Source: an uncultured delta proteobacterium (lineage in GTDB: Bacteria; Desulfobacterota; Binatia; UBA9968). Taken from it: a stretch of 64,000 nucleotides of DNA. Below are positions 1 to 64,000 of this stretch, one piece after another. The position numbers and the translations under genes are program-made. Below the pieces are notes generated by a model, which did no database searches, had not been told where the DNA came from, and worked only from the letters and a program-made list of their open reading frames with translations. Location: the NCBI GenBank assembly GCA_963760795.1, contig CAVXEP010000032.1, positions 352,001-416,000 of the forward strand. Reading direction: 5' to 3'. Positions within the stretch are counted from its first letter, which is position 1. Every line of letters starts with the position of its first letter.

Positions 1-665
1 CCTGCTCAAAGTGAAAGTCGAAGAGGCACTCTGGCAACTGGTCGCTCATGGGTTAGCTAGCGGCGACGGCATCGCCGGCTTACGCGTGCTCCTGACTCCC
101 GAACACAAACGTGTCGAACGGCGCCGCAGTCTGCGCTTGATTAGCGGCGGGCGCAATTCCGAGCGGGCCATGCCGGTGGGGCGATGGTCGCTGTGGCGCG
201 CGAAATTCTCGAAACTAGAAGTCAGCAGCACGAGCCGTATGGAACGCCAGGCGCGCCAGCTGTTACAGCGCTACGGCGTGGTGTTTCGCGACCTATTGGC
301 GCGCGAATCCAGCAACGGGTCGCTGGGGCAGTTGGCGTAATTTATTGGCGATTTACCGCCGCTTGGAGGCGCGCGGCGAGATCCGCGGCGGCCGTTTCGT
401 TAATGGCTTTGTCGGTGAGCAGTTTGCCTTGCCGGAGGCAGTGGAGCGCTTGCGTGAGTTGCGCCGCGGCCAAGCGGCAACCAGCGAAATATTGCTGGCC
501 GCCGCCGATCCGCTGAATGTTGCCGGGATACTGACCCCAGGGCCGCGCATCTCGCCCTATTCCAATCAATCCCTCGCTTACCGCAACGGCGAAATGATCG
601 ACTCGGGTCTTCTCGGCGAACTGAGGAGTCGTCTGCAGCCGCCAGGAAGCAGCAGTCGAACTTGA
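1..665 (+). CDS. Lhr-family helicase, C-terminal part (cut by window start; frameshift ~320-345)
   Basis: ORFs 11..340 and 345..665 join into motifs GRWSL, LLQRYGVVFR, EARGEIRGGRFV, AADPLN. Confidence 0.8.
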
Positions 666-968
666 TCGTTGACGCTAACGGTAGACGAAAACTACCGGGC
701 GCGAATTCTCGGTGTTAACTAAAAGTTTTTCTTATCCAGTTTGCTGTAACCGCGGGTCTCGCCTTGCCTCTCTCCATTGACGCGTCGTCCATGGGATTCC
801 TCCGCCAAGAGCTTGCGGTGAATTTAGGCTTGATGTAACTCTCTCATCATGGTTGTGATGCAATAACAACCATTGGCAGCGCAAGAAAATTTATTGAACG
901 ACATAAAACTCTTCGCGATGGCTAGAGTTTATCCACGACAACTCTGAACGGTTAACGAGGAAATCATC

Positions 969-3197
969 ATGGCTGAAATCCGAAGCGTCGGTATTCCGAG
1001 TCCCCGAGTCGAAGGCGAGCATAAAGTCGGCGGCGGCGCTAAGTACGCCGTCGACATAAGTTTGCCGGGCATGCTGTGGGCCAAAGTGTTGCGCAGTCCG
1101 CTGGCTCACGCGCGGATAAAAAAAATCGATGTCGCCAAAGCGAGCGCGCTTCCCGGTGTTGTCGCGGTACTGACCGGAGCCGATCTCGCCGGCGCCAAGA
1201 TCGGCAAAAAAATCATCGACATGCCGCTGCTGGCCGAAGCCGTGGTGCGCTTCATGGGCGAAAAAATCGCCGCGGTGGCGGCGCAGAGCGAAGCGATTGC
1301 CGAGGCCGCGCTGGATTTGATCGAAGTCGAGTACGAAGAACTGCCGGTGCTGATCGATCCATTGGCGGCTGCGAAAACCGATGCGCCGCTGATCCATCCC
1401 AATGTCGCGGACTACAAAGGTCTGCTGCACAAGATCGATACGCCGAGCAATGTCTTCGTCAGCCTGGTCTGGAAGAAGGGCGTGGTCGAAGAGGGCTTTC
1501 GCCAATCCGACGTGATCGTCGAGAACACCTACACCGTGCCGGCGATTCACCAGGCCTATATCGAACCGCATTGTTCATTGGTGCGCGTCAATGCCGACGG
1601 CACGGCGGAAGTGTGGTCGTCGAACAAAAGCCCGTTCAATATGCGCGATCAGGTCGGCAATGCTTTGCAGATCGCGCCGGCGAGTTTGATCGTGCATTCC
1701 TGCTACGTCGGCGGCGATTTTGGCGGCAAGGGCGACGGCAACGATGTCGCGCTTTGCTATGCGTTGGCTAAGAAAACCGGCCGGCCGGTCAAGCTGTTGA
1801 TCGACTATACCGAAGAGCTCATGGCGGGTAATCCGCGCCATGGCGCGGTGATCAAGATCAAGACCGGGGTCAAGAAAAATGGCCTGATGATCGCCGAGCA
1901 TATCGAATTTATTTTCGACAGCGGCGCCTATGGTGCCTACCGCCCGCAAGGCTATCTGGTCGGTGCCCATGACGCGCCTGGGCCCTATCGGGTGCCCAAC
2001 TGTTTGATCGAAGAAAAATATGTCTACACCAATACGATGCCGGCAGGCTACATGCGCGCTCCGGGCCATCTTCAAGGCATGTTTGCCTCCGAGAGCCACA
2101 TGGATGTCGTCGCCAAGCGCTTGAACATGAATCCCATCGAGTTTCGCCGGATGAATTTCATGCACGATGGCGACCCGTCGCCGTTGGGCCATGTGATTCC
2201 GCATATCAAAGCGACCGAGACGCTCGCGCGCGCTGTCGAAGTTTCGGAGTTTGCCAAGCCCAAGAAAAAAAATAGCGGCCGCGGCTGTGCTGTCGGCGAT
2301 TGGGTTTCCAAAGGCGGGGAGTCTTACGCGCGCATTGCCATTGACGAGGAAGGTACAATAACTTTGTCTTCGGCGGTCACCGATACCGGTCCCGGTGTCT
2401 TCACCATGATGCGCCAGATTGTCGGTGAAGAACTGAAAGTGCCCCTCGATGCCATCGCCGTGGAGATGCTCGATTCCGATAAAGTTCTTAAAGATACCGG
2501 TGTCCGTGGCAGCAGCAGCACCCGCGTCCATGGCGGCTCGGCGTTAAACGCGGCGCAGCGGGCGCGCGAAGAGATTCTCCAGATTGCCGGCGTGGCGATG
2601 CAAGCCAGTCCGGACGAACTCCTGCTGTTCGATGGCGGCGTGACCCACGGACGGGCCGAGCGGCGTATGACCTACGGCGAAATCGCCCGCGCCAATGGCG
2701 GCCCGATTCTGGTCGAAGGTCATTACGCCAACATGTCGGATGGGCCCGAGGCGTCCTTGGTCGCTCAAGTCGCTGAAGTCGAGGTCGACGACGAGACCGG
2801 CGAGGTGCGCGTGACCAAACTCACCACCGCGCATAACACCGGCGCGATCTTGAATCCGTTGACCCACCAGGGACAGATCGACGGCTCCGTAGCCATGGGC
2901 TTCGGTTACGGCCTGGTGGAAAACCTCGCTTACGACGAGAGCGGCAGAGTGCTGGCGGCCAATCTCGGTGAATACAAGATTCCCAACATCAAGGATATGC
3001 CGCCGCTGCACACGACCATCTTGCAATCCGAGTTCGGCAGCGGCCCTTACAATAGCATGAGCATCGGCGAGACCGCCCTGATCCCGACGGCGGCGGCGAT
3101 CGCCAACGCCGTGGCGGATGCGGTGGGGGTGCGGATTACTTCGCTGCCGATTACCGCCGAGAAGGTGCTCAATGCGCTGAGAGGTCGAGTGGCTTAG
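969..3197 (+). CDS. xanthine dehydrogenase-family molybdopterin-binding subunit
   Basis: 742 aa; LRSPLAHARI, GGDFGGK, MRAPG, GQIDG, IGE motifs. Confidence 0.92.
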   Translation: MAEIRSVGIPSPRVEGEHKVGGGAKYAVDISLPGMLWAKVLRSPLAHARIKKIDVAKASALPGVVAVLTGADLAGAKIGKKIIDMPLLAEAVVRFMGEKIAAVAAQSEAIAEAALDLIEVEYEELPVLIDPLAAAKTDAPLIHPNVADYKGLLHKIDTPSNVFVSLVWKKGVVEEGFRQSDVIVENTYTVPAIHQAYIEPHCSLVRVNADGTAEVWSSNKSPFNMRDQVGNALQIAPASLIVHSCYVGGDFGGKGDGNDVALCYALAKKTGRPVKLLIDYTEELMAGNPRHGAVIKIKTGVKKNGLMIAEHIEFIFDSGAYGAYRPQGYLVGAHDAPGPYRVPNCLIEEKYVYTNTMPAGYMRAPGHLQGMFASESHMDVVAKRLNMNPIEFRRMNFMHDGDPSPLGHVIPHIKATETLARAVEVSEFAKPKKKNSGRGCAVGDWVSKGGESYARIAIDEEGTITLSSAVTDTGPGVFTMMRQIVGEELKVPLDAIAVEMLDSDKVLKDTGVRGSSSTRVHGGSALNAAQRAREEILQIAGVAMQASPDELLLFDGGVTHGRAERRMTYGEIARANGGPILVEGHYANMSDGPEASLVAQVAEVEVDDETGEVRVTKLTTAHNTGAILNPLTHQGQIDGSVAMGFGYGLVENLAYDESGRVLAANLGEYKIPNIKDMPPLHTTILQSEFGSGPYNSMSIGETALIPTAAAIANAVADAVGVRITSLPITAEKVLNALRGRVA

Positions 3198-3259
3198 TGA
3201 TTTAGGGAAATAGCGAATTAGTTAGGACCGAGGGAATCGCGAGCCAAGACTATGGCGCA

Positions 3260-3634
3260 GTGCTTACCGACATGATGGGAAACGACATCAGCCCGCTACA
3301 ACGGCTGATTAACGCGACAAGGAATTCGCTCAACGGGATGGCACGGGCATGGCGGTCGGAAGCGGCGTTGCGCTACGAAATTTATGTTTTGTCCCTGGTG
3401 ATTCCGGCGGCGTTGATGCTGGCGCGGAATGCCGTCGAACGCGCGCTCATGATCGGCAGCGCCCTGCTAGTCGTGGTCGTCGAGATGCTTAATACCGCCA
3501 TTGAGACGGTGGTCGACCGGATCGGTCCCGATCACCACACACTGTCCGGCCTGGCGAAGGATTTGGGATCCGCCGGGGTGTTCTGCTCGATCGTCTTAGC
3601 GACGGCGGTCTGGGCCATCCTATTACTCGGTTAG
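3260..3634 (+). CDS. dgkA: diacylglycerol kinase
   Basis: EMLNTAIETVVD and AKDLGSAGV motifs, three hydrophobic helices. Confidence 0.92.
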   Translation: MLTDMMGNDISPLQRLINATRNSLNGMARAWRSEAALRYEIYVLSLVIPAALMLARNAVERALMIGSALLVVVVEMLNTAIETVVDRIGPDHHTLSGLAKDLGSAGVFCSIVLATAVWAILLLG

Positions 3635-3817
3635 TTCAGCTCGTTTCCCGTGCAAAAGATTCAGCGATGCAAAATTGCCGATGAGGCCGAAAAATTGCGG
3701 CCTCGGCGTTGGAGTGATCTTACTTCGCTGGCCGGCGCACAGCCGCGAGCAGCAGCAGTATGTCAATTTGTTTCGTTTCCTTATTGCAAAAATCTCTGCC
3801 GAGTCACGACGTATCGT

Positions 3818-4303
3818 TCAGTGCGCCCGGTGCCGCAGCGCGTGGAGTTTGACAAACAGTTCGTAGAACGAGCCAAGGCTGCGTTCTTCCATCTCCGGGT
3901 AACCGGCGGTGTTGCGTGAGAGAATCGTCACGCTTAGCTGCTTCTTGTGCAGTTCGATTAGCTCGGCGTTTTTTTCATCCAGATAGGCGCCCACCGTTCG
4001 CAGTGTATTCGCCAGGCTATGAAAATCGGGGACACGGTTGGCCTTGCTGCGGTTGCTCGAGCCCTGGTGGTCTAATTGGTCAATGTCTTGATTGGTGAAC
4101 GCCAACGAAGTCGTCATTCCTTCGCTGCGCAGCCGTTTTTGCCAGTTACGCAAGGCCGCTAATAGCGAGGTTTCTTTTTCCGGGTCGCCGCGGGCAGTAT
4201 AGTTTTCGCCTTGACGGGTTAGCTCGAAAACCTGAATGCGTTGGGCTTCGAGAGATTGGCCGATGCTGCGCAGTTGCCGGTCGTAAGTGGTGTTGTCCGC
4301 CAT
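3818..4303 (-). CDS. hypothetical protein
   Basis: ORF preceded by GGAGG; two similar segments LRSIGQSLE / LRTVGAYLD. Confidence 0.7.
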   Translation of the reverse strand: MADNTTYDRQLRSIGQSLEAQRIQVFELTRQGENYTARGDPEKETSLLAALRNWQKRLRSEGMTTSLAFTNQDIDQLDHQGSSNRSKANRVPDFHSLANTLRTVGAYLDEKNAELIELHKKQLSVTILSRNTAGYPEMEERSLGSFYELFVKLHALRHRAH

Positions 4304-4414
4304 TGATGAATCCTCCTTCAAAGTCTTGGCCCCGCTGCAAGATCCAGGTGTTGGCCGCCCGCGTCATAGCACTAGTCGATGATCAATAACAAGGGGTCGG
4401 CAATTCTCACTTTC

Positions 4415-4443
4415 TTGACAAGGTTAAGGGCTGATCGTAAGGT
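4415..4443 (+). promoter_or_regulatory. putative sigma70 promoter of the ubiD-like gene
   Basis: TTGACA-N17-TAAGGT upstream of a GAGGAG RBS. Confidence 0.5.
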
Positions 4444-4484
4444 GAAAATCTCAATTTTAACGTTTCAATTTCGAGGAGGATTTC

Positions 4485-5954
4485 ATGGCACGTCCGGAAC
4501 GCGCTGGCGCGGCGCATAGCAGCGTAACTTATCGCGGTTTGCGCGATTGGATCGAGCAGGTCGGAAAGATGGGTGAGTTACTTGAGGTCAACGGCGCCCA
4601 TTGGGACCGTGAGATGGGTTCGATCACGCAGATGCTCACCGAAGGCGGCAAGGGCAAGGCGCCAGCCATCGTTTTCGACGAAGTGCCGGGTTATCCCAAA
4701 GGCTATCGGACTCTCTACGGCCAGTTCTCAACTATCAAACGGGTCGCGCTGACCCTCGGTTTGCCGCTCGAATACGAACACAAGTCCGACATCGTCAAGG
4801 CCTACCATCATGTCATGACCGACATGAAGCTGCTTAAGCCAAAGATGGTCAAGACCGGGCCGATCTTCGAGAACGTTTTGGAAGGCGACAAAGTGGACGT
4901 GCTCAAGTTGCCGGTGCCGATCCACCACCAGGCCGACACGCACCGCTATGTCGGCACGGCGGATATGTGCATCACCAAAGATCCCGACGCGGATTGGTAT
5001 AACTTCGGCGCCTATCGCTGCGAAGTTTACGACGGCAAGACCATCGGCTGCCAGATCACCGAAGGCAAACATGGGCGGATTCATCGCGACAAATATTTCG
5101 AGCGCGGCCAGAGCTGCAAGTTTGCCATCGTCTGCGGCCAAGATCCGTTGCTCTATCTGCTTTCGGCCAGTCCGTTACCCTCGGGCGTGTCCGAGTATGA
5201 TTTCGCCGGCGGCATTCGCGGCGAACCAGTGGAGGTGGTGAAGGGACCGTTTACCGGATTTCCGATTCCCGCCGATGCCGAGATCGTCATCGAAGGTGAA
5301 GCGGTGCCGGGACAGACGCAGCCCGAAGGGCCCTTCGGCGAATGGATGGGTTATTATTCCGACGATGTCGTGCCGCGCCCCTATCTCAATGTGAAAACCG
5401 TCATGTACCGCAACAATCCGATTCTCACCTGCGCGCCGCAGCATAAGCCAGTCGACGAAACCGGCCTGCTTAAAGGCATCGCCGGCGCGGCGGAGATCTG
5501 GAACGCGCTGGAAGCTTGCGGATTGCCCGACATTCTCGGCGTGTGGAACCACGAAGGCGCGCCGGCGACTCGTTTCACCGCGATTCAAATCCGCCAGCGC
5601 TATCCCGGCCACGCGCGCAACGTATTGCACGTCGCGTCCAACTGCATGGCCGGCGCGTATAACGGCAAGTGGACCGTGGTTGTCGACGACGATGTCGATT
5701 GCTCGGACATCGATCAGGTGCTCTGGGCCATGGGCACGCGCTTCGATCCGATCACCGACATCGATCTGGTGCAGAAGGCTTGGTCTTCTGGGCGCGATCC
5801 GATGTTCTTGCCGGGCAATTTCAACAACCGTATCTTGATCGACGCTTGCCAGCCGTATAATCGCAAACTGCGCGGCGAGTTTCCCAAGGTCGTTGAAGTA
5901 CCCGAAGATTACCGGAGCAAGATGAGAGCGAAGTTTCCGCAGATCTTCAAATAA
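4485..5954 (+). CDS. UbiD-family (prFMN-dependent) decarboxylase
   Basis: EGPFGEWMGY, VVVDDDVD, LWAMGTR motifs. Confidence 0.92.
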   Translation: MARPERAGAAHSSVTYRGLRDWIEQVGKMGELLEVNGAHWDREMGSITQMLTEGGKGKAPAIVFDEVPGYPKGYRTLYGQFSTIKRVALTLGLPLEYEHKSDIVKAYHHVMTDMKLLKPKMVKTGPIFENVLEGDKVDVLKLPVPIHHQADTHRYVGTADMCITKDPDADWYNFGAYRCEVYDGKTIGCQITEGKHGRIHRDKYFERGQSCKFAIVCGQDPLLYLLSASPLPSGVSEYDFAGGIRGEPVEVVKGPFTGFPIPADAEIVIEGEAVPGQTQPEGPFGEWMGYYSDDVVPRPYLNVKTVMYRNNPILTCAPQHKPVDETGLLKGIAGAAEIWNALEACGLPDILGVWNHEGAPATRFTAIQIRQRYPGHARNVLHVASNCMAGAYNGKWTVVVDDDVDCSDIDQVLWAMGTRFDPITDIDLVQKAWSSGRDPMFLPGNFNNRILIDACQPYNRKLRGEFPKVVEVPEDYRSKMRAKFPQIFK

Positions 5955-5959
5955 ACTGA

Positions 5960-6053
5960 GTTCCAGCAGTTCCAAGGGTTCCAGAGGTTCCGATGGTAAA
6001 GCACGGAGCTTCCGAAACACTTGGAACGACTGGAACCCTGGAACGATTGGAAC
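5960..6053. repeat. hairpin of ~9-nt GTTCCA/TGGAAC units
   Basis: four GTTCC units followed by four TGGAAC units. Confidence 0.8.
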
Positions 6054-6059
6054 TAATTT

Positions 6060-6786
6060 ATGGTCTTCACCAGTTGGCGTGGCGTGGTCGGCGTCGTGAA
6101 ACCGACCCATCGGCCGGGATCGTTGGAAGAGTTCATCCGGCTAATGCCCGAAGGCGTCGGCGTCGTGCCGGTGTATTTGGACTTCAAGCGCGGCACCGAA
6201 GACGAATTCGGCGCGGCGCTCAACGCTGTTCACGAGAAAGTCGCCGAGCTTGCCAAGGAAGGCGTCGATTTGATCCACCCCGAAGGCGCGCCGCCGTTCA
6301 TGATCCAAGGCTTCAAGGGCGAAGAAAAGATCACCAAAGCAGTGGGAAGATGAATTTAAAATTCCCATCGTCACCGCGGCGCAGACCCAGGTGGAAGCGC
6401 TGCGCGCGCTAGGCGTGAAGAAGTTCGTCGGCGTGACCTATTTTGTCGGCAGCATCAACGATATGTTCACCCGCTACTTCCAAGAAGCCGGCTTCGAAGT
6501 GTTGGCGATGGAAGGCATGAAAGTCGACTTCGCCGACGTCGGCCGTTTAGCCTCGACGGAAATCTACGGCCACACGCGCCAAGCTTTTCTCAAACATCCC
6601 GGCGCCGACGGCATTTACATGCTCGGCACCGGCTGGCGCTGTTTAGATATTATCCATCTGCTCGAAGAAGATTTGCAGGTTCCCGTGGTGCACGCCGTTC
6701 CCGCCCGCGTTTGGTCGGTGCAGAAGCGGCTGCATATACGCCAGAAAGTAAAAGGATTCGGCAAGCTGCTCGAAGAGATGCCGTAG
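6060..6786 (+). CDS. maleate isomerase/arylmalonate decarboxylase-family protein (frameshift ~6345)
   Basis: ORFs 6060..6353 and 6391..6786; EALRALGVKK, GADGIYM, LEEDLQVPVV. Confidence 0.8.
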
Positions 6787-6854
6787 AATTCAAAGGGAGG
6801 CGTATCGACTAAATTCAACCGCGATCCTAAGTAACTTGATCTACGGGGTGGCCA

Positions 6855-7969
6855 ATGCAAATCCCGAATCGATTCAGGTCGATGACGCTCATCGCCGTGG
6901 CTGGCGTTGGCGCTCTACGGCTGGCAGCGCGAGCACGCAGGAAGCAGATCAGCCCACCAACGATCTGCCCAATCCCTATCAAACCACAGCTCCATGGGGA
7001 AAGCTTCCTGAGGGGAGGGCGTGGGGGGCGCTGAACGCCGTCGCGATCGATAACGACGGTGAATCGGTCTGGGTCGCCGACCGTTGCGGTGCCAACCCCG
7101 ACACTCCGCCAGGCGCATCCGCGTTTCAATACGATAGTTGCGCCGGCTCCACTTTGGCGCCGATCCTTAAATTCGATTCGTCCGGTAACCTGTTGCGCAG
7201 TTTTGGCGCCGGCATGTTTATTTTCCCGCACAAAATTTATATCGATCGTGACGGCAATCTGTGGGTCGTCGATCAACGCTCCGCCAACGAGCGCGAGCTG
7301 GCGAAGTTCCCCGGCGAAAAGAGCAAAGGCCATAGTGTCGTCAAGTTTAGCCCCGACGGCAGAGTTCTCCTTACGCTCGGCAACCCGGGTGTGGCCGGAA
7401 ATCCGCCGGAGGCCTTGACGCAACCTACGAGTATTGTGATGGCTCCCAACGGCGATCTGTTCATATCCGAGGGGCACAATCAAAATCTTCAGGCGCCGCC
7501 GGATACTGTTTCACGCATCTCCAGATTCACCAAGGATGGCAAGTTCATCAAGTCCTTCGGCAAGCTTGGCTCGGCTCCGGGAGAATTCAGAGGCCCGCAT
7601 GACCTGACGATGGACGGGCAGGGGCGCTTGTTTGTCGCCGACCGCGGCAACATGCGCGTCCAGATCTTCGATCAAAATGGCAAGTATCTCGGCGAGTGGA
7701 AGCAATTCAGCCGACCGAGCGGGGTCTACATTCGCAATGACCTGATCTATGTCGCCGATTCCGAATCCAACGGCGTGGCGCCACACCCGGGATGGAAGCG
7801 AGGCGTCCGCATCGGCAGCGTCAAGGACGGCAAGGTGCTTTACCGCATCCCCGATCCGCTGGAGATGAAGGGAACCAGCGCAGCGGAAGGCATCGCGGTA
7901 GACGCCAAGGGCAACGTCTACGGCGCCGAAGTTGGCCCGCGTCAATTGGTGAAACACATTAAACAGTAG
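6855..7969 (+). CDS. secreted NHL-repeat protein (PAL-like beta-propeller)
   Basis: NHL repeats (FRGPHDL, FVADRGNMRVQIF); signal-like start at ATG 6855 in another frame. Confidence 0.8.
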
Positions 7970-8023
7970 AAGCAAAATGTTGCTACGACGGCTCTAAGAG
8001 ATGCCGTGGGTTAAACTAGAATC

Positions 8024-8163
8024 GATGGGTCTCGCTTTGCTCCACCCATCCGACAAGAAACTGACGGGCAATCAAGTTTATGGCGTCGGTTGTGTAGGGG
8101 GTGTAATTTTTCACGCCTGGAATTGCCGGTATTCAAGAAGGCAGGATGAATCGCGCCCCGACA
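8024..8163. repeat. REP-like palindromes
   Basis: GATGGGTCTCGCTTTGCTCCACCCATC hairpin and a GTAGGGG...GCCCCGAC pair between convergent genes. Confidence 0.55.
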
Positions 8164-8184
8164 ATTTGCTTTCGTGGATGTCTT

Positions 8185-9177
8185 TTAGAATCTGCCTTCC
8201 TTCTCCAGCTTCCTGACAAATCGGTCATCGACTAATTCTTCCGCTTTGAGCTTACGAATTTTTTCGTTGGTTTGTCCGAGCAGACGGATGACGTTGCGCA
8301 CGCCGTCGGCGCGCGGATAGATCTTGCGTTCGTAGATGCCGGCGAGGGTGTCGTAGCCTTCCATCGCCTGCTCAGTATTTTTTAACCGCAGTCCCTTCAT
8401 CAGACTTTTCAGCACCGCCGGTTTGTTCTCCGGTTGGGCGATGAAGTTCAAAGAGTCGACTAGAGCGCGCAGTACGTTCTCAATGACCTCCGGCGAAGAG
8501 TTCATATAGCGCCGGGTCGTCAGGACGCCGGTGCTTTGAAAGGGAATTGGCAGTTTCGCCAGGTCGCCGAGATTGGTAAACCCCTTGCTGATCAGCGGCG
8601 CGGAGAAGGTGTAGCCCAAGTGCGTGGCGGCGACGGTTTCATTGAGCAGCGCTTGGCTGCGCACCGATTCGTCGCCGAGGATGCGAAAGGTGATGCCGTC
8701 GCGTTTGGCGTCCAGGCCCCAATATTCAAGCGCCAAGGTGGTAAACATCCAGCTGCCGCCACTGGCGCTGGTGACGGCGATGACTTTGCCTCTCAAGTCG
8801 GCAGGGGTTTTGATTTTCGGCGAGGCCATGATGTTGCCGATGAGTTTGTTGATGATGCCGGCGACAAACACCAGATCCATGCCCTCGGCGGCGGAACCGA
8901 GCACGGCGCCGGTGGCCGAGCCGGAATGGAGCTGGGTTTCGCCCGAGGCGAGCGCCGCCATGCCAACCGGCCCATTGCGCACGATGACAAACGTCATTTC
9001 CAGACCGTAGCGGCGAAAGAAACCCTGGTCCTGGGCCACGTAGTTGACCGCATCGCGCTCGCTGAACGAGCCGCTGGTCATGATAAGTTTAGTGACCGCT
9101 TGGGCGCCGAAGGCGGGCACGGCTGCTGTCATCAGACTGCAAAGCAGCAAGTGTCGGAATGCAAGTTGAAGTTTCAT
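8185..9177 (-). CDS. NMT1/SsuA-type ABC substrate-binding protein
   Basis: signal peptide; GFFRRYGL, DLRGKVIAV. Confidence 0.88.
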   Translation of the reverse strand: MKLQLAFRHLLLCSLMTAAVPAFGAQAVTKLIMTSGSFSERDAVNYVAQDQGFFRRYGLEMTFVIVRNGPVGMAALASGETQLHSGSATGAVLGSAAEGMDLVFVAGIINKLIGNIMASPKIKTPADLRGKVIAVTSASGGSWMFTTLALEYWGLDAKRDGITFRILGDESVRSQALLNETVAATHLGYTFSAPLISKGFTNLGDLAKLPIPFQSTGVLTTRRYMNSSPEVIENVLRALVDSLNFIAQPENKPAVLKSLMKGLRLKNTEQAMEGYDTLAGIYERKIYPRADGVRNVIRLLGQTNEKIRKLKAEELVDDRFVRKLEKEGRF

Positions 9178-9294
9178 AGACGACCTCCGCGAACCCGACA
9201 GTAAAGAAAAGCCGTGACACGGTCAAGGCGAAATACCTTTGCGCGCCTGGACATGCTATAAGACCAGCGATATTCCACGAACTGTGAACTGAAG

Positions 9295-10113
9295 ATGATC
9301 CCTGACCCGGAAAAATTCCGCAATTTCGAATTGGCCGGCTGGCAGGAAATACCCGCGGGTTATCATGATGCCTTCGGCCCATTGACCAGGCAGGCGATTG
9401 CGCCGCTGCTCAAGGCGGTGCGCTTGAAGAAAGGCATGAGCTTTCTCGATATCGCCAGTGGGCCAGGCTACGTTGCCGCGGCGGCTGCCAAGCGCGGCGC
9501 GACGGTGCTTGGGATCGATTTCTCGGCGGCGATGGTCGCTCACGCCCGGCGCAGTCACTCCGGCGTGGAATTTCGCGAAGGCGACGCCGAGGAGCTGCCC
9601 TGCGGCAATGGTCTGTTCGACGCCGCGGCGATGAATTTCGGTATCCTCCATCTTGGTCGGCCGGAAAAAGCTCTGCTCGAAGCCCATCGTATACTGCGCG
9701 CCGGCGGCAGATTTGCTTTCTCGGTGTGGGCCAAGCCGGAGGAAACCATCGGCTTTGGCATTGTCTTGCGCGCCGTCGAGCTTCATGGCGAACCGCGCGT
9801 CGAGCTGCCCGAAGGGCCGCCGTTCTTTCATTACAGCGATCCCGATGAGTGTACACGGGGCTTGATTGTCGCCGGCTTCGAGTCGCCCGCTGTGACTAAA
9901 GTTCAACAGCTCTGGCGTTTGCCGGCCGGCGATGGTCTGTTTAACGCCATGAAAGATAGCACCGTGCGCACGGCCGGGCTCCTGCGCGCGCAAAAGCCAA
10001 CGGTATTGGAAAAGATCCGTGAAGAAATGCGCGGCGCATTGGCCAAGTACACCAAAGGGGACGTTGTCGAATTGCCGATGCCGGCGTGGGTGGCGTCGGG
10101 GGTTAAGTCTTAA
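9295..10113 (+). CDS. class I SAM-dependent methyltransferase
   Basis: LDIASGPG, GDAEELP, ILRAGGRF. Confidence 0.9.
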   Translation: MIPDPEKFRNFELAGWQEIPAGYHDAFGPLTRQAIAPLLKAVRLKKGMSFLDIASGPGYVAAAAAKRGATVLGIDFSAAMVAHARRSHSGVEFREGDAEELPCGNGLFDAAAMNFGILHLGRPEKALLEAHRILRAGGRFAFSVWAKPEETIGFGIVLRAVELHGEPRVELPEGPPFFHYSDPDECTRGLIVAGFESPAVTKVQQLWRLPAGDGLFNAMKDSTVRTAGLLRAQKPTVLEKIREEMRGALAKYTKGDVVELPMPAWVASGVKS

Positions 10114-10116
10114 CTC

Positions 10117-10288
10117 GTTCAATCGCTTCGTTCAGTTCAAGCCGTTCAAATCGTTTCTCCGGTCACTGACCGAGGAAATTACACCAATGCGTAATATTGT
10201 CGGACCGCAAAGCTACGTGCGTTGTGAATTCATGGTCCGTTGGTCGGGAAACGACTTGAACGGCTTGAACGTTTTAAACGATTGGAAC
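10117..10288. repeat. GTTCAA/TTGAAC inverted repeat
   Basis: GTTCAAGCCGTTCAAATCGTTTC pairs with GAAACGACTTGAACGGCTTGAAC; lies between convergent genes. Confidence 0.8.
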
Positions 10289-10300
10289 CTGTTTTCTCTT

Positions 10301-11908
10301 TTAAGGTCCGTGATGGGTTGCCAGCGGGCTCGTGTCGGTCATCTCGATCATTTTGCGCGCCAACTGTTCGGTCAGTTCTTGCCGCAAGGGTTGAGCGCCG
10401 GGCTCATTCCAAAGATTGTCGAGCTCGTGTGGATCGGCGGCGAAATCGTAGAGTTCGCCCCAACCGACGCCTTCGTAGATCGTCAAGCGGTGTTGCTGGG
10501 TGATCAGGCTGCGGGCGCGGAAGTTATTCGCCAATCCCATATAGCCGCGCCGCTGGTGCTCTTCGATGAGCATTGACTCGTGGCCGGTCATGCCGCCGTC
10601 GAGGGCCGGAATTAAACTTTTCCCCTGCATGCCGTTATGACCCGCCAGTCCGGCCCGCTGCAAAATCGTCGGCGCTAGGTCGACCGTGCCGCATAAGCCG
10701 GCATTGAGCTTGCCAGGCGCTTCGATCTGCGGATCGCTCCAGATACACGGTACGCGCACCAGGCCGCGGTAATGCAGCGCGCCTTTCAGCAACAGCTGAT
10801 GATCGCCCATGAAGTCGCCATGATCGCTGGTAAAAATCACCACCGTGTCGTCGTCGAGACGGAGGGTTTTGAGCCAGGCCAAAATGCTGCCAATGGCATC
10901 GTCGATCATCGCGATCATGCCATAGGTGAGCGCGGTGGCTTCACGAACTTCTCGTTCGGTGACGGCAAAGGTGCGCTGACCGTCCTTATTCGCCTCCTGG
11001 GCGGTACGCTCTTGGTAGAGCCGGCGCAGGTGCGGCACGATGGGTCGCTCGCCGGGATTGAACGAAGGTGGCAAGGGAATCTCTGCCGGATCGTACATGT
11101 CCCAATAGCGCCCCGGCGGCGTGAACGGATGGTGCGGGTCGGGAAACGAGCATTGCAGGAAAAACGGCTTGGCGCGGTCGCTGCGGGAATAGTTTTCTAA
11201 ATACTTGATGGTCCGCTCGGCGACGTAGGCGGAGGGATAGAGCTCTTCGGGAATCGCCGTGCGCCAAGCCTGCGGCGCGATGTAATTATTGCCCGGCAGC
11301 TGATTCTTGCGCCCGCGCAGCGCATCGCCATTGGCAGCGCGCTGCTTGAGCCAGCGATCGTAATGGCCGACCACTTCGTCGCCATGGCCGACGGCGAGCT
11401 CGACCTGGCTAAAGCCGTAGTAGGGCAGGCTAAGCTCGAAGTTGGCGTCGTTTTGCCAGGTGGCGCGCAGTTCCTGATCGTAACGGCCATGGTTAAGCCA
11501 ACTCTTATCGGCCTCGCGCAAATGCTCCGGCGGCTGAATTCTGTCGGGGTCCGCTTCTGGCATGCCGATGGTGGGGCGGGCGCCGCTGATACTTTGCAGG
11601 TGGCATTTGCCGATCAGCGCAGTATCGTAGCCCGCTGCCCGCAGGATCTCGACGAAGGTAGTCGCGGTGAGCGCTAGCGGGATGCCGTTTTGCCGCGCGC
11701 CATGCAGCGACGGCATGCGCCCGGTCATGAACGTCGCGCGATTGGGCATGCAGATCGGCGTGGCGACATAGAAATTGTCAAAGCGGGTCCCCGCTTGCGC
11801 GAGCCGATCGATGCTCGGGGTTTTGACAATCGGATTGCCGTAGCAGCCCAGATGATCGGCACGGTGCTGGTCGGTTATTATGCAAAGAAAGTTCGGCGCT
11901 CTATCCAT
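10301..11908 (-). CDS. sulfatase
   Basis: DQHRAD, CMPNR (CxPxR), GKCH, SDHGD; likely start MDRAPNFL. Confidence 0.92.
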   Translation of the reverse strand: MDRAPNFLCIITDQHRADHLGCYGNPIVKTPSIDRLAQAGTRFDNFYVATPICMPNRATFMTGRMPSLHGARQNGIPLALTATTFVEILRAAGYDTALIGKCHLQSISGARPTIGMPEADPDRIQPPEHLREADKSWLNHGRYDQELRATWQNDANFELSLPYYGFSQVELAVGHGDEVVGHYDRWLKQRAANGDALRGRKNQLPGNNYIAPQAWRTAIPEELYPSAYVAERTIKYLENYSRSDRAKPFFLQCSFPDPHHPFTPPGRYWDMYDPAEIPLPPSFNPGERPIVPHLRRLYQERTAQEANKDGQRTFAVTEREVREATALTYGMIAMIDDAIGSILAWLKTLRLDDDTVVIFTSDHGDFMGDHQLLLKGALHYRGLVRVPCIWSDPQIEAPGKLNAGLCGTVDLAPTILQRAGLAGHNGMQGKSLIPALDGGMTGHESMLIEEHQRRGYMGLANNFRARSLITQQHRLTIYEGVGWGELYDFAADPHELDNLWNEPGAQPLRQELTEQLARKMIEMTDTSPLATHHGP

Positions 11909-12029
11909 GGGCGATCCTCGACATCGCCTGTCTTTATCATATCGCTGCCGCCGTGCAATTGTTGAAAGCCCGCGAAGCTTTGCCACGAGCCGGGGAATTG
12001 TAGTAGAAGCGGACCTAAGGACAATCACC

Positions 12030-12545
12030 ATGATCGACGCCGCCGTGCTCATTCCCGTTTATCGTTCGCCGCCGGGCGACCTGCATATCGTCATGATCCT
12101 GCGCAATCCCGGCGGTGTGCATGGCGGTCAGATCGCCTTTCCGGGCGGCAAGCATGATCCGGCAGATGACACCATGCTCGATACCGCGTTGCGCGAAACG
12201 CGTGAAGAGCTCGGCTTGGTGATTCCGCGCAATGACATTTTGGCTGAGTTGCCGATGGAGCAGACGCGCACCACAGGTTATCGGGTGTTTCCCTATGTGG
12301 CGCGCATCACGCTCCCCGACCGGTGGCAGATCGCCGAGCGTGAGATTGCCGAGATCGTCGATGTCCGGCTCAGCGATCTCACTAGTCCCGGAGCCCACGA
12401 CAAGATGATCGAGCGCTTTCCGACCTGGCAGAAGGCCGAGCAGGTTTCGTATTATCGAATCGGCGAACATCGGCTCTGGGGATTGTCGTATCGGATCTTA
12501 CAACCGATTATCCCGCGTCTGGTTGGCGGCGATTGGAATGTGTGA
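12030..12545 (+). CDS. NUDIX hydrolase (CoA pyrophosphatase type)
   Basis: HGGQIAFPGGK...ALRETREELG, LWGLS. Confidence 0.88.
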   Translation: MIDAAVLIPVYRSPPGDLHIVMILRNPGGVHGGQIAFPGGKHDPADDTMLDTALRETREELGLVIPRNDILAELPMEQTRTTGYRVFPYVARITLPDRWQIAEREIAEIVDVRLSDLTSPGAHDKMIERFPTWQKAEQVSYYRIGEHRLWGLSYRILQPIIPRLVGGDWNV

Positions 12546-12555
12546 AGGAAAGATT

Positions 12556-12626
12556 GGTAAGGGGTGAGGGGTAAAGGGTAAGGCGTCCGGTCAGATACGC
12601 TTTACTTCTCACACTTTACCCTTTAC
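12556..12626. repeat. heptamer-unit hairpin (GGGTAAA/TTTACCC type)
   Basis: GGTAAGGGGTGAGGGGTAAAGGGTAAGG followed by TTTACTTCTCACACTTTACCCTTTAC. Confidence 0.6.
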
Positions 12627-12699
12627 ACTCGTGTGCTCGGAGCTGAGAGTATTTCGAAAATTAAAAAAAGCGAACCGTAATCAAAAAGGAGAACAACAA

Positions 12700-13915
12700 A
12701 TGGATTTCAATTTACAACCGGATAGCCGGGAGATTAGCGCGTTTCGCCAAGACGGTGCGCGCCTGGTTGGCGGAAAATATGAAGGGTAGCGAGCATCTGC
12801 GCTGGTCGGGCAACTGGTCGACCCGGGAAAACGACGAAGAGTATAAGTTTCGCCGCGGCTTGGCGGGCAAGTTGGGCGCGAAAAGGTGGCTTTTCCCCAC
12901 CTATCCGGAGAAATATGGCGGCGGCGGTATGAGTCTCGATCACCAGTTCGTTCTCGAAACCGAGATCGACCGTTACGGCCTGTCGCTGGGATCGGTTTTC
13001 TACACCCTGTCGCGCTTGGTGGCGCCGGCCGTGATGAAGTTCGGCACCGAGGAGCAAAAGGCCGAATTGCTGCCGCCGATGATGCGCGGTGAACTGGCGG
13101 TGTGGCAGGTGCTCACCGAACCGCAGGGCGGAAGCGATGTCGCCAACTGCCAAACCAAGGCGATTCGCGACGGCGACGATTTTATCGTCAACGGTCAAAA
13201 GGTCCTGGTCGGCCATCATTTGCCGCCGGACTTTCTCTGGACTTTTGTTTGTACCAACCCCGCCGGCAAACGCCATGAAAACTTGGGTTGGCTGTATATC
13301 CCGGCGACGCTTCCCGGCATTACCATTCAGCATATGCACTTGATGATGGGCATTAAGAACGCCGTGTTCTTCGACAACGTCCGCGTCCCGGCGAAATATC
13401 TAGTCGGCGGCGAGAACAACGGCTGGAAGGTCGCCAACAGTTATTTGGAACTCGAGCATGGCGGCGGTGGCAGTGTCGCCGAGCATCCGCTGTTCGCGCG
13501 GCTCATCGCCCATTGCCAACGTACTAACTTTGACGGCGAGAGTTTGATGGAAGATCAGGACGTGCGCGATGTCCTAGCCGAGATGCTCATCGATTTGGAT
13601 GTCCAACGGCTGATGGGGTTACGCAATTTTTGGCATCGTTATGTTAAGCAGCCCCATTCCTATGGCGGACCGCAATTTCTTTTTCTTCAGCGCATGGTGC
13701 GCTTGCGCAATGCCGAGCGCGTGCAAAAGATTTGCGGCTATGACGCCCTGGCGCCGGACGATTCGGTGCATGAAGTTGCCGACTTCGAGTACACCGTGCG
13801 CAGCGGTCCCGGTTGGCTCCATGGCGGCGGCACGCTGGATACCGACCGGCTGATCATCGCCCGCCGCTTAGGTTTGGGCCGGCCGTCCCAGGAGGACGCG
13901 CCGACTACCGTCTAG
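12700..13915 (+). CDS. acyl-CoA dehydrogenase (5' frameshift)
   Basis: AGGAG + ATG 12700 (MDFNL); TEPQGGSDVA, NGQKV, FFDNVRVP. Confidence 0.88.
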
Positions 13916-13966
13916 GAAGAAGAGGAATATCCACAAAGGGCACAAAGAAAACAAAGGCATAAATCT

Positions 13967-15100
13967 ATGGATCTAAAACTAAACGACGATCAAAATATGA
14001 TGAAGAAAGTGGCGGGGGATTTTTTGAAGGCCGAAGCGCCACCGCATGTCATCACTGAATGGTATCAAAAGAAAATCGCCCATCTTCCTGAGCTGTATAA
14101 AAAGACCGCCGGCGTCGGTTGGCTTGGCATGACGGTGCCCGACCAGTTTGGCGGCGGCGGATCTTCTGCTACGGACTGCGCCGTGGTCTTCGAGGAGCTT
14201 GGTCGCGGTCCCTTGCCCGGTCCCTATTTTTCTTGCGGCGTCTTGGCGGCGCAATTGTTTTTAGAAGGGGGCAGCGCGGCGCAGCAAAAGTCCTGGTTGC
14301 CGAAGATTTGCGATGGCAGTGCCATCGTGATTCCTGCGCTCTCCGACGACCCCATTCAGTTCGGGCCGAAATCAGTGCAGACGCGGGCGATTAAGAGTGC
14401 TAGAGGATTCACTCTCAACGGCACCAAGCGCTATGTCCAGGACGGCGATGCGGCGAGTCAATTTATTTGCGCGGCGCGCAGCGACAGCGGTGGCGTCGTG
14501 CTCGCTTTAGTCGACCGCAATGCGCCGGGGGTTTCGGTGAAGCCGGTGTTTGGCTTCATGATTGGCGCGGCGGAAGTGTGCTTTGACAATGTTGCCGTCG
14601 GAGCGGACGCGCTCATCGGCGCGGTGGATTCGGGATGGCAGGTGCTGGAAGCGGCGCTCACCAAAGCTTTGCCGATTCTGTGTGCCTACCAGGTGGGTGC
14701 CTGCCAAGAGATTTTCGAAATGACCAACGAGTACACCCGTACCCGCGTGGTCTTCGGTCAGCCTATCGGACGCTTCCAGCGGGTGCAGGATCACTGTGTC
14801 GATATATCGATCCACCTGGACGGCGCGCGTTGGATTACCTACGAGACCTTGTGGAAGATTGACTCGGCCGTTGCCGCCACCGCCGGAGCACATCAATCCA
14901 AAGCAGTGGCTAGCGAAGCCTACTACCAGTCCTGCCATTTTGCCCACATGGTGTTTGCCGGCGCCGGGACGGACTACAAACATCCGCTGATGGCCCATAG
15001 TGTGCTGGCCCATGCGCTTTATCAGTATTTAGGCACACCGCTGTTTCATAAGCGGGCGATGATCGATGCGATGTATCCGCGCAAGGCGAAGGTCGGTTAG
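13967..15100 (+). CDS. acyl-CoA dehydrogenase (likely partner subunit)
   Basis: EELGRG, LNGTKRYV, RVVFGQPIGRFQRVQ. Confidence 0.88.
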   Translation: MDLKLNDDQNMMKKVAGDFLKAEAPPHVITEWYQKKIAHLPELYKKTAGVGWLGMTVPDQFGGGGSSATDCAVVFEELGRGPLPGPYFSCGVLAAQLFLEGGSAAQQKSWLPKICDGSAIVIPALSDDPIQFGPKSVQTRAIKSARGFTLNGTKRYVQDGDAASQFICAARSDSGGVVLALVDRNAPGVSVKPVFGFMIGAAEVCFDNVAVGADALIGAVDSGWQVLEAALTKALPILCAYQVGACQEIFEMTNEYTRTRVVFGQPIGRFQRVQDHCVDISIHLDGARWITYETLWKIDSAVAATAGAHQSKAVASEAYYQSCHFAHMVFAGAGTDYKHPLMAHSVLAHALYQYLGTPLFHKRAMIDAMYPRKAKVG

Positions 15101-15129
15101 GAGTGAAAAGTAAGAGGTAGGGGTTTTCG

Positions 15130-16185
15130 ATGAAGGTTGGTGCAAAGTTTTATTCGCTAGTTGTTGGGATGGCGTTGCTCGTAGTTGGTGTCGCGTCTGC
15201 TCAAACAGGTAAGGGTGTTGCTGAATTAGCCACAGTATTCGCGGGGTGATCGCGAGAAGATGCTCTACGAAGGCGCGAAGAAGGAGGGCAAAGTCGTTTG
15301 GTACACGTCCTTGGTGCCGTCCAAAGATATCGGTAAAATTTTCGAGGCTAAATATCCCGGAGTTACGGTGGAGGTCTATCGCGCCAGTGGCATCGATTTG
15401 ACGAATAAGGCTTTGGCTGAGCATAAGGCGCGTCGTTACATCGCTGATAGCTGTCGAGACGACGCCGGGAGCGTTAATGACATTGCGCGACGAGCGGTTT
15501 TTCGTGCCTTACAGCTCGCCGTTTCTCAAAAATTATCCCGATAGCGCCAAGGAGAAGACCAACAGCGGTTTAGTCTACTGGACCACGGATCGCGAGTCAT
15601 ACATCGGTTTGGCCTACAACAAGAACTCGGTGAAAGGCTTGGAGCTGCCGAAAAAATTCGACGATCTGGTGAAGCCGGCGCTTAAAGGCAAGATGGCGAT
15701 CAGCAGCGATGAGAGCAGCGCGCGTCAGCTTGGCGCCATGGCGTGGGCCAAGAGCGACAGCTTCATTCGTAAATTGAAAGATCAGGAAATTACGCTCCAC
15801 GGCGCTTCCGGCCCGGGCTTTAACGAGCTGATCGTGTCCGGCGAAGTGCCGATGTCGTTCGTCGGTTTTTCCACCAATGTGGCGCACTCGGCAAAGAAGG
15901 GGTCGCCCATCGCCTGGCATGCCTTGGACCTGGCAGTCGCCAACGCCGGCGGTGTCGGGGTTTCGGCCAATGCGACCCATCCGCATGCGGCATTGCTGCT
16001 CGTCGACTTTTTGCTCGGCCCTGACGGGCCAAAAGATGTTCAGCGAAACGTTCGCCTACGGCAGCGGTGCGAAAAACTACGGCTTCGAGAAGTTCTATCC
16101 CGAGAAAGGCTTGACCACCGAGGAGTATGCCGATCGCGTCGAGAAGTGGATGCGGCTGATGAAGCAGATCACGCGCAAGCCATGA
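15130..16185 (+). CDS. extracellular solute-binding protein (several frameshifts)
   Basis: EGAKKEGKVVWYTS, DLVKPALKGK, HPHAALLLVDFLL spread over 3-4 ORFs. Confidence 0.75.
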
Positions 16186-16192
16186 TTCAGTC

Positions 16193-17768
16193 TCAAAACT
16201 TCACAAAGATCTCTTTGGCTTCGTCGCCGGTCAGTTGCTTGATCGTCGTAATCCGGTCGCTGAACTCCTTCAACGTGCCCAAGGAAGCCGGCCCCATGTC
16301 GATGAGGATTGAGAAGAGCGAGAAGCCGAGGCGCTCCTTTTCTTCTCGAAATTGCTCCGCCCACTGCGGATCGACCTGGCACTCGCCGTCGGTGATGAAG
16401 ATGATGTCGCCTTTCTTAAAGCGCGAGTCGCCTAGACATTCCAGCGCGGCGTCCAGCGGCTTTTGAAAGTCGGTGCCGCCGCCGGGGAAGTATTCCGCCA
16501 GGTCCATGATGGTTTTGGTTTCGACCTCGTAGCGGTCGCGTGGGTTCATGTCGAGAACTTGCAGCGGCGTTTCCGCCGACGAGAAGCAGATCGAGCGAAA
16601 CAAGCGGCGCTGTTTGCGGGCGATCTCCAATAGCGTAAGAGTCACCGCTTTGGACCAGATCTCTTTGTCACCGGACATGGACGAGCTGCCGTCGAGGCAG
16701 ACGATCATCGGTCCTTTGCCTTTTTCTTCGATGCCGCGCAGCGAATACTGAATCAGCTCCTGGTCGAGGAAGCGGCGAAAGAAATCCTTGCGCAGTAGCG
16801 GATGGTGCAAGCTCAGCATTTCGTGTGGCAGCAAGCGGTGCAGGGCGTCGCCTTGCTCGACTTCCAGGAGTTCTTCGTTGGACCTCTCAAAGACTTTCTT
16901 GCGCAGTGCCTGGGCGTGAAACTTCATCCGGCCGACCATGCGGGCGAGCTTTTTCAGCTTGTCATTTCCCGCGAGGCGCCGGCCGAGTTCGAGCTTTTGC
17001 CCTGGCGGCGACTTCTCACCGGTGCCGATGGTATTGCCCCAGGTCTCCGCTTCTTCGGTGGCATCTTCGAGTTCTTGGGCGACCTTGATGGTTTCGGCCT
17101 GGAGGCGGTTCTTGGCTTGCGCTTCAATGCGTTTCAAGTCTTCCTTGAGTTGCGTCGTCTTATGGCGCAACAACGCTTCGGCGCCCTGGACTTCGCCGGC
17201 CATTTTCTCTTTGGCTTTTTGCAGCGCCTTTTTGCCTTGTTCGGAGAGCTGGTCTTCGGGGATGGTGTCGGCGTTGTCATACTCTTCGAATCTTCTGGCC
17301 GACCAGTTCTTCTTGCTTCTGGATATCCCAGAGGTCGCGCATGTCCCGGCGGGTGAGCAGCTTTTCTTCCCGGATGACATTCAACAACCGTTCACCGAGA
17401 ATCAGCGTCGACAAGCCGGCGTGTGCTTCGTTCAAAAGCGTTTGCTCGCGCAGGTAGTCGTACTGAGTGCCGGTATGGATCGAGCGGAGAAACTTCTGGT
17501 TGAGCAGGGCGCTCGGTAAGACTTCGACGTCCTTGTGGTAATTGACCACGTACTTGAACAGCAAACAGAATATGTCCTGGAGCAAGGAGCCGAAATGGGG
17601 CAGCAAGGTAGCGCCTTTGTCCTCCAACTCGCGCAGCGACGGCGATTCCGAGCGTAGATGCTGCCAGACGCGCCGGTCGTAGGCGTCGTGCTCAATCCAA
17701 AAGGTATTCTTGGGCAGCGGTTCGAAGCGCCGCCTGGCAGGCATTGTCTGTGGACGGCGTGACGCCAT
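16193..17768 (-). CDS. VWA-domain protein, ViaA-like (frameshift ~17290)
   Basis: MIDAS motifs LDGSSSM, GGGTDF, FITDG. Confidence 0.85.
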
Positions 17769-18888
17769 CAGAATTGCTCCAGCAGCTCTTTCTGCAGCTG
17801 TTCGATCTCGCCGCGCACGGCGTGCACCCGTTCGAGCGGGCGGCCGAGCCTTTGGGCTTTGTCCTTGATGCCATCGACTTTGGTTAAGATATTTTTCAAC
17901 TTGGTGTGGACTTCGATCAGGGCACGGGCGCGCTCGTCGGTGCTGCGGCCGGCCTGCAGCGCCACTTCGCGGATCTCGCGCGATTCATACAAAAGCTCGG
18001 CGATCTCTTCTTCGTAGCCGAGCAAGAGCTCGCGAATGGTGCCGCGCACCTGCTCCTGTTCCGCCGGGTCGCGCCACAACACATGCTCGAGAAAGAATAG
18101 ATCTTTCTCCGTCACTTCCGTCTGGCCTTCGATGAAATGCGTGGGCTTGCAGCAGGGCGAGACATTGGCGGTAGCGCCGGTCCGAGGCGTGGATGTTTTT
18201 CTTATTGAGCTCGCGGCGGATATCGGCGATGCCGCGGAATACGTAGGGCGGGATGGCCACCTGCCGGACTTGGGCCTGTAGCTCGGTCAACTCGGCAAAG
18301 GTCAGCGTGGTGCGCTCAGGCTGAGCTTGCGACTCCAGCATGCGCAGGAAACGAAAGTCTTCAACGATGTAGCCGACCACGAAACGGACCAGGAAGCGGT
18401 CATAGAGCGCGGTCAATTCTTCTTCCTCGGGCAGTTCGTTGCTGGCGCCGAACAGAGTGAGCAGCGGCACCTTGACGATTTCCTTGCCGTTGTGAAAAAG
18501 CCGCTCGTTGATCAGCGTCAGGATCGAATTCAAGATCGACGAGTTGGCTTTGAAGATTTCATCGAGAAAGGCGATATGGGCTTCGGGAAGTTTGCGGCTG
18601 GTGACGCGCCGGTAGTCGTCCTGTTCCAGAGCCTTGAGACTTACCGCGCCGAAAGATCTCCTCCGGCGTGGTGAAGCGGGTGAGCAGCCACTGAAAATAG
18701 TTGGCGCCGTCGATGCGCCGGCATAGCTCGTCGGCGAGCATCGACTTCGCCGTGCCCGGCGGGCCGATGATCAGCAAATGATGCGCCGAGAGCAACGCCG
18801 CCAGCGCGCCGTCGATCAAGTCGCTCCGTTCCAGGAACATTTGTTTCAGTTCGTCGCGGAGTTTTTTGAGCTTTTCTTGAATGGTCAT
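17768..18888 (-). CDS. MoxR/RavA-type AAA+ ATPase (two frameshifts)
   Basis: GPPGTAKS, FLDEIFKANS, GASNELP, LYDRF. Confidence 0.85.
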
Positions 18889-19020
18889 GGTCAGATAAGA
18901 TGCAGGGTAGCAAATGGTGGCAGAGCAGACAATCGAATAACAGATCAGCATGGAGCATGGATGCGACATTGCCGCAGCTTTGGGCTATTCACGATGAATC
19001 TGAAAGGAGCAGATGTCGCT

Positions 19021-20060
19021 ATGAAATTCAGCCGAAAAGTTGATCGCGAGCTTTACCATTTTACTGCTGTCCTGGCTCGGCGGCGGCTAAGGCTCAGGAT
19101 GCGAAGCTGATCGAGGCGGCGAAGAAGGAAGGTGGTAAGGTTGTCGTCTACGGCTCTTTGGAAAACGACACGATGGATTTGATTGCGGCGGCGTTCAAGA
19201 AAAAGACCGGGCTCGAAGTCGAGTATTGGCGCGTGCGGCTCGAACAAAGTGACTGATCGGGTGCGCGACCGAATCACGCGCGGGTAAACCGCAGTACCGA
19301 TGTTGTTCTGACCACCGACGCTCGACCTTGCGAGTCTGATTCAAAAGGACGGCTTTTCGGCGAAATACGATTCGCCCTCGGCGAATGCTTTCCCAAGGAA
19401 GTCATCGATCCCAATCTCGGTCGGCCGAGTATCGCAACACCGTGATCGGCATCGTTTATCACTACCGGCATCGATCAAACCGGCGGATGCGCCCAAAGTC
19501 TCTGGAGGATCTGGTCAAGCCGCAATACAAGGGTAAAGTGGTATTTCCTGATCCGAGCCAGCACACGACCACGGCGCAGTGGCTGGCGAGCTTGCACAAG
19601 ATCATCGGCACAAGGAACGGGCGGAGAAGTTCATTCGCGACCTGGCGGCATCCAAACCGCTGTTGGTGCGATTCGCTTGACACCTGCCGGCGAACGGATC
19701 ACCACCGGTGAGACGCCGATCGGCGTGGCGTTTCTCAAGAACGTGGTTTTCTACGGCCACAAAGGCGTGCCGTTGGATTACGTCCGGCTGGGCAAATTCA
19801 TGGGCGACGGCCAATCGATTGCCCTGGCCGCTAAGGCGCCGTCCATCCTGAACGCAGGGAAAGCGTTCATCGACTATTTCCTCGGCGAAGAAAGTCTCAA
19901 GATCATGGCCGGTATCGGCGAATTCGTCACCCGCAAAGGCATCTATCCACCGTTGCCGGATGCCGATAAGATTCGAGCTGGTCGACATGGTCGATATGGA
20001 CAAGGAAGCTCTCACGCAGAAAAGATGGCGGAGTATAAGAAAATCTTTTTGCAGAATTAG
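19021..20060 (+). CDS. extracellular solute-binding protein (many frameshifts)
   Basis: EAAKKEGGKVVVYGS, EDLVKPQYKGK, NAGKAFIDYFL fragments. Confidence 0.7.
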
Positions 20061-20118
20061 TTCTGCAAAAAGGTTCCAGCGTCCAATCGTTCCAGCGGTT
20101 CAGTTTTGGAGGAATTCT

Positions 20119-21701
20119 GTGGTCGACAGCGAGTGGGATGTCATTCTGATTGGCGCGGGGCAAAACAATTTTGCTCTCGGCACCTATCTCGGCATGGCCG
20201 GTCTCAAGACCGTCATCTGCGAGAGCCGCCTGGAAAACGGCGGGCGGCTCGCCAGCGAAGAGATCACCCGGCCCGGTTACTGGCATAACACGCTGGCTTA
20301 TTTCCAGGATAACCGCGAGGTCTCGCCGGTCTGGAAAGAATTGAAATGGGACGACGGCCATCACGCTGAGTTCGTTTCGCCGCCGGTCATAAGCGCGCTG
20401 TTGCTCCCGGATGGGCAGTCGATTGCGCACCATCAAGCCATCGAACAGACCGTCACATCGATCAAACGGTTATTCGACCAAGGATGGTGAGGCTTGGCGC
20501 CGAATCTCCATCATCGGTTTCACCAGCTGATCCGCGATTATCTGATTCCCTACTACTATGAGTCGCCCCAGCCGGGTGCGGCGATCTTGCAGAAGTTGGA
20601 CAGCGAACCGGACGGCAAGGAATTTAGACGGCTTGTGGCAACTGACGCCGCGCCAAGTGGTCGACGAGCTGTTTGAGAGCGATGCCGTGAAGACCTTGGT
20701 GCTGTCGCAGATGGCGATTCCGCGCGGCGTCGGCATCGACTACGGCGGTGGCGGCATCGAAGTGTTAAAGCTGATCGCCGGTGACGAAAAGCCGGAGCTG
20801 GCGCGCGGCGGATCGCACTCCATCGCCCAGGTTTTGCAGCGCGCCTATGTCCACAACGGCGGGCAGATTCGCGCCGTGCATCATGTCGACAAGATTCTGG
20901 TCGAACGACGATGGCCGGGCTGTTGGCGTGCGCTTGCGCGATGGGCGCGAGTGGCAGGCGCGCTTGGCGGTGGTGTCGAATTCCGATCCCTATTCGACGT
21001 TCGTCGAGATGGTCGGCGAGGATTATTTGCCGCGGACCTTCGTCGAGCGGGTGAAAGACATTCAGGTCGACGAGTTTTCGTATTTCCAGGTGCATCTTGG
21101 CGTTGAAGGCGCCGGTGCGTTACGCCCTCTACGAAGCCAACAACCCGGCGGTCGGCCAGGCGATGAACGTCAATATCGGACCGGAGAAACCGGGCGATCT
21201 CGCAGCGATGTGGCAAGAGATCCGCGCCGGCGAGTTTCCGACCCATGCCTGTCTGCATGCCATTTGTCCGACCGCCTTCGACCCGTTGCAAGCGCCCGCC
21301 GGCAAGCATGCGGCGTCGGTATACCTGCCGGTGCCGTTTCAATTGAAAGGCAAGCAGCCGGAGGATTGGGTCAAACTCAAGAACGGCTTTCTCGATACGG
21401 TGCTCAAAACCTGGCGCCGCTACGCGACCAACTTGACCGACGAGAACATCACCATGAAAGTGGCGATGGAGCCCCACTACATGGCCGGGCGTTGGCCCAA
21501 CATGCGGCGTGGTTCGGTCTGGGTGGCGCGCAAGATTCCGACCCAGATGGGCGAGCAGCGCCCCATCGAACCAATCTCCGACTACCGCACGCCGATCCAA
21601 GGGTTGTATCAAGTCGGCGTCGCGATGCATCCGGCCGACGCTGTGATCGCCGGCTCGGGGTATAATTGCTGGAGGTGATGAAGCAGGATCTGGACTTGTA
21701 A
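20119..21701 (+). CDS. phytoene dehydrogenase-like FAD oxidoreductase (frameshifted)
   Basis: WDVILIGAGQN, GGRL, RGGSHSI, YRTPIQGLY. Confidence 0.8.
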
Positions 21702-21706
21702 CGGGC

Positions 21707-21795
21707 GGAACGATTGAACGCTTGAACTACTTGAACGATTTGAACCAACACGCCGTTCAAGCCGTTCCAATGGTTCAAAGCGTTCAAGCGTTCGG
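21707..21795. repeat. TTGAAC/GTTCAA hairpin repeat
   Basis: five GAAC units followed by five GTTC units. Confidence 0.8.
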
Positions 21796-21807
21796 AATCG
21801 GATAACT

Positions 21808-23431
21808 ATGGCGAAAATATTAGAATACGACGGCGTAATCATCGGCGCCGGCCACAACGGCATGATCTGCGCCGGTTATCTGGCCAAGTGCGGCCAGAAG
21901 ATCATGGTCGTCGAGAAGAATATGGAAGTCGGCGGCGGCTTGGATTCCCACGAGGACCGCAACTATCCCGGTTTCTGGCACAATATTCACTCGGTGTTTC
22001 ATCGCGGTTTGATGATGCTGCCCTGGTACAAGGATCTGGAGCTGGAAAATTTCGGCATTCACTACTACCGGCCCGACCCCGGAGTCGTGCACCATTTTCT
22101 CGACAAGACTTATCTCGGCTGGTTTTCCGACGTGAAGCAAGACCGTCGCGACCATCGAGCGTTTCTCCAAGAAAGACGCGTCGTCATTCATGGACATCTG
22201 GACGCGTTGGCAGCCGGTGGTGCAAAAGATTGTCTTTACCGAGACCTATGCCGTGCCGCTGCCGTTCGAAGAAAAAAAGCCGCTGCTCGAAAAGACGCCG
22301 GAAGGGCGCGAGTATCTGAAATATTTCGATACCACGCCGGAAGAGTTCGTCTTGCGCACTTCGAACATCCGCGCGTGCGCGCGTTTATTGGTTTCCTCGG
22401 TGTCATGCGCGGCTACGAACTGGACGCGCCGAAGACCGGTTATCTGATACCGGCGATGATCGCCTGGGGCGTCAATCCGCAACTCTGCCGCGGCACGTCA
22501 CATGCGCTGGGCGATAATCTGGCGCACATGATGTCGCACAATCATGTCGACTATATCGAAGCCAACGGTGTCGAGCGCATCTTGGTCGAAAAAGGCCAGG
22601 CAACGGCGGTGGTGTTGGAAGACGGCACGGTGATCAAGGCGCGCAAGTTCATCGCCTCCAACGTGAACCCGGTGGAGACCTTCATCAAATTGGTCGGTCG
22701 GGAGAATCTAGAAAATAAGTTTGCCACGCTCGCCGAAAACTTTCGCTTTTCCCAAAACCACGCCGATCTTCGCGACTAATCTGGCGTTGAACGAAAGACC
22801 TAAGTACATCACCGAGGAAAAACATCCCGAGGTCGCCGGCTCGTTCATGCATATCATCGGCTTGGAGGACTACGAAGATCTGCAAAACTTGTTCGAAGAT
22901 TGCCGCAACGGGCAGCTGCCGCGCAAACCGTTCATGAATGGCGCGACGCCGTCGTTTCACGATCCGACCCAAGCTCCGCCGGGCAAAGCTACTGCGTTTA
23001 TGTGGCAGCTCATGACCTACAATCTTTGGGGCAACCCGCAGAACTGGGACAAAGCGCGCGATGATTGGTTCAACAAACAACTGGCCGTTTGGCAAAAGTT
23101 CGCGCCCAACCTAAATGACGCCAACATTCTGTCGACCGATTCGACTACTCCACTCGACATCGAGCGCCATGACAAAAACATGTACTGCGGCGATTGGATG
23201 GTCGGCGAATATTCCGGCGATCAAGCATTAGAGAACCGCCCGTTTCCCGGTTGGGGCCAGTACAAGACGCCGATTGACGGGCTGTTCCTGTGCGGCTCGT
23301 CCTGCCATCCAGGTGGCAACATCACCGGTGCTCCTGGCTACAACGCGGCAAAAGTGATTGCCGAAAGCTTGGGATTGAAAACCTGGTGGCATCCGGTGGA
23401 CTTCCGTGAACATTTGAAAGGACTGCGATGA
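21808..23431 (+). CDS. phytoene dehydrogenase-like FAD oxidoreductase (frameshifted)
   Basis: IIGAGHNG, QAPPGK, YKTPIDGLFLCGSSCHPGG. Confidence 0.85.
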
Positions 23432-23528
23432 AAAGTCTTAGCCCCGTTCAAGAGTTCAAACGTCCAAGGTTCAAGGTCAGAAACGATACCTTCCGAAGTC
23501 AAGTACTCCACCAATACGAGGTGCGGCT

Positions 23529-24272
23529 GTGAGGTTGGGCGGTCGTGTAGCCATCGTTACCGGCGGTGCGCGCCATATCGGCGCGGCATACTGCCGGCGC
23601 TTGGCGCAAGAAGGTGCCGCGGTCGTCATCGCCGATATTCTTGACGGCGAAGCGGTCGCGAGTGAGATTCGTTCGAAGGGCGGCAGCGCCCTGGCGCTTA
23701 AGGTCGATGTATCGAAGGAAGAAGATACCAACCGCATGGCAAGCGAAGCCGTGAAAGCATTCGGCCGTATCGATATTCTGGTCAACAACGCCGCCATCTT
23801 CATCAACATCCAGCGCCATCCGTTTTACGAAATTAGCGGCGACGAGTGGGACAAAGTCTCGGCGGTCAACATCAAGGGACCGTTTCTTTGCGCCAAGGCG
23901 GTCTTTCCACAGATGAAGGAGCAGAAGAGCGGCAAGATCGTCAACATCTCGTCTTCGACCGCCTACTGGGGCACGCCGAATTTCTTGCACTATGTCGCGT
24001 CAAAGGCCGCGCTCATCGGCATGACCCGCTCGTTGGCCCGAGAAGTCGGCGAGTTCGGTATCTGCGTGAACGCCATCGCTCCGGGTTTGGTCGAGCACGA
24101 AGGTCAGAACGCGCCCAAGGCACTAACCGAACTGCAATTGAAAGAGCGCTCGATCAAGCGGCTGCAAACGCCGGATGATCTGATGGGCACGCTGGTGTTT
24201 CTCTGCTCGTCCGACAGCGACTTCATGACCGGGCAGGCGATTGTCGTGGATGGGGGAAGCGTTTTTCATTGA
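23529..24272 (+). CDS. short-chain dehydrogenase/reductase
   Basis: TGGARHIG, NNAA, YVASK. Confidence 0.92.
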   Translation: MRLGGRVAIVTGGARHIGAAYCRRLAQEGAAVVIADILDGEAVASEIRSKGGSALALKVDVSKEEDTNRMASEAVKAFGRIDILVNNAAIFINIQRHPFYEISGDEWDKVSAVNIKGPFLCAKAVFPQMKEQKSGKIVNISSSTAYWGTPNFLHYVASKAALIGMTRSLAREVGEFGICVNAIAPGLVEHEGQNAPKALTELQLKERSIKRLQTPDDLMGTLVFLCSSDSDFMTGQAIVVDGGSVFH

Positions 24273-24569
24273 CGGCTGGTTCTCTCGTTCACTAAGGCCC
24301 AACGACATTTCGCTGACTGGAGCTATATCGCCGCACCGGCGAGTAGCTAATCGCACGAGTGTTTAACCCGGATTCCGCCGTAGGAAGTCTGCGAGAAGTT
24401 CGAACTAAAATAGCGCTTATCATCCAACAACTTGTTCCGTGGGACTCTACCTGGGCCGCAGTTGAAATCGGTAAAACCCCTCATAATGTCACTGTGCTGA
24501 AAGACGCAACCTAGAATCACTTTTTTCGTCTGTCGAAATTTTTCATAGCTAACTGCGTAATTAATCGTT

Positions 24570-24750
24570 GTAAACCCCGGCTTTGCCGGGGACTCCCAGA
24601 GTTTGACATTGCAGTGAGGCAAGACGCACTTGAAAGCGAATGAGAGCTTGAGAATTCATGATGTTCAAGTATTGTCTTTAACCCGTTTGCGAAAAGCCCC
24701 TTTGAGGGGCCAGTAAACGGCAAGCCTCCGGCTTTGCCAGAGGTCATGAC
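24570..24750 (+). mobile_element. non-autonomous IS200/IS605-type remnant
   Basis: near-identical hairpins CCCCGGC-TTT-GCCGGGG (24575-24591) and CCTCCGGC-TTT-GCCAGAGG (24725-24743); no intact transposase between them. Confidence 0.6.
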
Positions 24751-24859
24751 TCGGGTTTAGTGAAAATCGCGCCGTTGCAGGGACTCTTCGGGCTCCGCTT
24801 CGGCCCGAGGTGGGTGATGTCGACGCAGTTCGACCTCTTGCGCGAGAACCCCAGCGAAT

Positions 24860-25115
24860 GCTACGAGAGGAAGACAATCGGCGGTGAAATCATTGTGGCG
24901 GACAAAAGGGGCGTGTGTCGACCAGGGGTAGGTTTATTATCATGGGTGATGCCGACGATAGTTACGACTTTCTCGAAATTCCCAAACGTTTCGAGCGCCT
25001 ATCCACGAAGTTTATTGTGGGCTCCGTGGCTTCACAAGGTCCCTTTACAATCGTCTCCACCTCGTTTGCCCCGGGATCGAGTTTGCAATCGAGATGATTA
25101 TCAAGGCGTGCCTTT
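24860..25115 (+). pseudogene. collapsed GT2 glycosyltransferase remnant
   Basis: blocks GEIIVAD, IIMGDADDSYDFLEIP, YCGLRGFT, EFAIEMII match the GT2 at 26119-27333. Confidence 0.75.
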
Positions 25116-25420
25116 GGGGCGAGACTCCTGGGGCGAGACTATTACCGACTCGGGTGCTCAAGTTGTTTGCGCTGATCCGCGCTCCAGCGGCCCGCCGCAT
25201 GGAAAACTGAAACCGTGCGCGTTGGCGCAAAGACCCGGCGTGGAGGGCTTGTCTGTGCTCGGCACGCTTTGCAAGCTCAGCACCTTCAGCACCGCTCGTG
25301 GCCCCAGGGCGATGCGGTAGGTGCACGAGGCTGCGAGCAAAAGCGTGAGCGAGCGATCCTTATCCACTTCGGCGAGGTAGGTCATGCCTGGGCAAAGATC
25401 AGGTCGAATTGCGAGATACA

Positions 25421-26110
25421 TCAGATGGGTTTTTGCGCCAACACTAAATACTGCGCTCCGAGCGGAAGCCAGGAGACATAGGCTTCGCTCCAACGGAGGG
25501 CACTCAGCACTTTGGGGAAGATGAACAAGTAGTCAGTTCGAAGAATTCGAAATCCTCTCGCTCGCAGCAATGCCCGCGTTGCTGAGGAGCTTAAGGTAAT
25601 CGCATCCCGGTCAAAGGGAATACGACTCATCACGTACCGAGTACCGGGGTTCCAGGGATTATTCTCCCAAAGAGCAAACATTCCTCCGGCCTTGAGCGAT
25701 TGGTAAACATGGTCCACGGCGCCCGCTCGCTCTGCCAAGGGGATATGATGGAACACCCCGTTGGAAAAGACCAAATCCACTGTACCGTCAGGATGGTGTT
25801 GTTCTATCGACAGAAATCGAGTGTGCTCGTTCGCATATTGGCGACGAGCTTTTTCGAGGAGTCCAACTGACTGGTCAATACCAAAATAAGATTGAACACC
25901 CGGTATACTCCTCAAGATCGGCGCACTGGACCCTATTCCGCAGCCAAAATCCAGAATCACCTTCGTGCTAACTTGCATAACCTGCAATCGCCTGATGAGC
26001 CATGCTACCCGGCCTCGTGCGAAATAGTCCTTGTCTTCACCCGAAACCGAGAGTCCCTCAGCTAATGCGGCATCGTAGTCATCCGCGTACTTGTCAAAGT
26101 GAGGTGACAT
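25421..26110 (-). CDS. class I SAM-dependent methyltransferase
   Basis: ILDFGCGIG, VFHHIP, ENNPWNP. Confidence 0.88.
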   Translation of the reverse strand: MSPHFDKYADDYDAALAEGLSVSGEDKDYFARGRVAWLIRRLQVMQVSTKVILDFGCGIGSSAPILRSIPGVQSYFGIDQSVGLLEKARRQYANEHTRFLSIEQHHPDGTVDLVFSNGVFHHIPLAERAGAVDHVYQSLKAGGMFALWENNPWNPGTRYVMSRIPFDRDAITLSSSATRALLRARGFRILRTDYLFIFPKVLSALRWSEAYVSWLPLGAQYLVLAQKPI

Positions 26111-26118
26111 TTTCTCCA

Positions 26119-27333
26119 CTAGCGTCGGTGGATTCCCAAAAGACAGGCAAGAAAACTCGACAGGACAGTCTGAAATCCCAGGGCGGTCAGCGTCGCTCCC
26201 GGGATCACTAGTCTCATCGTGTGCGCATAATCGAGTGCGCCAAAACCTGTGGAATACCACCTATGGACTGCCGTTGTAAGCAAGACGCCTCCTATCAGGA
26301 GTGCACAGGCCCCTGCAATGAGCCCACGTTCAAGAGTCACTATTTGATAAAAGCGCGTCATGAATGGGTCTTCTGGAAGCAGCCTTTCACTAATCGCGAA
26401 AGTTTTTGCAAACACGGCAAACAAGATCGATTGATAACCCATTATTAGTGCCAGACTTGCAAAGAGAAGAGTATGCGCATCTAGAGTGACACCCATAAGA
26501 ACCAAGCCAGGCAATGCCAGCGCATAGCAAATAAGCCCAAAAAGAATCAAGAAACCACCCGGAATCAGGAAGAGCCAACGAGGACTGTACAACAAGAAGA
26601 ATCGAAGCGTCCTCCAGCCATCTCGAAATGTCTTGAGATGTGGTGCATGAGATTTTCGCCCGTCAGGGTGGAGCGTAATCGGCACCTCGGCAATGTTTTT
26701 CCGTCGAAGACTGGCATTGATGATCATCTCTGTTGCGAATTCCATTCCGGTGCAGCGCTGATTGAGATCATGATGTAGGCTCTTCGTAAATCCCCTAAGG
26801 CCACAGTAGACGTCATGAATTGGCGCATGAAACATCCGTTGGGCCATCTTCGAAAACATTGGATTGCCCAGCCATCGATGCAGAAAGGGCATGGCACCGG
26901 GAAGGATGCGCCCCCCTCCTGAAGGAAGCCGACATCCCTGGACCAGGTCAAAACCTTCTCTCAGTTTTGTGACAAATCGCGGCACCTCCAAGAAGTCGTA
27001 GCTGTCGTCCGCGTCGCCCATGATGACATACTTGCCGCATGCCGCATCAATGCCGCCCATCAGAGCGTTGCCATATCCCTTGGCCCGTACAGATATCACA
27101 CGTGCACCCATGCGTTCACCAATTGCTTGTGACCCATCGCTACTTCCATTGTCAGCGACTATGACCTCTCCAGAAATCCGGTGCTCTTGCAGTGCTCGGT
27201 GTGCTTTCTCAATGCACATCGCTAAGGTATCCGCCTCGTTGAGGCAAGGCATGACGATCGACACTTCCAGCGGCAATTCGTTTGAGGTCGCTACACGATT
27301 CTCTCGACTATGCCCTTGCTGCGCTACCTCCAT
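26119..27333 (-). CDS. GT2 glycosyltransferase (Dol-P-Man synthase-like) with C-terminal membrane domain
   Basis: VMPCLNE, DNGSSDGS, GDADDSY, RDGWR. Confidence 0.92.
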   Translation of the reverse strand: MEVAQQGHSRENRVATSNELPLEVSIVMPCLNEADTLAMCIEKAHRALQEHRISGEVIVADNGSSDGSQAIGERMGARVISVRAKGYGNALMGGIDAACGKYVIMGDADDSYDFLEVPRFVTKLREGFDLVQGCRLPSGGGRILPGAMPFLHRWLGNPMFSKMAQRMFHAPIHDVYCGLRGFTKSLHHDLNQRCTGMEFATEMIINASLRRKNIAEVPITLHPDGRKSHAPHLKTFRDGWRTLRFFLLYSPRWLFLIPGGFLILFGLICYALALPGLVLMGVTLDAHTLLFASLALIMGYQSILFAVFAKTFAISERLLPEDPFMTRFYQIVTLERGLIAGACALLIGGVLLTTAVHRWYSTGFGALDYAHTMRLVIPGATLTALGFQTVLSSFLACLLGIHRR

Positions 27334-27406
27334 AATGATCCCCCAGTTGTCATGGACTTGGCTTCACGCGGCCCCCAACACACCGCTCAACAAATCGTTT
27401 AAGTCT

Positions 27407-27850
27407 ATAGGAAATTTAAACACCCTCATTCTCTGACGGGAGCTATAGCGCCGCACCGGCGAGTAGTCAATCGCACGAATGTTTGGTAAAAATCGCGCTG
27501 TTGCAGGGGGAATCTTCGGATCGCGCTTCGGCCTGAGTTCGCGGATGTCGACGCTGTCTGACTGCCTGCGCGAGTGCCGATCGAGCCGGATCGTCGGCCA
27601 TTTTGCAGAACCGATCCTGGCTTGAGGATCACACCGCTTGGAATAGATCGACTCGCCGTTGGGGGGCACGCGGCGGGTGCGCTTAGGCAGCCCCAGATGG
27701 GCGAGGAATCTGACAATCACTGGCGGATCCTCGATGGCGGCGATGATCTTCAAGGTGCCGCCGCAGATCGGGCAGTTTTCGATGTGGAAGACCCGTTTGA
27801 GCAGCCTGGCCCAACTCATGCGCGCCGGCGTGCCCTGCGCGTGATCGGTT
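27407..27850 (-). mobile_element. IS91/ISCR remnant: transposase C-terminus plus oriIS (copy 2)
   Basis: MSWARLLKRVF..CPICGGTLKIIAAIEDP; GTTTAAATTTCCTAT on the minus strand resembles the oriIS consensus. Confidence 0.85.
27442..27470 (-). promoter_or_regulatory. outward promoter in IS91 end, facing the GT2 gene
   Basis: TTGACT-N17-TATAGC on the minus strand. Confidence 0.6.
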
Positions 27851-27889
27851 AAGTTGCTCGGTTGTAGGTTTTGCCGGAATCGGTAACGC

Positions 27890-29405
27890 TCAAAGCGAAG
27901 GTGTGGGAACAGAGGAGGGTTTGGTGGTTGCCTGGCTCCTCCGGATATAAAGCAGATAGTCTGGGGGGAAGTCGACTTTCATGTATTCCGTTCTTGCCAA
28001 ATCGGAAGACAAAGCTTCCGCTTTCTCTTTCCGGATGAGGATTACGTCACCCCAATTGCGCTGTGCGGCTCCAACAGGCACGAGTAATGAAAGATTTTTC
28101 AAATGGAAGCCGTTGTCCAGAACCATGAAGGTCAAATCGGGTACGTCAACCGTCACGGAAAACTTTCCTTGAAGCCCGGCCCTGTGAACGACCTCGGCGA
28201 GCCCTTTGAGACTCCGCCAGTTTATCAGCCCCAACCCATCAGCATTCGTTTCATAATGTCCCCGCAGCAGCCCTCCTTCATACCAGAGCCACGTCAGGAG
28301 TGCCAAACAGGCGACCACACTGGCTGCCCTCTTCCGGCGACCCACAATCGCAGCGAAGGCGCGGAAATCACAAAACGCGGCAAAGACCGGAAGTATCAAA
28401 GTAATCTCGAGGACCTTGCTCGCAAAAACGTATGACACGCCATACCAAAACGCCCCGACTGGATAGAGTCAGACTCGCAAGTGGCACTAGGACGAGACAC
28501 CTAAGGCTGCTGCGCTTGCGAATGATCTCGGCCAGACCGAGCAAGGCCGGTAAGATAAGAAGAATCGATGCTGTCTCACGCACTGCTCCGTGATAAGCAC
28601 GAAAGTATGGGCCCAACACGTGAAAGGATCCCTTGTAATGAGAAATCATTTGGTGGTTGAGGGGATCACCAGTGTAGTCGGCATAGACGGTTTGTCGCAA
28701 GTACAACTCTTTGCTCGGGTATGCTAGGTAACTGCCGTAAAGGGTGTGGACCGACGCGAGGAACAGGAAGGCACCACAGGTAATGACGTTCCTATTTCCT
28801 TGAATCAGTTCCCGCAGCAACAGCACCCCGAGCACGATTTCAGCGCCGGGACGAAAAAAGCTGGAAATCATCAGCAGAAACGCCCCAGCTTCTTGCCGGC
28901 GTTGATGGCAAAAAACATATAGTCCAAGCATGAGAAATGGCACGGAAAATCCTGGATTGTCCGCGCTTACTACGATCGTGTTCCATCCAACATTCGCAAC
29001 TAGGAGCAGCCATGCCACGAACCATGACCCACCCTCGTCCCGGGTCCACGCGCACAACAATACGACCATCCAAGCATTCAGGAGGATCGCTGCGATGCTT
29101 AGCGCGTGAAAGCTACCAAAGATGAGGTAAAACGAGCCGAATACAAGGATTGAGAGTAGTTTCGGTTGGGCTCCGCTGTCGACCGAACCGTAGATATCCG
29201 GATTCAGCAGCTTTATCAGCTGCGCGGCGGAAATAAAGCTGTCTCCATCCCAGCCGAAGCCGCGCTGGAACTGGAACACGAGTAGGCAGGCAACCGTTCC
29301 GGCCCATACGACGGCTGTATTCATTCCAGAGGCATCTTTCCACCACAGAAATGTTCCGCGCTCTTGCCTGGATGCCGTCTGGAAATCTCGCACCGATACC
29401 ACCAT
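27890..29405 (-). CDS. polytopic membrane protein (GT-C-like; frameshift ~28450)
   Basis: ORFs 28368..29405 and 27890..28438, many hydrophobic helices. Confidence 0.6.
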
Positions 29406-29478
29406 TCAAGTAAATAAGGATTCTCTGATCAATACCCGACTCATACGAGAATTGTTGCACGAATCCACTACGTCCTAC

Positions 29479-29547
29479 TTTAAACACCCATTTTTCTGAC
29501 GGGAGCTTTATTTCCGAACCGGCTAACTGTCAAGCACACGAGTGTTT
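29479..29547 (-). mobile_element. IS91 end remnant (copy 3) with promoter
   Basis: TTTAAACACCC..CTGACGGGAGCT..GTCAA..CACGAGTGTTT homologous to 27414-27485; TTGACA-N17-TAAAGC at 29505-29533 (minus). Confidence 0.7.
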
Positions 29548-29629
29548 CCATGATCCGTTGATAAACAGCAGCACATCTACCCCACAGCCGGCGCAGAGCC
29601 CAATCAGCGGGCGCTAGCGGGGCGACGCA

Positions 29630-30231
29630 ACCTCTCTGCTAACTGCCGAAGGCACTATGACGAGTGTGACATAGTTGCCACCGCGATTAACTGGTGCAGT
29701 ACAAACATCACCCCCAAATATCCCAATTTTCGTTTTATACACGCCGACGTGTACAATACACACTACAACCCGCAAGGAAAATACCAGGCATCTGAGTACA
29801 GATTCCCGCATAAAGACGAGACCTTTGATTTTGTGCAACTCGGGTCTCTTTTTACACATCTCGTCCCCGAAAGCCTGGACCACTACCTAGCCGAGATCGC
29901 GCGGGTCTTGAAGCCCAATGGGATATCCATGATTACTTACTATCTGTTAACTCCTACGTCGCTAAGAGGCATTGAGGCGGGATGGGCCACTAACAAATTC
30001 CCCTTCGCATATGGTTCTGAAGTATGTCGCGTGGCGAACAAGGATGACCCTGAACACGTTGTTGCTTATGATGAAAATTTTATTAGGAGCATTTATCTGA
30101 AACACGGACTACATGTGGAAGAGCCTATTGTTCATGGTAAATGGTGGTGGGGAGATGCGGGCGATCAAGATATGATAAAAGGCGTGAAAGAAAGAAACCG
30201 TTCAACCCTTATTGATTCGAACCAACGCTAG
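29630..30231 (+). pseudogene. 5'-truncated class I methyltransferase
   Basis: FIHADVYNTHYNP, FDFV..SLFTHL, EIARVLKPNG; motif I missing. Confidence 0.7.
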
Positions 30232-30489
30232 ACTCGGGGGAACGGATCTTTTGTCTTCAGGTGAGTCGGCCGCTCATGAACCACCAATACATACTGCTTT
30301 TTGAACCCAACGCTTAGCGAAGCTGCGTCACCGCCAGGATTTGCAAACAAAAGCAAACAAAAGAGAGACAACTCTTTATCTTTGACATTCATTTTCCGTC
30401 GCCAACCGATTCTACCCGAGAACTTCAAAAGTAAAAATTTGACTGCTTTACGCTGACCCTTCTCTGCTCATCCAAAGCGTTAAGCAATC

Positions 30490-31320
30490 TTAAAACTGCC
30501 GCGATGATTCGGCAAGTTCATTTACGAAGTGCTCCGTGCCAAATGGACTTCTATTGGTGCGAGGCTTGCCGGTCATGGGGACAAATCGCACGGGAAGCGT
30601 CCTTAGCGTCTCCATCCCCGTCGCGGTGCGCCGAAGGATGAGCAGTTCCTGAACGCCGGTGCCGACCGGGATCGCCATCAAGCCGCCGACCTTTAGTTGT
30701 TGCACCAGGGCCGCCGGCACTTCGTCCGGCGCCGCCGTCACCATGATGCGGTCGTACGGCGCATGTTCAGGCCAGCCGAGGTAGCCGTTGCCGGTGCGGA
30801 TGTTGATGTTGCGATAGCCGAGGCTCGTGAGTATCTGACGCGCCCGCTCCGCCAACGGCGCGACGATCTCGATGGTGTACACTTGCTTCGCCAGTGCGCC
30901 GAGCACTGCCGCCTGATAGCCGGATCCAGTGCCGATCTCAAGCACGCGATGACCGGGCTCGATGTCCAGCTCCTGAGTCATGAAGGCAACGATATAGGGT
31001 TGGGAGATCGTCTGACCATGGCCGATTGGCAGGGGAGTGTCGCTGTAAGCGCGGTTCCGTTCGGGTTCCGGAACGAACAGATGGCGCGGCACAGTGCGCA
31101 TAACGTCGAGCACCCGCGCCTGGCGGATGTCGCGCGCGCGAAGTTGCACTTCCACCATGCGCCGGCGCTCCGTGTTCCAGTCCCGCGAACCGAGCAGGGC
31201 CTCGCTGCCAGCGCAACTGGCGACGATAACCAGGTTGGCTAGGAAGAGCGTGGCGCGCCAGGCAAAATTGCGCGCGGCGATTACATCGGTTCGGCGCATC
31301 TTACTTTTAAAAATTAGCAT
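30490..31320 (-). CDS. pcm: protein-L-isoaspartate O-methyltransferase
   Basis: GQTISQP, VLEIGTGSGYQ, APYDRI, VRFVPM. Confidence 0.93.
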   Translation of the reverse strand: MLIFKSKMRRTDVIAARNFAWRATLFLANLVIVASCAGSEALLGSRDWNTERRRMVEVQLRARDIRQARVLDVMRTVPRHLFVPEPERNRAYSDTPLPIGHGQTISQPYIVAFMTQELDIEPGHRVLEIGTGSGYQAAVLGALAKQVYTIEIVAPLAERARQILTSLGYRNINIRTGNGYLGWPEHAPYDRIMVTAAPDEVPAALVQQLKVGGLMAIPVGTGVQELLILRRTATGMETLRTLPVRFVPMTGKPRTNRSPFGTEHFVNELAESSRQF

Positions 31321-31474
31321 GCCATCAGGTTCCTGTGATTGAAAGTAGCACGTTTAGAGCCGTTACCAGGCCACAGCGGAATGGCGAAGGTGCCGGAGTC
31401 GTTGAGCGTAGACTAGCTGCGTGAGCAATTGGGCAAGAACCGGCGGACGGCGAAAGCCCGCGCTCCTTATTACT

Positions 31475-32731
31475 TCAGCAACATGGCAACGGATTCTCGA
31501 TCAAGTTGTAGACATGATCGAAATTCACGTCGTTGATGCGCGCGAGGATTTTGAAGGTGCGCGGCGGTTCGTTTTTTAGGAAAACCATCAGGGCGGTTTC
31601 CACCGGTGGGCAGCCGGCTTTGACGCAGGGGACTTCTTTGACGACGATCGGCAGGTCGGCAGGAAATTCCAGAATGGTTTGCACCCAATAGCGAATTTGA
31701 TCGAGGGTGAATTTAGAAACATCTTGCTTTTTGCCGTAGGGATCGACGTCATCGGACGAGGCGTATTCGCCGTCGGTGGTAATGCAGTTCATGAAGCCTT
31801 GGGTGATTTTTTCTTTATTCAAATTGCGGCCGATGAAGACCAATCGATTGATCCGCTCTTCGGTTTCCGCCCAGGCCCTTCCAGGGCGGCCTTCGAACAG
31901 CAAGTGGACGCCCTGGAAGACGAATTGATCGGGGTCTTTGCGTAGATTAAGAATTCCCTTCATGCGCATGATCCGTTCGCCGAATTCACCGATCAGCTCG
32001 CGGAACCATTGGCTGATCTTGACGCCGTCGAGATCGCCGGCGGTTTCGATGGCGACGGTCTCGATATCTTCGGTGTGCGCATGGTTGTGGTCGTGCTTGG
32101 TAGCTTTGATTTCGAGATCGAGGGCGCGCAGGTCGAGGATCATGCCGATGTCGATGTCGGAATTTCTCGTCTGGCAGACACGCGCGGCGCCGTTGAGATT
32201 TCTCAGCTTGAATTCCAGCTCCGGCAGATCTTCCGGATTGATCAGATCGATCTTGTTGAGCAGCACCATGTCGGCGAAGGCGATCTGTTCTTTGGCTTCC
32301 GGTGAACTGCTCAGTTGCTGCAAGATATGTTTGGCGTCAACCACCGTCACGACACCGTTCAAGGCATATTCATTCTTGATTCGTTCGTCGATGAAGAAGC
32401 TTTGGACCACCGGCGCCGGATCGGCCAATCCCGTGGTCTCGATCATCAGAGTGTCGAACTTTTCCCGGTGTTCGAGCAGTTGAAACAGGCTACGCAGCAA
32501 ATCGCCGCGTACGCTGCAGCAGATGCAGCCGTTGCTCATTTCGACCACTTCCTGGTCCGACGAGATCAACAGATGGTGATCGATGCCGACTGCGCCAAAC
32601 TCGTTGACAATGACGGCGACACGCCGGCCATGGTCGGCGGTCAGGATGCGATTGAGTAGCGTGGTTTTGCCGGCGCCGAGAAATCCCGTTAAAACGGTTA
32701 CCGGTATGCGTCGATCGTTGCTTACTGCCAT
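31475..32731 (-). CDS. COG0523/CobW GTPase metallochaperone with extra C-terminal domain
   Basis: GFLGAGKTT, GCICC, ETTGLADP, NKID, His-rich linker. Confidence 0.9.
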   Translation of the reverse strand: MAVSNDRRIPVTVLTGFLGAGKTTLLNRILTADHGRRVAVIVNEFGAVGIDHHLLISSDQEVVEMSNGCICCSVRGDLLRSLFQLLEHREKFDTLMIETTGLADPAPVVQSFFIDERIKNEYALNGVVTVVDAKHILQQLSSSPEAKEQIAFADMVLLNKIDLINPEDLPELEFKLRNLNGAARVCQTRNSDIDIGMILDLRALDLEIKATKHDHNHAHTEDIETVAIETAGDLDGVKISQWFRELIGEFGERIMRMKGILNLRKDPDQFVFQGVHLLFEGRPGRAWAETEERINRLVFIGRNLNKEKITQGFMNCITTDGEYASSDDVDPYGKKQDVSKFTLDQIRYWVQTILEFPADLPIVVKEVPCVKAGCPPVETALMVFLKNEPPRTFKILARINDVNFDHVYNLIENPLPCC

Positions 32732-32835
32732 AGTGAAATTTCCTCGTAGTCGGCTGGTTAAAAAATAACAACGGCCGATAGTTGAGTCAACCTTGCAGCA
32801 ATTGTATACCTTGTGCTGTTACGGAGGGTTTGGCG

Positions 32836-33585
32836 ATGAAACTCAAAGGCAAGGTCGCATTCGTTACCGGTTTCGGCTCCGGCTTGGGGCAAGCGATCGC
32901 GATCATGTTCGCCAAGGAGGGCGCGGCGGTTGCCGGCATTTCCAAAACTGAAGCTAAAGGGTTGGAGACCGTCGCGGCGATCGAGAAGGCCGGCGGCAAG
33001 GCGTTATTTCGCGCCGGCGATATCTGCGATTCGGCGCAAATGAAAGCGCTCATCGACGATACCGTCAAGCGGTTCGGCGGCCTCGATATTCTCGTTAACA
33101 GCGCCGGCGTGCGCACCAATGGCAGTATCACTGAGATCACCGAGGATGATTGGGACCGCACTCTGGATACAAATTTAAGGGCCGTGTTTGTCGCCTCGCG
33201 TTTGGCGGTGCCGGAGATGAAAAAGCGCGGCGGCGGCGTGATCCTGCATATCGCGGCGCGCTCCGGCATGCTCGGCCAAGCCGGCCGGGCGGCGTATTGC
33301 GCCTCCAAGGGCGGCATGGTGACGCTCACCGAAGCGATGGCGATGGATCATGCCCAGGACAAGATTCGCGTGAATTGCATTTGCCCCGGCCCGACACGCA
33401 CGCCGATGGTCGATACCTCGACGCCGGAAAAGCTCGCGCGCTACAAAACCAGAGTGCCGATCGGCCGCATCGGTGAGCCTGAGGATGTCGCTTATGCGGC
33501 CGTGTATCTCGCTTCTGACGACGCTTCGATGGTGACGGCGGCGATTTTGCCGGTGGACGGCGGCATGCGGCTGACTGGGTCGTGA
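32836..33585 (+). CDS. short-chain dehydrogenase/reductase
   Basis: TGFGSGLG, NSAG, YCASK. Confidence 0.9.
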   Translation: MKLKGKVAFVTGFGSGLGQAIAIMFAKEGAAVAGISKTEAKGLETVAAIEKAGGKALFRAGDICDSAQMKALIDDTVKRFGGLDILVNSAGVRTNGSITEITEDDWDRTLDTNLRAVFVASRLAVPEMKKRGGGVILHIAARSGMLGQAGRAAYCASKGGMVTLTEAMAMDHAQDKIRVNCICPGPTRTPMVDTSTPEKLARYKTRVPIGRIGEPEDVAYAAVYLASDDASMVTAAILPVDGGMRLTGS

Positions 33586-33629
33586 ACGTAGTGGCTAGTG
33601 ATTTAGGATGCTCATCAAGGACAGTTTGA

Positions 33630-34265
33630 ATGCTCGATGTTAGGCCCATAGGGATCGAAGATTACGCGGAGCGGTGCAGTAAGCCGTTGTCGGCACTGCA
33701 CGATAAGCTGTGGGTGGAGACTTATTGCCAGACGCGCAATCCGCAGATGATGGTAGGCGCTCTGGAAGGGCAGTTTCTCAAAATGATCGTCGGCCTCACC
33801 GGCGCGCGGCGGATCTTAGAAATTGGCATGTTCACCGGCTACAGCACTTTGGCATTGGCCGAGGCGTTGCCCAAGGGCGGCACCATCGTGGCTTGTGAGA
33901 TCGACCGGGTGGCTGCGGACATCGCCAAGCGTTATTTTGCCGAGAGCGCGCACAATGACAAAATAGAAGTGCGGGTCGGCGCCGCGGCGGAAAGTCTCAA
34001 GCGGGTATGGGGTCCTTTCGATCTCTGCTTCATCGATGCCGACAAGGAAAACTACGGCGCCTACTATGACGCATGCCTAGAATTGACCAGGACGCGCGGG
34101 TTGATCGTTCTCGATAACGTCCTGCGCGACGGCCGCGTGCTCGACCCGCAAGACGACTGCACGAAATCTTTAGACGCGCTCAACAAAAGAATTCGCAGCG
34201 ATCCGCGCGTCGAGAATGTCCTGCTGCCGGTGCGCGATGGCATCATGCTGGTGCGCAAGCTGTAA
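33630..34265 (+). CDS. O-methyltransferase (caffeoyl-CoA OMT-like)
   Basis: LEIGMFTGYS, FIDADKENY, RDGI. Confidence 0.9.
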   Translation: MLDVRPIGIEDYAERCSKPLSALHDKLWVETYCQTRNPQMMVGALEGQFLKMIVGLTGARRILEIGMFTGYSTLALAEALPKGGTIVACEIDRVAADIAKRYFAESAHNDKIEVRVGAAAESLKRVWGPFDLCFIDADKENYGAYYDACLELTRTRGLIVLDNVLRDGRVLDPQDDCTKSLDALNKRIRSDPRVENVLLPVRDGIMLVRKL

Positions 34266-34309
34266 GTTGGCAATGCCGATATCGGCGAATGCTTCCACCA
34301 GTCAGTGAA

Positions 34310-35195
34310 CTAGAGGTTTTGCTTCGACAGCGATGCGAGAGTTCGTTCGAGATCTTTCGGCAGTTTTGCTTGCCACTGGCAAACTTTGCCGGCGACGTTA
34401 AGGCGCAGCTTTTGCGCGTGTAGGAACTGTCGCTTCAAGCCGTATTCCTTGCGAAAGTGTCTTGTTGAAAGCGAAGTCGCCATGCTGATCGTCCATGACG
34501 ACGGGATGGCCGAGCTGGGCGAAGTGCAGGCGGATTTGATGCAGGCGGCCGGTTTCGATGGCGACCCGGACCAGCGTGACCTCCGAGTGGCGTTTGACTA
34601 CCCAATAGCGCGTCAGGGCGCGCACTGGATTGCCGTCGCGTCCCGGCAACGGCGTGTCGATGACTCCTTGATTGTGCGCTAACCGCCCCGCCACCAAGGC
34701 GAGATACTCTTTATCGACCGCGCCGGTTTCGAAGGCTTGCGCCAATTCCTCGGCGGTCTTTGGATTCTTCGCGACTAGGAGAAGGCCGGAGGTATCCTGG
34801 TCCAGGCGATGGACGAGTTGCGGTTTGCTCTGACTCTCGCGGTATTGCCGTTCTAATATCCCCAGCACCGAGTCGCGCTTGCTGACCGTCTTGCCTTCGT
34901 GCACGGCCAAGCCGGCCGGTTTGTCGACGACCAGCAAGTTGCTGTCCTCAAAAACGATGTCGAGCTTCGGCGCCACAAGTGTCGGTGGGGTACGCGTCCT
35001 TTGCGTGTCGAAGGGAATGTAGAGTTGGATCTTGTCGCCGGCGCGAATTCCATCTGCCGGTTTGGCGCGCTTGCCGTTCAAGCGAATGCCGTTCTTGCGA
35101 AACAGCTTGCGGACATAACCGATTGGGAATTCTTTCTTGAGGTAGTTCTCAAGTTTCTTGCCGCTGTCGTTACTCCCCAGGACAATTTCCCGCAT
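34310..35195 (-). CDS. RluA/RluC-family pseudouridine synthase (frameshift ~34460)
   Basis: S4-like N-terminus, HRLDQDTSG, TGRLHQIR, FLHA in the shifted frame. Confidence 0.88.
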
Positions 35196-35327
35196 GGCAC
35201 CGCAGAGTAAACGGTAGAACTCCCGCGGAGTCAAGCTTGGGGTCCAGCAATATTTGCAATTCTCTAATTATTAAGATAGCTTACGTCGCACTGCGCCAAG
35301 GAGATTCTCCTTGTTGGTTGGCGCCGG

Positions 35328-36417
35328 GTGAGGTCGTCATTGAGTCGAAACGAGTCGGTCGATGTTCTAAGAAAAAAAATCGATCAGATTGATGAAAAAA
35401 TCGTTAACCTTCTAAACGCTCGGGCCGCGCTGGCACAACGTATCGGACACAGCAAGAGCCTATCCAGTCAAGAGGTTTACGTTCCCAATCGCGAGAAGGA
35501 GATTCTGCGACGCGTCTCCGCATCGACTCGCGGCCCACTTTCCGCTGACGCCATCCGTTCGGTATTTCGTGAAATAATTTCGGCCTGCCGGTCGCTTGAA
35601 GCGCCGCTGCGGGTCGCCTACTTCGGTGCCGAGGCGACCTACAGCCATCTGGCGGCGAAAGAAAAATTCGGTTCATCAGCCGAGCTGTGCTCGACGGCGA
35701 CCATCGCCGAGGTCTTTCAAGAGGTCAGCCAGGACCGCGCATCATTGGGCGTGGTACCGATCGAGAACTCGACTGAAGGCGTGGTGGCGCATACCCTCGA
35801 TTGTTTGGTCGAATCGGACCTGCAAATTTGCGCCGAAGTCTATTTGGATATTCATCACCATCTTTTGTCCAAGAGCGGCAATGCCGGCAGATGTCCGGCG
35901 GATCATCTCCCATCCCCAGGCGCTGGCGCAGTGCCGCGGCTGGCTGACGGCGCATTTCCCCAAAATTACCGTGGAAGAAGTGGCGAGCACCGCCCATGGA
36001 GCGATCGCGGCCGCCAATGACGGCGGCATCGCCGCCATCTCCAGCGCTTTGGCCAAAGAGGTTTATAACCTGGTGGCGGTGGCCAGTAATATCGAAGACC
36101 GCAGCAACAACATCACACGCTTTTTGGTCATCGGTAAGATGCTGACCAAGCCCTGCGGTGACGACAAAACTTCGTTGGTATTCTCCGCCAAAGACAAGCC
36201 GGGCGTGCTGTTCCAAATGCTTCAGCCCTTCGCCAAGAGCCGAATCAATTTGTCTAAGATCGAGTCCCGGCCAATCAAGAACAAACCCTGGGAGTACCTG
36301 TTCTTCTTGGATCTCATGGGGCACCGGGAACAGGCTGCGGTGAAAAAAGCCATCGCCGAGCTGGAAAAAAATTGTGTCTTTCTAAAAGTCATGGGTTCCT
36401 ACGCGAGTGGCCGATGA
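35328..36417 (+). CDS. pheA: chorismate mutase/prephenate dehydratase (frameshift ~35880)
   Basis: [31 protein letters not shown]. Confidence 0.92.
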
Positions 36418-37512
36418 AGATCGTCGAGCAACTACCCGAATATATTCGCAGCTTGATCCCCTACGAGCCGGGTAAGCCGATCGAAGAGGTGGAACGGGAG
36501 TATGGCATCGCCAACTCCACCAAGCTGGCGTCGAACGAAAATCCTTTGGGGCCGTCGCCCAAAGCGCTGGCAGCGATTCGCGCCAAGCTTGACTGAACTT
36601 CATCTCTATCCTGACGGCGATTGCTTCTATCTAAAAAACGGCCTGGCGAAAAAGCTTGGCGTGGCGCCAGACGAGTTGATCTTTGGCAACGGCTCCAACG
36701 AGATCATCGAGTTGGCGGTGCGCGCCTTCATGCGACCGGGAGATCAGGCGGTGATGGCGCGCCAGGCGTTCGTGGTCTACCAGCTGATCGTTCAAGCGGT
36801 GGGCGGCAAGAGCGTGCAAGTGGCGCTGCGCGACTTCACCCATGATCTTAGCGCCATCGCCGCCGCGGTGACAGCCGAGACGAAGATCGTTTTCCTCGCC
36901 AACCCGAATAATCCCACCGGGACGATCTATCGGCGCGCCGAGTGGGAAGCCTTTCTCGCCCAGCTACCCAAGGATTTGCTGCTGATCGTCGACGAGGCTT
37001 ATTTCGAATACGTCCAGGACGCCGGCTACCCGGACTCGCTCAAGTACCATCGCGACGACCGGCCCATGCTCACGCTGCGGACCTTTTCCAAGCTCTACGG
37101 CTTGGCTGGCTTGCGCGTCGGCTATGGTGTCGGGCCGCGGCAAATCATTTCAATGATGCAGCGGGTGCGCCAGCCCTTCAACGTCAACGCGCCGGCCCAG
37201 TGGGCGGCGCTGGCGGCATTGGACGATGGCGATCATGTGCGGCGCAGCTTGGCGCTGAACCGGGAGGGGCTGGAGTTTCTCGGCGCGGAATTCAAAAAGC
37301 TCGGTCTGGAGTTCGTGCCGAGCCATGGCAATTTTATCTTGGTGCGTGTCGGTAAAGGCCAGGAAGTCTATAAGCAGTTGCTCGGCCAAGGTGTAATCGT
37401 CCGGCCCATGGGCGGTTACCAGTTTCCCGAACATATCCGCGTGACGGTCGGCACCATGGATGAGAATCGAAAATTTATCGAGGCATTGAACAAAGTCATC
37501 AAGAGTTTCTAG
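36414..37512 (+). CDS. hisC: histidinol-phosphate aminotransferase (frameshift ~36590)
   Basis: [34 protein letters not shown]. Confidence 0.92.
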
Positions 37513-37531
37513 CAGCGGGAGTGATCAAGAG

Positions 37532-38398
37532 CGTGGCAGTGCAAGTTTGAAAAATTGGTGTTGGCGGGAGTTGGGCTGATCTGCGGCTCCTTGGCCCTCG
37601 ACATGCGCCGGCGCAAACTGGTCAAAGAAGTGATCGGTTACGGCCGCAGCGAAAGCAATTTGAAGATCGCCAGGAAGAAGGGGCTCATCGACAGTTATTT
37701 TGTCCGCCCAGCCGATTTCCCAGCCGGCGTCGATTTTCTCATGATCGGCACGCCGGTGGAGACCATCGTGCCGCTGACCCAAACGTTTCTGCCCAAGCTG
37801 GAGAAGGGTTGTATCGTCAGCGATGTCGGCAGCGTCAAAGGCGAGATCGTCCGCGGCATGGAGAAGATCCTGCCTAAGCATATATCGTTTGTCGCCGGCC
37901 ATCCGATCGCCGGCAGCGAGCAATGGGGTGCCCAGGCGGCGCGGGAGAATCTGTTTGTGCGCCATCGCTGCGTGCTGACGCCGACCAAGAGGACCGATAA
38001 AAAAGCCTTGAAAAAAGTCGCCGAGCTATGGCGCCAGGTGGGCGCCGATGTCGAGATCATGCATCCCGATACTCACGACCGGGTGTTGGGCGTGATCAGC
38101 CATCTGCCCCATGTGTTAGTCTACGCCCTGGTGAACGCGCTCAACCGGACAAACTTAAAAGGCGTCGATCTTAAAACCTACTGCGCCGGCGGCTTCAAGG
38201 ATTTCACCCGCATCGCCTCGAGCCGGCCGGAACTATGGCGGGATATTTGTTTGATGAACCGGCGCGCCCTGGGCCGCTCTCTCACCGATTACATCAAGTA
38301 TCTCGAACAGCTGAACCGGTGGATTCGTGATCGAAAAAGGCGGCTTGCTAGAGAAGGAGTTTGCCCGCGCCTACGATACCCGCGCGCAAATTCCATAA
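37532..38398 (+). CDS. tyrA: prephenate dehydrogenase (frameshifts near both ends)
   Basis: GVGLICGS, DVGSVK, HPIAGSE, SHLPH, DFTRIA. Confidence 0.9.
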
Positions 38399-38408
38399 CG
38401 ACGAAATC

Positions 38409-39698
38409 ATGAAGCGACGCATCGAACCGATCGACAGACCTCTCCATGGGGCGATTACCGTCCCAGGCGACAAATCCATCGCCCACCGCGCGGTGATCTT
38501 TGGCAGTATCGCCGAGGGACGCACGCGGATCTTCAACTTGTCCGGGGGCGAAGACAATTCGCGCACGGTGCGGGCGTTCCGCCAGTTGGGTGTGGAGATC
38601 GGCAGGGATGGCGATGCGCTTTGCATCGAGGGCCAGGGCTTCGCTGGCCTGCGCCAGGCAAGCGCTGCGATCGATTGCGGTAACTCCGGGACAACGATCC
38701 GCTTGATGTCAGGGCTGCTTGCCGGTCTGCCGTTTCACAGTGAACTCGATGGCGATGCATCGATCCGCCAGCGGCCCATGCAGCGGGTGATCGATCCGCT
38801 GGTGCAAATGGGCGCGCGGATTCGCAGCAAAGCCGGCAACGGCTTGGCGCCGCTGGAAATCGATGGCGGCGGCCTGCACGGCATGTCTTACCGCATGCCC
38901 ATCGCCAGCGCTCAGGTGAAGTCGGCGATCCTGTTGGCGGCATTGCAAGCCGACGGCGAGACCAGAATCGAAGAGCCGCAGCGTTCGCGCGATCACAGTG
39001 AAGTGATGATTCGCGGTTTCGGCGGCGAGATTAACGTTGATGGCGTTCATATCGGCATTAATGGCGGGCAGTCACTGCGCGGCCAAGATGTGCGCATTCC
39101 GGGTGATATCTCTTCGGCGGCGTTTTTTCTCGTCGCGGCGGCGCTGATTCCCGGCTCGGAGGTGACGATCCGCAATGTCGGCTGCAATCCGACCCGGGAC
39201 GGCGTCGTTGAGATTCTCCGCGCCATGGGCGCGGCCATCGAATTGCTCAATCAACGAACCGAGGCCGGTGAGCGGGTGGTCGACATTCACGTTGCCGGCG
39301 GTCCCTTGCACGGTGTCGATGTCGGTCCCGAGCTGGTGGCGCGCACCATCGATGAATACCCGATCTTGGCCATCGCGGGCGCGGTTGCCCAGGGGGTGAC
39401 GCGCTTCGCCGATATCAAGGAGCTCCGGTTCAAGGAGTCCGACCGCATCGCCGCCATGACCGAGGGGTTGCATACTCTTGGCGTGAAAGTCGATGCGTGC
39501 GATGACGCTATGACGATTTACGGTGGGCAGGAGCTGAAGGGGGGCGCGGTACGCAGTTTCGCCGATCACAGAGTAGCCATGTCCTTCGCGGTAGCCGGCT
39601 TGGTGAGCGGTGGCGGAGTTGAGATCGACGACCCCCGTTGTGCCAGCATATCGTTCCCGACGTTCTTCGATTTGTTGGAGCAAATTTGTTTGCATTAA
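38409..39698 (+). CDS. aroA: EPSP synthase
   Basis: PGDKSIAHR, CGNSGTT, SAQVKS, KESDR, DHR. Confidence 0.95.
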   Translation: MKRRIEPIDRPLHGAITVPGDKSIAHRAVIFGSIAEGRTRIFNLSGGEDNSRTVRAFRQLGVEIGRDGDALCIEGQGFAGLRQASAAIDCGNSGTTIRLMSGLLAGLPFHSELDGDASIRQRPMQRVIDPLVQMGARIRSKAGNGLAPLEIDGGGLHGMSYRMPIASAQVKSAILLAALQADGETRIEEPQRSRDHSEVMIRGFGGEINVDGVHIGINGGQSLRGQDVRIPGDISSAAFFLVAAALIPGSEVTIRNVGCNPTRDGVVEILRAMGAAIELLNQRTEAGERVVDIHVAGGPLHGVDVGPELVARTIDEYPILAIAGAVAQGVTRFADIKELRFKESDRIAAMTEGLHTLGVKVDACDDAMTIYGGQELKGGAVRSFADHRVAMSFAVAGLVSGGGVEIDDPRCASISFPTFFDLLEQICLH

Positions 39699-40411
39699 CC
39701 GCAGGGACAGAGGATAGTCGGCCCAATCCAAAGGGGAATCGGTTGATCATCGCCATCGACGGGCCATCGGGCGCCGGTAAGAGCACTTTAGCCAAACGAC
39801 TGGCTAAGGAGCTAGGGTTTATTTACCTCGATACCGGTGCGTTGTACCGCGCCCTGGCCTTGAAGGTCTTGCGCCAAACTGTCGACTTGGCGGATGATGA
39901 CCGTCTTAACCGGCTGGTGGACGATACCGAGATCGACTTACGCCACCGAGATGGTAAGCTTGAGGTGCTGCTCGACGGCGAGGATGTCGGCGCGCAGATC
40001 AGGACACCGGAGGTTAGCCAGATGGCGTCCAAGGTATCGGCGCTGAAAAAAGTTCGTAGCCGGATGCTGGAACTTCAGCGCGAAATGGGCGAGCGCGGCA
40101 GCGTGGTGGCCGAAGGGCGCGATATCGGTACGGTGATTTTCCCCCAGGCTCAAGTGAAGATATATCTCGATGCTTCGCCGGGGGAGCGGGCGCGGCGTCG
40201 TTACGAAGAACTCAAGGCCGCCGGCCGGCCAGTGGATTTACAAGTAACGATGCGCGAGATCGAGGAGCGCGACAAACGCGATAGCGAGCGCGATCTCGCG
40301 CCGTTGTGCAAGGCCGATGACGCGTTGCTGGTCGACTCGTCGTCTGTCGATGCCGAGCAAGTGGCGGCGTTGGTGCTCAATCAAGTAAAGAATAAGGCAA
40401 CGGTAAATTAA
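39686..40411 (+). CDS. cmk: cytidylate kinase (start uncertain)
   Basis: IAIDGPSGAGKST, EGRDIGT. Confidence 0.93.
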   Translation: MFALTAGTEDSRPNPKGNRLIIAIDGPSGAGKSTLAKRLAKELGFIYLDTGALYRALALKVLRQTVDLADDDRLNRLVDDTEIDLRHRDGKLEVLLDGEDVGAQIRTPEVSQMASKVSALKKVRSRMLELQREMGERGSVVAEGRDIGTVIFPQAQVKIYLDASPGERARRRYEELKAAGRPVDLQVTMREIEERDKRDSERDLAPLCKADDALLVDSSSVDAEQVAALVLNQVKNKATVN

Positions 40412-40431
40412 ATAGATCGGAGTTGGTTTTC

Positions 40432-42177
40432 ATGGCTGAACAGGAACAACAAAAACCAGGCGCAGCGGCAGGCGGCGCCAGCGAATTCGAAGCGATGTTT
40501 GAAGAGAGCCTGCGCACGGTAAAGCCCGGCGGTATCGTCAAAGGACGGGTGGTTGGTATCACGGCGACTCATGTTTTGATCGATGTCGGTTACAAGTCCG
40601 AGGGGCAAATTCCGATCCACGAGTTCACCGACCGCCAAGGCAACGTCAGCGCCAAGGTCGGCGACGATGTCGATGTTTATTTCGATTCCTCGGAGAACGA
40701 GAGCGGCGGCATTCAACTGTCGCGCTTGCGCGCCGAGAATCTCAAAGTCTGGGATGAAATCGAAAAGGCCTTCAATGAAGGCCAAGGCGTCGAAGGTTTG
40801 ATCGTCGGCAAGGTCAAGGGCGGCTTCAAGGTCGATATCGGCATCGCGGCATTCCTACCGGGCTCCCATGTCGACATCCGGCCCAATCGCAATCTCGACC
40901 GCTTTATCGGCACCCGGGACCGCTTCGCGATTCTGAAATTCAACCGCATGCGCGGCAACGTCGTGTTGTCGCGGCGCGAGCTCTTGGAGAAGGAACGGGG
41001 CGAGCTCAAGCAGGAGATCCTCAAAGTTCTCGAGGAGGGCGTAATCCTTGAGGGTATCATCAAGAATATCACCGGCTACGGCGCCTTCGTCGATCTCGGC
41101 GGCATCGACGGCATCCTGCATATCAGCGATATGTCCTGGGGACGGATCAGCCATCCTTCGGAGATCGTTCAGGTCGGCGAAACCGTCAAGGTGGTGGTGC
41201 TCAAGTTCGATAACGAAAAGGAGCGTATCTCCCTCGGCATGAAGCAGCTCACCCCCGACCCCTGGCAAACCGTGGCGGAGAAATACCGCATCAGCACCAG
41301 GGTGCAAGGTAAAGTCATCAGCATCATGGACTACGGCGCCTTCGTGGAATTAGAGAGCGGCATCGAAGGATTGATCCATATCTCCGAGATGTCGTGGACG
41401 CGCAAAGTCACTCATCCGTCGAAGCTCTTGCAGGTCAATCAGCAAGTCGAAGTCGTGGTTCTCAATGTCGACCCTGGCCACCGGCGGATCTCCCTGGGCT
41501 TGAAGCAAGTGATGGCCAATCCTTGGGAAGCGGCGCGGGATAAATACCCGGTCGGCACCGTGGTCAGCGGCCCGGTGCGCAACATCACCGACTTCGGCAT
41601 CTTTGTCGGAATCGAGGAAGGCATCGACGGTTTGGTCCATATCTCTGATTTGCACTGGACCAAGAAGGTCAAGCATCCGTCCGAACTCTTTAAGAAGGGC
41701 GATGTTGTCGAAGCTAAGGTGTTGGGTGTCAATGTCGAAAACGAACGCTTTTCTTTCGGCATCAAACAGATGGCTCCCGATCCCTGGAAAGCCGTGGCCG
41801 ACAAATATCCGGTCGGTGCCAAACTCAAGGGGCAAGTGACCAGCGTGCCGGATTTCGGCGTGTTTGTGCGCATCGACGAAGGGGTCGAAGGGTTGATTCA
41901 TGTCTCACAGCTGAGCACCGAGCGGGTCGACAAGCCGGCGAGCTTATACAAAGTCGGCGACGAGGTCGAAGCTGAAGTGGTCAGCATCGATCTTAACGAC
42001 CGCAAGATCGGTCTCAGCGTGCGCGCCCTGCGCCGCTCCGAAGAGCGCCAGGAAATGGAAAATTATCTCAAGCGCGAGAAAGAGGGCGGTCGCTTTTCCT
42101 TCGAGTCACTATTGGGCGACGAGCTGCGCTTGGACCGCGACGATGACAGCGCGCGCGGGCGCAAGGGCCGCAACTAA
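40432..42177 (+). CDS. rpsA: 30S ribosomal protein S1
   Basis: six S1 repeats (YGAFVDLGGIDG etc.). Confidence 0.96.
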   Translation: MAEQEQQKPGAAAGGASEFEAMFEESLRTVKPGGIVKGRVVGITATHVLIDVGYKSEGQIPIHEFTDRQGNVSAKVGDDVDVYFDSSENESGGIQLSRLRAENLKVWDEIEKAFNEGQGVEGLIVGKVKGGFKVDIGIAAFLPGSHVDIRPNRNLDRFIGTRDRFAILKFNRMRGNVVLSRRELLEKERGELKQEILKVLEEGVILEGIIKNITGYGAFVDLGGIDGILHISDMSWGRISHPSEIVQVGETVKVVVLKFDNEKERISLGMKQLTPDPWQTVAEKYRISTRVQGKVISIMDYGAFVELESGIEGLIHISEMSWTRKVTHPSKLLQVNQQVEVVVLNVDPGHRRISLGLKQVMANPWEAARDKYPVGTVVSGPVRNITDFGIFVGIEEGIDGLVHISDLHWTKKVKHPSELFKKGDVVEAKVLGVNVENERFSFGIKQMAPDPWKAVADKYPVGAKLKGQVTSVPDFGVFVRIDEGVEGLIHVSQLSTERVDKPASLYKVGDEVEAEVVSIDLNDRKIGLSVRALRRSEERQEMENYLKREKEGGRFSFESLLGDELRLDRDDDSARGRKGRN

Positions 42178-42197
42178 GCGCGGACGCGAACGTAGTC

Positions 42198-43107
42198 ATG
42201 GCAACGCTGACGACCAAGCACTCGATCCTGCGCGGCAATGGGGATTTTGTTCGTATTCATGTTGGTGGTGTTTTGTGGGACATTTTTCTACGCCTATCTG
42301 AGCGGCGGCGATTCCAAAGTTTTGTCGCTATTTTCCGGCGATGGTGTCGGGGTTTTGCAAGTCGAAGGGGCGATCGACGATTCGCGCTCCGTGCTCGCTG
42401 AACTCCAGCGCTTTCGCCAGATGCCATGGATCAAAGCGGTGGTGGTGCGCATCGACAGCCCGGGCGGCGCGGTGGCGCCGACCCAGGAGATCTTCGAGGA
42501 AATTCAAAGAACCAAAAAGAAAAAGCCCTGTATCGCGTCCATGGGCAGCGTCGCGGCGTCCGGCGGATATTATATCGCCAGCGCCTGCGATAAGATCTTG
42601 GCCAATCCCGGCACCATGACCGGTTCCATCGGCGTCATCATGCAGCTCAGCAACCTCGAAGAGCTGATGAAAAAAATCGGCGTCAAGGGCGTCAATATCA
42701 AAAGCGGCGCCAATAAAGACATCGGTTCGCCGTTTCAACCTTTGTCCCAAGAAGGGCGCGAGATCCTGCAAGCGCTGGTCGACAACGTGCATGGTCAATT
42801 CGTCACCGCGGTGGCCAAAGGGCGCGGCATGGACGAGGCCCGCGTACGCAAGCTCGCCGATGGCCGGATCTATTCCGGCGCACAAGCGAAGGAACTCGGT
42901 TTGGTCGATCAATTAGGCACCCTCGAGGATGCCATCGATCTGGCCGCAAAGCAGGCCGGCCTGGACGGCGAGCCGGCGGTTTACTATTCCCGCCCGGAAC
43001 GGGAACGCTGGTGGGACCGGTTATTCATGGGCATCTTCGGTGTGCGCTTGCCTGGTTCCGAGCGCGGTTGGCTGCGCTATGAATGGTCGCTGTCGATGTT
43101 GCAGTGA
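42198..43107 (+). CDS. sppA: signal peptide peptidase SppA (5' frameshift)
   Basis: DSPGG, AASGGYY, TGSIGV. Confidence 0.9.
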
Positions 43108-43164
43108 GCGTGGTTGCCGGCACTGAACTTAAAAAAATAAAAATGCTGTTGTGAGGGTGATGTT

Positions 43165-43476
43165 ATGACCAAAAGAGACTTGATCGATGAGGTGAATAAG
43201 CGTTTCCCTCATCTCTCACGGCGGGATTCGGAGGTTATTATCAACGCCATCTTCGATTCCATGGTCGATGCCTTAGCGGGCGGCGACCGCATCGAAATCC
43301 GTGGCTTCGGTAGTTTCGTCGTCAAGAACCGCCGCGCGCGCCAGGGACGTAATCCCAAGAGCGGCGCCTTGGTATCGGTGGCCGCCAAGCGGGTGCCGTT
43401 TTTTAAAGTCGGCAAAGAGTTGCGCCTACGGGTCGACGGCAAACCTTATGATCCAGAGATCGACGGAGAAGATTGA
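43165..43476 (+). CDS. ihfB: integration host factor beta / HU-family protein
   Basis: IEIRGFGSF, GRNPKSG, FKVGKEL; position after rpsA-sppA. Confidence 0.88.
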   Translation: MTKRDLIDEVNKRFPHLSRRDSEVIINAIFDSMVDALAGGDRIEIRGFGSFVVKNRRARQGRNPKSGALVSVAAKRVPFFKVGKELRLRVDGKPYDPEIDGED

Positions 43477-43967
43477 TGCAACAGCTCTGGGCGCCCTGGC
43501 GCATGGCCTATATCGATGACGGCGCCAAGGAACCGGGCTGCATTTTTTGCACTAAGTATCGGCAGGAAGACTTGAAAGCGGCTTTGGTGCTGACGCATAG
43601 CCGCCATGCGGTCGTCATGATGAACAAGTATCCCTACAACAACGGCCATCTGCTGATCGCACCCAAGCATCATGAAAGTAGCCTGGCCGGTTTAGCGCCG
43701 GAAGAGTATAGCGATCTGAGCGAGGTATTGCGCCGCGCCGTCGAGATCGTCAAAACCGTATTAAACCCGGGCGGCGTCAATCTCGGAATGAATCTTGGCA
43801 AGTGCGCCGGCGCGGGTATCGAAGACCATCTGCACTGGCATATCGTGCCGCGCTGGGAAGGCGATACTAATTTCATGCCCGTCATCGGCGAAACTCGGGT
43901 AATGCCGCAGCACTTGGCCGACAGCTACGATCGGCTGCAGCCGCATTTTCACAATCTTATGGTTTAA
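43476..43967 (+). CDS. HIT-family hydrolase
   Basis: LWAPWR, YPYNNGH, HLHWH. Confidence 0.9.
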   Translation: MQQLWAPWRMAYIDDGAKEPGCIFCTKYRQEDLKAALVLTHSRHAVVMMNKYPYNNGHLLIAPKHHESSLAGLAPEEYSDLSEVLRRAVEIVKTVLNPGGVNLGMNLGKCAGAGIEDHLHWHIVPRWEGDTNFMPVIGETRVMPQHLADSYDRLQPHFHNLMV

Positions 43968-44055
43968 GTGTGTTAGAGCAACGTGGTAGCTTGGCATTGC
44001 CAAGCAGCAAATAGGAACGGTCAACAACAACTCTTCCGAGGGGAGGCCAAGTCAA

Positions 44056-45453
44056 GTGAGTGAGGCAAAAACATTAGGGGAACTGAAAAAAAGCGGGGTT
44101 GCGGTGCTGTCTGTGCGCGACGAGATGCGCAAAAACTTAGTGCGCCATCTGGAGAGCGGCGAGCGCATCCTGCCGGGAATCGTCGGTTACGAGGATACGG
44201 TTATTCCGGAAATCGAAAATGCGATTTTGTCCGGCCATCACATGGTGTTTTTGGGCGAACGCGGCCAGGGTAAGTCGCGCATCATCCGCGGCCTGCTGAG
44301 CCTGCTCGATGAACGCATACCCATCGTCGATGGTTGTGAAATCAACGACAGTCCGATGGCGCCGATCTGCAGCGGCTGCCGCAAGAAGGCGGCGGAGTTG
44401 GGCGATGCCTTGCCGCTTCGCTGGGTCGACCGCGACCATCGCTACGGTGAAAAACTCGCCACGCCGGATGTCTCGATCGCCGATCTGGTCGGCGAGATCG
44501 ATCCGATCAAAGTCGCCGAAGGCCGTTATCTCGCCGATGAGGAAACTATCCACTACGGCCTGGTGCCGCGCACCAACCGCGGTATATTCGCCATCAACGA
44601 GCTGCCGGATTTGACCGAGAAAGTTCAAGTCGGTCTGTTCAACTTGATGGAAGAGAAGGACGTCCAGATCAAAGGCTACAAGATTCGCCTGCCCCTCGAC
44701 GTCATCATCGTCGCCAGCGCCAACCCGGAAGACTACACCAGCCGCGGCCGGATCATTACGCCGCTCAAAGACCGTTTCGACGTGCAAATTCGCACCCACT
44801 ATCCGAAAAAGCTCGAAGACGAAATCAGCATCATGGAACAAGAAGCGGTGTGGACCGACAGCCGCAGCCGCAAGGTCGATGTGCCGCATTTCATGAAGGA
44901 AATCCTCGGCAACCTGACCTTCGAAGCGCGCAAGTCCAATGAGATCAACCAGTCCTCCGGCGTCAGCGTGCGCGTCACCATCAACAACTATGAGAGCTTG
45001 ATCAGCAACGCCGAGAAACGCGCGCTGCGCTGCAAGGAAAACGACATCGTGCCGCGGGTCAGCGACATGCATGCACTGATGGCGTCCACGGCGGGCAAGA
45101 TCGAGATGGAATATGTCGGCGAAGAGAAGAAGGAAGACGAGTTGGTCGAGAAATTGCTCAACCGCTCCATCGTCAAAGTCTTCGATCAGCATTTCAGTCT
45201 CAACTCGTTGCAGAAAGTGATCGAGTATTTCAATTCCGGCTGGGGCGTCGAGGTCTCCGACCAGATGGCCTCGCCGGATTATCTCGAAGGCATCAAGGAG
45301 ATTCCCGGACTCAAAGAAGCGATCAAAACCCTGGGTATCCAAGAATCGCCGGCGCTGATGGCATCGGCCACCGAGTTCGTCCTTGAAGGATTGCATCTCC
45401 ATCAAAAGCTCAACAAGGAAATGGAAGGCGGCCGGGTGACCTACGGCAAGTAG
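44056..45453 (+). CDS. magnesium chelatase-like AAA+ ATPase
   Basis: GERGQGKS, INELPDL, ANPEDYT. Confidence 0.88.
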   Translation: MSEAKTLGELKKSGVAVLSVRDEMRKNLVRHLESGERILPGIVGYEDTVIPEIENAILSGHHMVFLGERGQGKSRIIRGLLSLLDERIPIVDGCEINDSPMAPICSGCRKKAAELGDALPLRWVDRDHRYGEKLATPDVSIADLVGEIDPIKVAEGRYLADEETIHYGLVPRTNRGIFAINELPDLTEKVQVGLFNLMEEKDVQIKGYKIRLPLDVIIVASANPEDYTSRGRIITPLKDRFDVQIRTHYPKKLEDEISIMEQEAVWTDSRSRKVDVPHFMKEILGNLTFEARKSNEINQSSGVSVRVTINNYESLISNAEKRALRCKENDIVPRVSDMHALMASTAGKIEMEYVGEEKKEDELVEKLLNRSIVKVFDQHFSLNSLQKVIEYFNSGWGVEVSDQMASPDYLEGIKEIPGLKEAIKTLGIQESPALMASATEFVLEGLHLHQKLNKEMEGGRVTYGK

Positions 45454-45497
45454 GCGCAGGACTATCGCAGCCAAACCGAGCGCTCGAAAGATAACCC

Positions 45498-47090
45498 ATG
45501 GTGCATATCCGCTATAGCCGCTGGGCCGCCAGCGGCGGAGACTCGCTGGACCCGGAGTCGGTGTTCGATCAGTTAAACGAGAACATGAACGACACCGGCG
45601 ATCTGCAGCAGGCGATGCGCCGGCTGATGCAGAAGGGGCTCAAGCAGGGCGAGAAGCAGACCAAGGGCATCGAAGATCTGTTGTCGCAAGTGGCGCGCGA
45701 GATGCGCAAGCTCTACGACGAGTACAAGCTGCAATCGGCCATGGACGAGGTCCAGGAGAAGCTCGACTCGGTGGTCGACCAAGAGCAGCAGACTCTCGAA
45801 CAGATGGACCAGTCGGGCCAGGACGTCCAGGAAAATAAGCAGTTCTTGAACGATCTGCCGGGCAAGACCAGCGAGGCGATCGACAAGCTGACTTCCTACC
45901 GTTTCGAAAATTCCAACGCCGAAAAAGACTTCGAGCAGCTGGTGATGCAGCTCGAGCAGATCCGCAAGCTCGAGAACTGGCTGCGCCGCGAGGGCAGCTT
46001 ATTTCGCGGCCAAACGCCGATGGACTTCCAGCAGTCGCAGGAGCTGATGGAGCGCATGGAGGATCTGCGCAAGCTCGAGTCCCAGCTGTCGAGCATGCAG
46101 TTGAAGGACGTCGACAAGGAGTTGTTGGAAAAACTTCTCGGCGGCGATCCCAAGCAGGACTTCGAAGGCATCATGCGCATGCAGTCGCTGCTCGAAGAGG
46201 GCGGCTACGTGCTCGAGAGCGGCGATCGTTTCGAGTTGACGCCCAAGGGCGTGCGCCGCATCGGCCAGTTGGCGCTGCGCGATATTTATCAACAATTGCG
46301 CCGCGACGGCATGGGCCGCCACTCGACGCGCAACCGCGGCAGCCAAGAAGTTGTTCTCGAAAGCAACAAACCCTATGTGCAGGGCGATCCGCTGCATATC
46401 AACATGATCCAGACCTTGAAGAACGCGCTGGTGCGCGGCGGCGGCGTGCCGGTGCGGATCGGGCCCAAGGACTTTTCGGTTTACGAAACCGAGCTCAATA
46501 CCCGCGCCGCCACCGTGCTGTTGTTGGACATGAGTTGGTCGATGAGCTGGGAAGGGCGCTTCGCCGCGGCGAAAAAAGTCGCCCTGGCGATGGAGAGTCT
46601 GGTGCGCGCGCTGTACCCGCGCGATTACTTCGGCATTGTCGGTTTCTTTACCCGCGCCGTCGAGCTCAAAGCCAAGGACTTGCCGCAGGCGACCTGGAAC
46701 ATGGGCGATCCGTTCACCAACTTGCAGGACGGCTTGCATCTGGCGTCGACCATGCTCGACCGCAAACCGAGCGCGAACCAGCAGATCATCGTCATCACCG
46801 ACGGCCAGCCGACGGCTTACTGCCGCCAGGGACGGCTTTACTGCGAATGGCCGCTCAGTTTCGGCGGCATCAGCCAGCGCGCCGCCGAAGAGACTTTGAA
46901 AGAAGCCGAGCGCGTCACCCGCAAAGGCATCACCATCAACACCTTCATGCTCGACGACAGCCCGGTGCTGCGCGGCTTCGTCGACGATCTCACCCGCATC
47001 AATAAAGGCCGCGCCTTCTACAGCCGCCCCGACCGCTTGGGCGAGTACCTGCTCGTCGACTATCTGACGCATCAACGCAAAAAGGTTTAA
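45498..47090 (+). CDS. VWA-domain protein
   Basis: LDMSWSM, TNLQDG, ITDGQPT. Confidence 0.88.
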   Translation: MVHIRYSRWAASGGDSLDPESVFDQLNENMNDTGDLQQAMRRLMQKGLKQGEKQTKGIEDLLSQVAREMRKLYDEYKLQSAMDEVQEKLDSVVDQEQQTLEQMDQSGQDVQENKQFLNDLPGKTSEAIDKLTSYRFENSNAEKDFEQLVMQLEQIRKLENWLRREGSLFRGQTPMDFQQSQELMERMEDLRKLESQLSSMQLKDVDKELLEKLLGGDPKQDFEGIMRMQSLLEEGGYVLESGDRFELTPKGVRRIGQLALRDIYQQLRRDGMGRHSTRNRGSQEVVLESNKPYVQGDPLHINMIQTLKNALVRGGGVPVRIGPKDFSVYETELNTRAATVLLLDMSWSMSWEGRFAAAKKVALAMESLVRALYPRDYFGIVGFFTRAVELKAKDLPQATWNMGDPFTNLQDGLHLASTMLDRKPSANQQIIVITDGQPTAYCRQGRLYCEWPLSFGGISQRAAEETLKEAERVTRKGITINTFMLDDSPVLRGFVDDLTRINKGRAFYSRPDRLGEYLLVDYLTHQRKKV

Positions 47091-47205
47091 TGCGCTTGCG
47101 CATTAAACCTTTCCATTTGTTCCAATAGTTCCAGACGTTCCATTCGTTCAGGGTTCAAGTCAATCCTGGCCTGGCCTTTTCGTCCGTTCAGATTTTTCAA
47201 AACTT

Positions 47206-47334
47206 ACAGCGCGGTCAAGAAGGTTTTAGCTGCGAGGCGCGCGAAGTTCGATGAGCGGAGGCGTACGTTTGTAGTACGTTGGAGCGAGTCGGGCGAGCGC
47301 AACGAAGCAGATGAAGCCTTCTTGACCGCGCTGT
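47206..47334. repeat. MITE-like element with 28-bp imperfect inverted repeats
   Basis: ACAGCGCGGTCAAGAAGG... pairs with ...CCTTCTTGACCGCGCTGT. Confidence 0.8.
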
Positions 47335-47362
47335 TGACTACTGAAATTATTTTCAGTATACA
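47334..47362 (+). promoter_or_regulatory. lexA promoter overlapped by a putative LexA box
   Basis: TTGACT-N17-TATACA; palindrome TACTGAAA-TTAT-TTTCAGTA at 47339-47358. Confidence 0.8.
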
Positions 47363-47368
47363 GCTCTC

Positions 47369-47977
47369 ATGCTTCCTGCACTGACCGACCGGCAAAAGGC
47401 GATCTACGATTTTCTCTTAAAGAGTATTCGCGAGAAAGGCTTTGCGCCGTCGATCCACGAGATCGGCCGGCAGTTTAAGATCGCCTCGACCAACGGGGTT
47501 TCCGATCATCTGAAAGCGCTGGAAAAAAAAGGCTATATCCGCCGGGTCGGCAAGCGCGCCATCGAAGTCGTCAATGCTCTCGGCAAGGCGGCTATCAACG
47601 TTACCCGCGAAGTGCCGATTCTCGGCCGGGTCGCCGCCGGCAAGCCGTTTTTGAGCGAGGAAAATACCGAAGGGTTCTTAGCGATTCCCAGCGACATGGG
47701 CGGCGGTAAACAGTTCGCCCTGCAAGTCCAAGGCGACAGCATGATCGGCGCCGGCATCATGGACGGCGACCGGGTGATCGTCAAGCAGCAGACCACGGCG
47801 GAGAACGGCGAGATCGTCTGCGCCTTGATCGACGGCGAAGCGACGCTCAAGCGGTTCTACAAAAAAGACGGCGTGGTCACGCTCAAAGCGGAAAATGACA
47901 AGTACGCGCCGATCGTCGTCGCCGAAGGCGAGTTCCGCATCGCCGGAAAAATTGTCGGGCTGCTTAGGAAATTCTAA
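47369..47977 (+). CDS. lexA: LexA repressor
   Basis: LTDRQ..PSIHEIG..HLKALEKKG winged HTH, VAAG cleavage site, GDSM Ser, TLKRF Lys. Confidence 0.96.
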   Translation: MLPALTDRQKAIYDFLLKSIREKGFAPSIHEIGRQFKIASTNGVSDHLKALEKKGYIRRVGKRAIEVVNALGKAAINVTREVPILGRVAAGKPFLSEENTEGFLAIPSDMGGGKQFALQVQGDSMIGAGIMDGDRVIVKQQTTAENGEIVCALIDGEATLKRFYKKDGVVTLKAENDKYAPIVVAEGEFRIAGKIVGLLRKF

Positions 47978-47982
47978 CAGCC

Positions 47983-48077
47983 GTTCACGGGTTCAAGGTT
48001 CAAAAATTCAATCGCTGCAGATGATTCAATGCGGCGGCATGCTCTGGCGTTGAACCTTGAACCCTTGAACTTTGAAC
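47983..48077. repeat. GTTCAA/TTGAAC inverted repeat after lexA (possible terminator)
   Basis: GTTCACGGGTTCAAGGTTCAA pairs 20/21 with TTGAACCTTGAACCCTTGAAC. Confidence 0.75.
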
Positions 48078-48144
48078 CGCGCACGCAGATGCGTGCGCTT
48101 CTGGCGGAAGCCTACCCACCCGTCGCGCCTTGCAAGTAGGGTCA

Positions 48145-48571
48145 TCAACCAACCGTACGTACTCTATTCGCGTCACCGGTGAACAGCGCCGGCATCATCT
48201 TCACGAGTCTGTTTTGCAACGCGCATTCAGGGATGCACGTATTAAAGCTGGTGTGTTTAAACATGCCGGGTGCCACACATTGCGCCATTCCTTTGCCACG
48301 CACCTATTAGAGAATGGCTACGATATCAGAACAGTTCAAGAACTATTGGGCCACAGATTGCCTTTACAACTTGTCTATTGGGAGGGCTGCCTCAACCAGA
48401 CAGACGCAACGCATCGAGAGAAATACTTAAGACCGCATGGGGAAAGCGATACGTGAAAACGAGGCTCAGGAATTATCTCACAGGGTAAACGACGTAAGCA
48501 CCACGATGATTTACACCCATGTGCTGAATCGAGGCGGCAAAGGCGTGCGCAGTCCCGCGGATGGGCTGTGA
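48145..48571 (+). pseudogene. intI: integron integrase C-terminal remnant 1 (interrupted)
   Basis: [47 protein letters not shown] / [27 protein letters not shown]; N-terminus absent. Confidence 0.9.
48356..48488 (+). pseudogene. GIY-YIG nuclease C-terminal fragment inserted in intI
   Basis: [43 protein letters not shown]. Confidence 0.75.
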
Positions 48572-48600
48572 ATCACGGTTCCACGCTGCACGTATATTGA

Positions 48601-48732
48601 ATATACGAGACCAGCAATATTGGATATACGAGCGGCAGTGACAATTGACAACCTGTTGATTGCAGGAGTAAATTTCGAATTGATGATTGTTGGATATCCA
48701 ATATACGAGATCAGTTCACTCAATAGTTAGGC
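48601..48732 (+). promoter_or_regulatory. platform 1: putative Pc promoter and attI
   Basis: TTGACA(48645)-N18-TAAATT; ATATACGAG x3; GTTCACTCAATA-GTTAGGC (48726). Confidence 0.75.
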
Positions 48733-48788
48733 ACGTTGGCGTTGCCCGGAAGCAGTTTTCTGGCATGACAAAGAGTAAGGTGAAAAGG

Positions 48789-49568
48789 ATGCACCGTGAA
48801 ACGACGCCTATCGGAAATTGGCTCGCGATCGCCATGATTGCAACGAGCGCTGCGACTAACGTTACCATGGTGGCGGCTGCCGAGGTCGCGGTCCTGAGTC
48901 CAAACACAGTGAGGTCAGTCGTCACCGACGTTGCGGAGGCCTTTCAGCGAGAGACCGGGCACTCGGTTCGCTTCACGTTTCTTTCGACAGGAGCGGTGGA
49001 AAAACGAGCGAGGGTTGGAGAAGCTACCGACATCATTATCGCGACTGACGAGGCCATGGATCAGATGGCGAGTCAGAGTTTGGTTTTGCGTGACGCCCGC
49101 AGCGTTATTGGCCGAGTGGGTGTCGGGGTGGGCATTCGTGAAGGTACACCGAAGCCGGACATATCGAGCACGGATACCTTTAAGCAGACTCTGTTGTCCG
49201 CGAAATCCGTCACTTACTCGAACCCTGCGGGAGGAGGCGCGTCCGCAATCCATTTCTCCCGGGTCATCGAACGCTTGGGGATCTCACAGGCAATCAAGGA
49301 AAAGGCAGTGGTAGGTGGTTCAAACGTATGCGAACGTGTAGCGAAAGGTGAAGTCGACCTTTGCGTAACGCAGATCAGTGAAATTCTGCCAGTCAAGGGC
49401 GTTACTCTGGTCGGGCCCTTACCGCCGGACGTCCAGAACGTGACGACGCTTGTTGCAGCAATCTCCACTCGGTCCAGCGCCGTCGAAGCGGCAATGGAAT
49501 TCCTCACATTCTTGGTTCGCCCGTCGTCCAGAGCAAAGTTCGCCGAAGGTGGACTCGAATTTCGCTAG
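48789..49568 (+). CDS. cassette 1: ModA-like substrate-binding protein
   Basis: signal peptide; KPDISS, YSNPAGGGASAIHF, VGPLPPDVQ. Confidence 0.85.
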   Translation: MHRETTPIGNWLAIAMIATSAATNVTMVAAAEVAVLSPNTVRSVVTDVAEAFQRETGHSVRFTFLSTGAVEKRARVGEATDIIIATDEAMDQMASQSLVLRDARSVIGRVGVGVGIREGTPKPDISSTDTFKQTLLSAKSVTYSNPAGGGASAIHFSRVIERLGISQAIKEKAVVGGSNVCERVAKGEVDLCVTQISEILPVKGVTLVGPLPPDVQNVTTLVAAISTRSSAVEAAMEFLTFLVRPSSRAKFAEGGLEFR

Positions 49569-49612
49569 CAGCATAGACAGCGCTTGAGTCGGCGTGCTGA
49601 ACGTCGCGATCC

Positions 49613-49666
49613 GTCTAACCATCGGGTTGAGACGGACGAGTACGCCGCTCACCTAAAACGTTAGGC
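49613..49666 (+). other. attC 1
   Basis: GTCTAAC...GTTAGGC imperfect hairpin. Confidence 0.8.
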
Positions 49667-49794
49667 GGTACTGTGGGACGCGAACGAGGGAGTCACTTTA
49701 TGGTGGCCACGCTTCATGGCGGCACCATGAACCTCGCCATGCATCGGGCGAGCATTCCGACCACCTTGTGGTCATCCCGGCAAAGCGCCAGCAA

Positions 49795-50550
49795 ATGAGA
49801 AATCTTTTCGTAGACTCCTGGGGTACCGGCACGCTGGTGGTGCTGGTGCATGGCTCGCTCGCGACCGGCGCTGAGGAGTGGCAAGCGCAACGGCCGCTTG
49901 CCGATGAGGGGTTTCGCCTGTTGGTGTTTGACCGGCGCGGATATGGCCAGAGCCCTGTGGCGGAAGGTGAGGATTTCCTGCGCGATGCCCACGACATCGC
50001 CGCGCTTATGGGCGATGGTGCGCATCTCGTCGGTCACTCTTACGGGGGCCTCGGCGCACTGTTCGCAGCTGCCCGCCGTCCGGATGCGACGCTATCTCTG
50101 GCGTTGCTGGAGCCAGCTGTATTCGCGTTAGGCCTGCACCATCTAGCCGCGCGGGCCCTGGTGCATGAAGTTCGCGCCCTCTGGGATCAGGATCTCCCCA
50201 ATGAAGACTGGGTCATCCGCTTCTTGAAGGCGGTGGGGAGTGATCCTGATGTGCTGACCCCCGAGCTGATCGCCGCCGCCGTGCCGTTGGTGCCCGTGCT
50301 GCGCCGGGGGCGGCCTTTCTGGGACAGCGACCTGCCGCTGGCGGAGCTGGCGGCGGCGCCCTTTCCCAAGCTTGTCATATCAGGTGGACACAGCGCAGGG
50401 TTCGACGCGATGTGCGACGATCTCGCTGAACGCATCGGTGCATCTCGCGCGGTGGCGGCCGGTGCCGGCCATGAGATCCAGTTCACCGGGCGGCCTCTAA
50501 ACGAGTTGCTGCTCGCGCTGTGGCGCGGAGCGAACCCGCGGGCATGTTGA
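49795..50550 (+). CDS. cassette 2: alpha/beta hydrolase
   Basis: LVHG, DRRGYGQS, GHSYGG. Confidence 0.88.
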   Translation: MRNLFVDSWGTGTLVVLVHGSLATGAEEWQAQRPLADEGFRLLVFDRRGYGQSPVAEGEDFLRDAHDIAALMGDGAHLVGHSYGGLGALFAAARRPDATLSLALLEPAVFALGLHHLAARALVHEVRALWDQDLPNEDWVIRFLKAVGSDPDVLTPELIAAAVPLVPVLRRGRPFWDSDLPLAELAAAPFPKLVISGGHSAGFDAMCDDLAERIGASRAVAAGAGHEIQFTGRPLNELLLALWRGANPRAC

Positions 50551-50553
50551 ACC

Positions 50554-50621
50554 GCCTAACTTCCGGTTTCAGCCGACCGCCGCTCCTTCGCTCGCTTCGG
50601 CGGCTGAACCGTTCGTTAGAT
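50554..50621 (+). other. attC 2
   Basis: GCCTAAC...GTTAGAT; ACCGCCTAAC complements upstream GTTAGGCGGT. Confidence 0.9.
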
Positions 50622-50638
50622 CGGCTAAGAACAGGAGA

Positions 50639-51013
50639 GTGACAATGCTTAATTACGAATTAAATCGCGCGGAGAGCATATTGATTGTTAAACCTATTGG
50701 CCCCTTGGAATCAACGGATTTCGAGAAACTAGTCCAAGAAGTGGATCCCTATATCAGAGAAAAGGGCAAACTTAATGGCTTGATGATTTACGCCAAATCC
50801 TTCCCGGGATGGGATAATTTCGCAGCCTTCCTGTCCCATATAAAATTTGTCAGAAACCATCATCAGAAAATCAAGAAGATTGCGGCCGTAACGGGCAGCA
50901 GTTTTCTATCGATCATGCCGCAGGTTGCCAATCATTTTGTAGAGGCCGAAGTAAGGCACTTTGACTACGATGACAAGGATGCAGCACTAAATTGGCTTAA
51001 GGCTGACAAATGA
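50639..51013 (+). CDS. cassette 3: STAS/SpoIIAA-like protein
   Basis: FPGWD, HHQKIKKIAAV, ALNWL. Confidence 0.85.
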   Translation: MTMLNYELNRAESILIVKPIGPLESTDFEKLVQEVDPYIREKGKLNGLMIYAKSFPGWDNFAAFLSHIKFVRNHHQKIKKIAAVTGSSFLSIMPQVANHFVEAEVRHFDYDDKDAALNWLKADK

Positions 51014-51040
51014 GAATGATGAAGTATCATTTCTAAGCCG

Positions 51041-51127
51041 GTCTAACTTCAGCTGGTGCGGACGGCCCACGAGCGCGGTGCCATTTCAATCGCCTGTGCT
51101 GGCCCGTCGCACAGCACAACGTTGGGC
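51041..51127 (+). other. attC 3
   Basis: GTCTAAC...GTTGGGC. Confidence 0.85.
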
Positions 51128-51277
51128 GTCCGGAGCAAAGGGCCGACGTGTTAGTGACGTGGATCCAGCCTTGGCCGTTAATAGACGACGGGCGAGCATC
51201 CGACTAGCTCTGACGCTTCGCTCTCAATAGGTTATGGTTTTCGGCTCTTCTTAGGCTGTCTAAGGGAGGTATATGCG

Positions 51278-52312
51278 ATGACTACGCCTTTGACGATCCT
51301 GTTAGCAGACGACCAAGTGCCTTGGGATACCAACGCTGAGAACGACAGAACCAAGGCAGAGATCCGTCGCGAGTTTGCCATTGCCAAGCCACACGTTGAT
51401 GTCGATACAGCATTTGCTGACGACTACGCCTGGTTCACTGGTCTATTGGCTTATCTTGAGCACACCAAAGATGAGACGGTCATTCGTGCGCGTACGTTCG
51501 ACGAGGCAAAGCAACACCTCGAGAACCCTCGCGGCCTAGATGTCGCAATCATCGATCTTTCCTGGTGGGGAGATTACCTACTTCCGCAGGGAGCCTCTCA
51601 CCGTAATAACCGAGGGCTCAAGCTTCTTCCGGCCGCGGGAGGCGCGATCCGCTCCAAGGTTCCGATCATCTCTCTATCACAGAACTTCAGCGATGACTTC
51701 GAACTGATAAGCACCGTCTTAGAACGTGGCGCTCTTCCCGTGCCCAAGAACTATAAAGATCGAGAACTGGGTTACAGGGCGCTCTATGCAGCGGTTCAGT
51801 ATCTGACACGGGAACGCAGGCGCGGTCGCTCGAAGGTGGAAGTCTTTGTTAGTCACGCCCATGAAGACAAAGACCTCGCGCAACGATTGGTGAGAGCCAT
51901 TGAATTGGGCCTACACGTTCCCTCTGATGCTATCCGATGTACGTCGGTCCCAGGCTACGATTTCACACCTGGCACCGATTTCGTCGAGGCGCTGAAGGAG
52001 GAGCTCACAGGAGCTTCATGCGTTGTAGGCCTTTGGACTCAGCGCGGTATGAAAAGTCAGTGGTGTCTTTTTGAGCTCGGAGCGGCGTGGGGTCTGGCCC
52101 ATAAGACCTTGTTCCTGTCGCTAGGCACTGAGGCTTTGCGAGATCCACCCGCAGGGTTTCGGTCAATCCACGCCTCGCAGCTAAGCGACGCTGGGCAGCT
52201 TCGAAGGTTTCTTGAGGAGCTGGGGCGCATTACTGCTTGGCCGAATAAAAATCGCCCCGCTGCGGAAAATGAGCTTGAAGATCTGGCCCAATTCGCTAGA
52301 ACATTGCCTTGA
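51278..52312 (+). CDS. cassette 4: receiver (REC)-TIR fusion protein
   Basis: ILLADD..IIDLSW..ISLSQ..VPK receiver-like region; VFVSHAHEDK..SQWCLFELGAAW TIR. Confidence 0.8.
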   Translation: MTTPLTILLADDQVPWDTNAENDRTKAEIRREFAIAKPHVDVDTAFADDYAWFTGLLAYLEHTKDETVIRARTFDEAKQHLENPRGLDVAIIDLSWWGDYLLPQGASHRNNRGLKLLPAAGGAIRSKVPIISLSQNFSDDFELISTVLERGALPVPKNYKDRELGYRALYAAVQYLTRERRRGRSKVEVFVSHAHEDKDLAQRLVRAIELGLHVPSDAIRCTSVPGYDFTPGTDFVEALKEELTGASCVVGLWTQRGMKSQWCLFELGAAWGLAHKTLFLSLGTEALRDPPAGFRSIHASQLSDAGQLRRFLEELGRITAWPNKNRPAAENELEDLAQFARTLP

Positions 52313-52327
52313 ACCTTAAGGGCAGCC

Positions 52328-52419
52328 GCCCAACACGGCGATGCAGGGGACGCGCCGAACAGCGTAATCTAGCTTCCCAGAGACGTAGCGGCGCGCGCCC
52401 CTGATCTTATTCGTTAGGC
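52328..52419 (+). other. attC 4
   Basis: GCCCAAC (complements GTTGGGC)...GTTAGGC. Confidence 0.88.
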
Positions 52420-52448
52420 CGCCCTATGGCGATCGGGATTCCTACGTA

Positions 52449-53009
<561 letters not shown>

Positions 53010-53146
53010 ACATCCGTCGAAGCGCAGCCCCAGACAGTCTGGTGGGTCAAGGTCAGGAACGACGCTGGCCTCGTTGGCTGGACTCTTGTTGACGAGAATG
53101 TCGGCGGTGCGGATATGGACGCGTGCTCGTGAACTGTTGGCGGGCG

Positions 53147-53236
53147 GCCTAACAAGCGCTTGAAGCTGCCGGTGCGCGTAGATTAGGGAATGAATCTTTC
53201 TTCAGCGCGCCGCAGCTTAAGCGCGGTCCGTTAGGC
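53147..53236 (+). other. attC 5
   Basis: GGGCGGCCTAAC complements GTTAGGCCGCCC (12/12); ends GTTAGGC. Confidence 0.9.
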
Positions 53237-53254
53237 GTCAATCGAAAGGAAGGC

Positions 53255-53923
53255 ATGAAAATGACACGCGTCCGAGTTGAGGGCTTTACCATCTCGCTTG
53301 ACGGATACGGAGCTGGTCCGAATCAGGACATCAGGAATCCGCTCGGCGTGGGCGGGACAGATTTGCACCAGTGGTTAGTCCCGACACGCACGTTGCAACG
53401 GACCCTATTTGGCGCCGACGGTGGCACAACGGGGATCGATGACGACTTCGCTGCGCGGGGCTTCAAGAATGTTGGCGCCTGGATTCTCGGAAGAAACATG
53501 TTCGGACCGATTCGCGGTTCCTGGCCCGACATGAACTGGAAAGGCTGGTGGGGGGACAACCCACCCTATCACGTTCCAACTTTCATCTTGACTCATCACG
53601 CGCGCCCGCCCATCCAGATGGAAGGCGGAACGACATTCTACTTCGTCACGGGCGGTATTCACGAGGCGCTTGACCGGGCGCGCGACGCAGCCAACGGAAT
53701 GGATGTGCGCATTGGCGGCGGACCTAACACTATCCAGCAATATCTTCGTACGGGCCTCATCGATGAGCTGCACGTCGCTATCTCGCCGGTCCTGCTGGGC
53801 GGGGGAGAGCGACTGTTCGAGGGGATTGACGTGCGCGCTCTGGGATACGAATGCGTTCAGTTCGTTGCGTCGGAGAAAGCCACCCATGTTGTACTCCGGC
53901 GCCAAGGGCACAATGACGCCTAA
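53255..53923 (+). CDS. cassette 6: RibD-C/dihydrofolate reductase-family protein
   Basis: ISLDGYGAGP, ILGRNMFGP, GGG, GLIDEL; stop codon lies in R''. Confidence 0.88.
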   Translation: MKMTRVRVEGFTISLDGYGAGPNQDIRNPLGVGGTDLHQWLVPTRTLQRTLFGADGGTTGIDDDFAARGFKNVGAWILGRNMFGPIRGSWPDMNWKGWWGDNPPYHVPTFILTHHARPPIQMEGGTTFYFVTGGIHEALDRARDAANGMDVRIGGGPNTIQQYLRTGLIDELHVAISPVLLGGGERLFEGIDVRALGYECVQFVASEKATHVVLRRQGHNDA

Positions 53924-53978
53924 CAACCGGTTGCAGCGGACGGCGCTGCCGCGCCGCCGCTGAACCGGAACGTTAGGC
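53918..53978 (+). other. attC 6
   Basis: GCCTAAC...GTTAGGC. Confidence 0.92.
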
Positions 53979-54062
53979 GCCTTAGCATGTCTCCCGTAGA
54001 GTGAGAGTCTTCTTTAACACTGCTGGCATCGGTCACACCGAGCCCAGCCCGGAGGAGAACAA

Positions 54063-54422
54063 ATGAACCTGCAGAAAATTTACACCGCATTGCTCACCGC
54101 AGATCTTGCTGCGGCCGAGGGCTGGTATACGAAGCTGCTCGGTCGTGGACCGGACAACCGGCCGATGGACACGCTGGTGCAGTGGGAGCTCTTCGACCAG
54201 GGCGGATTGGCGCTTTCAAGCGACGACAAAATCGCCGGCAGGGGCGTGATGTTCCTTTACGTCGACGATGTCGCGGCCGAGCGCCGCAGGCTGCAGGGCC
54301 TGGGCATCGTGCTTGGCAACGACATTGAGGGTGACTACTCGACGCTGGCTCAGGTGCATGATCCCGACGGAAACCTGCTCACGCTGGCGACGCCGCCCTC
54401 GCGGCCCTTTCCACCTGCATGA
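54063..54422 (+). CDS. cassette 7: VOC/glyoxalase-family protein
   Basis: DLAAAEGWYTKLLG, DPDGN. Confidence 0.85.
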   Translation: MNLQKIYTALLTADLAAAEGWYTKLLGRGPDNRPMDTLVQWELFDQGGLALSSDDKIAGRGVMFLYVDDVAAERRRLQGLGIVLGNDIEGDYSTLAQVHDPDGNLLTLATPPSRPFPPA

Positions 54423-54454
54423 CCGCGCCAGAAGAGCGAAATCCGCGGCATGGC

Positions 54455-54513
54455 GCCTATCAACAGCATGCAGTGGACGGCGCTCGCGCCGCCGCTGATG
54501 CTGAGCGTTAGGC
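54455..54513 (+). other. attC 7 (R'' degenerate)
   Basis: GCCTATC...GTTAGGC; the following cassette is only a stub. Confidence 0.82.
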
Positions 54514-54770
54514 GCAGCCGGTGAGCGCCGTTTTCCAAATGCAAGAATATGGAGTCAGAGAAGCTTTTTTGACGAGGGCTGATCCGGTGATCCGCTGCCG
54601 ACAGAATTTGTAGGACTAAAGTTACCGCACGGCACGAGCCGTGAATCACGATTCCAGCTTATCCTCATCCTATTGTCCAGCGCGGCAACAATCGAACCGC
54701 GACCTTCTTTGTCGACGGTGATATGGCTTCTTCTTAGAATGTTTGCATCGGACCTTTTGGTTCAACCGGC

Positions 54771-54864
54771 TGAAGTAAGCACCACGATGATCTATACTCA
54801 TGTCTTGAATCGGAATGGAAAAGAAGTCCGAAGTCCGGCAGACGGATTGACGCAGGTATATTGA
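54771..54864 (+). pseudogene. intI: integron integrase C-terminal remnant 2
   Basis: [26 protein letters not shown]. Confidence 0.85.
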
Positions 54865-54983
54865 TACTAAGCTGACCAAGGATATAGGAAAAAGTACGAG
54901 TTAAACTGATTGACAGGCTGTTGTTCGAAAAGATAAAAGTTTGCGCACTGTGATTTTTGCAATCCGTAATGTATTGGTCAGGC
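54865..54983 (+). promoter_or_regulatory. platform 2: putative Pc promoter and attI
   Basis: ATTGACA-NN-CTGTTG-N10-TAAA as in platform 1; GTCAGGC at 54977. Confidence 0.65.
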
Positions 54984-55045
54984 GGCTAAGCACTTTTTTT
55001 GACCGGCGAGGGATAGATCGCCCTGCAAGTCACAGTGCGCAACGG

Positions 55046-56020
55046 GTGCGCTATATCGTCTACGGTGCAGGTTCGATCGGCGGCGTAATCGCGGGTCGGC
55101 TTTTCGAGCAGGGCGCAGACGTGGTACTTATCGCACGGGGAGATCATCTCGCCGCGATTAAGCACTCTGGCCTCACGATTGAATCACCGCTCGGGTCGGT
55201 GACACTGCCGGTGCTCGCGGTTGGACATCCGTCCGAGATCGACTTTCAACCGGCCGAAGACATCGTCCTTCTTGCTACGAAGACCCAGGACAGTGCACAG
55301 GCTCTCGACGACCTGCGGTGCGCCGCGGGTCCCGAAATCCCGGTGGTCTGTCTACAGAATGGAGTCGAGAGCGCACGGATTGCTCTCCGGCGTTTCGAAC
55401 ACGTAGCTGGCGCGATGATGATCTTCGGCAGCGCGCATCTGCAAGCGGGGATCGTTCAATCGTTCTCCGCGCCGGTCCCCGGCGTCGTCGACCTGGGTCA
55501 GTTCCCCGCCGGAGAAGACCCTTTTGTCGGTCGGGTCGCCCTCGATCTGCGTCGGGCTGGCTTCCACTCGGAGGTACGCCGGGATATCCTTCGTTGGCAA
55601 TACGGGAAGCTTCTGACAAACCTGAAGAATGTCCTACAGGCGCTTTGCGGCCCTGACGCAGAGTACAGGGACCTGTTCATGGATCTCCGCATGGAAGCCG
55701 AGTCCTGCTATCGAGCAGCGGGGATTGCCTACGCTTCGGAGTCGGAACTGAGCAGTCGTGCGCGCGGCCTATTGTACGGAGGTAGTCGGCTCGGAGATTC
55801 GTCTTGGCAGAGTCTGGCCCGCGCCACAGGCTCGATTGAAACCGACTTCCTTAACGGTGAGATTGTCTTGCTGGGCCGATTGCACGACGTCCCGGCACCC
55901 CTCAACTCGCAGCTCCAAGACTTGGCGAACCGATTTGCCCGCGAGCGTCGGCCGCCAGCTAGCCTGTCAGTTAACGACCTGCGCCAACTGTTGCGGGCGT
56001 CCCGTTCAAATTGCGGGTGA
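55046..56020 (+). CDS. cassette: ketopantoate reductase-family protein
   Basis: YGAGSIGG, LQNG, KLLTN, SSWQSL..ETDFLNGEI. Confidence 0.88.
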   Translation: MRYIVYGAGSIGGVIAGRLFEQGADVVLIARGDHLAAIKHSGLTIESPLGSVTLPVLAVGHPSEIDFQPAEDIVLLATKTQDSAQALDDLRCAAGPEIPVVCLQNGVESARIALRRFEHVAGAMMIFGSAHLQAGIVQSFSAPVPGVVDLGQFPAGEDPFVGRVALDLRRAGFHSEVRRDILRWQYGKLLTNLKNVLQALCGPDAEYRDLFMDLRMEAESCYRAAGIAYASESELSSRARGLLYGGSRLGDSSWQSLARATGSIETDFLNGEIVLLGRLHDVPAPLNSQLQDLANRFARERRPPASLSVNDLRQLLRASRSNCG

Positions 56021-56296
56021 GAGAATTTCACCACAGGACATAGCCACTCTTTCGGAGGAAAGTATCTCGAACTGGTGCCGCACGAACGCATTCGCTACAC
56101 GGACAAATTTGACGACCCGAACCTGCCGGGGGAACTTCAGGTGACGGTAACCTTGAAGAAGGTATCCGTAGGGACTGAGGTGAACATCGTCCAAGAGGGG
56201 GTGCCCGATGTCATTCCTGCCGAGGCTTGCTATCTGGGCTGGCAGGAATCGCTCACTCTTTTGGCGAAACTTGTCGAGGCCGAGATTCCAGATTAG
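56021..56296 (+). pseudogene. SRPBCC/AHSA1-family C-terminal part
   Basis: NFTTGHSHSFGGKYLELVPHERIRYTDKFDDPNLPG..CYLGWQESL. Confidence 0.82.
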
Positions 56297-56349
56297 CGTG
56301 GGAGGAGGATTGGCCGCAGTCTTCGTTAAAGGTTGATCCAAAGGGGAGC

Positions 56350-56422
56350 GCCTAACAATGCGCTGCAGTGGACGCCCACAGGCGCAAACCGCGTGCGGGC
56401 GCCGCTGAACTTTACGTTAGAC
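56350..56422 (+). other. attC 8
   Basis: GCCTAAC...GTTAGAC. Confidence 0.9.
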
Positions 56423-56465
56423 GTCACATTACGGGTCCTCCCACTCCGAAGCCCAGAACCCGCTC

Positions 56466-57272
56466 ATGAGCATCAGCAGCGAGATTCGAGAGGAAATACT
56501 CAAGCGGCTACATCGAGCCGAAGTAGAACATGAGGTTCGAATCTTGTACGCTTGCGAATCAGGTAGCCGTGCCTGGAACTTTGCATCGCCAGACTCCGAC
56601 TATGACGTCCGCTTTATTTACGTTAGACCTCAAGAGTGGTATCTCTCTTTCGATATTGAGCGCCGAAGAGACGTAATCGAGTATTCAATCGTCGACGACA
56701 TTGACTGCAACGGATGGGATATCAGAAAAGCCTTGTACTTGTTCACCAGAACAAACGGGGCTCTTCTCGAATGGCTTCGCAGCCCGATCAAGTACATTGA
56801 AATCAGTTCGTTCGCTCAGCGCTTGCGAGAGCTGGCCGCCCGCGCCTTCGACGCAAAGGCGCTGTGTTACCACTACAGTCACATTGCGCGAGGAAATGCC
56901 AGAGAGTATCTGTTCGCTGATCAGGCTCAAGAAGTATTTTTATGTTTTGCGGCCGCTGTTTGCCATTATCCATATCGAACAGGGCCTCGGCATACCGCCT
57001 GTTCCCTTTGAGGAACTTGTCGATGCCGTCGCTCCAGAGCCGATTCGAGCACCGGTCGCTGAGCTTCTGACTCTAAAGCGCACACAGGGGAATTGGGGCT
57101 GGGAGCGTCCGTTCCAGCAATCGACGATTTCATCGAGCGCGAACTCGAACGCCACGGTCTTCAGTTCTCAGGTCAGGGAAGACCCGAGTTATTTGACGCA
57201 GGTGAGATTCGGCGCGAGTTGAACGAGATCTTCCGAGCCGCCGTGCGCCAAGGGAACCAAGGTGACGTCTAA
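56466..57272 (+). CDS. cassette: Pol-beta-superfamily nucleotidyltransferase (YcgL/RlaP-like; two frameshifts)
   Basis: [40 protein letters not shown]. Confidence 0.85.
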
Positions 57273-57323
57273 CTTTAGTTCGAGCGGACGCGCTGAAGCG
57301 CGCCGCTCAACATGTTGTTAGGC
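57267..57323 (+). other. attC 9
   Basis: GTGACGTCTAAC complements GTTAGACGTCAC (12/12); ends GTTAGGC. Confidence 0.9.
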
Positions 57324-57334
57324 CTTCTATTCAC

Positions 57335-57688
57335 ATGACAACAAAACATCGAATTTTTACGACGAGCTTCGCGAGCGTCTATCCTCACTATGTCGCAAAG
57401 GCAGAAAAAAAGGGGCGTAAAAAGTCAGAAGTTGATGCCGTTATTTGCTGGCTGACAGGCTACAATCAGCGGGAGTTAGAAGGACAATTGAAAAAGCAGA
57501 AAGACTTTGAAACCTTCTTCAAGGAAGCTCCCAAGCTGAATCCTTCACGAACTTTGATCAAAGGTGTAATTTGCGGCGTCCGAGTGGAAGACATTCAAGA
57601 GCCGACGATGCGGGAAATACGCTATCTAGATAAATTGGTCGATGAATTAGCAAAGGGGAAGGCGATGGACAAGATTTTGAGGGCCTAA
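57335..57688 (+). CDS. cassette: DUF2200-family protein
   Basis: [36 protein letters not shown]. Confidence 0.85.
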
Positions 57689-57776
57689 CCATGCGCTGCA
57701 GCGAACCGGGGCGGGAGCGTCCAGGTTGCAATCGGTGCGTCTCGTGGGCCAGGTCGCTGAGCTTGGGTCGTTAGAC
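57683..57776 (+). other. attC 10
   Basis: GCCTAAC...GTTAGAC. Confidence 0.9.
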
Positions 57777-57795
57777 CGACAGAGATACTTGGAAG

Positions 57796-58197
57796 ATGCA
57801 ACATCAAGGTACTGAAATCGGAAGAGCATGGTTCGCGATATGTTGGTTCGCCACTTGGGGATTGTTTCAGGGATTTGCAGTCCTCTCGGTGCTCAATGGA
57901 ACCTGGGAGCGACCAGCCGCATTTCCGGCCGGCGCATACGAGTCGCTGATCTATCCAGATATGTTCTTCATTCCTCTCTATTTTTTGGCGGCCACTCTGC
58001 TGTTTCGGCGCCACTGGCTCGGGAGCGCCCTGGCCTTTGTGGCGGGCGGTGGAATCGTCTACGCCATGATCTATCTCTTAGCTCTTTCTGATTTCTCAGG
58101 CGCGGTCAACCTGACCGCTGACGGGATATTCCTGGCCTGCACGTTTGTCTCGCTGTGGCAGGTGGGTTACCGCACCAGTCTGCGGCATGCGGTCTAA
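57796..58197 (+). CDS. cassette: four-helix membrane protein of unknown function
   Basis: 133 aa hydrophobic ORF filling the cassette; stop codon in R''. Confidence 0.75.
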   Translation: MQHQGTEIGRAWFAICWFATWGLFQGFAVLSVLNGTWERPAAFPAGAYESLIYPDMFFIPLYFLAATLLFRRHWLGSALAFVAGGGIVYAMIYLLALSDFSGAVNLTADGIFLACTFVSLWQVGYRTSLRHAV

Positions 58198-58294
58198 CAC
58201 GCCGCTGCAGTCGACGAGCGGCGCGGCTGGGTATCAGGCTGATTCAAGGGTCTTGGGTGATCGCCGCTCGCGGCTGAGCGGCATGTCGTTAGCT
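58192..58294 (+). other. attC 11
   Basis: GTCTAAC...GTTAGCT. Confidence 0.88.
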
Positions 58295-58311
58295 GGCAAA
58301 AAACGACCGCA

Positions 58312-59097
58312 ATGAAGCTACCGCTCTACCAGATTGATGCCTTTACGGGTCGAATGTTCGGCGGGAATCCCGCGGCAGTGGTGCTGCTGGATGCCTGGCT
58401 GCCTGACGACGCACTGAGGGCGATCGCCGCGGAGAACAATCTTGCCGAAACCGCATTTGTGATCCCGCATGGGGAGATCATGCCGCTACGGTGGTTCACA
58501 CCAACGGTGGAGGTCGATCTGTGTGGACATGCAACCTTGGCGACCGCAGACGTGCTCTTCCGGAATACCTTGCCCTCGGCGAAACGCCTTACATTCAGCA
58601 CGCGCAGCGGAAATCTCACGGTTACTCGGGATGGCGATCTTCTCAGCATGGATTTTCCTTCCCGTCCCGGGAAGCCAGTGGAGATAGAAGATACCGTTGT
58701 TGCGGCCTTGGGCATTCGCCCCAGAGAGTTATATCGAGCGCGCGACTTGCTTGCGATCTACGAGTCGGAGTCTCAAATACACGACTTTCGCCCGGATTTC
58801 GGGCGCATCGCTTCTCTCGATGCCTTTGCGGTCATCATCTCCGCGCCCGGTGGAGCGGTGGACTACGTTTATCGGTTTTTCGCGCCGCGCCAAGGAATCC
58901 CCGAGGATCCTGTAACCGGGTCTGCGAATTGCACGCTCGTGCCGTATTGGGCGGCGCGCCTTGGCCGCTCCGAGCTGGTTGCAAAGCAGCTTTCAGCTCG
59001 CGGCGGCGACCTTCGTTGCGCGTTGCGCGGTGATCGCGTTTTGATCGCAGGACAAGCTGTCGAGTACTTGCGCGGAGAAATTACAGTTGCTGCTTGA
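58312..59097 (+). CDS. cassette: PhzF-family isomerase
   Basis: IDAF..GGNPAAV, ETAF, EVDLCGHATLA, EDPVTGSA. Confidence 0.92.
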   Translation: MKLPLYQIDAFTGRMFGGNPAAVVLLDAWLPDDALRAIAAENNLAETAFVIPHGEIMPLRWFTPTVEVDLCGHATLATADVLFRNTLPSAKRLTFSTRSGNLTVTRDGDLLSMDFPSRPGKPVEIEDTVVAALGIRPRELYRARDLLAIYESESQIHDFRPDFGRIASLDAFAVIISAPGGAVDYVYRFFAPRQGIPEDPVTGSANCTLVPYWAARLGRSELVAKQLSARGGDLRCALRGDRVLIAGQAVEYLRGEITVAA

Positions 59098-59106
59098 TCA
59101 TTTGCC

Positions 59107-59171
59107 AGCTAACCCCTCGCTTCAGAACGGATCAGCCGCAGGCGGCCGGCCGCTGAGCTAGTATGTTATGC
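59107..59171 (+). other. attC 12
   Basis: TTTGCCAGCTAAC complements GTTAGCTGGCAAA (13/13); ends GTTATGC. Confidence 0.9.
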
Positions 59172-59250
59172 GGCGTCGTTCTGAAGTCTTACATGACTAT
59201 CCTCCACTGTCTTGCAAATGAAATATATCTGGAACTTCTAGGATGAGAAC

Positions 59251-59670
59251 ATGAAAAAGTCGGGCGCGAGCCAAGGCCAGTCGGCATCGGAGCTCATCTC
59301 GAAAAGAATCGCCGAACTCGGGGACTGGCGCGGGGAAACCCTCAGCAGAATGCGCAAGCTCATCAAGGAAGCAGACCCGGACGTCGTCGAGGAGTGGAAG
59401 TGGATGGGCACTCCGGTTTGGTCGCACGACGGCATCATCTGCACTGGCGAATCCTACAAGAATGTCGTGAAGCTTACCTTCGCCAAGGGCGCGTCTCTGA
59501 AGGATCCGGCCCGTCTCTTCAACTCGAGTCTCGACGGAAACGTACGCCGCGCGATCGACATCCACGAAGGAGAAGAAGTTGACGAGTCCGCCTTCAAGGC
59601 GCTCGTTCGCCAAGCGGTCGCCCTCAACAGTTCTGGCAAGTCGAAACCTTCGAAGAAAGCGAAGTCCTAA
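59251..59670 (+). CDS. cassette: DUF1801 (YdhG-like) protein
   Basis: [25 protein letters not shown]. Confidence 0.87.
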
Positions 59671-59731
59671 GGGATTCCGCCCCTGAACAGGTCCGACATC
59701 GGGCGAATTCCGTGAAACTCAGGCAATTGCC

Positions 59732-59791
59732 GCATAACAATTCATTCAAGCCGAACCCGCTTCGCGGGTCGGCTTAATTCAGGCGTTAGAC
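59732..59791 (+). other. attC 13 (aadA/Xanthomonas-like, 60 bp)
   Basis: GCATAACAATTCATTCAAGCCGAACCCGCTTCGCGGGTCGGCTTAATTCAGGCGTTAGAC. Confidence 0.93.
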
Positions 59792-59802
59792 GGCACACGA
59801 GG

Positions 59803-60428
59803 ATGGGATCATTGCTCACATTGACTATTGTCTTCGTATTCGACGCTCGCGACGAGCGACCTGCTGGGTGCGGCTCGTGCCGAGGTGCCGGCGGGCACGC
59901 TTGAGATCCGTCTGGCCTCTGGGACTGCTTTGGAGCAAAGGGGACGGGAGCAGCTGGAACGCCTCCTGGCGACCCACGACCTCTCACGCTGGCTGTTCAC
60001 GCGGACCGTACAAATCCAATCACGGGTGATTCCGCACAGCCACCCGGTTCTCACACTGAACACGCAGTACCTCGACAACGACGCGGCGCAGCTAGCGAGC
60101 TTCCTTCATGAGCAACTGCATTGGTTTCTCGTTCAGAACCAGGCGAAGTTGGCGTCCGCGGTTACGGCACTGGAACGTCTGTATCCCAAGGTTCCAGAGG
60201 CGGCACGCCGAAGGGGCCAACGGCCGAGGCAGCACGTACCTCCACCTGCTCGTTTGTCTCCTCGAGTTTGACGCCGTGCGTGACGTCCTCGGGGAGACAA
60301 CGGCACGCGCTACACTCGGGGCCTTCGGGTACTACACGTGGGTGTATCGCGAGGTGCTCGAACGGCCCGAGGCAATCCGGCAGATCCTCCGCACACAGGG
60401 TCTTGACGTGCCAGACGCACGCCGTTGA
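59803..60428 (+). CDS. cassette: hypothetical exported protein with HExxH motif (frameshifted)
   Basis: GAGG + ATG 59803, hydrophobic start; PHSHPVLTL, FLHEQLHWF. Confidence 0.65.
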
Positions 60429-60431
60429 ATC

Positions 60432-60463
60432 GTCTAACAAGGCGACGGACGCCGACGTTGGGC
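60432..60463 (+). other. attC 14, internally deleted (32 bp)
   Basis: GTCTAAC-18 nt-GTTGGGC; both cores are complemented by the neighbouring cassette ends. Confidence 0.75.
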
Positions 60464-60476
60464 GGCGAGTTAGGAA

Positions 60477-61112
60477 GTGAGTGGAAGGATGGAAGCTGAA
60501 GAATCAGAAGACGTTCTCAGGTTTTGGTTTCCCGAGCTCTCGGGCGCCGACCACGCGAGGATGGTCCGCCAATTTGAGTGGTGGTTTCGCGGTGGCGCGG
60601 ATTCTGCCATTGTTGAACGGTTTGCCCAGCTGCTGGAGCGTGCGACGCGCGGCGAACTCGATCACTGGTCTCAGTGGCCACGACCGCGGCTGGCGCTGAT
60701 CATCGTTCTGGACCAGTTCTCCCGCTCCCTGTTTCGGGACACGGCGCGGGCGTTCGCACAAGATCCGAAAGCCCTCGCGCTCGCGCTTGAAGGAATTGAA
60801 ATCGGTCACTATGCGGCTCTAAACACTCCTTGGGAGAAGACCTTCTTCTTCCTCCCATTGGGGCATTCCGAGCAGCTCTACCATCTGGAGCGGGCCGTCA
60901 CACTTGCCGAGGAGCTTGCGGGAAGTGCACCACCGGAACTGCGCAAGATTTTGGAGCACTCCGCGTCGCAGGCGCGTGGACATCGAGATGTAATCGCCCG
61001 CTTCGGTCGCCAGCCTCATCGCAATGCGATCCTCGGACGGCAATCGACCCCCGAGGAACTCGACTACCTGGCTAGCGAGAAACTCGTGCACACGCGTGCG
61101 CCACCCCAATAG
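60477..61112 (+). CDS. cassette: DUF924-family protein
   Basis: VLRFWF, IIVLDQFSR, PLGHSE, IARFGRQPHRNAILGR. Confidence 0.9.
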   Translation: MSGRMEAEESEDVLRFWFPELSGADHARMVRQFEWWFRGGADSAIVERFAQLLERATRGELDHWSQWPRPRLALIIVLDQFSRSLFRDTARAFAQDPKALALALEGIEIGHYAALNTPWEKTFFFLPLGHSEQLYHLERAVTLAEELAGSAPPELRKILEHSASQARGHRDVIARFGRQPHRNAILGRQSTPEELDYLASEKLVHTRAPPQ

Positions 61113-61128
61113 TCATGCGAGCAGCGCC

Positions 61129-61163
61129 GCCCAACCGATGCAGCGGACCGCTTCGAAGCAGGC
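61129..61163 (+). other. attC 15, left half only
   Basis: CGCCGCCCAAC complements GTTGGGCGGCG; ATGCAGCGGAC follows, right arm missing. Confidence 0.7.
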
Positions 61164-61291
61164 TTTTTGCCCCCGAAATGATTGACAAGATGAAGCGAGT
61201 TGATTGATATGCAGCCGATATGAGTCCTAAATATTTACGAGGTTCGGGATATCCCGCCGGACGAACCGGCGGTTCACTTTAATAGTTCGGC
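61164..61291 (+). promoter_or_regulatory. platform 3: putative promoter and attI
   Basis: ATTGACA at 61181; GTTCACTTTAATA-GTTCGGC resembles platform 1 GTTCACTCAATA-GTTAGGC. Confidence 0.65.
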
Positions 61292-61314
61292 GACACTCAC
61301 GCGTTGCTCAACTC

Positions 61315-61728
61315 ATGGAGGATCAAGCAATGCTCAAGACTTATGCCGGGGGCTGTCACTGTGGTGCTGTCAGATTCGAAGCCGAACTCGACCTATCGCA
61401 AAGCAGCTACCGATGTAACTGCTCGATCTGCCGTCGAAACCGATTCTGGGTGGCGGTCGCTAAGCCCGAGGGCTTTCGGTTGGTGAAGGGCGAAGGAGAG
61501 CTGACGGAGTACCTGTTCAATACTCGAAAGAATCAACATCTCTTCTGCAAGCACTGCGGTGTCCGTGCTTTCGGAGTCGGAAACGATACGCCAATCGGCA
61601 AGATGTACGGGATCAACATCGGGTGCCTTGAGGGCGTCTCTGAAGAGGAATTGTCGAAGATTCCTATCACCTATGTGGACGGCCGAAATAACAGGCAAGA
61701 GTCCCCCGAGTTTGTTGCGCATCTATGA
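61315..61728 (+). CDS. cassette: GFA/CENP-V family protein
   Basis: GGCHCGAVRF, CNCSIC, FCKHCG. Confidence 0.92.
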   Translation: MEDQAMLKTYAGGCHCGAVRFEAELDLSQSSYRCNCSICRRNRFWVAVAKPEGFRLVKGEGELTEYLFNTRKNQHLFCKHCGVRAFGVGNDTPIGKMYGINIGCLEGVSEEELSKIPITYVDGRNNRQESPEFVAHL

Positions 61729-61750
61729 ACGAGAATGGCTCGCGTAAGTT

Positions 61751-61839
61751 GCCGAACACCGGTTGCAGCGGACGGAGATAGATAAAGAGCCAAGGCACGT
61801 ACGTTGGCGCGCGCCGCCCCCTGAACCGGGACATTTAAA
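61751..61839 (+). other. attC 16 (terminal, R' degenerate)
   Basis: GCCGAAC complements GTTCGGC at 61285; CCGGTTGCAG..CTGAACCGG arms; no GTT at R'. Confidence 0.75.
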
Positions 61840-61996
61840 TAAAGCTCCCCCTTTCTAGCATTTTCTACATCCTACGAACGCAGCGTGACTTTTCTGTCGC
61901 AGCTCGATCCTGCCGTTCTGAAGCTGTTGTCGATTGCTGATCTCGTCGTTTGTGTCCCGCTCTGGTGCCAGAGCAATTTTCCCGGAGTGCCCATTC

Positions 61997-62593
61997 ATGG
62001 CTTTATCTCCCGCGCAAAAACTTCGTCCCGCTATTCCATCGACGCCGTGGACGCTTGACGAGGTCGCCGGGCGATTCGTCGAGATCTCCGGAGCGGCGGC
62101 TTCGGCGGCGCTGACGCTGACGTTTACTTTGATTCGCGAGGCGCAGGCGCGCGGCGAGCCGGTGGGCTGGATCACCTTGGCGGAACATTCTTTTTATCCG
62201 CCGGATGTCGCTCAAGGCGGCACCGATCTGGCGGCGTTGGTGGTGGTGCGTTTAGCGCGCGCCGACAGCATCGCCCGCGCCGGCGAGAAGCTGCTGCGCT
62301 CCGGCGCTTTCGGCGTCGTCGTGCTCGATCTCGGCGCCGCCGATATGCCGATGCCGCTGCAGACGCGCTTGACCGGCCTGGCCCATCACCATCACACGGC
62401 GCTGATTTGTTTGACGGAAAAAACTCACGGCGCCTTTTCTCTCGGTTCGCTGGTTTCCTTGCGCGCCCATGCCGAGAAGAAGCGCTTAACAGACAATCGC
62501 TTCGCCTGCGCTCTGCGCGTGCTCAAGGACAAACGGCGCGGCCCCACCTGGACTTATGAAGAGCTCTATACCGGGCCGGCTGGCCTGTGTTGA
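61997..62593 (+). CDS. imuA: ImuA/RecA-like protein
   Basis: GRFVEISG, FYPPD, LLRSGAFGVVVLD; overlaps a Y-family gene. Confidence 0.8.
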   Translation: MALSPAQKLRPAIPSTPWTLDEVAGRFVEISGAAASAALTLTFTLIREAQARGEPVGWITLAEHSFYPPDVAQGGTDLAALVVVRLARADSIARAGEKLLRSGAFGVVVLDLGAADMPMPLQTRLTGLAHHHHTALICLTEKTHGAFSLGSLVSLRAHAEKKRLTDNRFACALRVLKDKRRGPTWTYEELYTGPAGLC

Positions 62594-64000
62594 TCTGCCG
62601 GCGTTTCCATTGCAACTCTTGCTCCGGCGCCATCCCGACTGGGCCGGTCATCCGGCGGCGGTGGTGGCGCAGGACAAGCCGCAGGGGTTGGTCCTCTGGG
62701 TCAATGACAGCGCGCGCCGGCAGGGCGTGCTGCCCGGTCTGCGCTACGCCGCAGCGTTTGCGCTCGCGTCGACGTTGCGCGCCGGCGAAGTTTCTCCGGC
62801 TGAGAATGAAAAGGCGCTTGGCGATTTAACTCAGCGGCTGATGCGTTTTACTCCCGAGGTCGAGCCGGCGGCGCAAGAGCCCGGCGTTTTTTGGTTGAAC
62901 GGTGCTGGGCTGCAAGGTCTCTATGCTTCGCCCAAGCAATGGGCCAGCGCCATGCAACAAGATCTCTCCGCTCAGGGTTTTAGCGCCAATCTCGCCGTCG
63001 GTTTCAGCCGCTTCGGCAGTTATGCGGTCGCCAAGACGAAAGCGGGAATCACCATCTTTCGCGATGCTGTCGAGGAAAAGCAGGCGGCGAGCGCTGTGCC
63101 GCTCAACCGTTTGAACCTCGAGCCCAAGTTTCGCGATGCGCTGTTCAAGCTCGGCGTCAAAACTGTCGGCGCGCTGTTGTCCCTGCCGCCGGGCGGGCTG
63201 CGCGAGCGCTTCGGCAAACAAGCCCATCGTCTGCACCGCATGGCCGCCGGCGATCTGTGGACGCCGCTGGCGCCGAGCGTGACGGTGGAACCGGCGCGGC
63301 AGACGGCTATTCTCGATGACGCTGAGAGCGACAGCACCCGGCTGCTGTTTCTGATCAAACAACTGCTCCATCCATTGTTAACAACCCTCGCCGCGCGCCA
63401 TCAGGCGCTGGTCGCGCTCTGGTTATCTTTGCGGATCGATCACGGCGACTGCTTCAAAGAATCGCTGCGCCCAGCCGTGCCGACACTCGATGCCGTGCAG
63501 ATTCTCGATCTCGTCCGGCTGCGCTTGGAATCTCTTCAGCTTGCCGCCGGCGCGATCGAAATCGAGCTCTGCGCCGAAGCCTGCGCCGCCACCAGCGAGC
63601 AGTTGCGCTTATTTAACGAAAAACCAACCCGGGACCTCGAAGCCGCCAACCGCGCGCTGGCGCGTCTGCGCGCCGAGTTCGGCGACGACGCGGTGGTCTG
63701 CGCCAAGCTCACCGACGGCCATCTGCCCGAAGCAAGATTTACCTGGGAGCCGCTCACTCAAGTCAAACTTCCGACAAACGTTTTGAACGAAGCGAAGCGG
63801 TTGAACGATTTGAACGGCTTGAACCTCTCCACTCCAAATATGCTGATCCGCCGCGTCAACCAAAAGCCGATGCCCTTGGCCGGCGGCCCGTATCACAGCC
63901 ACGAAGACGGCTGGCTCGTCTTGGGCCCCAAGCATGGCACCATCGACAAACTCGCCGGCCCCTACGTCTTCGCCGGCGGCTGGTGGAACCGCGAGATCCA
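62556..64000 (+). CDS. imuB: ImuB, Y-family polymerase-like (runs off window; absent from ORF track)
   Basis: own translation: MKSSIPGRLACVDLPAFPLQ..ARRQGVLPG..FTPEVE..LRERFG..LRAEFG..HLPE..GGWW. Confidence 0.88.
   Translation, partial: MKSSIPGRLACVDLPAFPLQLLLRRHPDWAGHPAAVVAQDKPQGLVLWVNDSARRQGVLPGLRYAAAFALASTLRAGEVSPAENEKALGDLTQRLMRFTPEVEPAAQEPGVFWLNGAGLQGLYASPKQWASAMQQDLSAQGFSANLAVGFSRFGSYAVAKTKAGITIFRDAVEEKQAASAVPLNRLNLEPKFRDALFKLGVKTVGALLSLPPGGLRERFGKQAHRLHRMAAGDLWTPLAPSVTVEPARQTAILDDAESDSTRLLFLIKQLLHPLLTTLAARHQALVALWLSLRIDHGDCFKESLRPAVPTLDAVQILDLVRLRLESLQLAAGAIEIELCAEACAATSEQLRLFNEKPTRDLEAANRALARLRAEFGDDAVVCAKLTDGHLPEARFTWEPLTQVKLPTNVLNEAKRLNDLNGLNLSTPNMLIRRVNQKPMPLAGGPYHSHEDGWLVLGPKHGTIDKLAGPYVFAGGWWNREI
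63782..63824 (+). repeat. TTGAAC repeat inside imuB
   Basis: four TTGAAC units read in frame as LNEAKRLNDLNGLN. Confidence 0.75.

Follow-up and report, generated by a model that had tools for sequence, protein, structure and literature searches.

Sedentary chromosomal integrons with co-oriented integrase genes inside the lexA-imuA-imuB-dnaE2 operon of a soil bacterium

A soil bacterium harbours, within its lexA-imuA-imuB-dnaE2 operon, sedentary chromosomal integrons whose intI is of the co-oriented ('inverted') type. These four genes commonly form an SOS mutagenesis operon, and intI genes are often controlled by LexA through a box of their own. Our best explanation of the whole, to which we give a probability of about 0.8, is that integrons lie within the SOS operon, as the anatomy of the locus displays, and that their intI would be switched on together with the mutasome. 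Together with the intact integrase genes that relatives keep at the same spots, the arrangement points to a stress switch common to gene shuffling and mutagenesis.

In the window, the stretch of 64,000 nt that was analysed, 16 cassettes and intI remnants lie between lexA and imuA-imuB, all on the + strand, in the order lexA, C-terminal intI remnant, conserved putative attI, seven cassettes, second intI remnant, nine cassettes and imuA-imuB:

47339..47358, +, putative LexA palindrome TACTG-N10-CAGTA (core CTGAAA-N4-TTTCAG), between the TTGACT -35 and TATACA -10 of the lexA promoter
47369-47977, +, lexA (TIGR00498 213 bits, cut-off 111; Pfam LexA_DNA_bind and Peptidase_S24)
47983..48070, no strand, inverted arms of GTTCAA-type heptamer repeats (inverted repeat I4, 21-nt arms, 95% complementary)
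48169..48355, +, intI remnant 1, part a (TIGR02249 positions 227-288 at 48169-48354, 94 bits, below the cut-off of 265; Pfam Phage_integrase)
48356..48487, no strand, 132-bp insertion splitting intI remnant 1 (flanks contiguous in G013; unique in the genome)
48488..48571, +, intI remnant 1, part b, C-terminal end with box II tyrosine region and stop codon (90% nt identity to G013)
48572..48728, +, putative attI with three ATATTGRATATACGAG copies, candidate Pc and crossover G/TT (slash at the crossover) at 48726-48728
48645-48674, +, candidate Pc, TTGACA-18-TAAATT, the best promoter-like site in 47-64 kb (10/12 matches)
48729..54516, +, cassettes 1-7 (Pfam and covariance model)
within 48687-49568, +, cassette 1, SBP_bac_11
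49768-50550, +, cassette 2, alpha/beta hydrolase
50639-51013, +, cassette 3, SpoIIAA-like
51278-52312, +, cassette 4, TIR protein
52449-53009, +, cassette 5, RibD_C
53255-53923, +, cassette 6, RibD_C
54063-54422, +, cassette 7, glyoxalase
49610-49669, 50551-50624, 51037-51130, 52325-52422, 53144-53239, 53915-53981 and 54452-54516, +, attC sites of cassettes 1-7
54640..54940, +, second platform remnant, intI C-terminal fragment and diverged attI-like stretch with TTGACA
54941..61841, +, cassettes 8-16 (Pfam and covariance model)
54941-56020 (ApbA/PanE), +, cassette 8, ApbA/PanE plus SRPBCC-like fragment
56466-57222, +, cassette 9, RlaP-like, frameshifted
57335-57688, +, cassette 10, DUF2200
57796-58197, +, cassette 11, no family given
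58312-59097, +, cassette 12, PhzF
59251-59670, +, cassette 13, DUF1801
59828-60271, +, cassette 14, no family given
60477-61112, +, cassette 15, DUF924
61315-61728, +, cassette 16, GFA
56347-56425, 57264-57326, 57680-57779, 58189-58297, 59104-59174, 59729-59794, 60429-60466, half site ~61125 and 61751-61841 (last), +, attC sites of cassettes 8-16
61835..61933, +, array end and imuA leader, the hybrid R' box of the last attC followed by ~95 nt conserved in three genomes
61934..62593, +, imuA, RecA-fold, ImuA-like (Pfam RecA 33.8 bits; NCBIfam ImuA 29.3 bits, below the cut-off of 150)
62556..64000, on to C32:416100 (window-equivalent 64100), +, imuB, Y-family polymerase-like (Pfam IMS 39 bits)

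The order lexA, intI remnant, cassettes, imuA-imuB had been proposed in the first-pass annotation, and profile matches and the covariance model confirm it, the locus being larger than was noted then. The single array described at that time does hold 16 cassette units, but as the second intI remnant sits inside it (54769-54849), it consists of two tandem platforms of 7 + 9 cassettes. The whole locus measures ~55 kb, of which the window is the proximal part; past its end, imuB and dnaE2 are kept apart by another intI remnant, the third, and by cassette-like genes over ~35 kb. The dnaE2 gene expected past 64000 is present on the contig, though not just past it: it lies behind that remnant and those cassettes at C32:451295-454486, 35 kb beyond imuB (NF004225 1239 bits, cut-off 939). 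At the lexA-side entry point, 14 kb hold two platform remnants in tandem with 16 cassettes and 15 attC sites, and the second entry point follows imuB, a four-helix-bundle gene and an HTH gene, where few attC sites remain and the array ends before dnaE2. With lexA 14 kb before imuA, the genes are not contiguous as one transcription unit in this genome. imuA, imuB (514 aa, full length relative to its counterparts) and dnaE2 are all full-length, and the position of imuA before imuB is kept in all relatives.

The attC sites were located with a covariance model made here from eight of the sites rather than with IntegronFinder's own. It detects 15 sites on the + strand from 49610 to 61832, seven of which had not been used for training (E 2.7e-6 to 0.57), and a single weak match in the remaining ~52 kb of the window (E 0.032, - strand, 38752). 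A crude RYYYAAC...GTTRRRY scan of the 6.58 Mb genome places 8 of its 153 matches in this 10-kb bin, the next best bin holding 3, and for several cassette ORFs the stop codon is the TAA within the R'' box GCCTAAC. At 97.7-97.8% identity, the RibD_C cassette (53208/53452-53974) matches cassettes elsewhere in the arrays of two relatives from other species, G013 and G014, whereas lexA and imuAB of the same genomes are 76-94% identical. Cassette 14 is skipped (59785/59794 to 60495) in soil metagenome contigs of two studies.

As the assembly is MAG-like (89% complete, 6% contamination) and attC sites and heptamer arrays are repeats able to mislead assemblers, one could argue that the joins are chimeric or that the repeats are not attC sites. 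We regard this as scarcely credible. The sites have the R''(RYYYAAC)-L''...L'-R'(GTTRRRY) architecture, with model matches that are strand-specific, stronger on + than on -, and the called sites lie on one strand only; the adjoining intI genes of relatives pass the curated IntI model. The contig with the locus is 546 kb long, both the lexA-side and the imuA-side junctions have homologues in the independent assemblies G013 and G014, an independent soil metagenome contig extends from cassette 16 into imuA, and the proximal junction is covered in all four runs. The junctions are almost certainly real rather than misassembled.

All three integrase genes here have decayed to C-terminal scraps, so that intI is dead in this genome and the arrays are now fossil (CALIN-like), with at least two attC sites and no functional intI nearby. 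Part a of the first remnant is 84% identical in nucleotides to the intact lexA-side intI of G013, relative to which ~1.2 kb is gone, that is, the four-helix-bundle gene and the first two thirds of intI; TIGR02249 positions 276-315 match part b at 48440-48568. The intI fragment of the second remnant at 54769-54849 (TIGR02249 positions 289-315, 24.8 bits), with a further scrap near 54640-54665, is 76% identical to 48491-48564 (direct repeat D2). The remnants are co-oriented with the cassettes (all +) and not divergent. No intact intI was found in the assembly, in which the best TIGR02249 match reaches 94 bits against a cut-off of 265 and covers positions 227-315 only; as the assembly reaches 89% completeness and lacks even dnaE1 (PF07733 matched once only), an intact copy could lie in the unassembled part.

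The 157 nt past the stop of intI remnant 1 are shared with G013 and G005 up to ...CAATRG/TT, after which the three sequences diverge, and blastn homology to G013 stops at 48728. The three direct repeats in this stretch (48594-48614, 48617-48637 and 48694-48714; family D8) could be candidate integrase binding sites, and across the aligned platforms the -35 hexamer of the candidate Pc is kept in 3/3 and the -10 in 2/3. At the far end, the hybrid R' box of the last attC reads ATTTAAATAAAGC here and GTTAAATAAAGC in G013 and G014, and homology resumes at 61835 with G013 and at 61865 with G014; in G014 a similar ...GTTAGGCCGCATAAAGCTC stands behind the final attC, 250 nt before dnaE2. We read the ~95 nt after the hybrid box as the putative right half of the original attI. 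Each array would have grown at attI, leaving that right half at the far end beside imuA or dnaE2.

An uninterrupted lexA-imuA-imuB-dnaE2 operon is present in G007, of the same genus, and in G037 and G038 of the sister family f3; G027 and G029 (family f2) have imuA-imuB-dnaE2 without a break. The attC model gives 0 matches in the G007 and G037 loci, and in the lexA-imuA interval 13 in G013 and 4 in G014, all on the operon strand. Relatives with lexA next to imuA therefore exist, and the contiguity in outgroups supports the view that an integron would have entered a pre-existing operon, as the first-pass annotation had suggested. The reverse history, capture of imuA-imuB into an older large array, could appeal to the cassette arrays on both sides of imuAB, to the last attC 95 nt upstream of imuA, and to the dispersal of the imuA-imuB-dnaE2 set by transfer mentioned in passages of PMC3323433. 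We consider it highly improbable, given that the operon is contiguous in the same genus and two other families, that the VWA gene and lexA upstream are syntenic in array-bearing and array-free genomes, that imuB is followed by no attC but by four-helix-bundle and HTH genes as in array-free G007, and that every array starts with its own intI-attI.

Insertion into the operon is also seen in relatives, where intact integrase genes hold the same spots as the decayed integrons here. Intact IntI above the TIGR02249 cut-off is present in 9 genomes out of 31 in the genus (one unpublished) and in 32 of 121 genomes of the order, those at homologous places scoring 445-482 bits, and the strands of intI and attC agree. 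The nearest 70 sequences in the IntI tree include Chlorobi, Planctomycetes and cyanobacterial IntIs. We counted intI positions over the 40 places with a locus in published genomes, inspecting ~1.5 kb upstream. imuB lies upstream of intI within 1.5 kb or less in 10 places (and at 1.9-2.9 kb in 2 more), and lexA in 5; in 3 the only such genes are the four-helix-bundle or HTH genes found behind imuB. The operon-linked intI genes (20/40) are all on the strand of the upstream gene and none is on the opposite one; the other 20 places show none of these operon genes in that interval, many of them being at contig ends. The insertion point after imuB, missed by the first-pass annotation, is commoner and more widespread than that after lexA. 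The gap between an intact intI and lexA, imuB or the HTH gene measures tens to a few hundred bases, the integrase gene being on the operon strand in every case, and past lexA, or past one small gene, a full-length intI follows at 100-230 nt. In G005, G014, G013 and G019, dnaE2 follows after 23-35 kb on the same strand, and in G007 the operon is uninterrupted and intI is elsewhere.

These counts bear on a different reading, in which the integrons are real but the operon gaps are merely tolerant landing sites, intI has its own LexA-independent promoter and co-orientation reflects a replication constraint. The gaps after lexA and imuB do accept insertions, since they also carry optional four-helix-bundle genes between dispersed GTTCAA repeats; at the place of 47983..48070 relatives have such a gene between such repeats (compared: G007, L087, L098 and L101), and the heptamer family occurs in at least 35 places in the genome. 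Half of the intI places have no operon gene upstream, and integrases decay often (among places matched at E<=1e-40, 41 are above the cut-off and ~30 partial or with stops). In contrast, the linkage to lexA or imuB spans at least 9 genera and recurs at three points of one operon, after lexA, after imuB and, in family f2, after dnaE2; it is found again in an Acidobacteriota-titled MAG (imuA-imuB-x-intI), where ImuB shares only 25% identity. Orientation does not vary among the linked places (20/20), and spacing is tight, with intI starting ~20 nt past the HTH gene. In G027 and G029 no more than ~5-15 nt separate it from the dnaE2 stop, and in L142 there is an ATGA overlap. Neither a private LexA box nor a promoter-like site was seen, and we hold this reading to be possible but rather doubtful.

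Returning to intI as a member of the SOS operon, lexA is single in the assembly (one tblastn match in the genome at E<=1e-8). The palindrome in its promoter is perfect, the sole match in the window and the sole site with <=2 mismatches in C32:395-456 kb, and it is kept at the same place upstream of lexA in 9/9 family-f1 loci examined. Among 21 loci no second LexA-type site (<=1 mismatch) was found near the operon, the lexA-promoter one being the only one where the lexA 5' end is included, and no operator overlaps an intI promoter (<=1 mismatch in the 21 loci, <=2 mismatches in C32:395-456 kb). The examined gaps before intI contain no promoter-like or terminator-like site in crude scans. As the only LexA operator is that of the lexA promoter and the gaps lack such sites, intI is probably co-transcribed with the SOS operon as one of its distal genes, and LexA control of intI here, if any, would come from operon membership. 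Since the scans are crude and the lexA promoter itself fails their promoter rule, an unrecognised intI promoter is quite possible.

We propose that upon DNA damage LexA de-repression would turn on lexA together with the ImuA-ImuB-DnaE2 mutasome and the integrase through a single switch, operon membership replacing the private LexA box that intI has in Vibrio and class 1 integrons, and that cassettes may be read from the candidate Pc inside attI and by read-through. The earlier suggestion that intI is reached by lexA read-through would fit the relatives (co-oriented, 100-230 nt gap, no second box) but not this genome, where intI is dead; likewise, shuffling and mutagenesis may share one SOS locus in relatives with intact intI at the same spots, whereas shuffling by its own integrase no longer applies here as intI has been lost. 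RNA-library data comprise only short contigs on lexA, five cassettes and imuB, which may be carried-over DNA and cannot show one transcript. In addition, as imuAB (14 kb) and dnaE2 (~49 kb from the lexA promoter) are intact although they would otherwise be poorly expressed, internal promoters must exist somewhere in the locus, a point in favour of the tolerant-gap reading that weakens the single-switch picture.

We tentatively raise a bolder possibility, which we would not call probable: that intI is a bona fide distal gene of the mutasome operon family-wide, and independently in an Acidobacteriota lineage, and that in the boldest form the link is also mechanistic, the mutasome polymerase serving the replication by which the single-strand attC x attI junction is resolved. 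If so, a single operator would turn on point mutagenesis together with cassette capture and shuffling as one 'evolvability operon', and such a role of the mutasome would explain why intI returns to imuB or dnaE2 and not to other SOS genes.

LexA-controlled integron integrases were reportedly described by Guerin in 2009 for the Vibrio cholerae superintegron and class 1 integrons. Our loci resemble these in SOS-tied recombination, in the beta/gamma-type CTG-N10-CAG operator and in frequent decay of sedentary intI. There, the integrase gene runs divergently from the cassettes, and its promoter carries a LexA box of its own, whereas here it is co-oriented behind lexA, imuB or dnaE2 and no own box was found in 21 loci. 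The passages found of Cambray 2011 (PMC3108266) treat LexA-controlled integron integrases and mention neither imuA nor an operon. By orientation alone our loci are like the inverted-integrase group, intI having the direction of the cassettes and the putative attI lying downstream of its stop codon. We take Treponema denticola to be an example of this group, and to our knowledge such integrons have not been reported inside an SOS operon. The group itself is named in a passage of PMC3575428. The gene set, its order and the lexA head with a promoter operator (putative here) are those of the adaptive mutagenesis cassette; unlike it, the operon here is split twice (14 kb and 35 kb of cassettes), with small four-helix-bundle and HTH genes interleaved. 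Erill is said to have described that lexA-imuA-imuB-dnaE2 cassette in 2006. Passages of PMC3323433 also describe it, and relate the location of the Vibrio mutagenesis cassette to that of the superintegron as a chromosome-level correlation only and not as physical nesting. The first-pass annotation knew of no account of this arrangement, and our literature text search found no description of an integron nested in lexA-imuA-imuB-dnaE2. CALIN, reportedly defined by Cury in 2016 as clusters of attC sites without an integrase, do not differ in kind from the present arrays, which combine attC sites with co-oriented ORFs that look promoterless, the only traces of intI nearby being pseudogene scraps. 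What is new relative to CALIN is that the arrays lie within the operon and that relatives have intact counterparts.

The order that the first-pass annotation had read from the window, lexA, a remnant of the integron integrase gene intI, 16 co-oriented cassettes and imuA-imuB, all on the plus strand, is confirmed by gene, Pfam and attC-model matches. The window sits on a 546-kb contig (C32, a prefix that marks contig coordinates) of a 6.58-Mb assembly in 35 contigs (completeness 88.9%, contamination 6.2%), and dnaE2, which that annotation had proposed to seek past 64000, is present behind ~35 kb of cassette-like genes.

Main features of the locus
47100-47160, 47983-48070 and C32:416100-416650: sites of heptamer arrays and four-helix-bundle genes (also in loci L053, L087, L098 and L101)
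47339-47358: perfect palindrome TACTGAAATTATTTTCAGTA, 29 bases upstream of lexA, between TTGACT and TATACA
47369-47977, +: lexA, full LexA (TIGR00498, 213 bits)
52103-53236: RibD_C cassette, high depth in metagenomes
54640-54940: second C-terminal intI scrap, more diverged, with an attI-like tail, between cassettes 7 and 8
57206-57772: DUF2200 cassette, high depth
58907-60040: DUF1801 cassette, high depth
C32:451295-454486, +: error-prone DnaE2, 1063 aa (NF004225, 1239 bits against a cut-off of 939)

In the 190 nt from lexA to the first intI remnant, two GTTCAA-type heptamer arrays stand in inverted orientation to each other. The remnant, oriented like lexA (+), is the last third of the gene, matching positions 227-288 and 276-315 of the IntI model and interrupted by a 132-bp insertion; within the 157 nt past its stop are three copies of ATATTGRATATACGAG, a promoter-like TTGACA-18-TAAATT site and the boundary CAATAG|TTAGGC. 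From this boundary of the putative attI to 61841 run 16 units of an ORF plus attC, all co-oriented, with sites in the textbook layout GCCTAAC ... TGCAGCGGAC ... CCGCTGA ... GTTAGGC, and the TAA of the R'' box doubles as the stop codon of several cassette ORFs. The last attC has a hybrid R' box, and imuA, which overlaps imuB by 38 nt, starts 95 nt beyond it. As a second intI scrap lies between cassettes 7 and 8, what had been described as a single array keeps its 16 cassettes and loses its unity, being two tandem platforms (intI plus attI) with 7 and 9 cassettes.

The covariance model, with a hand-written structure, was built from eight attC sites, only shorter ones being used because MAFFT misaligned the longest. 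It replaced an ungapped or globally aligned L''/L' requirement that missed most true sites; a two-half weight matrix, which gave many low-scoring pairs genome-wide, served as a pointer only. The model finds 15 full attC sites, all on the plus strand and seven of them outside the training set, and one weak match in the other 52 kb of the window (38752-38820, minus strand, 19.7 bits, E 0.032), which is probably due to chance. Elsewhere in the genome it matches three times within 2.6 kb (C34:86144-88751), twice at C9:102335-103155 and singly at C4:161706-161773 and C25:2131-2219; these are small CALINs or solitary cassettes, away from any intI. Among the cassettes of the window, an RlaP-like nucleotidyltransferase gene (56466-57222) is frameshifted into two overlapping ORFs, its Pfam match covering profile positions 1-145 of 249, and an SRPBCC-like gene fragment follows the ApbA cassette without an attC of its own. 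Possible anti-phage cassettes are those for TIR-domain proteins, whose SpbK/ThsB-like matches are weak, and for a PLD nuclease that has DrmC-like matches (51278-52312 in the window; loci L003, 12613-13110, and L001, 10035-11318).

Downstream, imuB ends at C32:416100; next in order are a four-helix-bundle gene enclosed by heptamer arrays, an HTH gene of XRE/HigA-like type and then a third intI scrap, which terminates in ...LNRGGRGVNSPADHL at its stop. The ~35 kb past this scrap hold cassette-like genes, mostly on the plus strand (ankyrin, glyoxalase, L-PSP, DUF1272, RibD_C, cupin, NMT1 binding proteins, a TIR protein, an SBP_bac_11 fragment, PLD and Tag glycosylase), with only four attC sites detectable by the model (C32:418821, 421331, 429380 and 430465). 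As cassette stretches precede both imuA and dnaE2, the operon is split twice. DnaE2 is the only polymerase III alpha gene of the assembly (a single DNA_pol3_alpha match, PF07733), and a profile search of the assembly gave no IntI above the curated cut-off; since the replicative dnaE is also missing there, such absences carry limited weight.

The proposal that an integron lies inside the lexA-imuA-imuB-dnaE2 operon is supported by the gene orders of relatives. A genome of the same genus (G007) has lexA, a four-helix-bundle gene, imuA, imuB, an HTH gene and dnaE2 uninterrupted; the operon is also uninterrupted in the sister family f3 (G037, G038), and imuA-imuB-dnaE2 are contiguous in G027 and G029. 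G013 has the order VWA gene, lexA, four-helix-bundle gene, intact intI, 13 attC sites, imuA and imuB, then a four-helix-bundle gene, HTH gene, second intact intI and more cassettes, with dnaE2 29 kb further on and carrying three in-frame stops. In G014 a 5-kb array with four attC sites and without intI separates lexA from imuA, an intact intI follows imuB, and dnaE2, intact and 33 kb away, has the last attC 250 nt upstream of it. The locus of the studied genome is a decayed form of this family-wide arrangement.

All genomes compared are metagenome bins, and as kin are not independent the following tallies describe the arrangement and are no test of it. Matches to TIGR02249, the IntI model, pass the cut-off in 9 of 31 genomes of the genus (one unpublished) and 32 of 121 of the order; by family, the counts at E<=1e-40 are 41 of 87 in f1, two of five in the second family f2 and none of 28 in f3. 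We tallied 40 intI places in published genomes for which a locus was available, each showing at most ~1.5 kb upstream: the upstream gene is imuB at 10, imuB at 1.9-2.9 kb at two more and lexA at five, and at three only the small genes that follow imuB are seen. These linked genes share the strand of intI in every case (20/20), and the lexA- or imuB-linked places span nine genera of f1; the 20 places without operon genes upstream include many at contig ends. In f2 a broken intI starts within ~5-15 nt of the dnaE2 stop (G027, G029). Among 78 titled IntI loci (two further loci were excluded as possibly unpublished), lexA or imuAB is upstream and co-oriented in 12; if only the 55 loci that show 2.5 kb or more upstream are counted, it is so in nine. 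One Acidobacteriota-titled locus has an imuA-like gene (RecA fold, 56 bits), an imuB-like gene (IMS, 78 bits; 25% identity to the ImuB studied here), a BrnA-like small gene and then intI with an ATGA overlap. Sequencing error may account for the seeming frameshifts of imuB (G019, G018, G017, L087) and for the stops found within dnaE2 (G013, G019). On a separate contig of G005 a second, divergent lexA-like gene (L086 2140-2679, G005:C109), 37% identical to the lexA studied here and resembling LexA of the sister family, lies just downstream of a partial intI.

The arrays end in GTTAAATAAAGC on the imuA side (G013, G014) and in GTTAGGCCGCATAAAGC on the dnaE2 side (G014), both resembling the right half of a single kind of attI, as growth through insertion at attI predicts. 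In a quick tree of 70 IntIs, with SH-aLRT support only, the operon-linked IntIs belong to one 22-member group; an imuB-side IntI is the sister of G013's lexA-side IntI (SH-aLRT 97), and another lexA-side lineage branches separately, so that the lexA-side label requires at least two changes. Accordingly the branching suggests that the lexA site was probably colonised more than once from imuB-side stock. Unequal crossing-over between two four-helix-bundle modules was considered as the origin of the lexA-side platform and rejected, its products mismatching the observed order.

The palindrome CTGAAA-N4-TTTCAG lies between the -35 and -10 of the lexA promoter at nine of nine f1 loci examined, and two sister-family loci have another palindrome at the equivalent position. 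No second copy with at most one mismatch was found near the operon at 21 loci scanned, nor any with up to two mismatches elsewhere in 61 kb around the studied locus or before dnaE2 in G005, G013 and G014; for that motif, no LexA box was found before imuA, intI or dnaE2 in the studied genome and its relatives. On the operon strand, no site resembling a promoter or a terminator was seen in the lexA-intI or imuB-intI gaps of three relatives, and in relatives intI starts ~20 nt past the HTH gene or 100-280 nt past lexA or imuB. The simplest reading is that intI would be co-transcribed from the LexA-controlled promoter, and the SOS regulation through the operon that the first-pass annotation had suggested is plausible on these sequences. 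That imuAB and dnaE2 are intact though 14 and 49 kb from the lexA promoter counts against co-transcription of the whole from a single promoter, and there must therefore be other promoters, the candidate Pc within attI being one example. Contigs from an RNA library (X15) cover lexA, cassettes 1, 4, 6, 8 and 16 and imuB, which is at most a hint of expression, as libraries of this type may contain DNA and contigs preserve neither strand nor ends.

Four-helix-bundle genes ('23S rRNA intervening sequence protein', TIGR02436) flanked by inverted GTTCAAN heptamer arrays occupy the gaps after lexA and after imuB, and together look like a small insertion module; some genomes have the arrays alone as an empty site, and arrays occur at no fewer than 35 places of the studied genome. 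Directly before intI stands a small antitoxin-like DNA-binding gene (C32:416655-416954; L054 1749-1967; L142 9483-9944), XRE/HigA-like in Binatia-type loci and BrnA-like in the Acidobacteriota-titled one; such a gene precedes dnaE2 in the array-free G007, and it may regulate the distal operon genes. The conserved leader joining the array end to imuA holds a 14-nt unit, CTACATTCCTGCRA, four times in tandem in G014 (L050 ~2930-3020) and once in the studied genome.

Genomes with 76-94% identity in the flanking genes have almost wholly different arrays, except for a RibD_C cassette 97.7-97.8% identical across the studied genome, where it is sixth, G013, where it is first after attI, and G014, where it is in the post-imuB array. 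Public runs with parts of the window number 22 and come from 11 studies, mostly of soil. In four runs examined, a 667-nt contig bridges cassette 16 and imuA, with a different attC core at the join, and cassette 14 is skipped in contigs of two studies. Summed contig depth on the RibD_C, DUF2200 and DUF1801 cassettes, which may include other organisms, is ~10 to hundreds of times that of their neighbours in four soil runs, and at 95% identity or more these cassettes seem to be frequent among other organisms of soil. No weight was given to bins with little or no cover, and two joints in run X1 (47977 to 63801, 48077 to 63776), with sides of 23-26 letters and probably from repeats, were discarded.

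Text searches returned no description of an integron within this operon, though the additional files of Cambray 2011 (PMC3108266), which list intI loci, could contain one, and no integron literature for the phylum (Binatota/Binatia). Sanchez-Alberola 2012 (PMC3323433) correlates the presence of the Vibrio mutagenesis cassette with which chromosome carries the superintegron, and integrons with inverted integrases are a recognised class (PMC3575428). Cambray 2011 treats private LexA boxes of intI. Here the integrase stands where control would come from operon read-through alone. In later stages of the locus arrays reach tens of kilobases between operon genes and integrases die, three times in the studied genome, and broken-looking imuB or dnaE2 in some relatives would be the visible cost of an array expanding in an operon. 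The locus also adds a large, unexplored soil cassette reservoir, TIR-domain proteins included. Of the SOS-induced sources of genetic novelty, the two best known are integrons and the imuA-imuB-dnaE2 mutasome; to our knowledge, they have so far been handled as separate LexA targets, whereas here they are physically nested, repeatedly and across a long evolutionary distance. With this nesting one could ask whether cassette recombination and translesion synthesis work together, and it provides a natural test of the way in which integrases come under SOS control, through operon capture rather than through a private operator.
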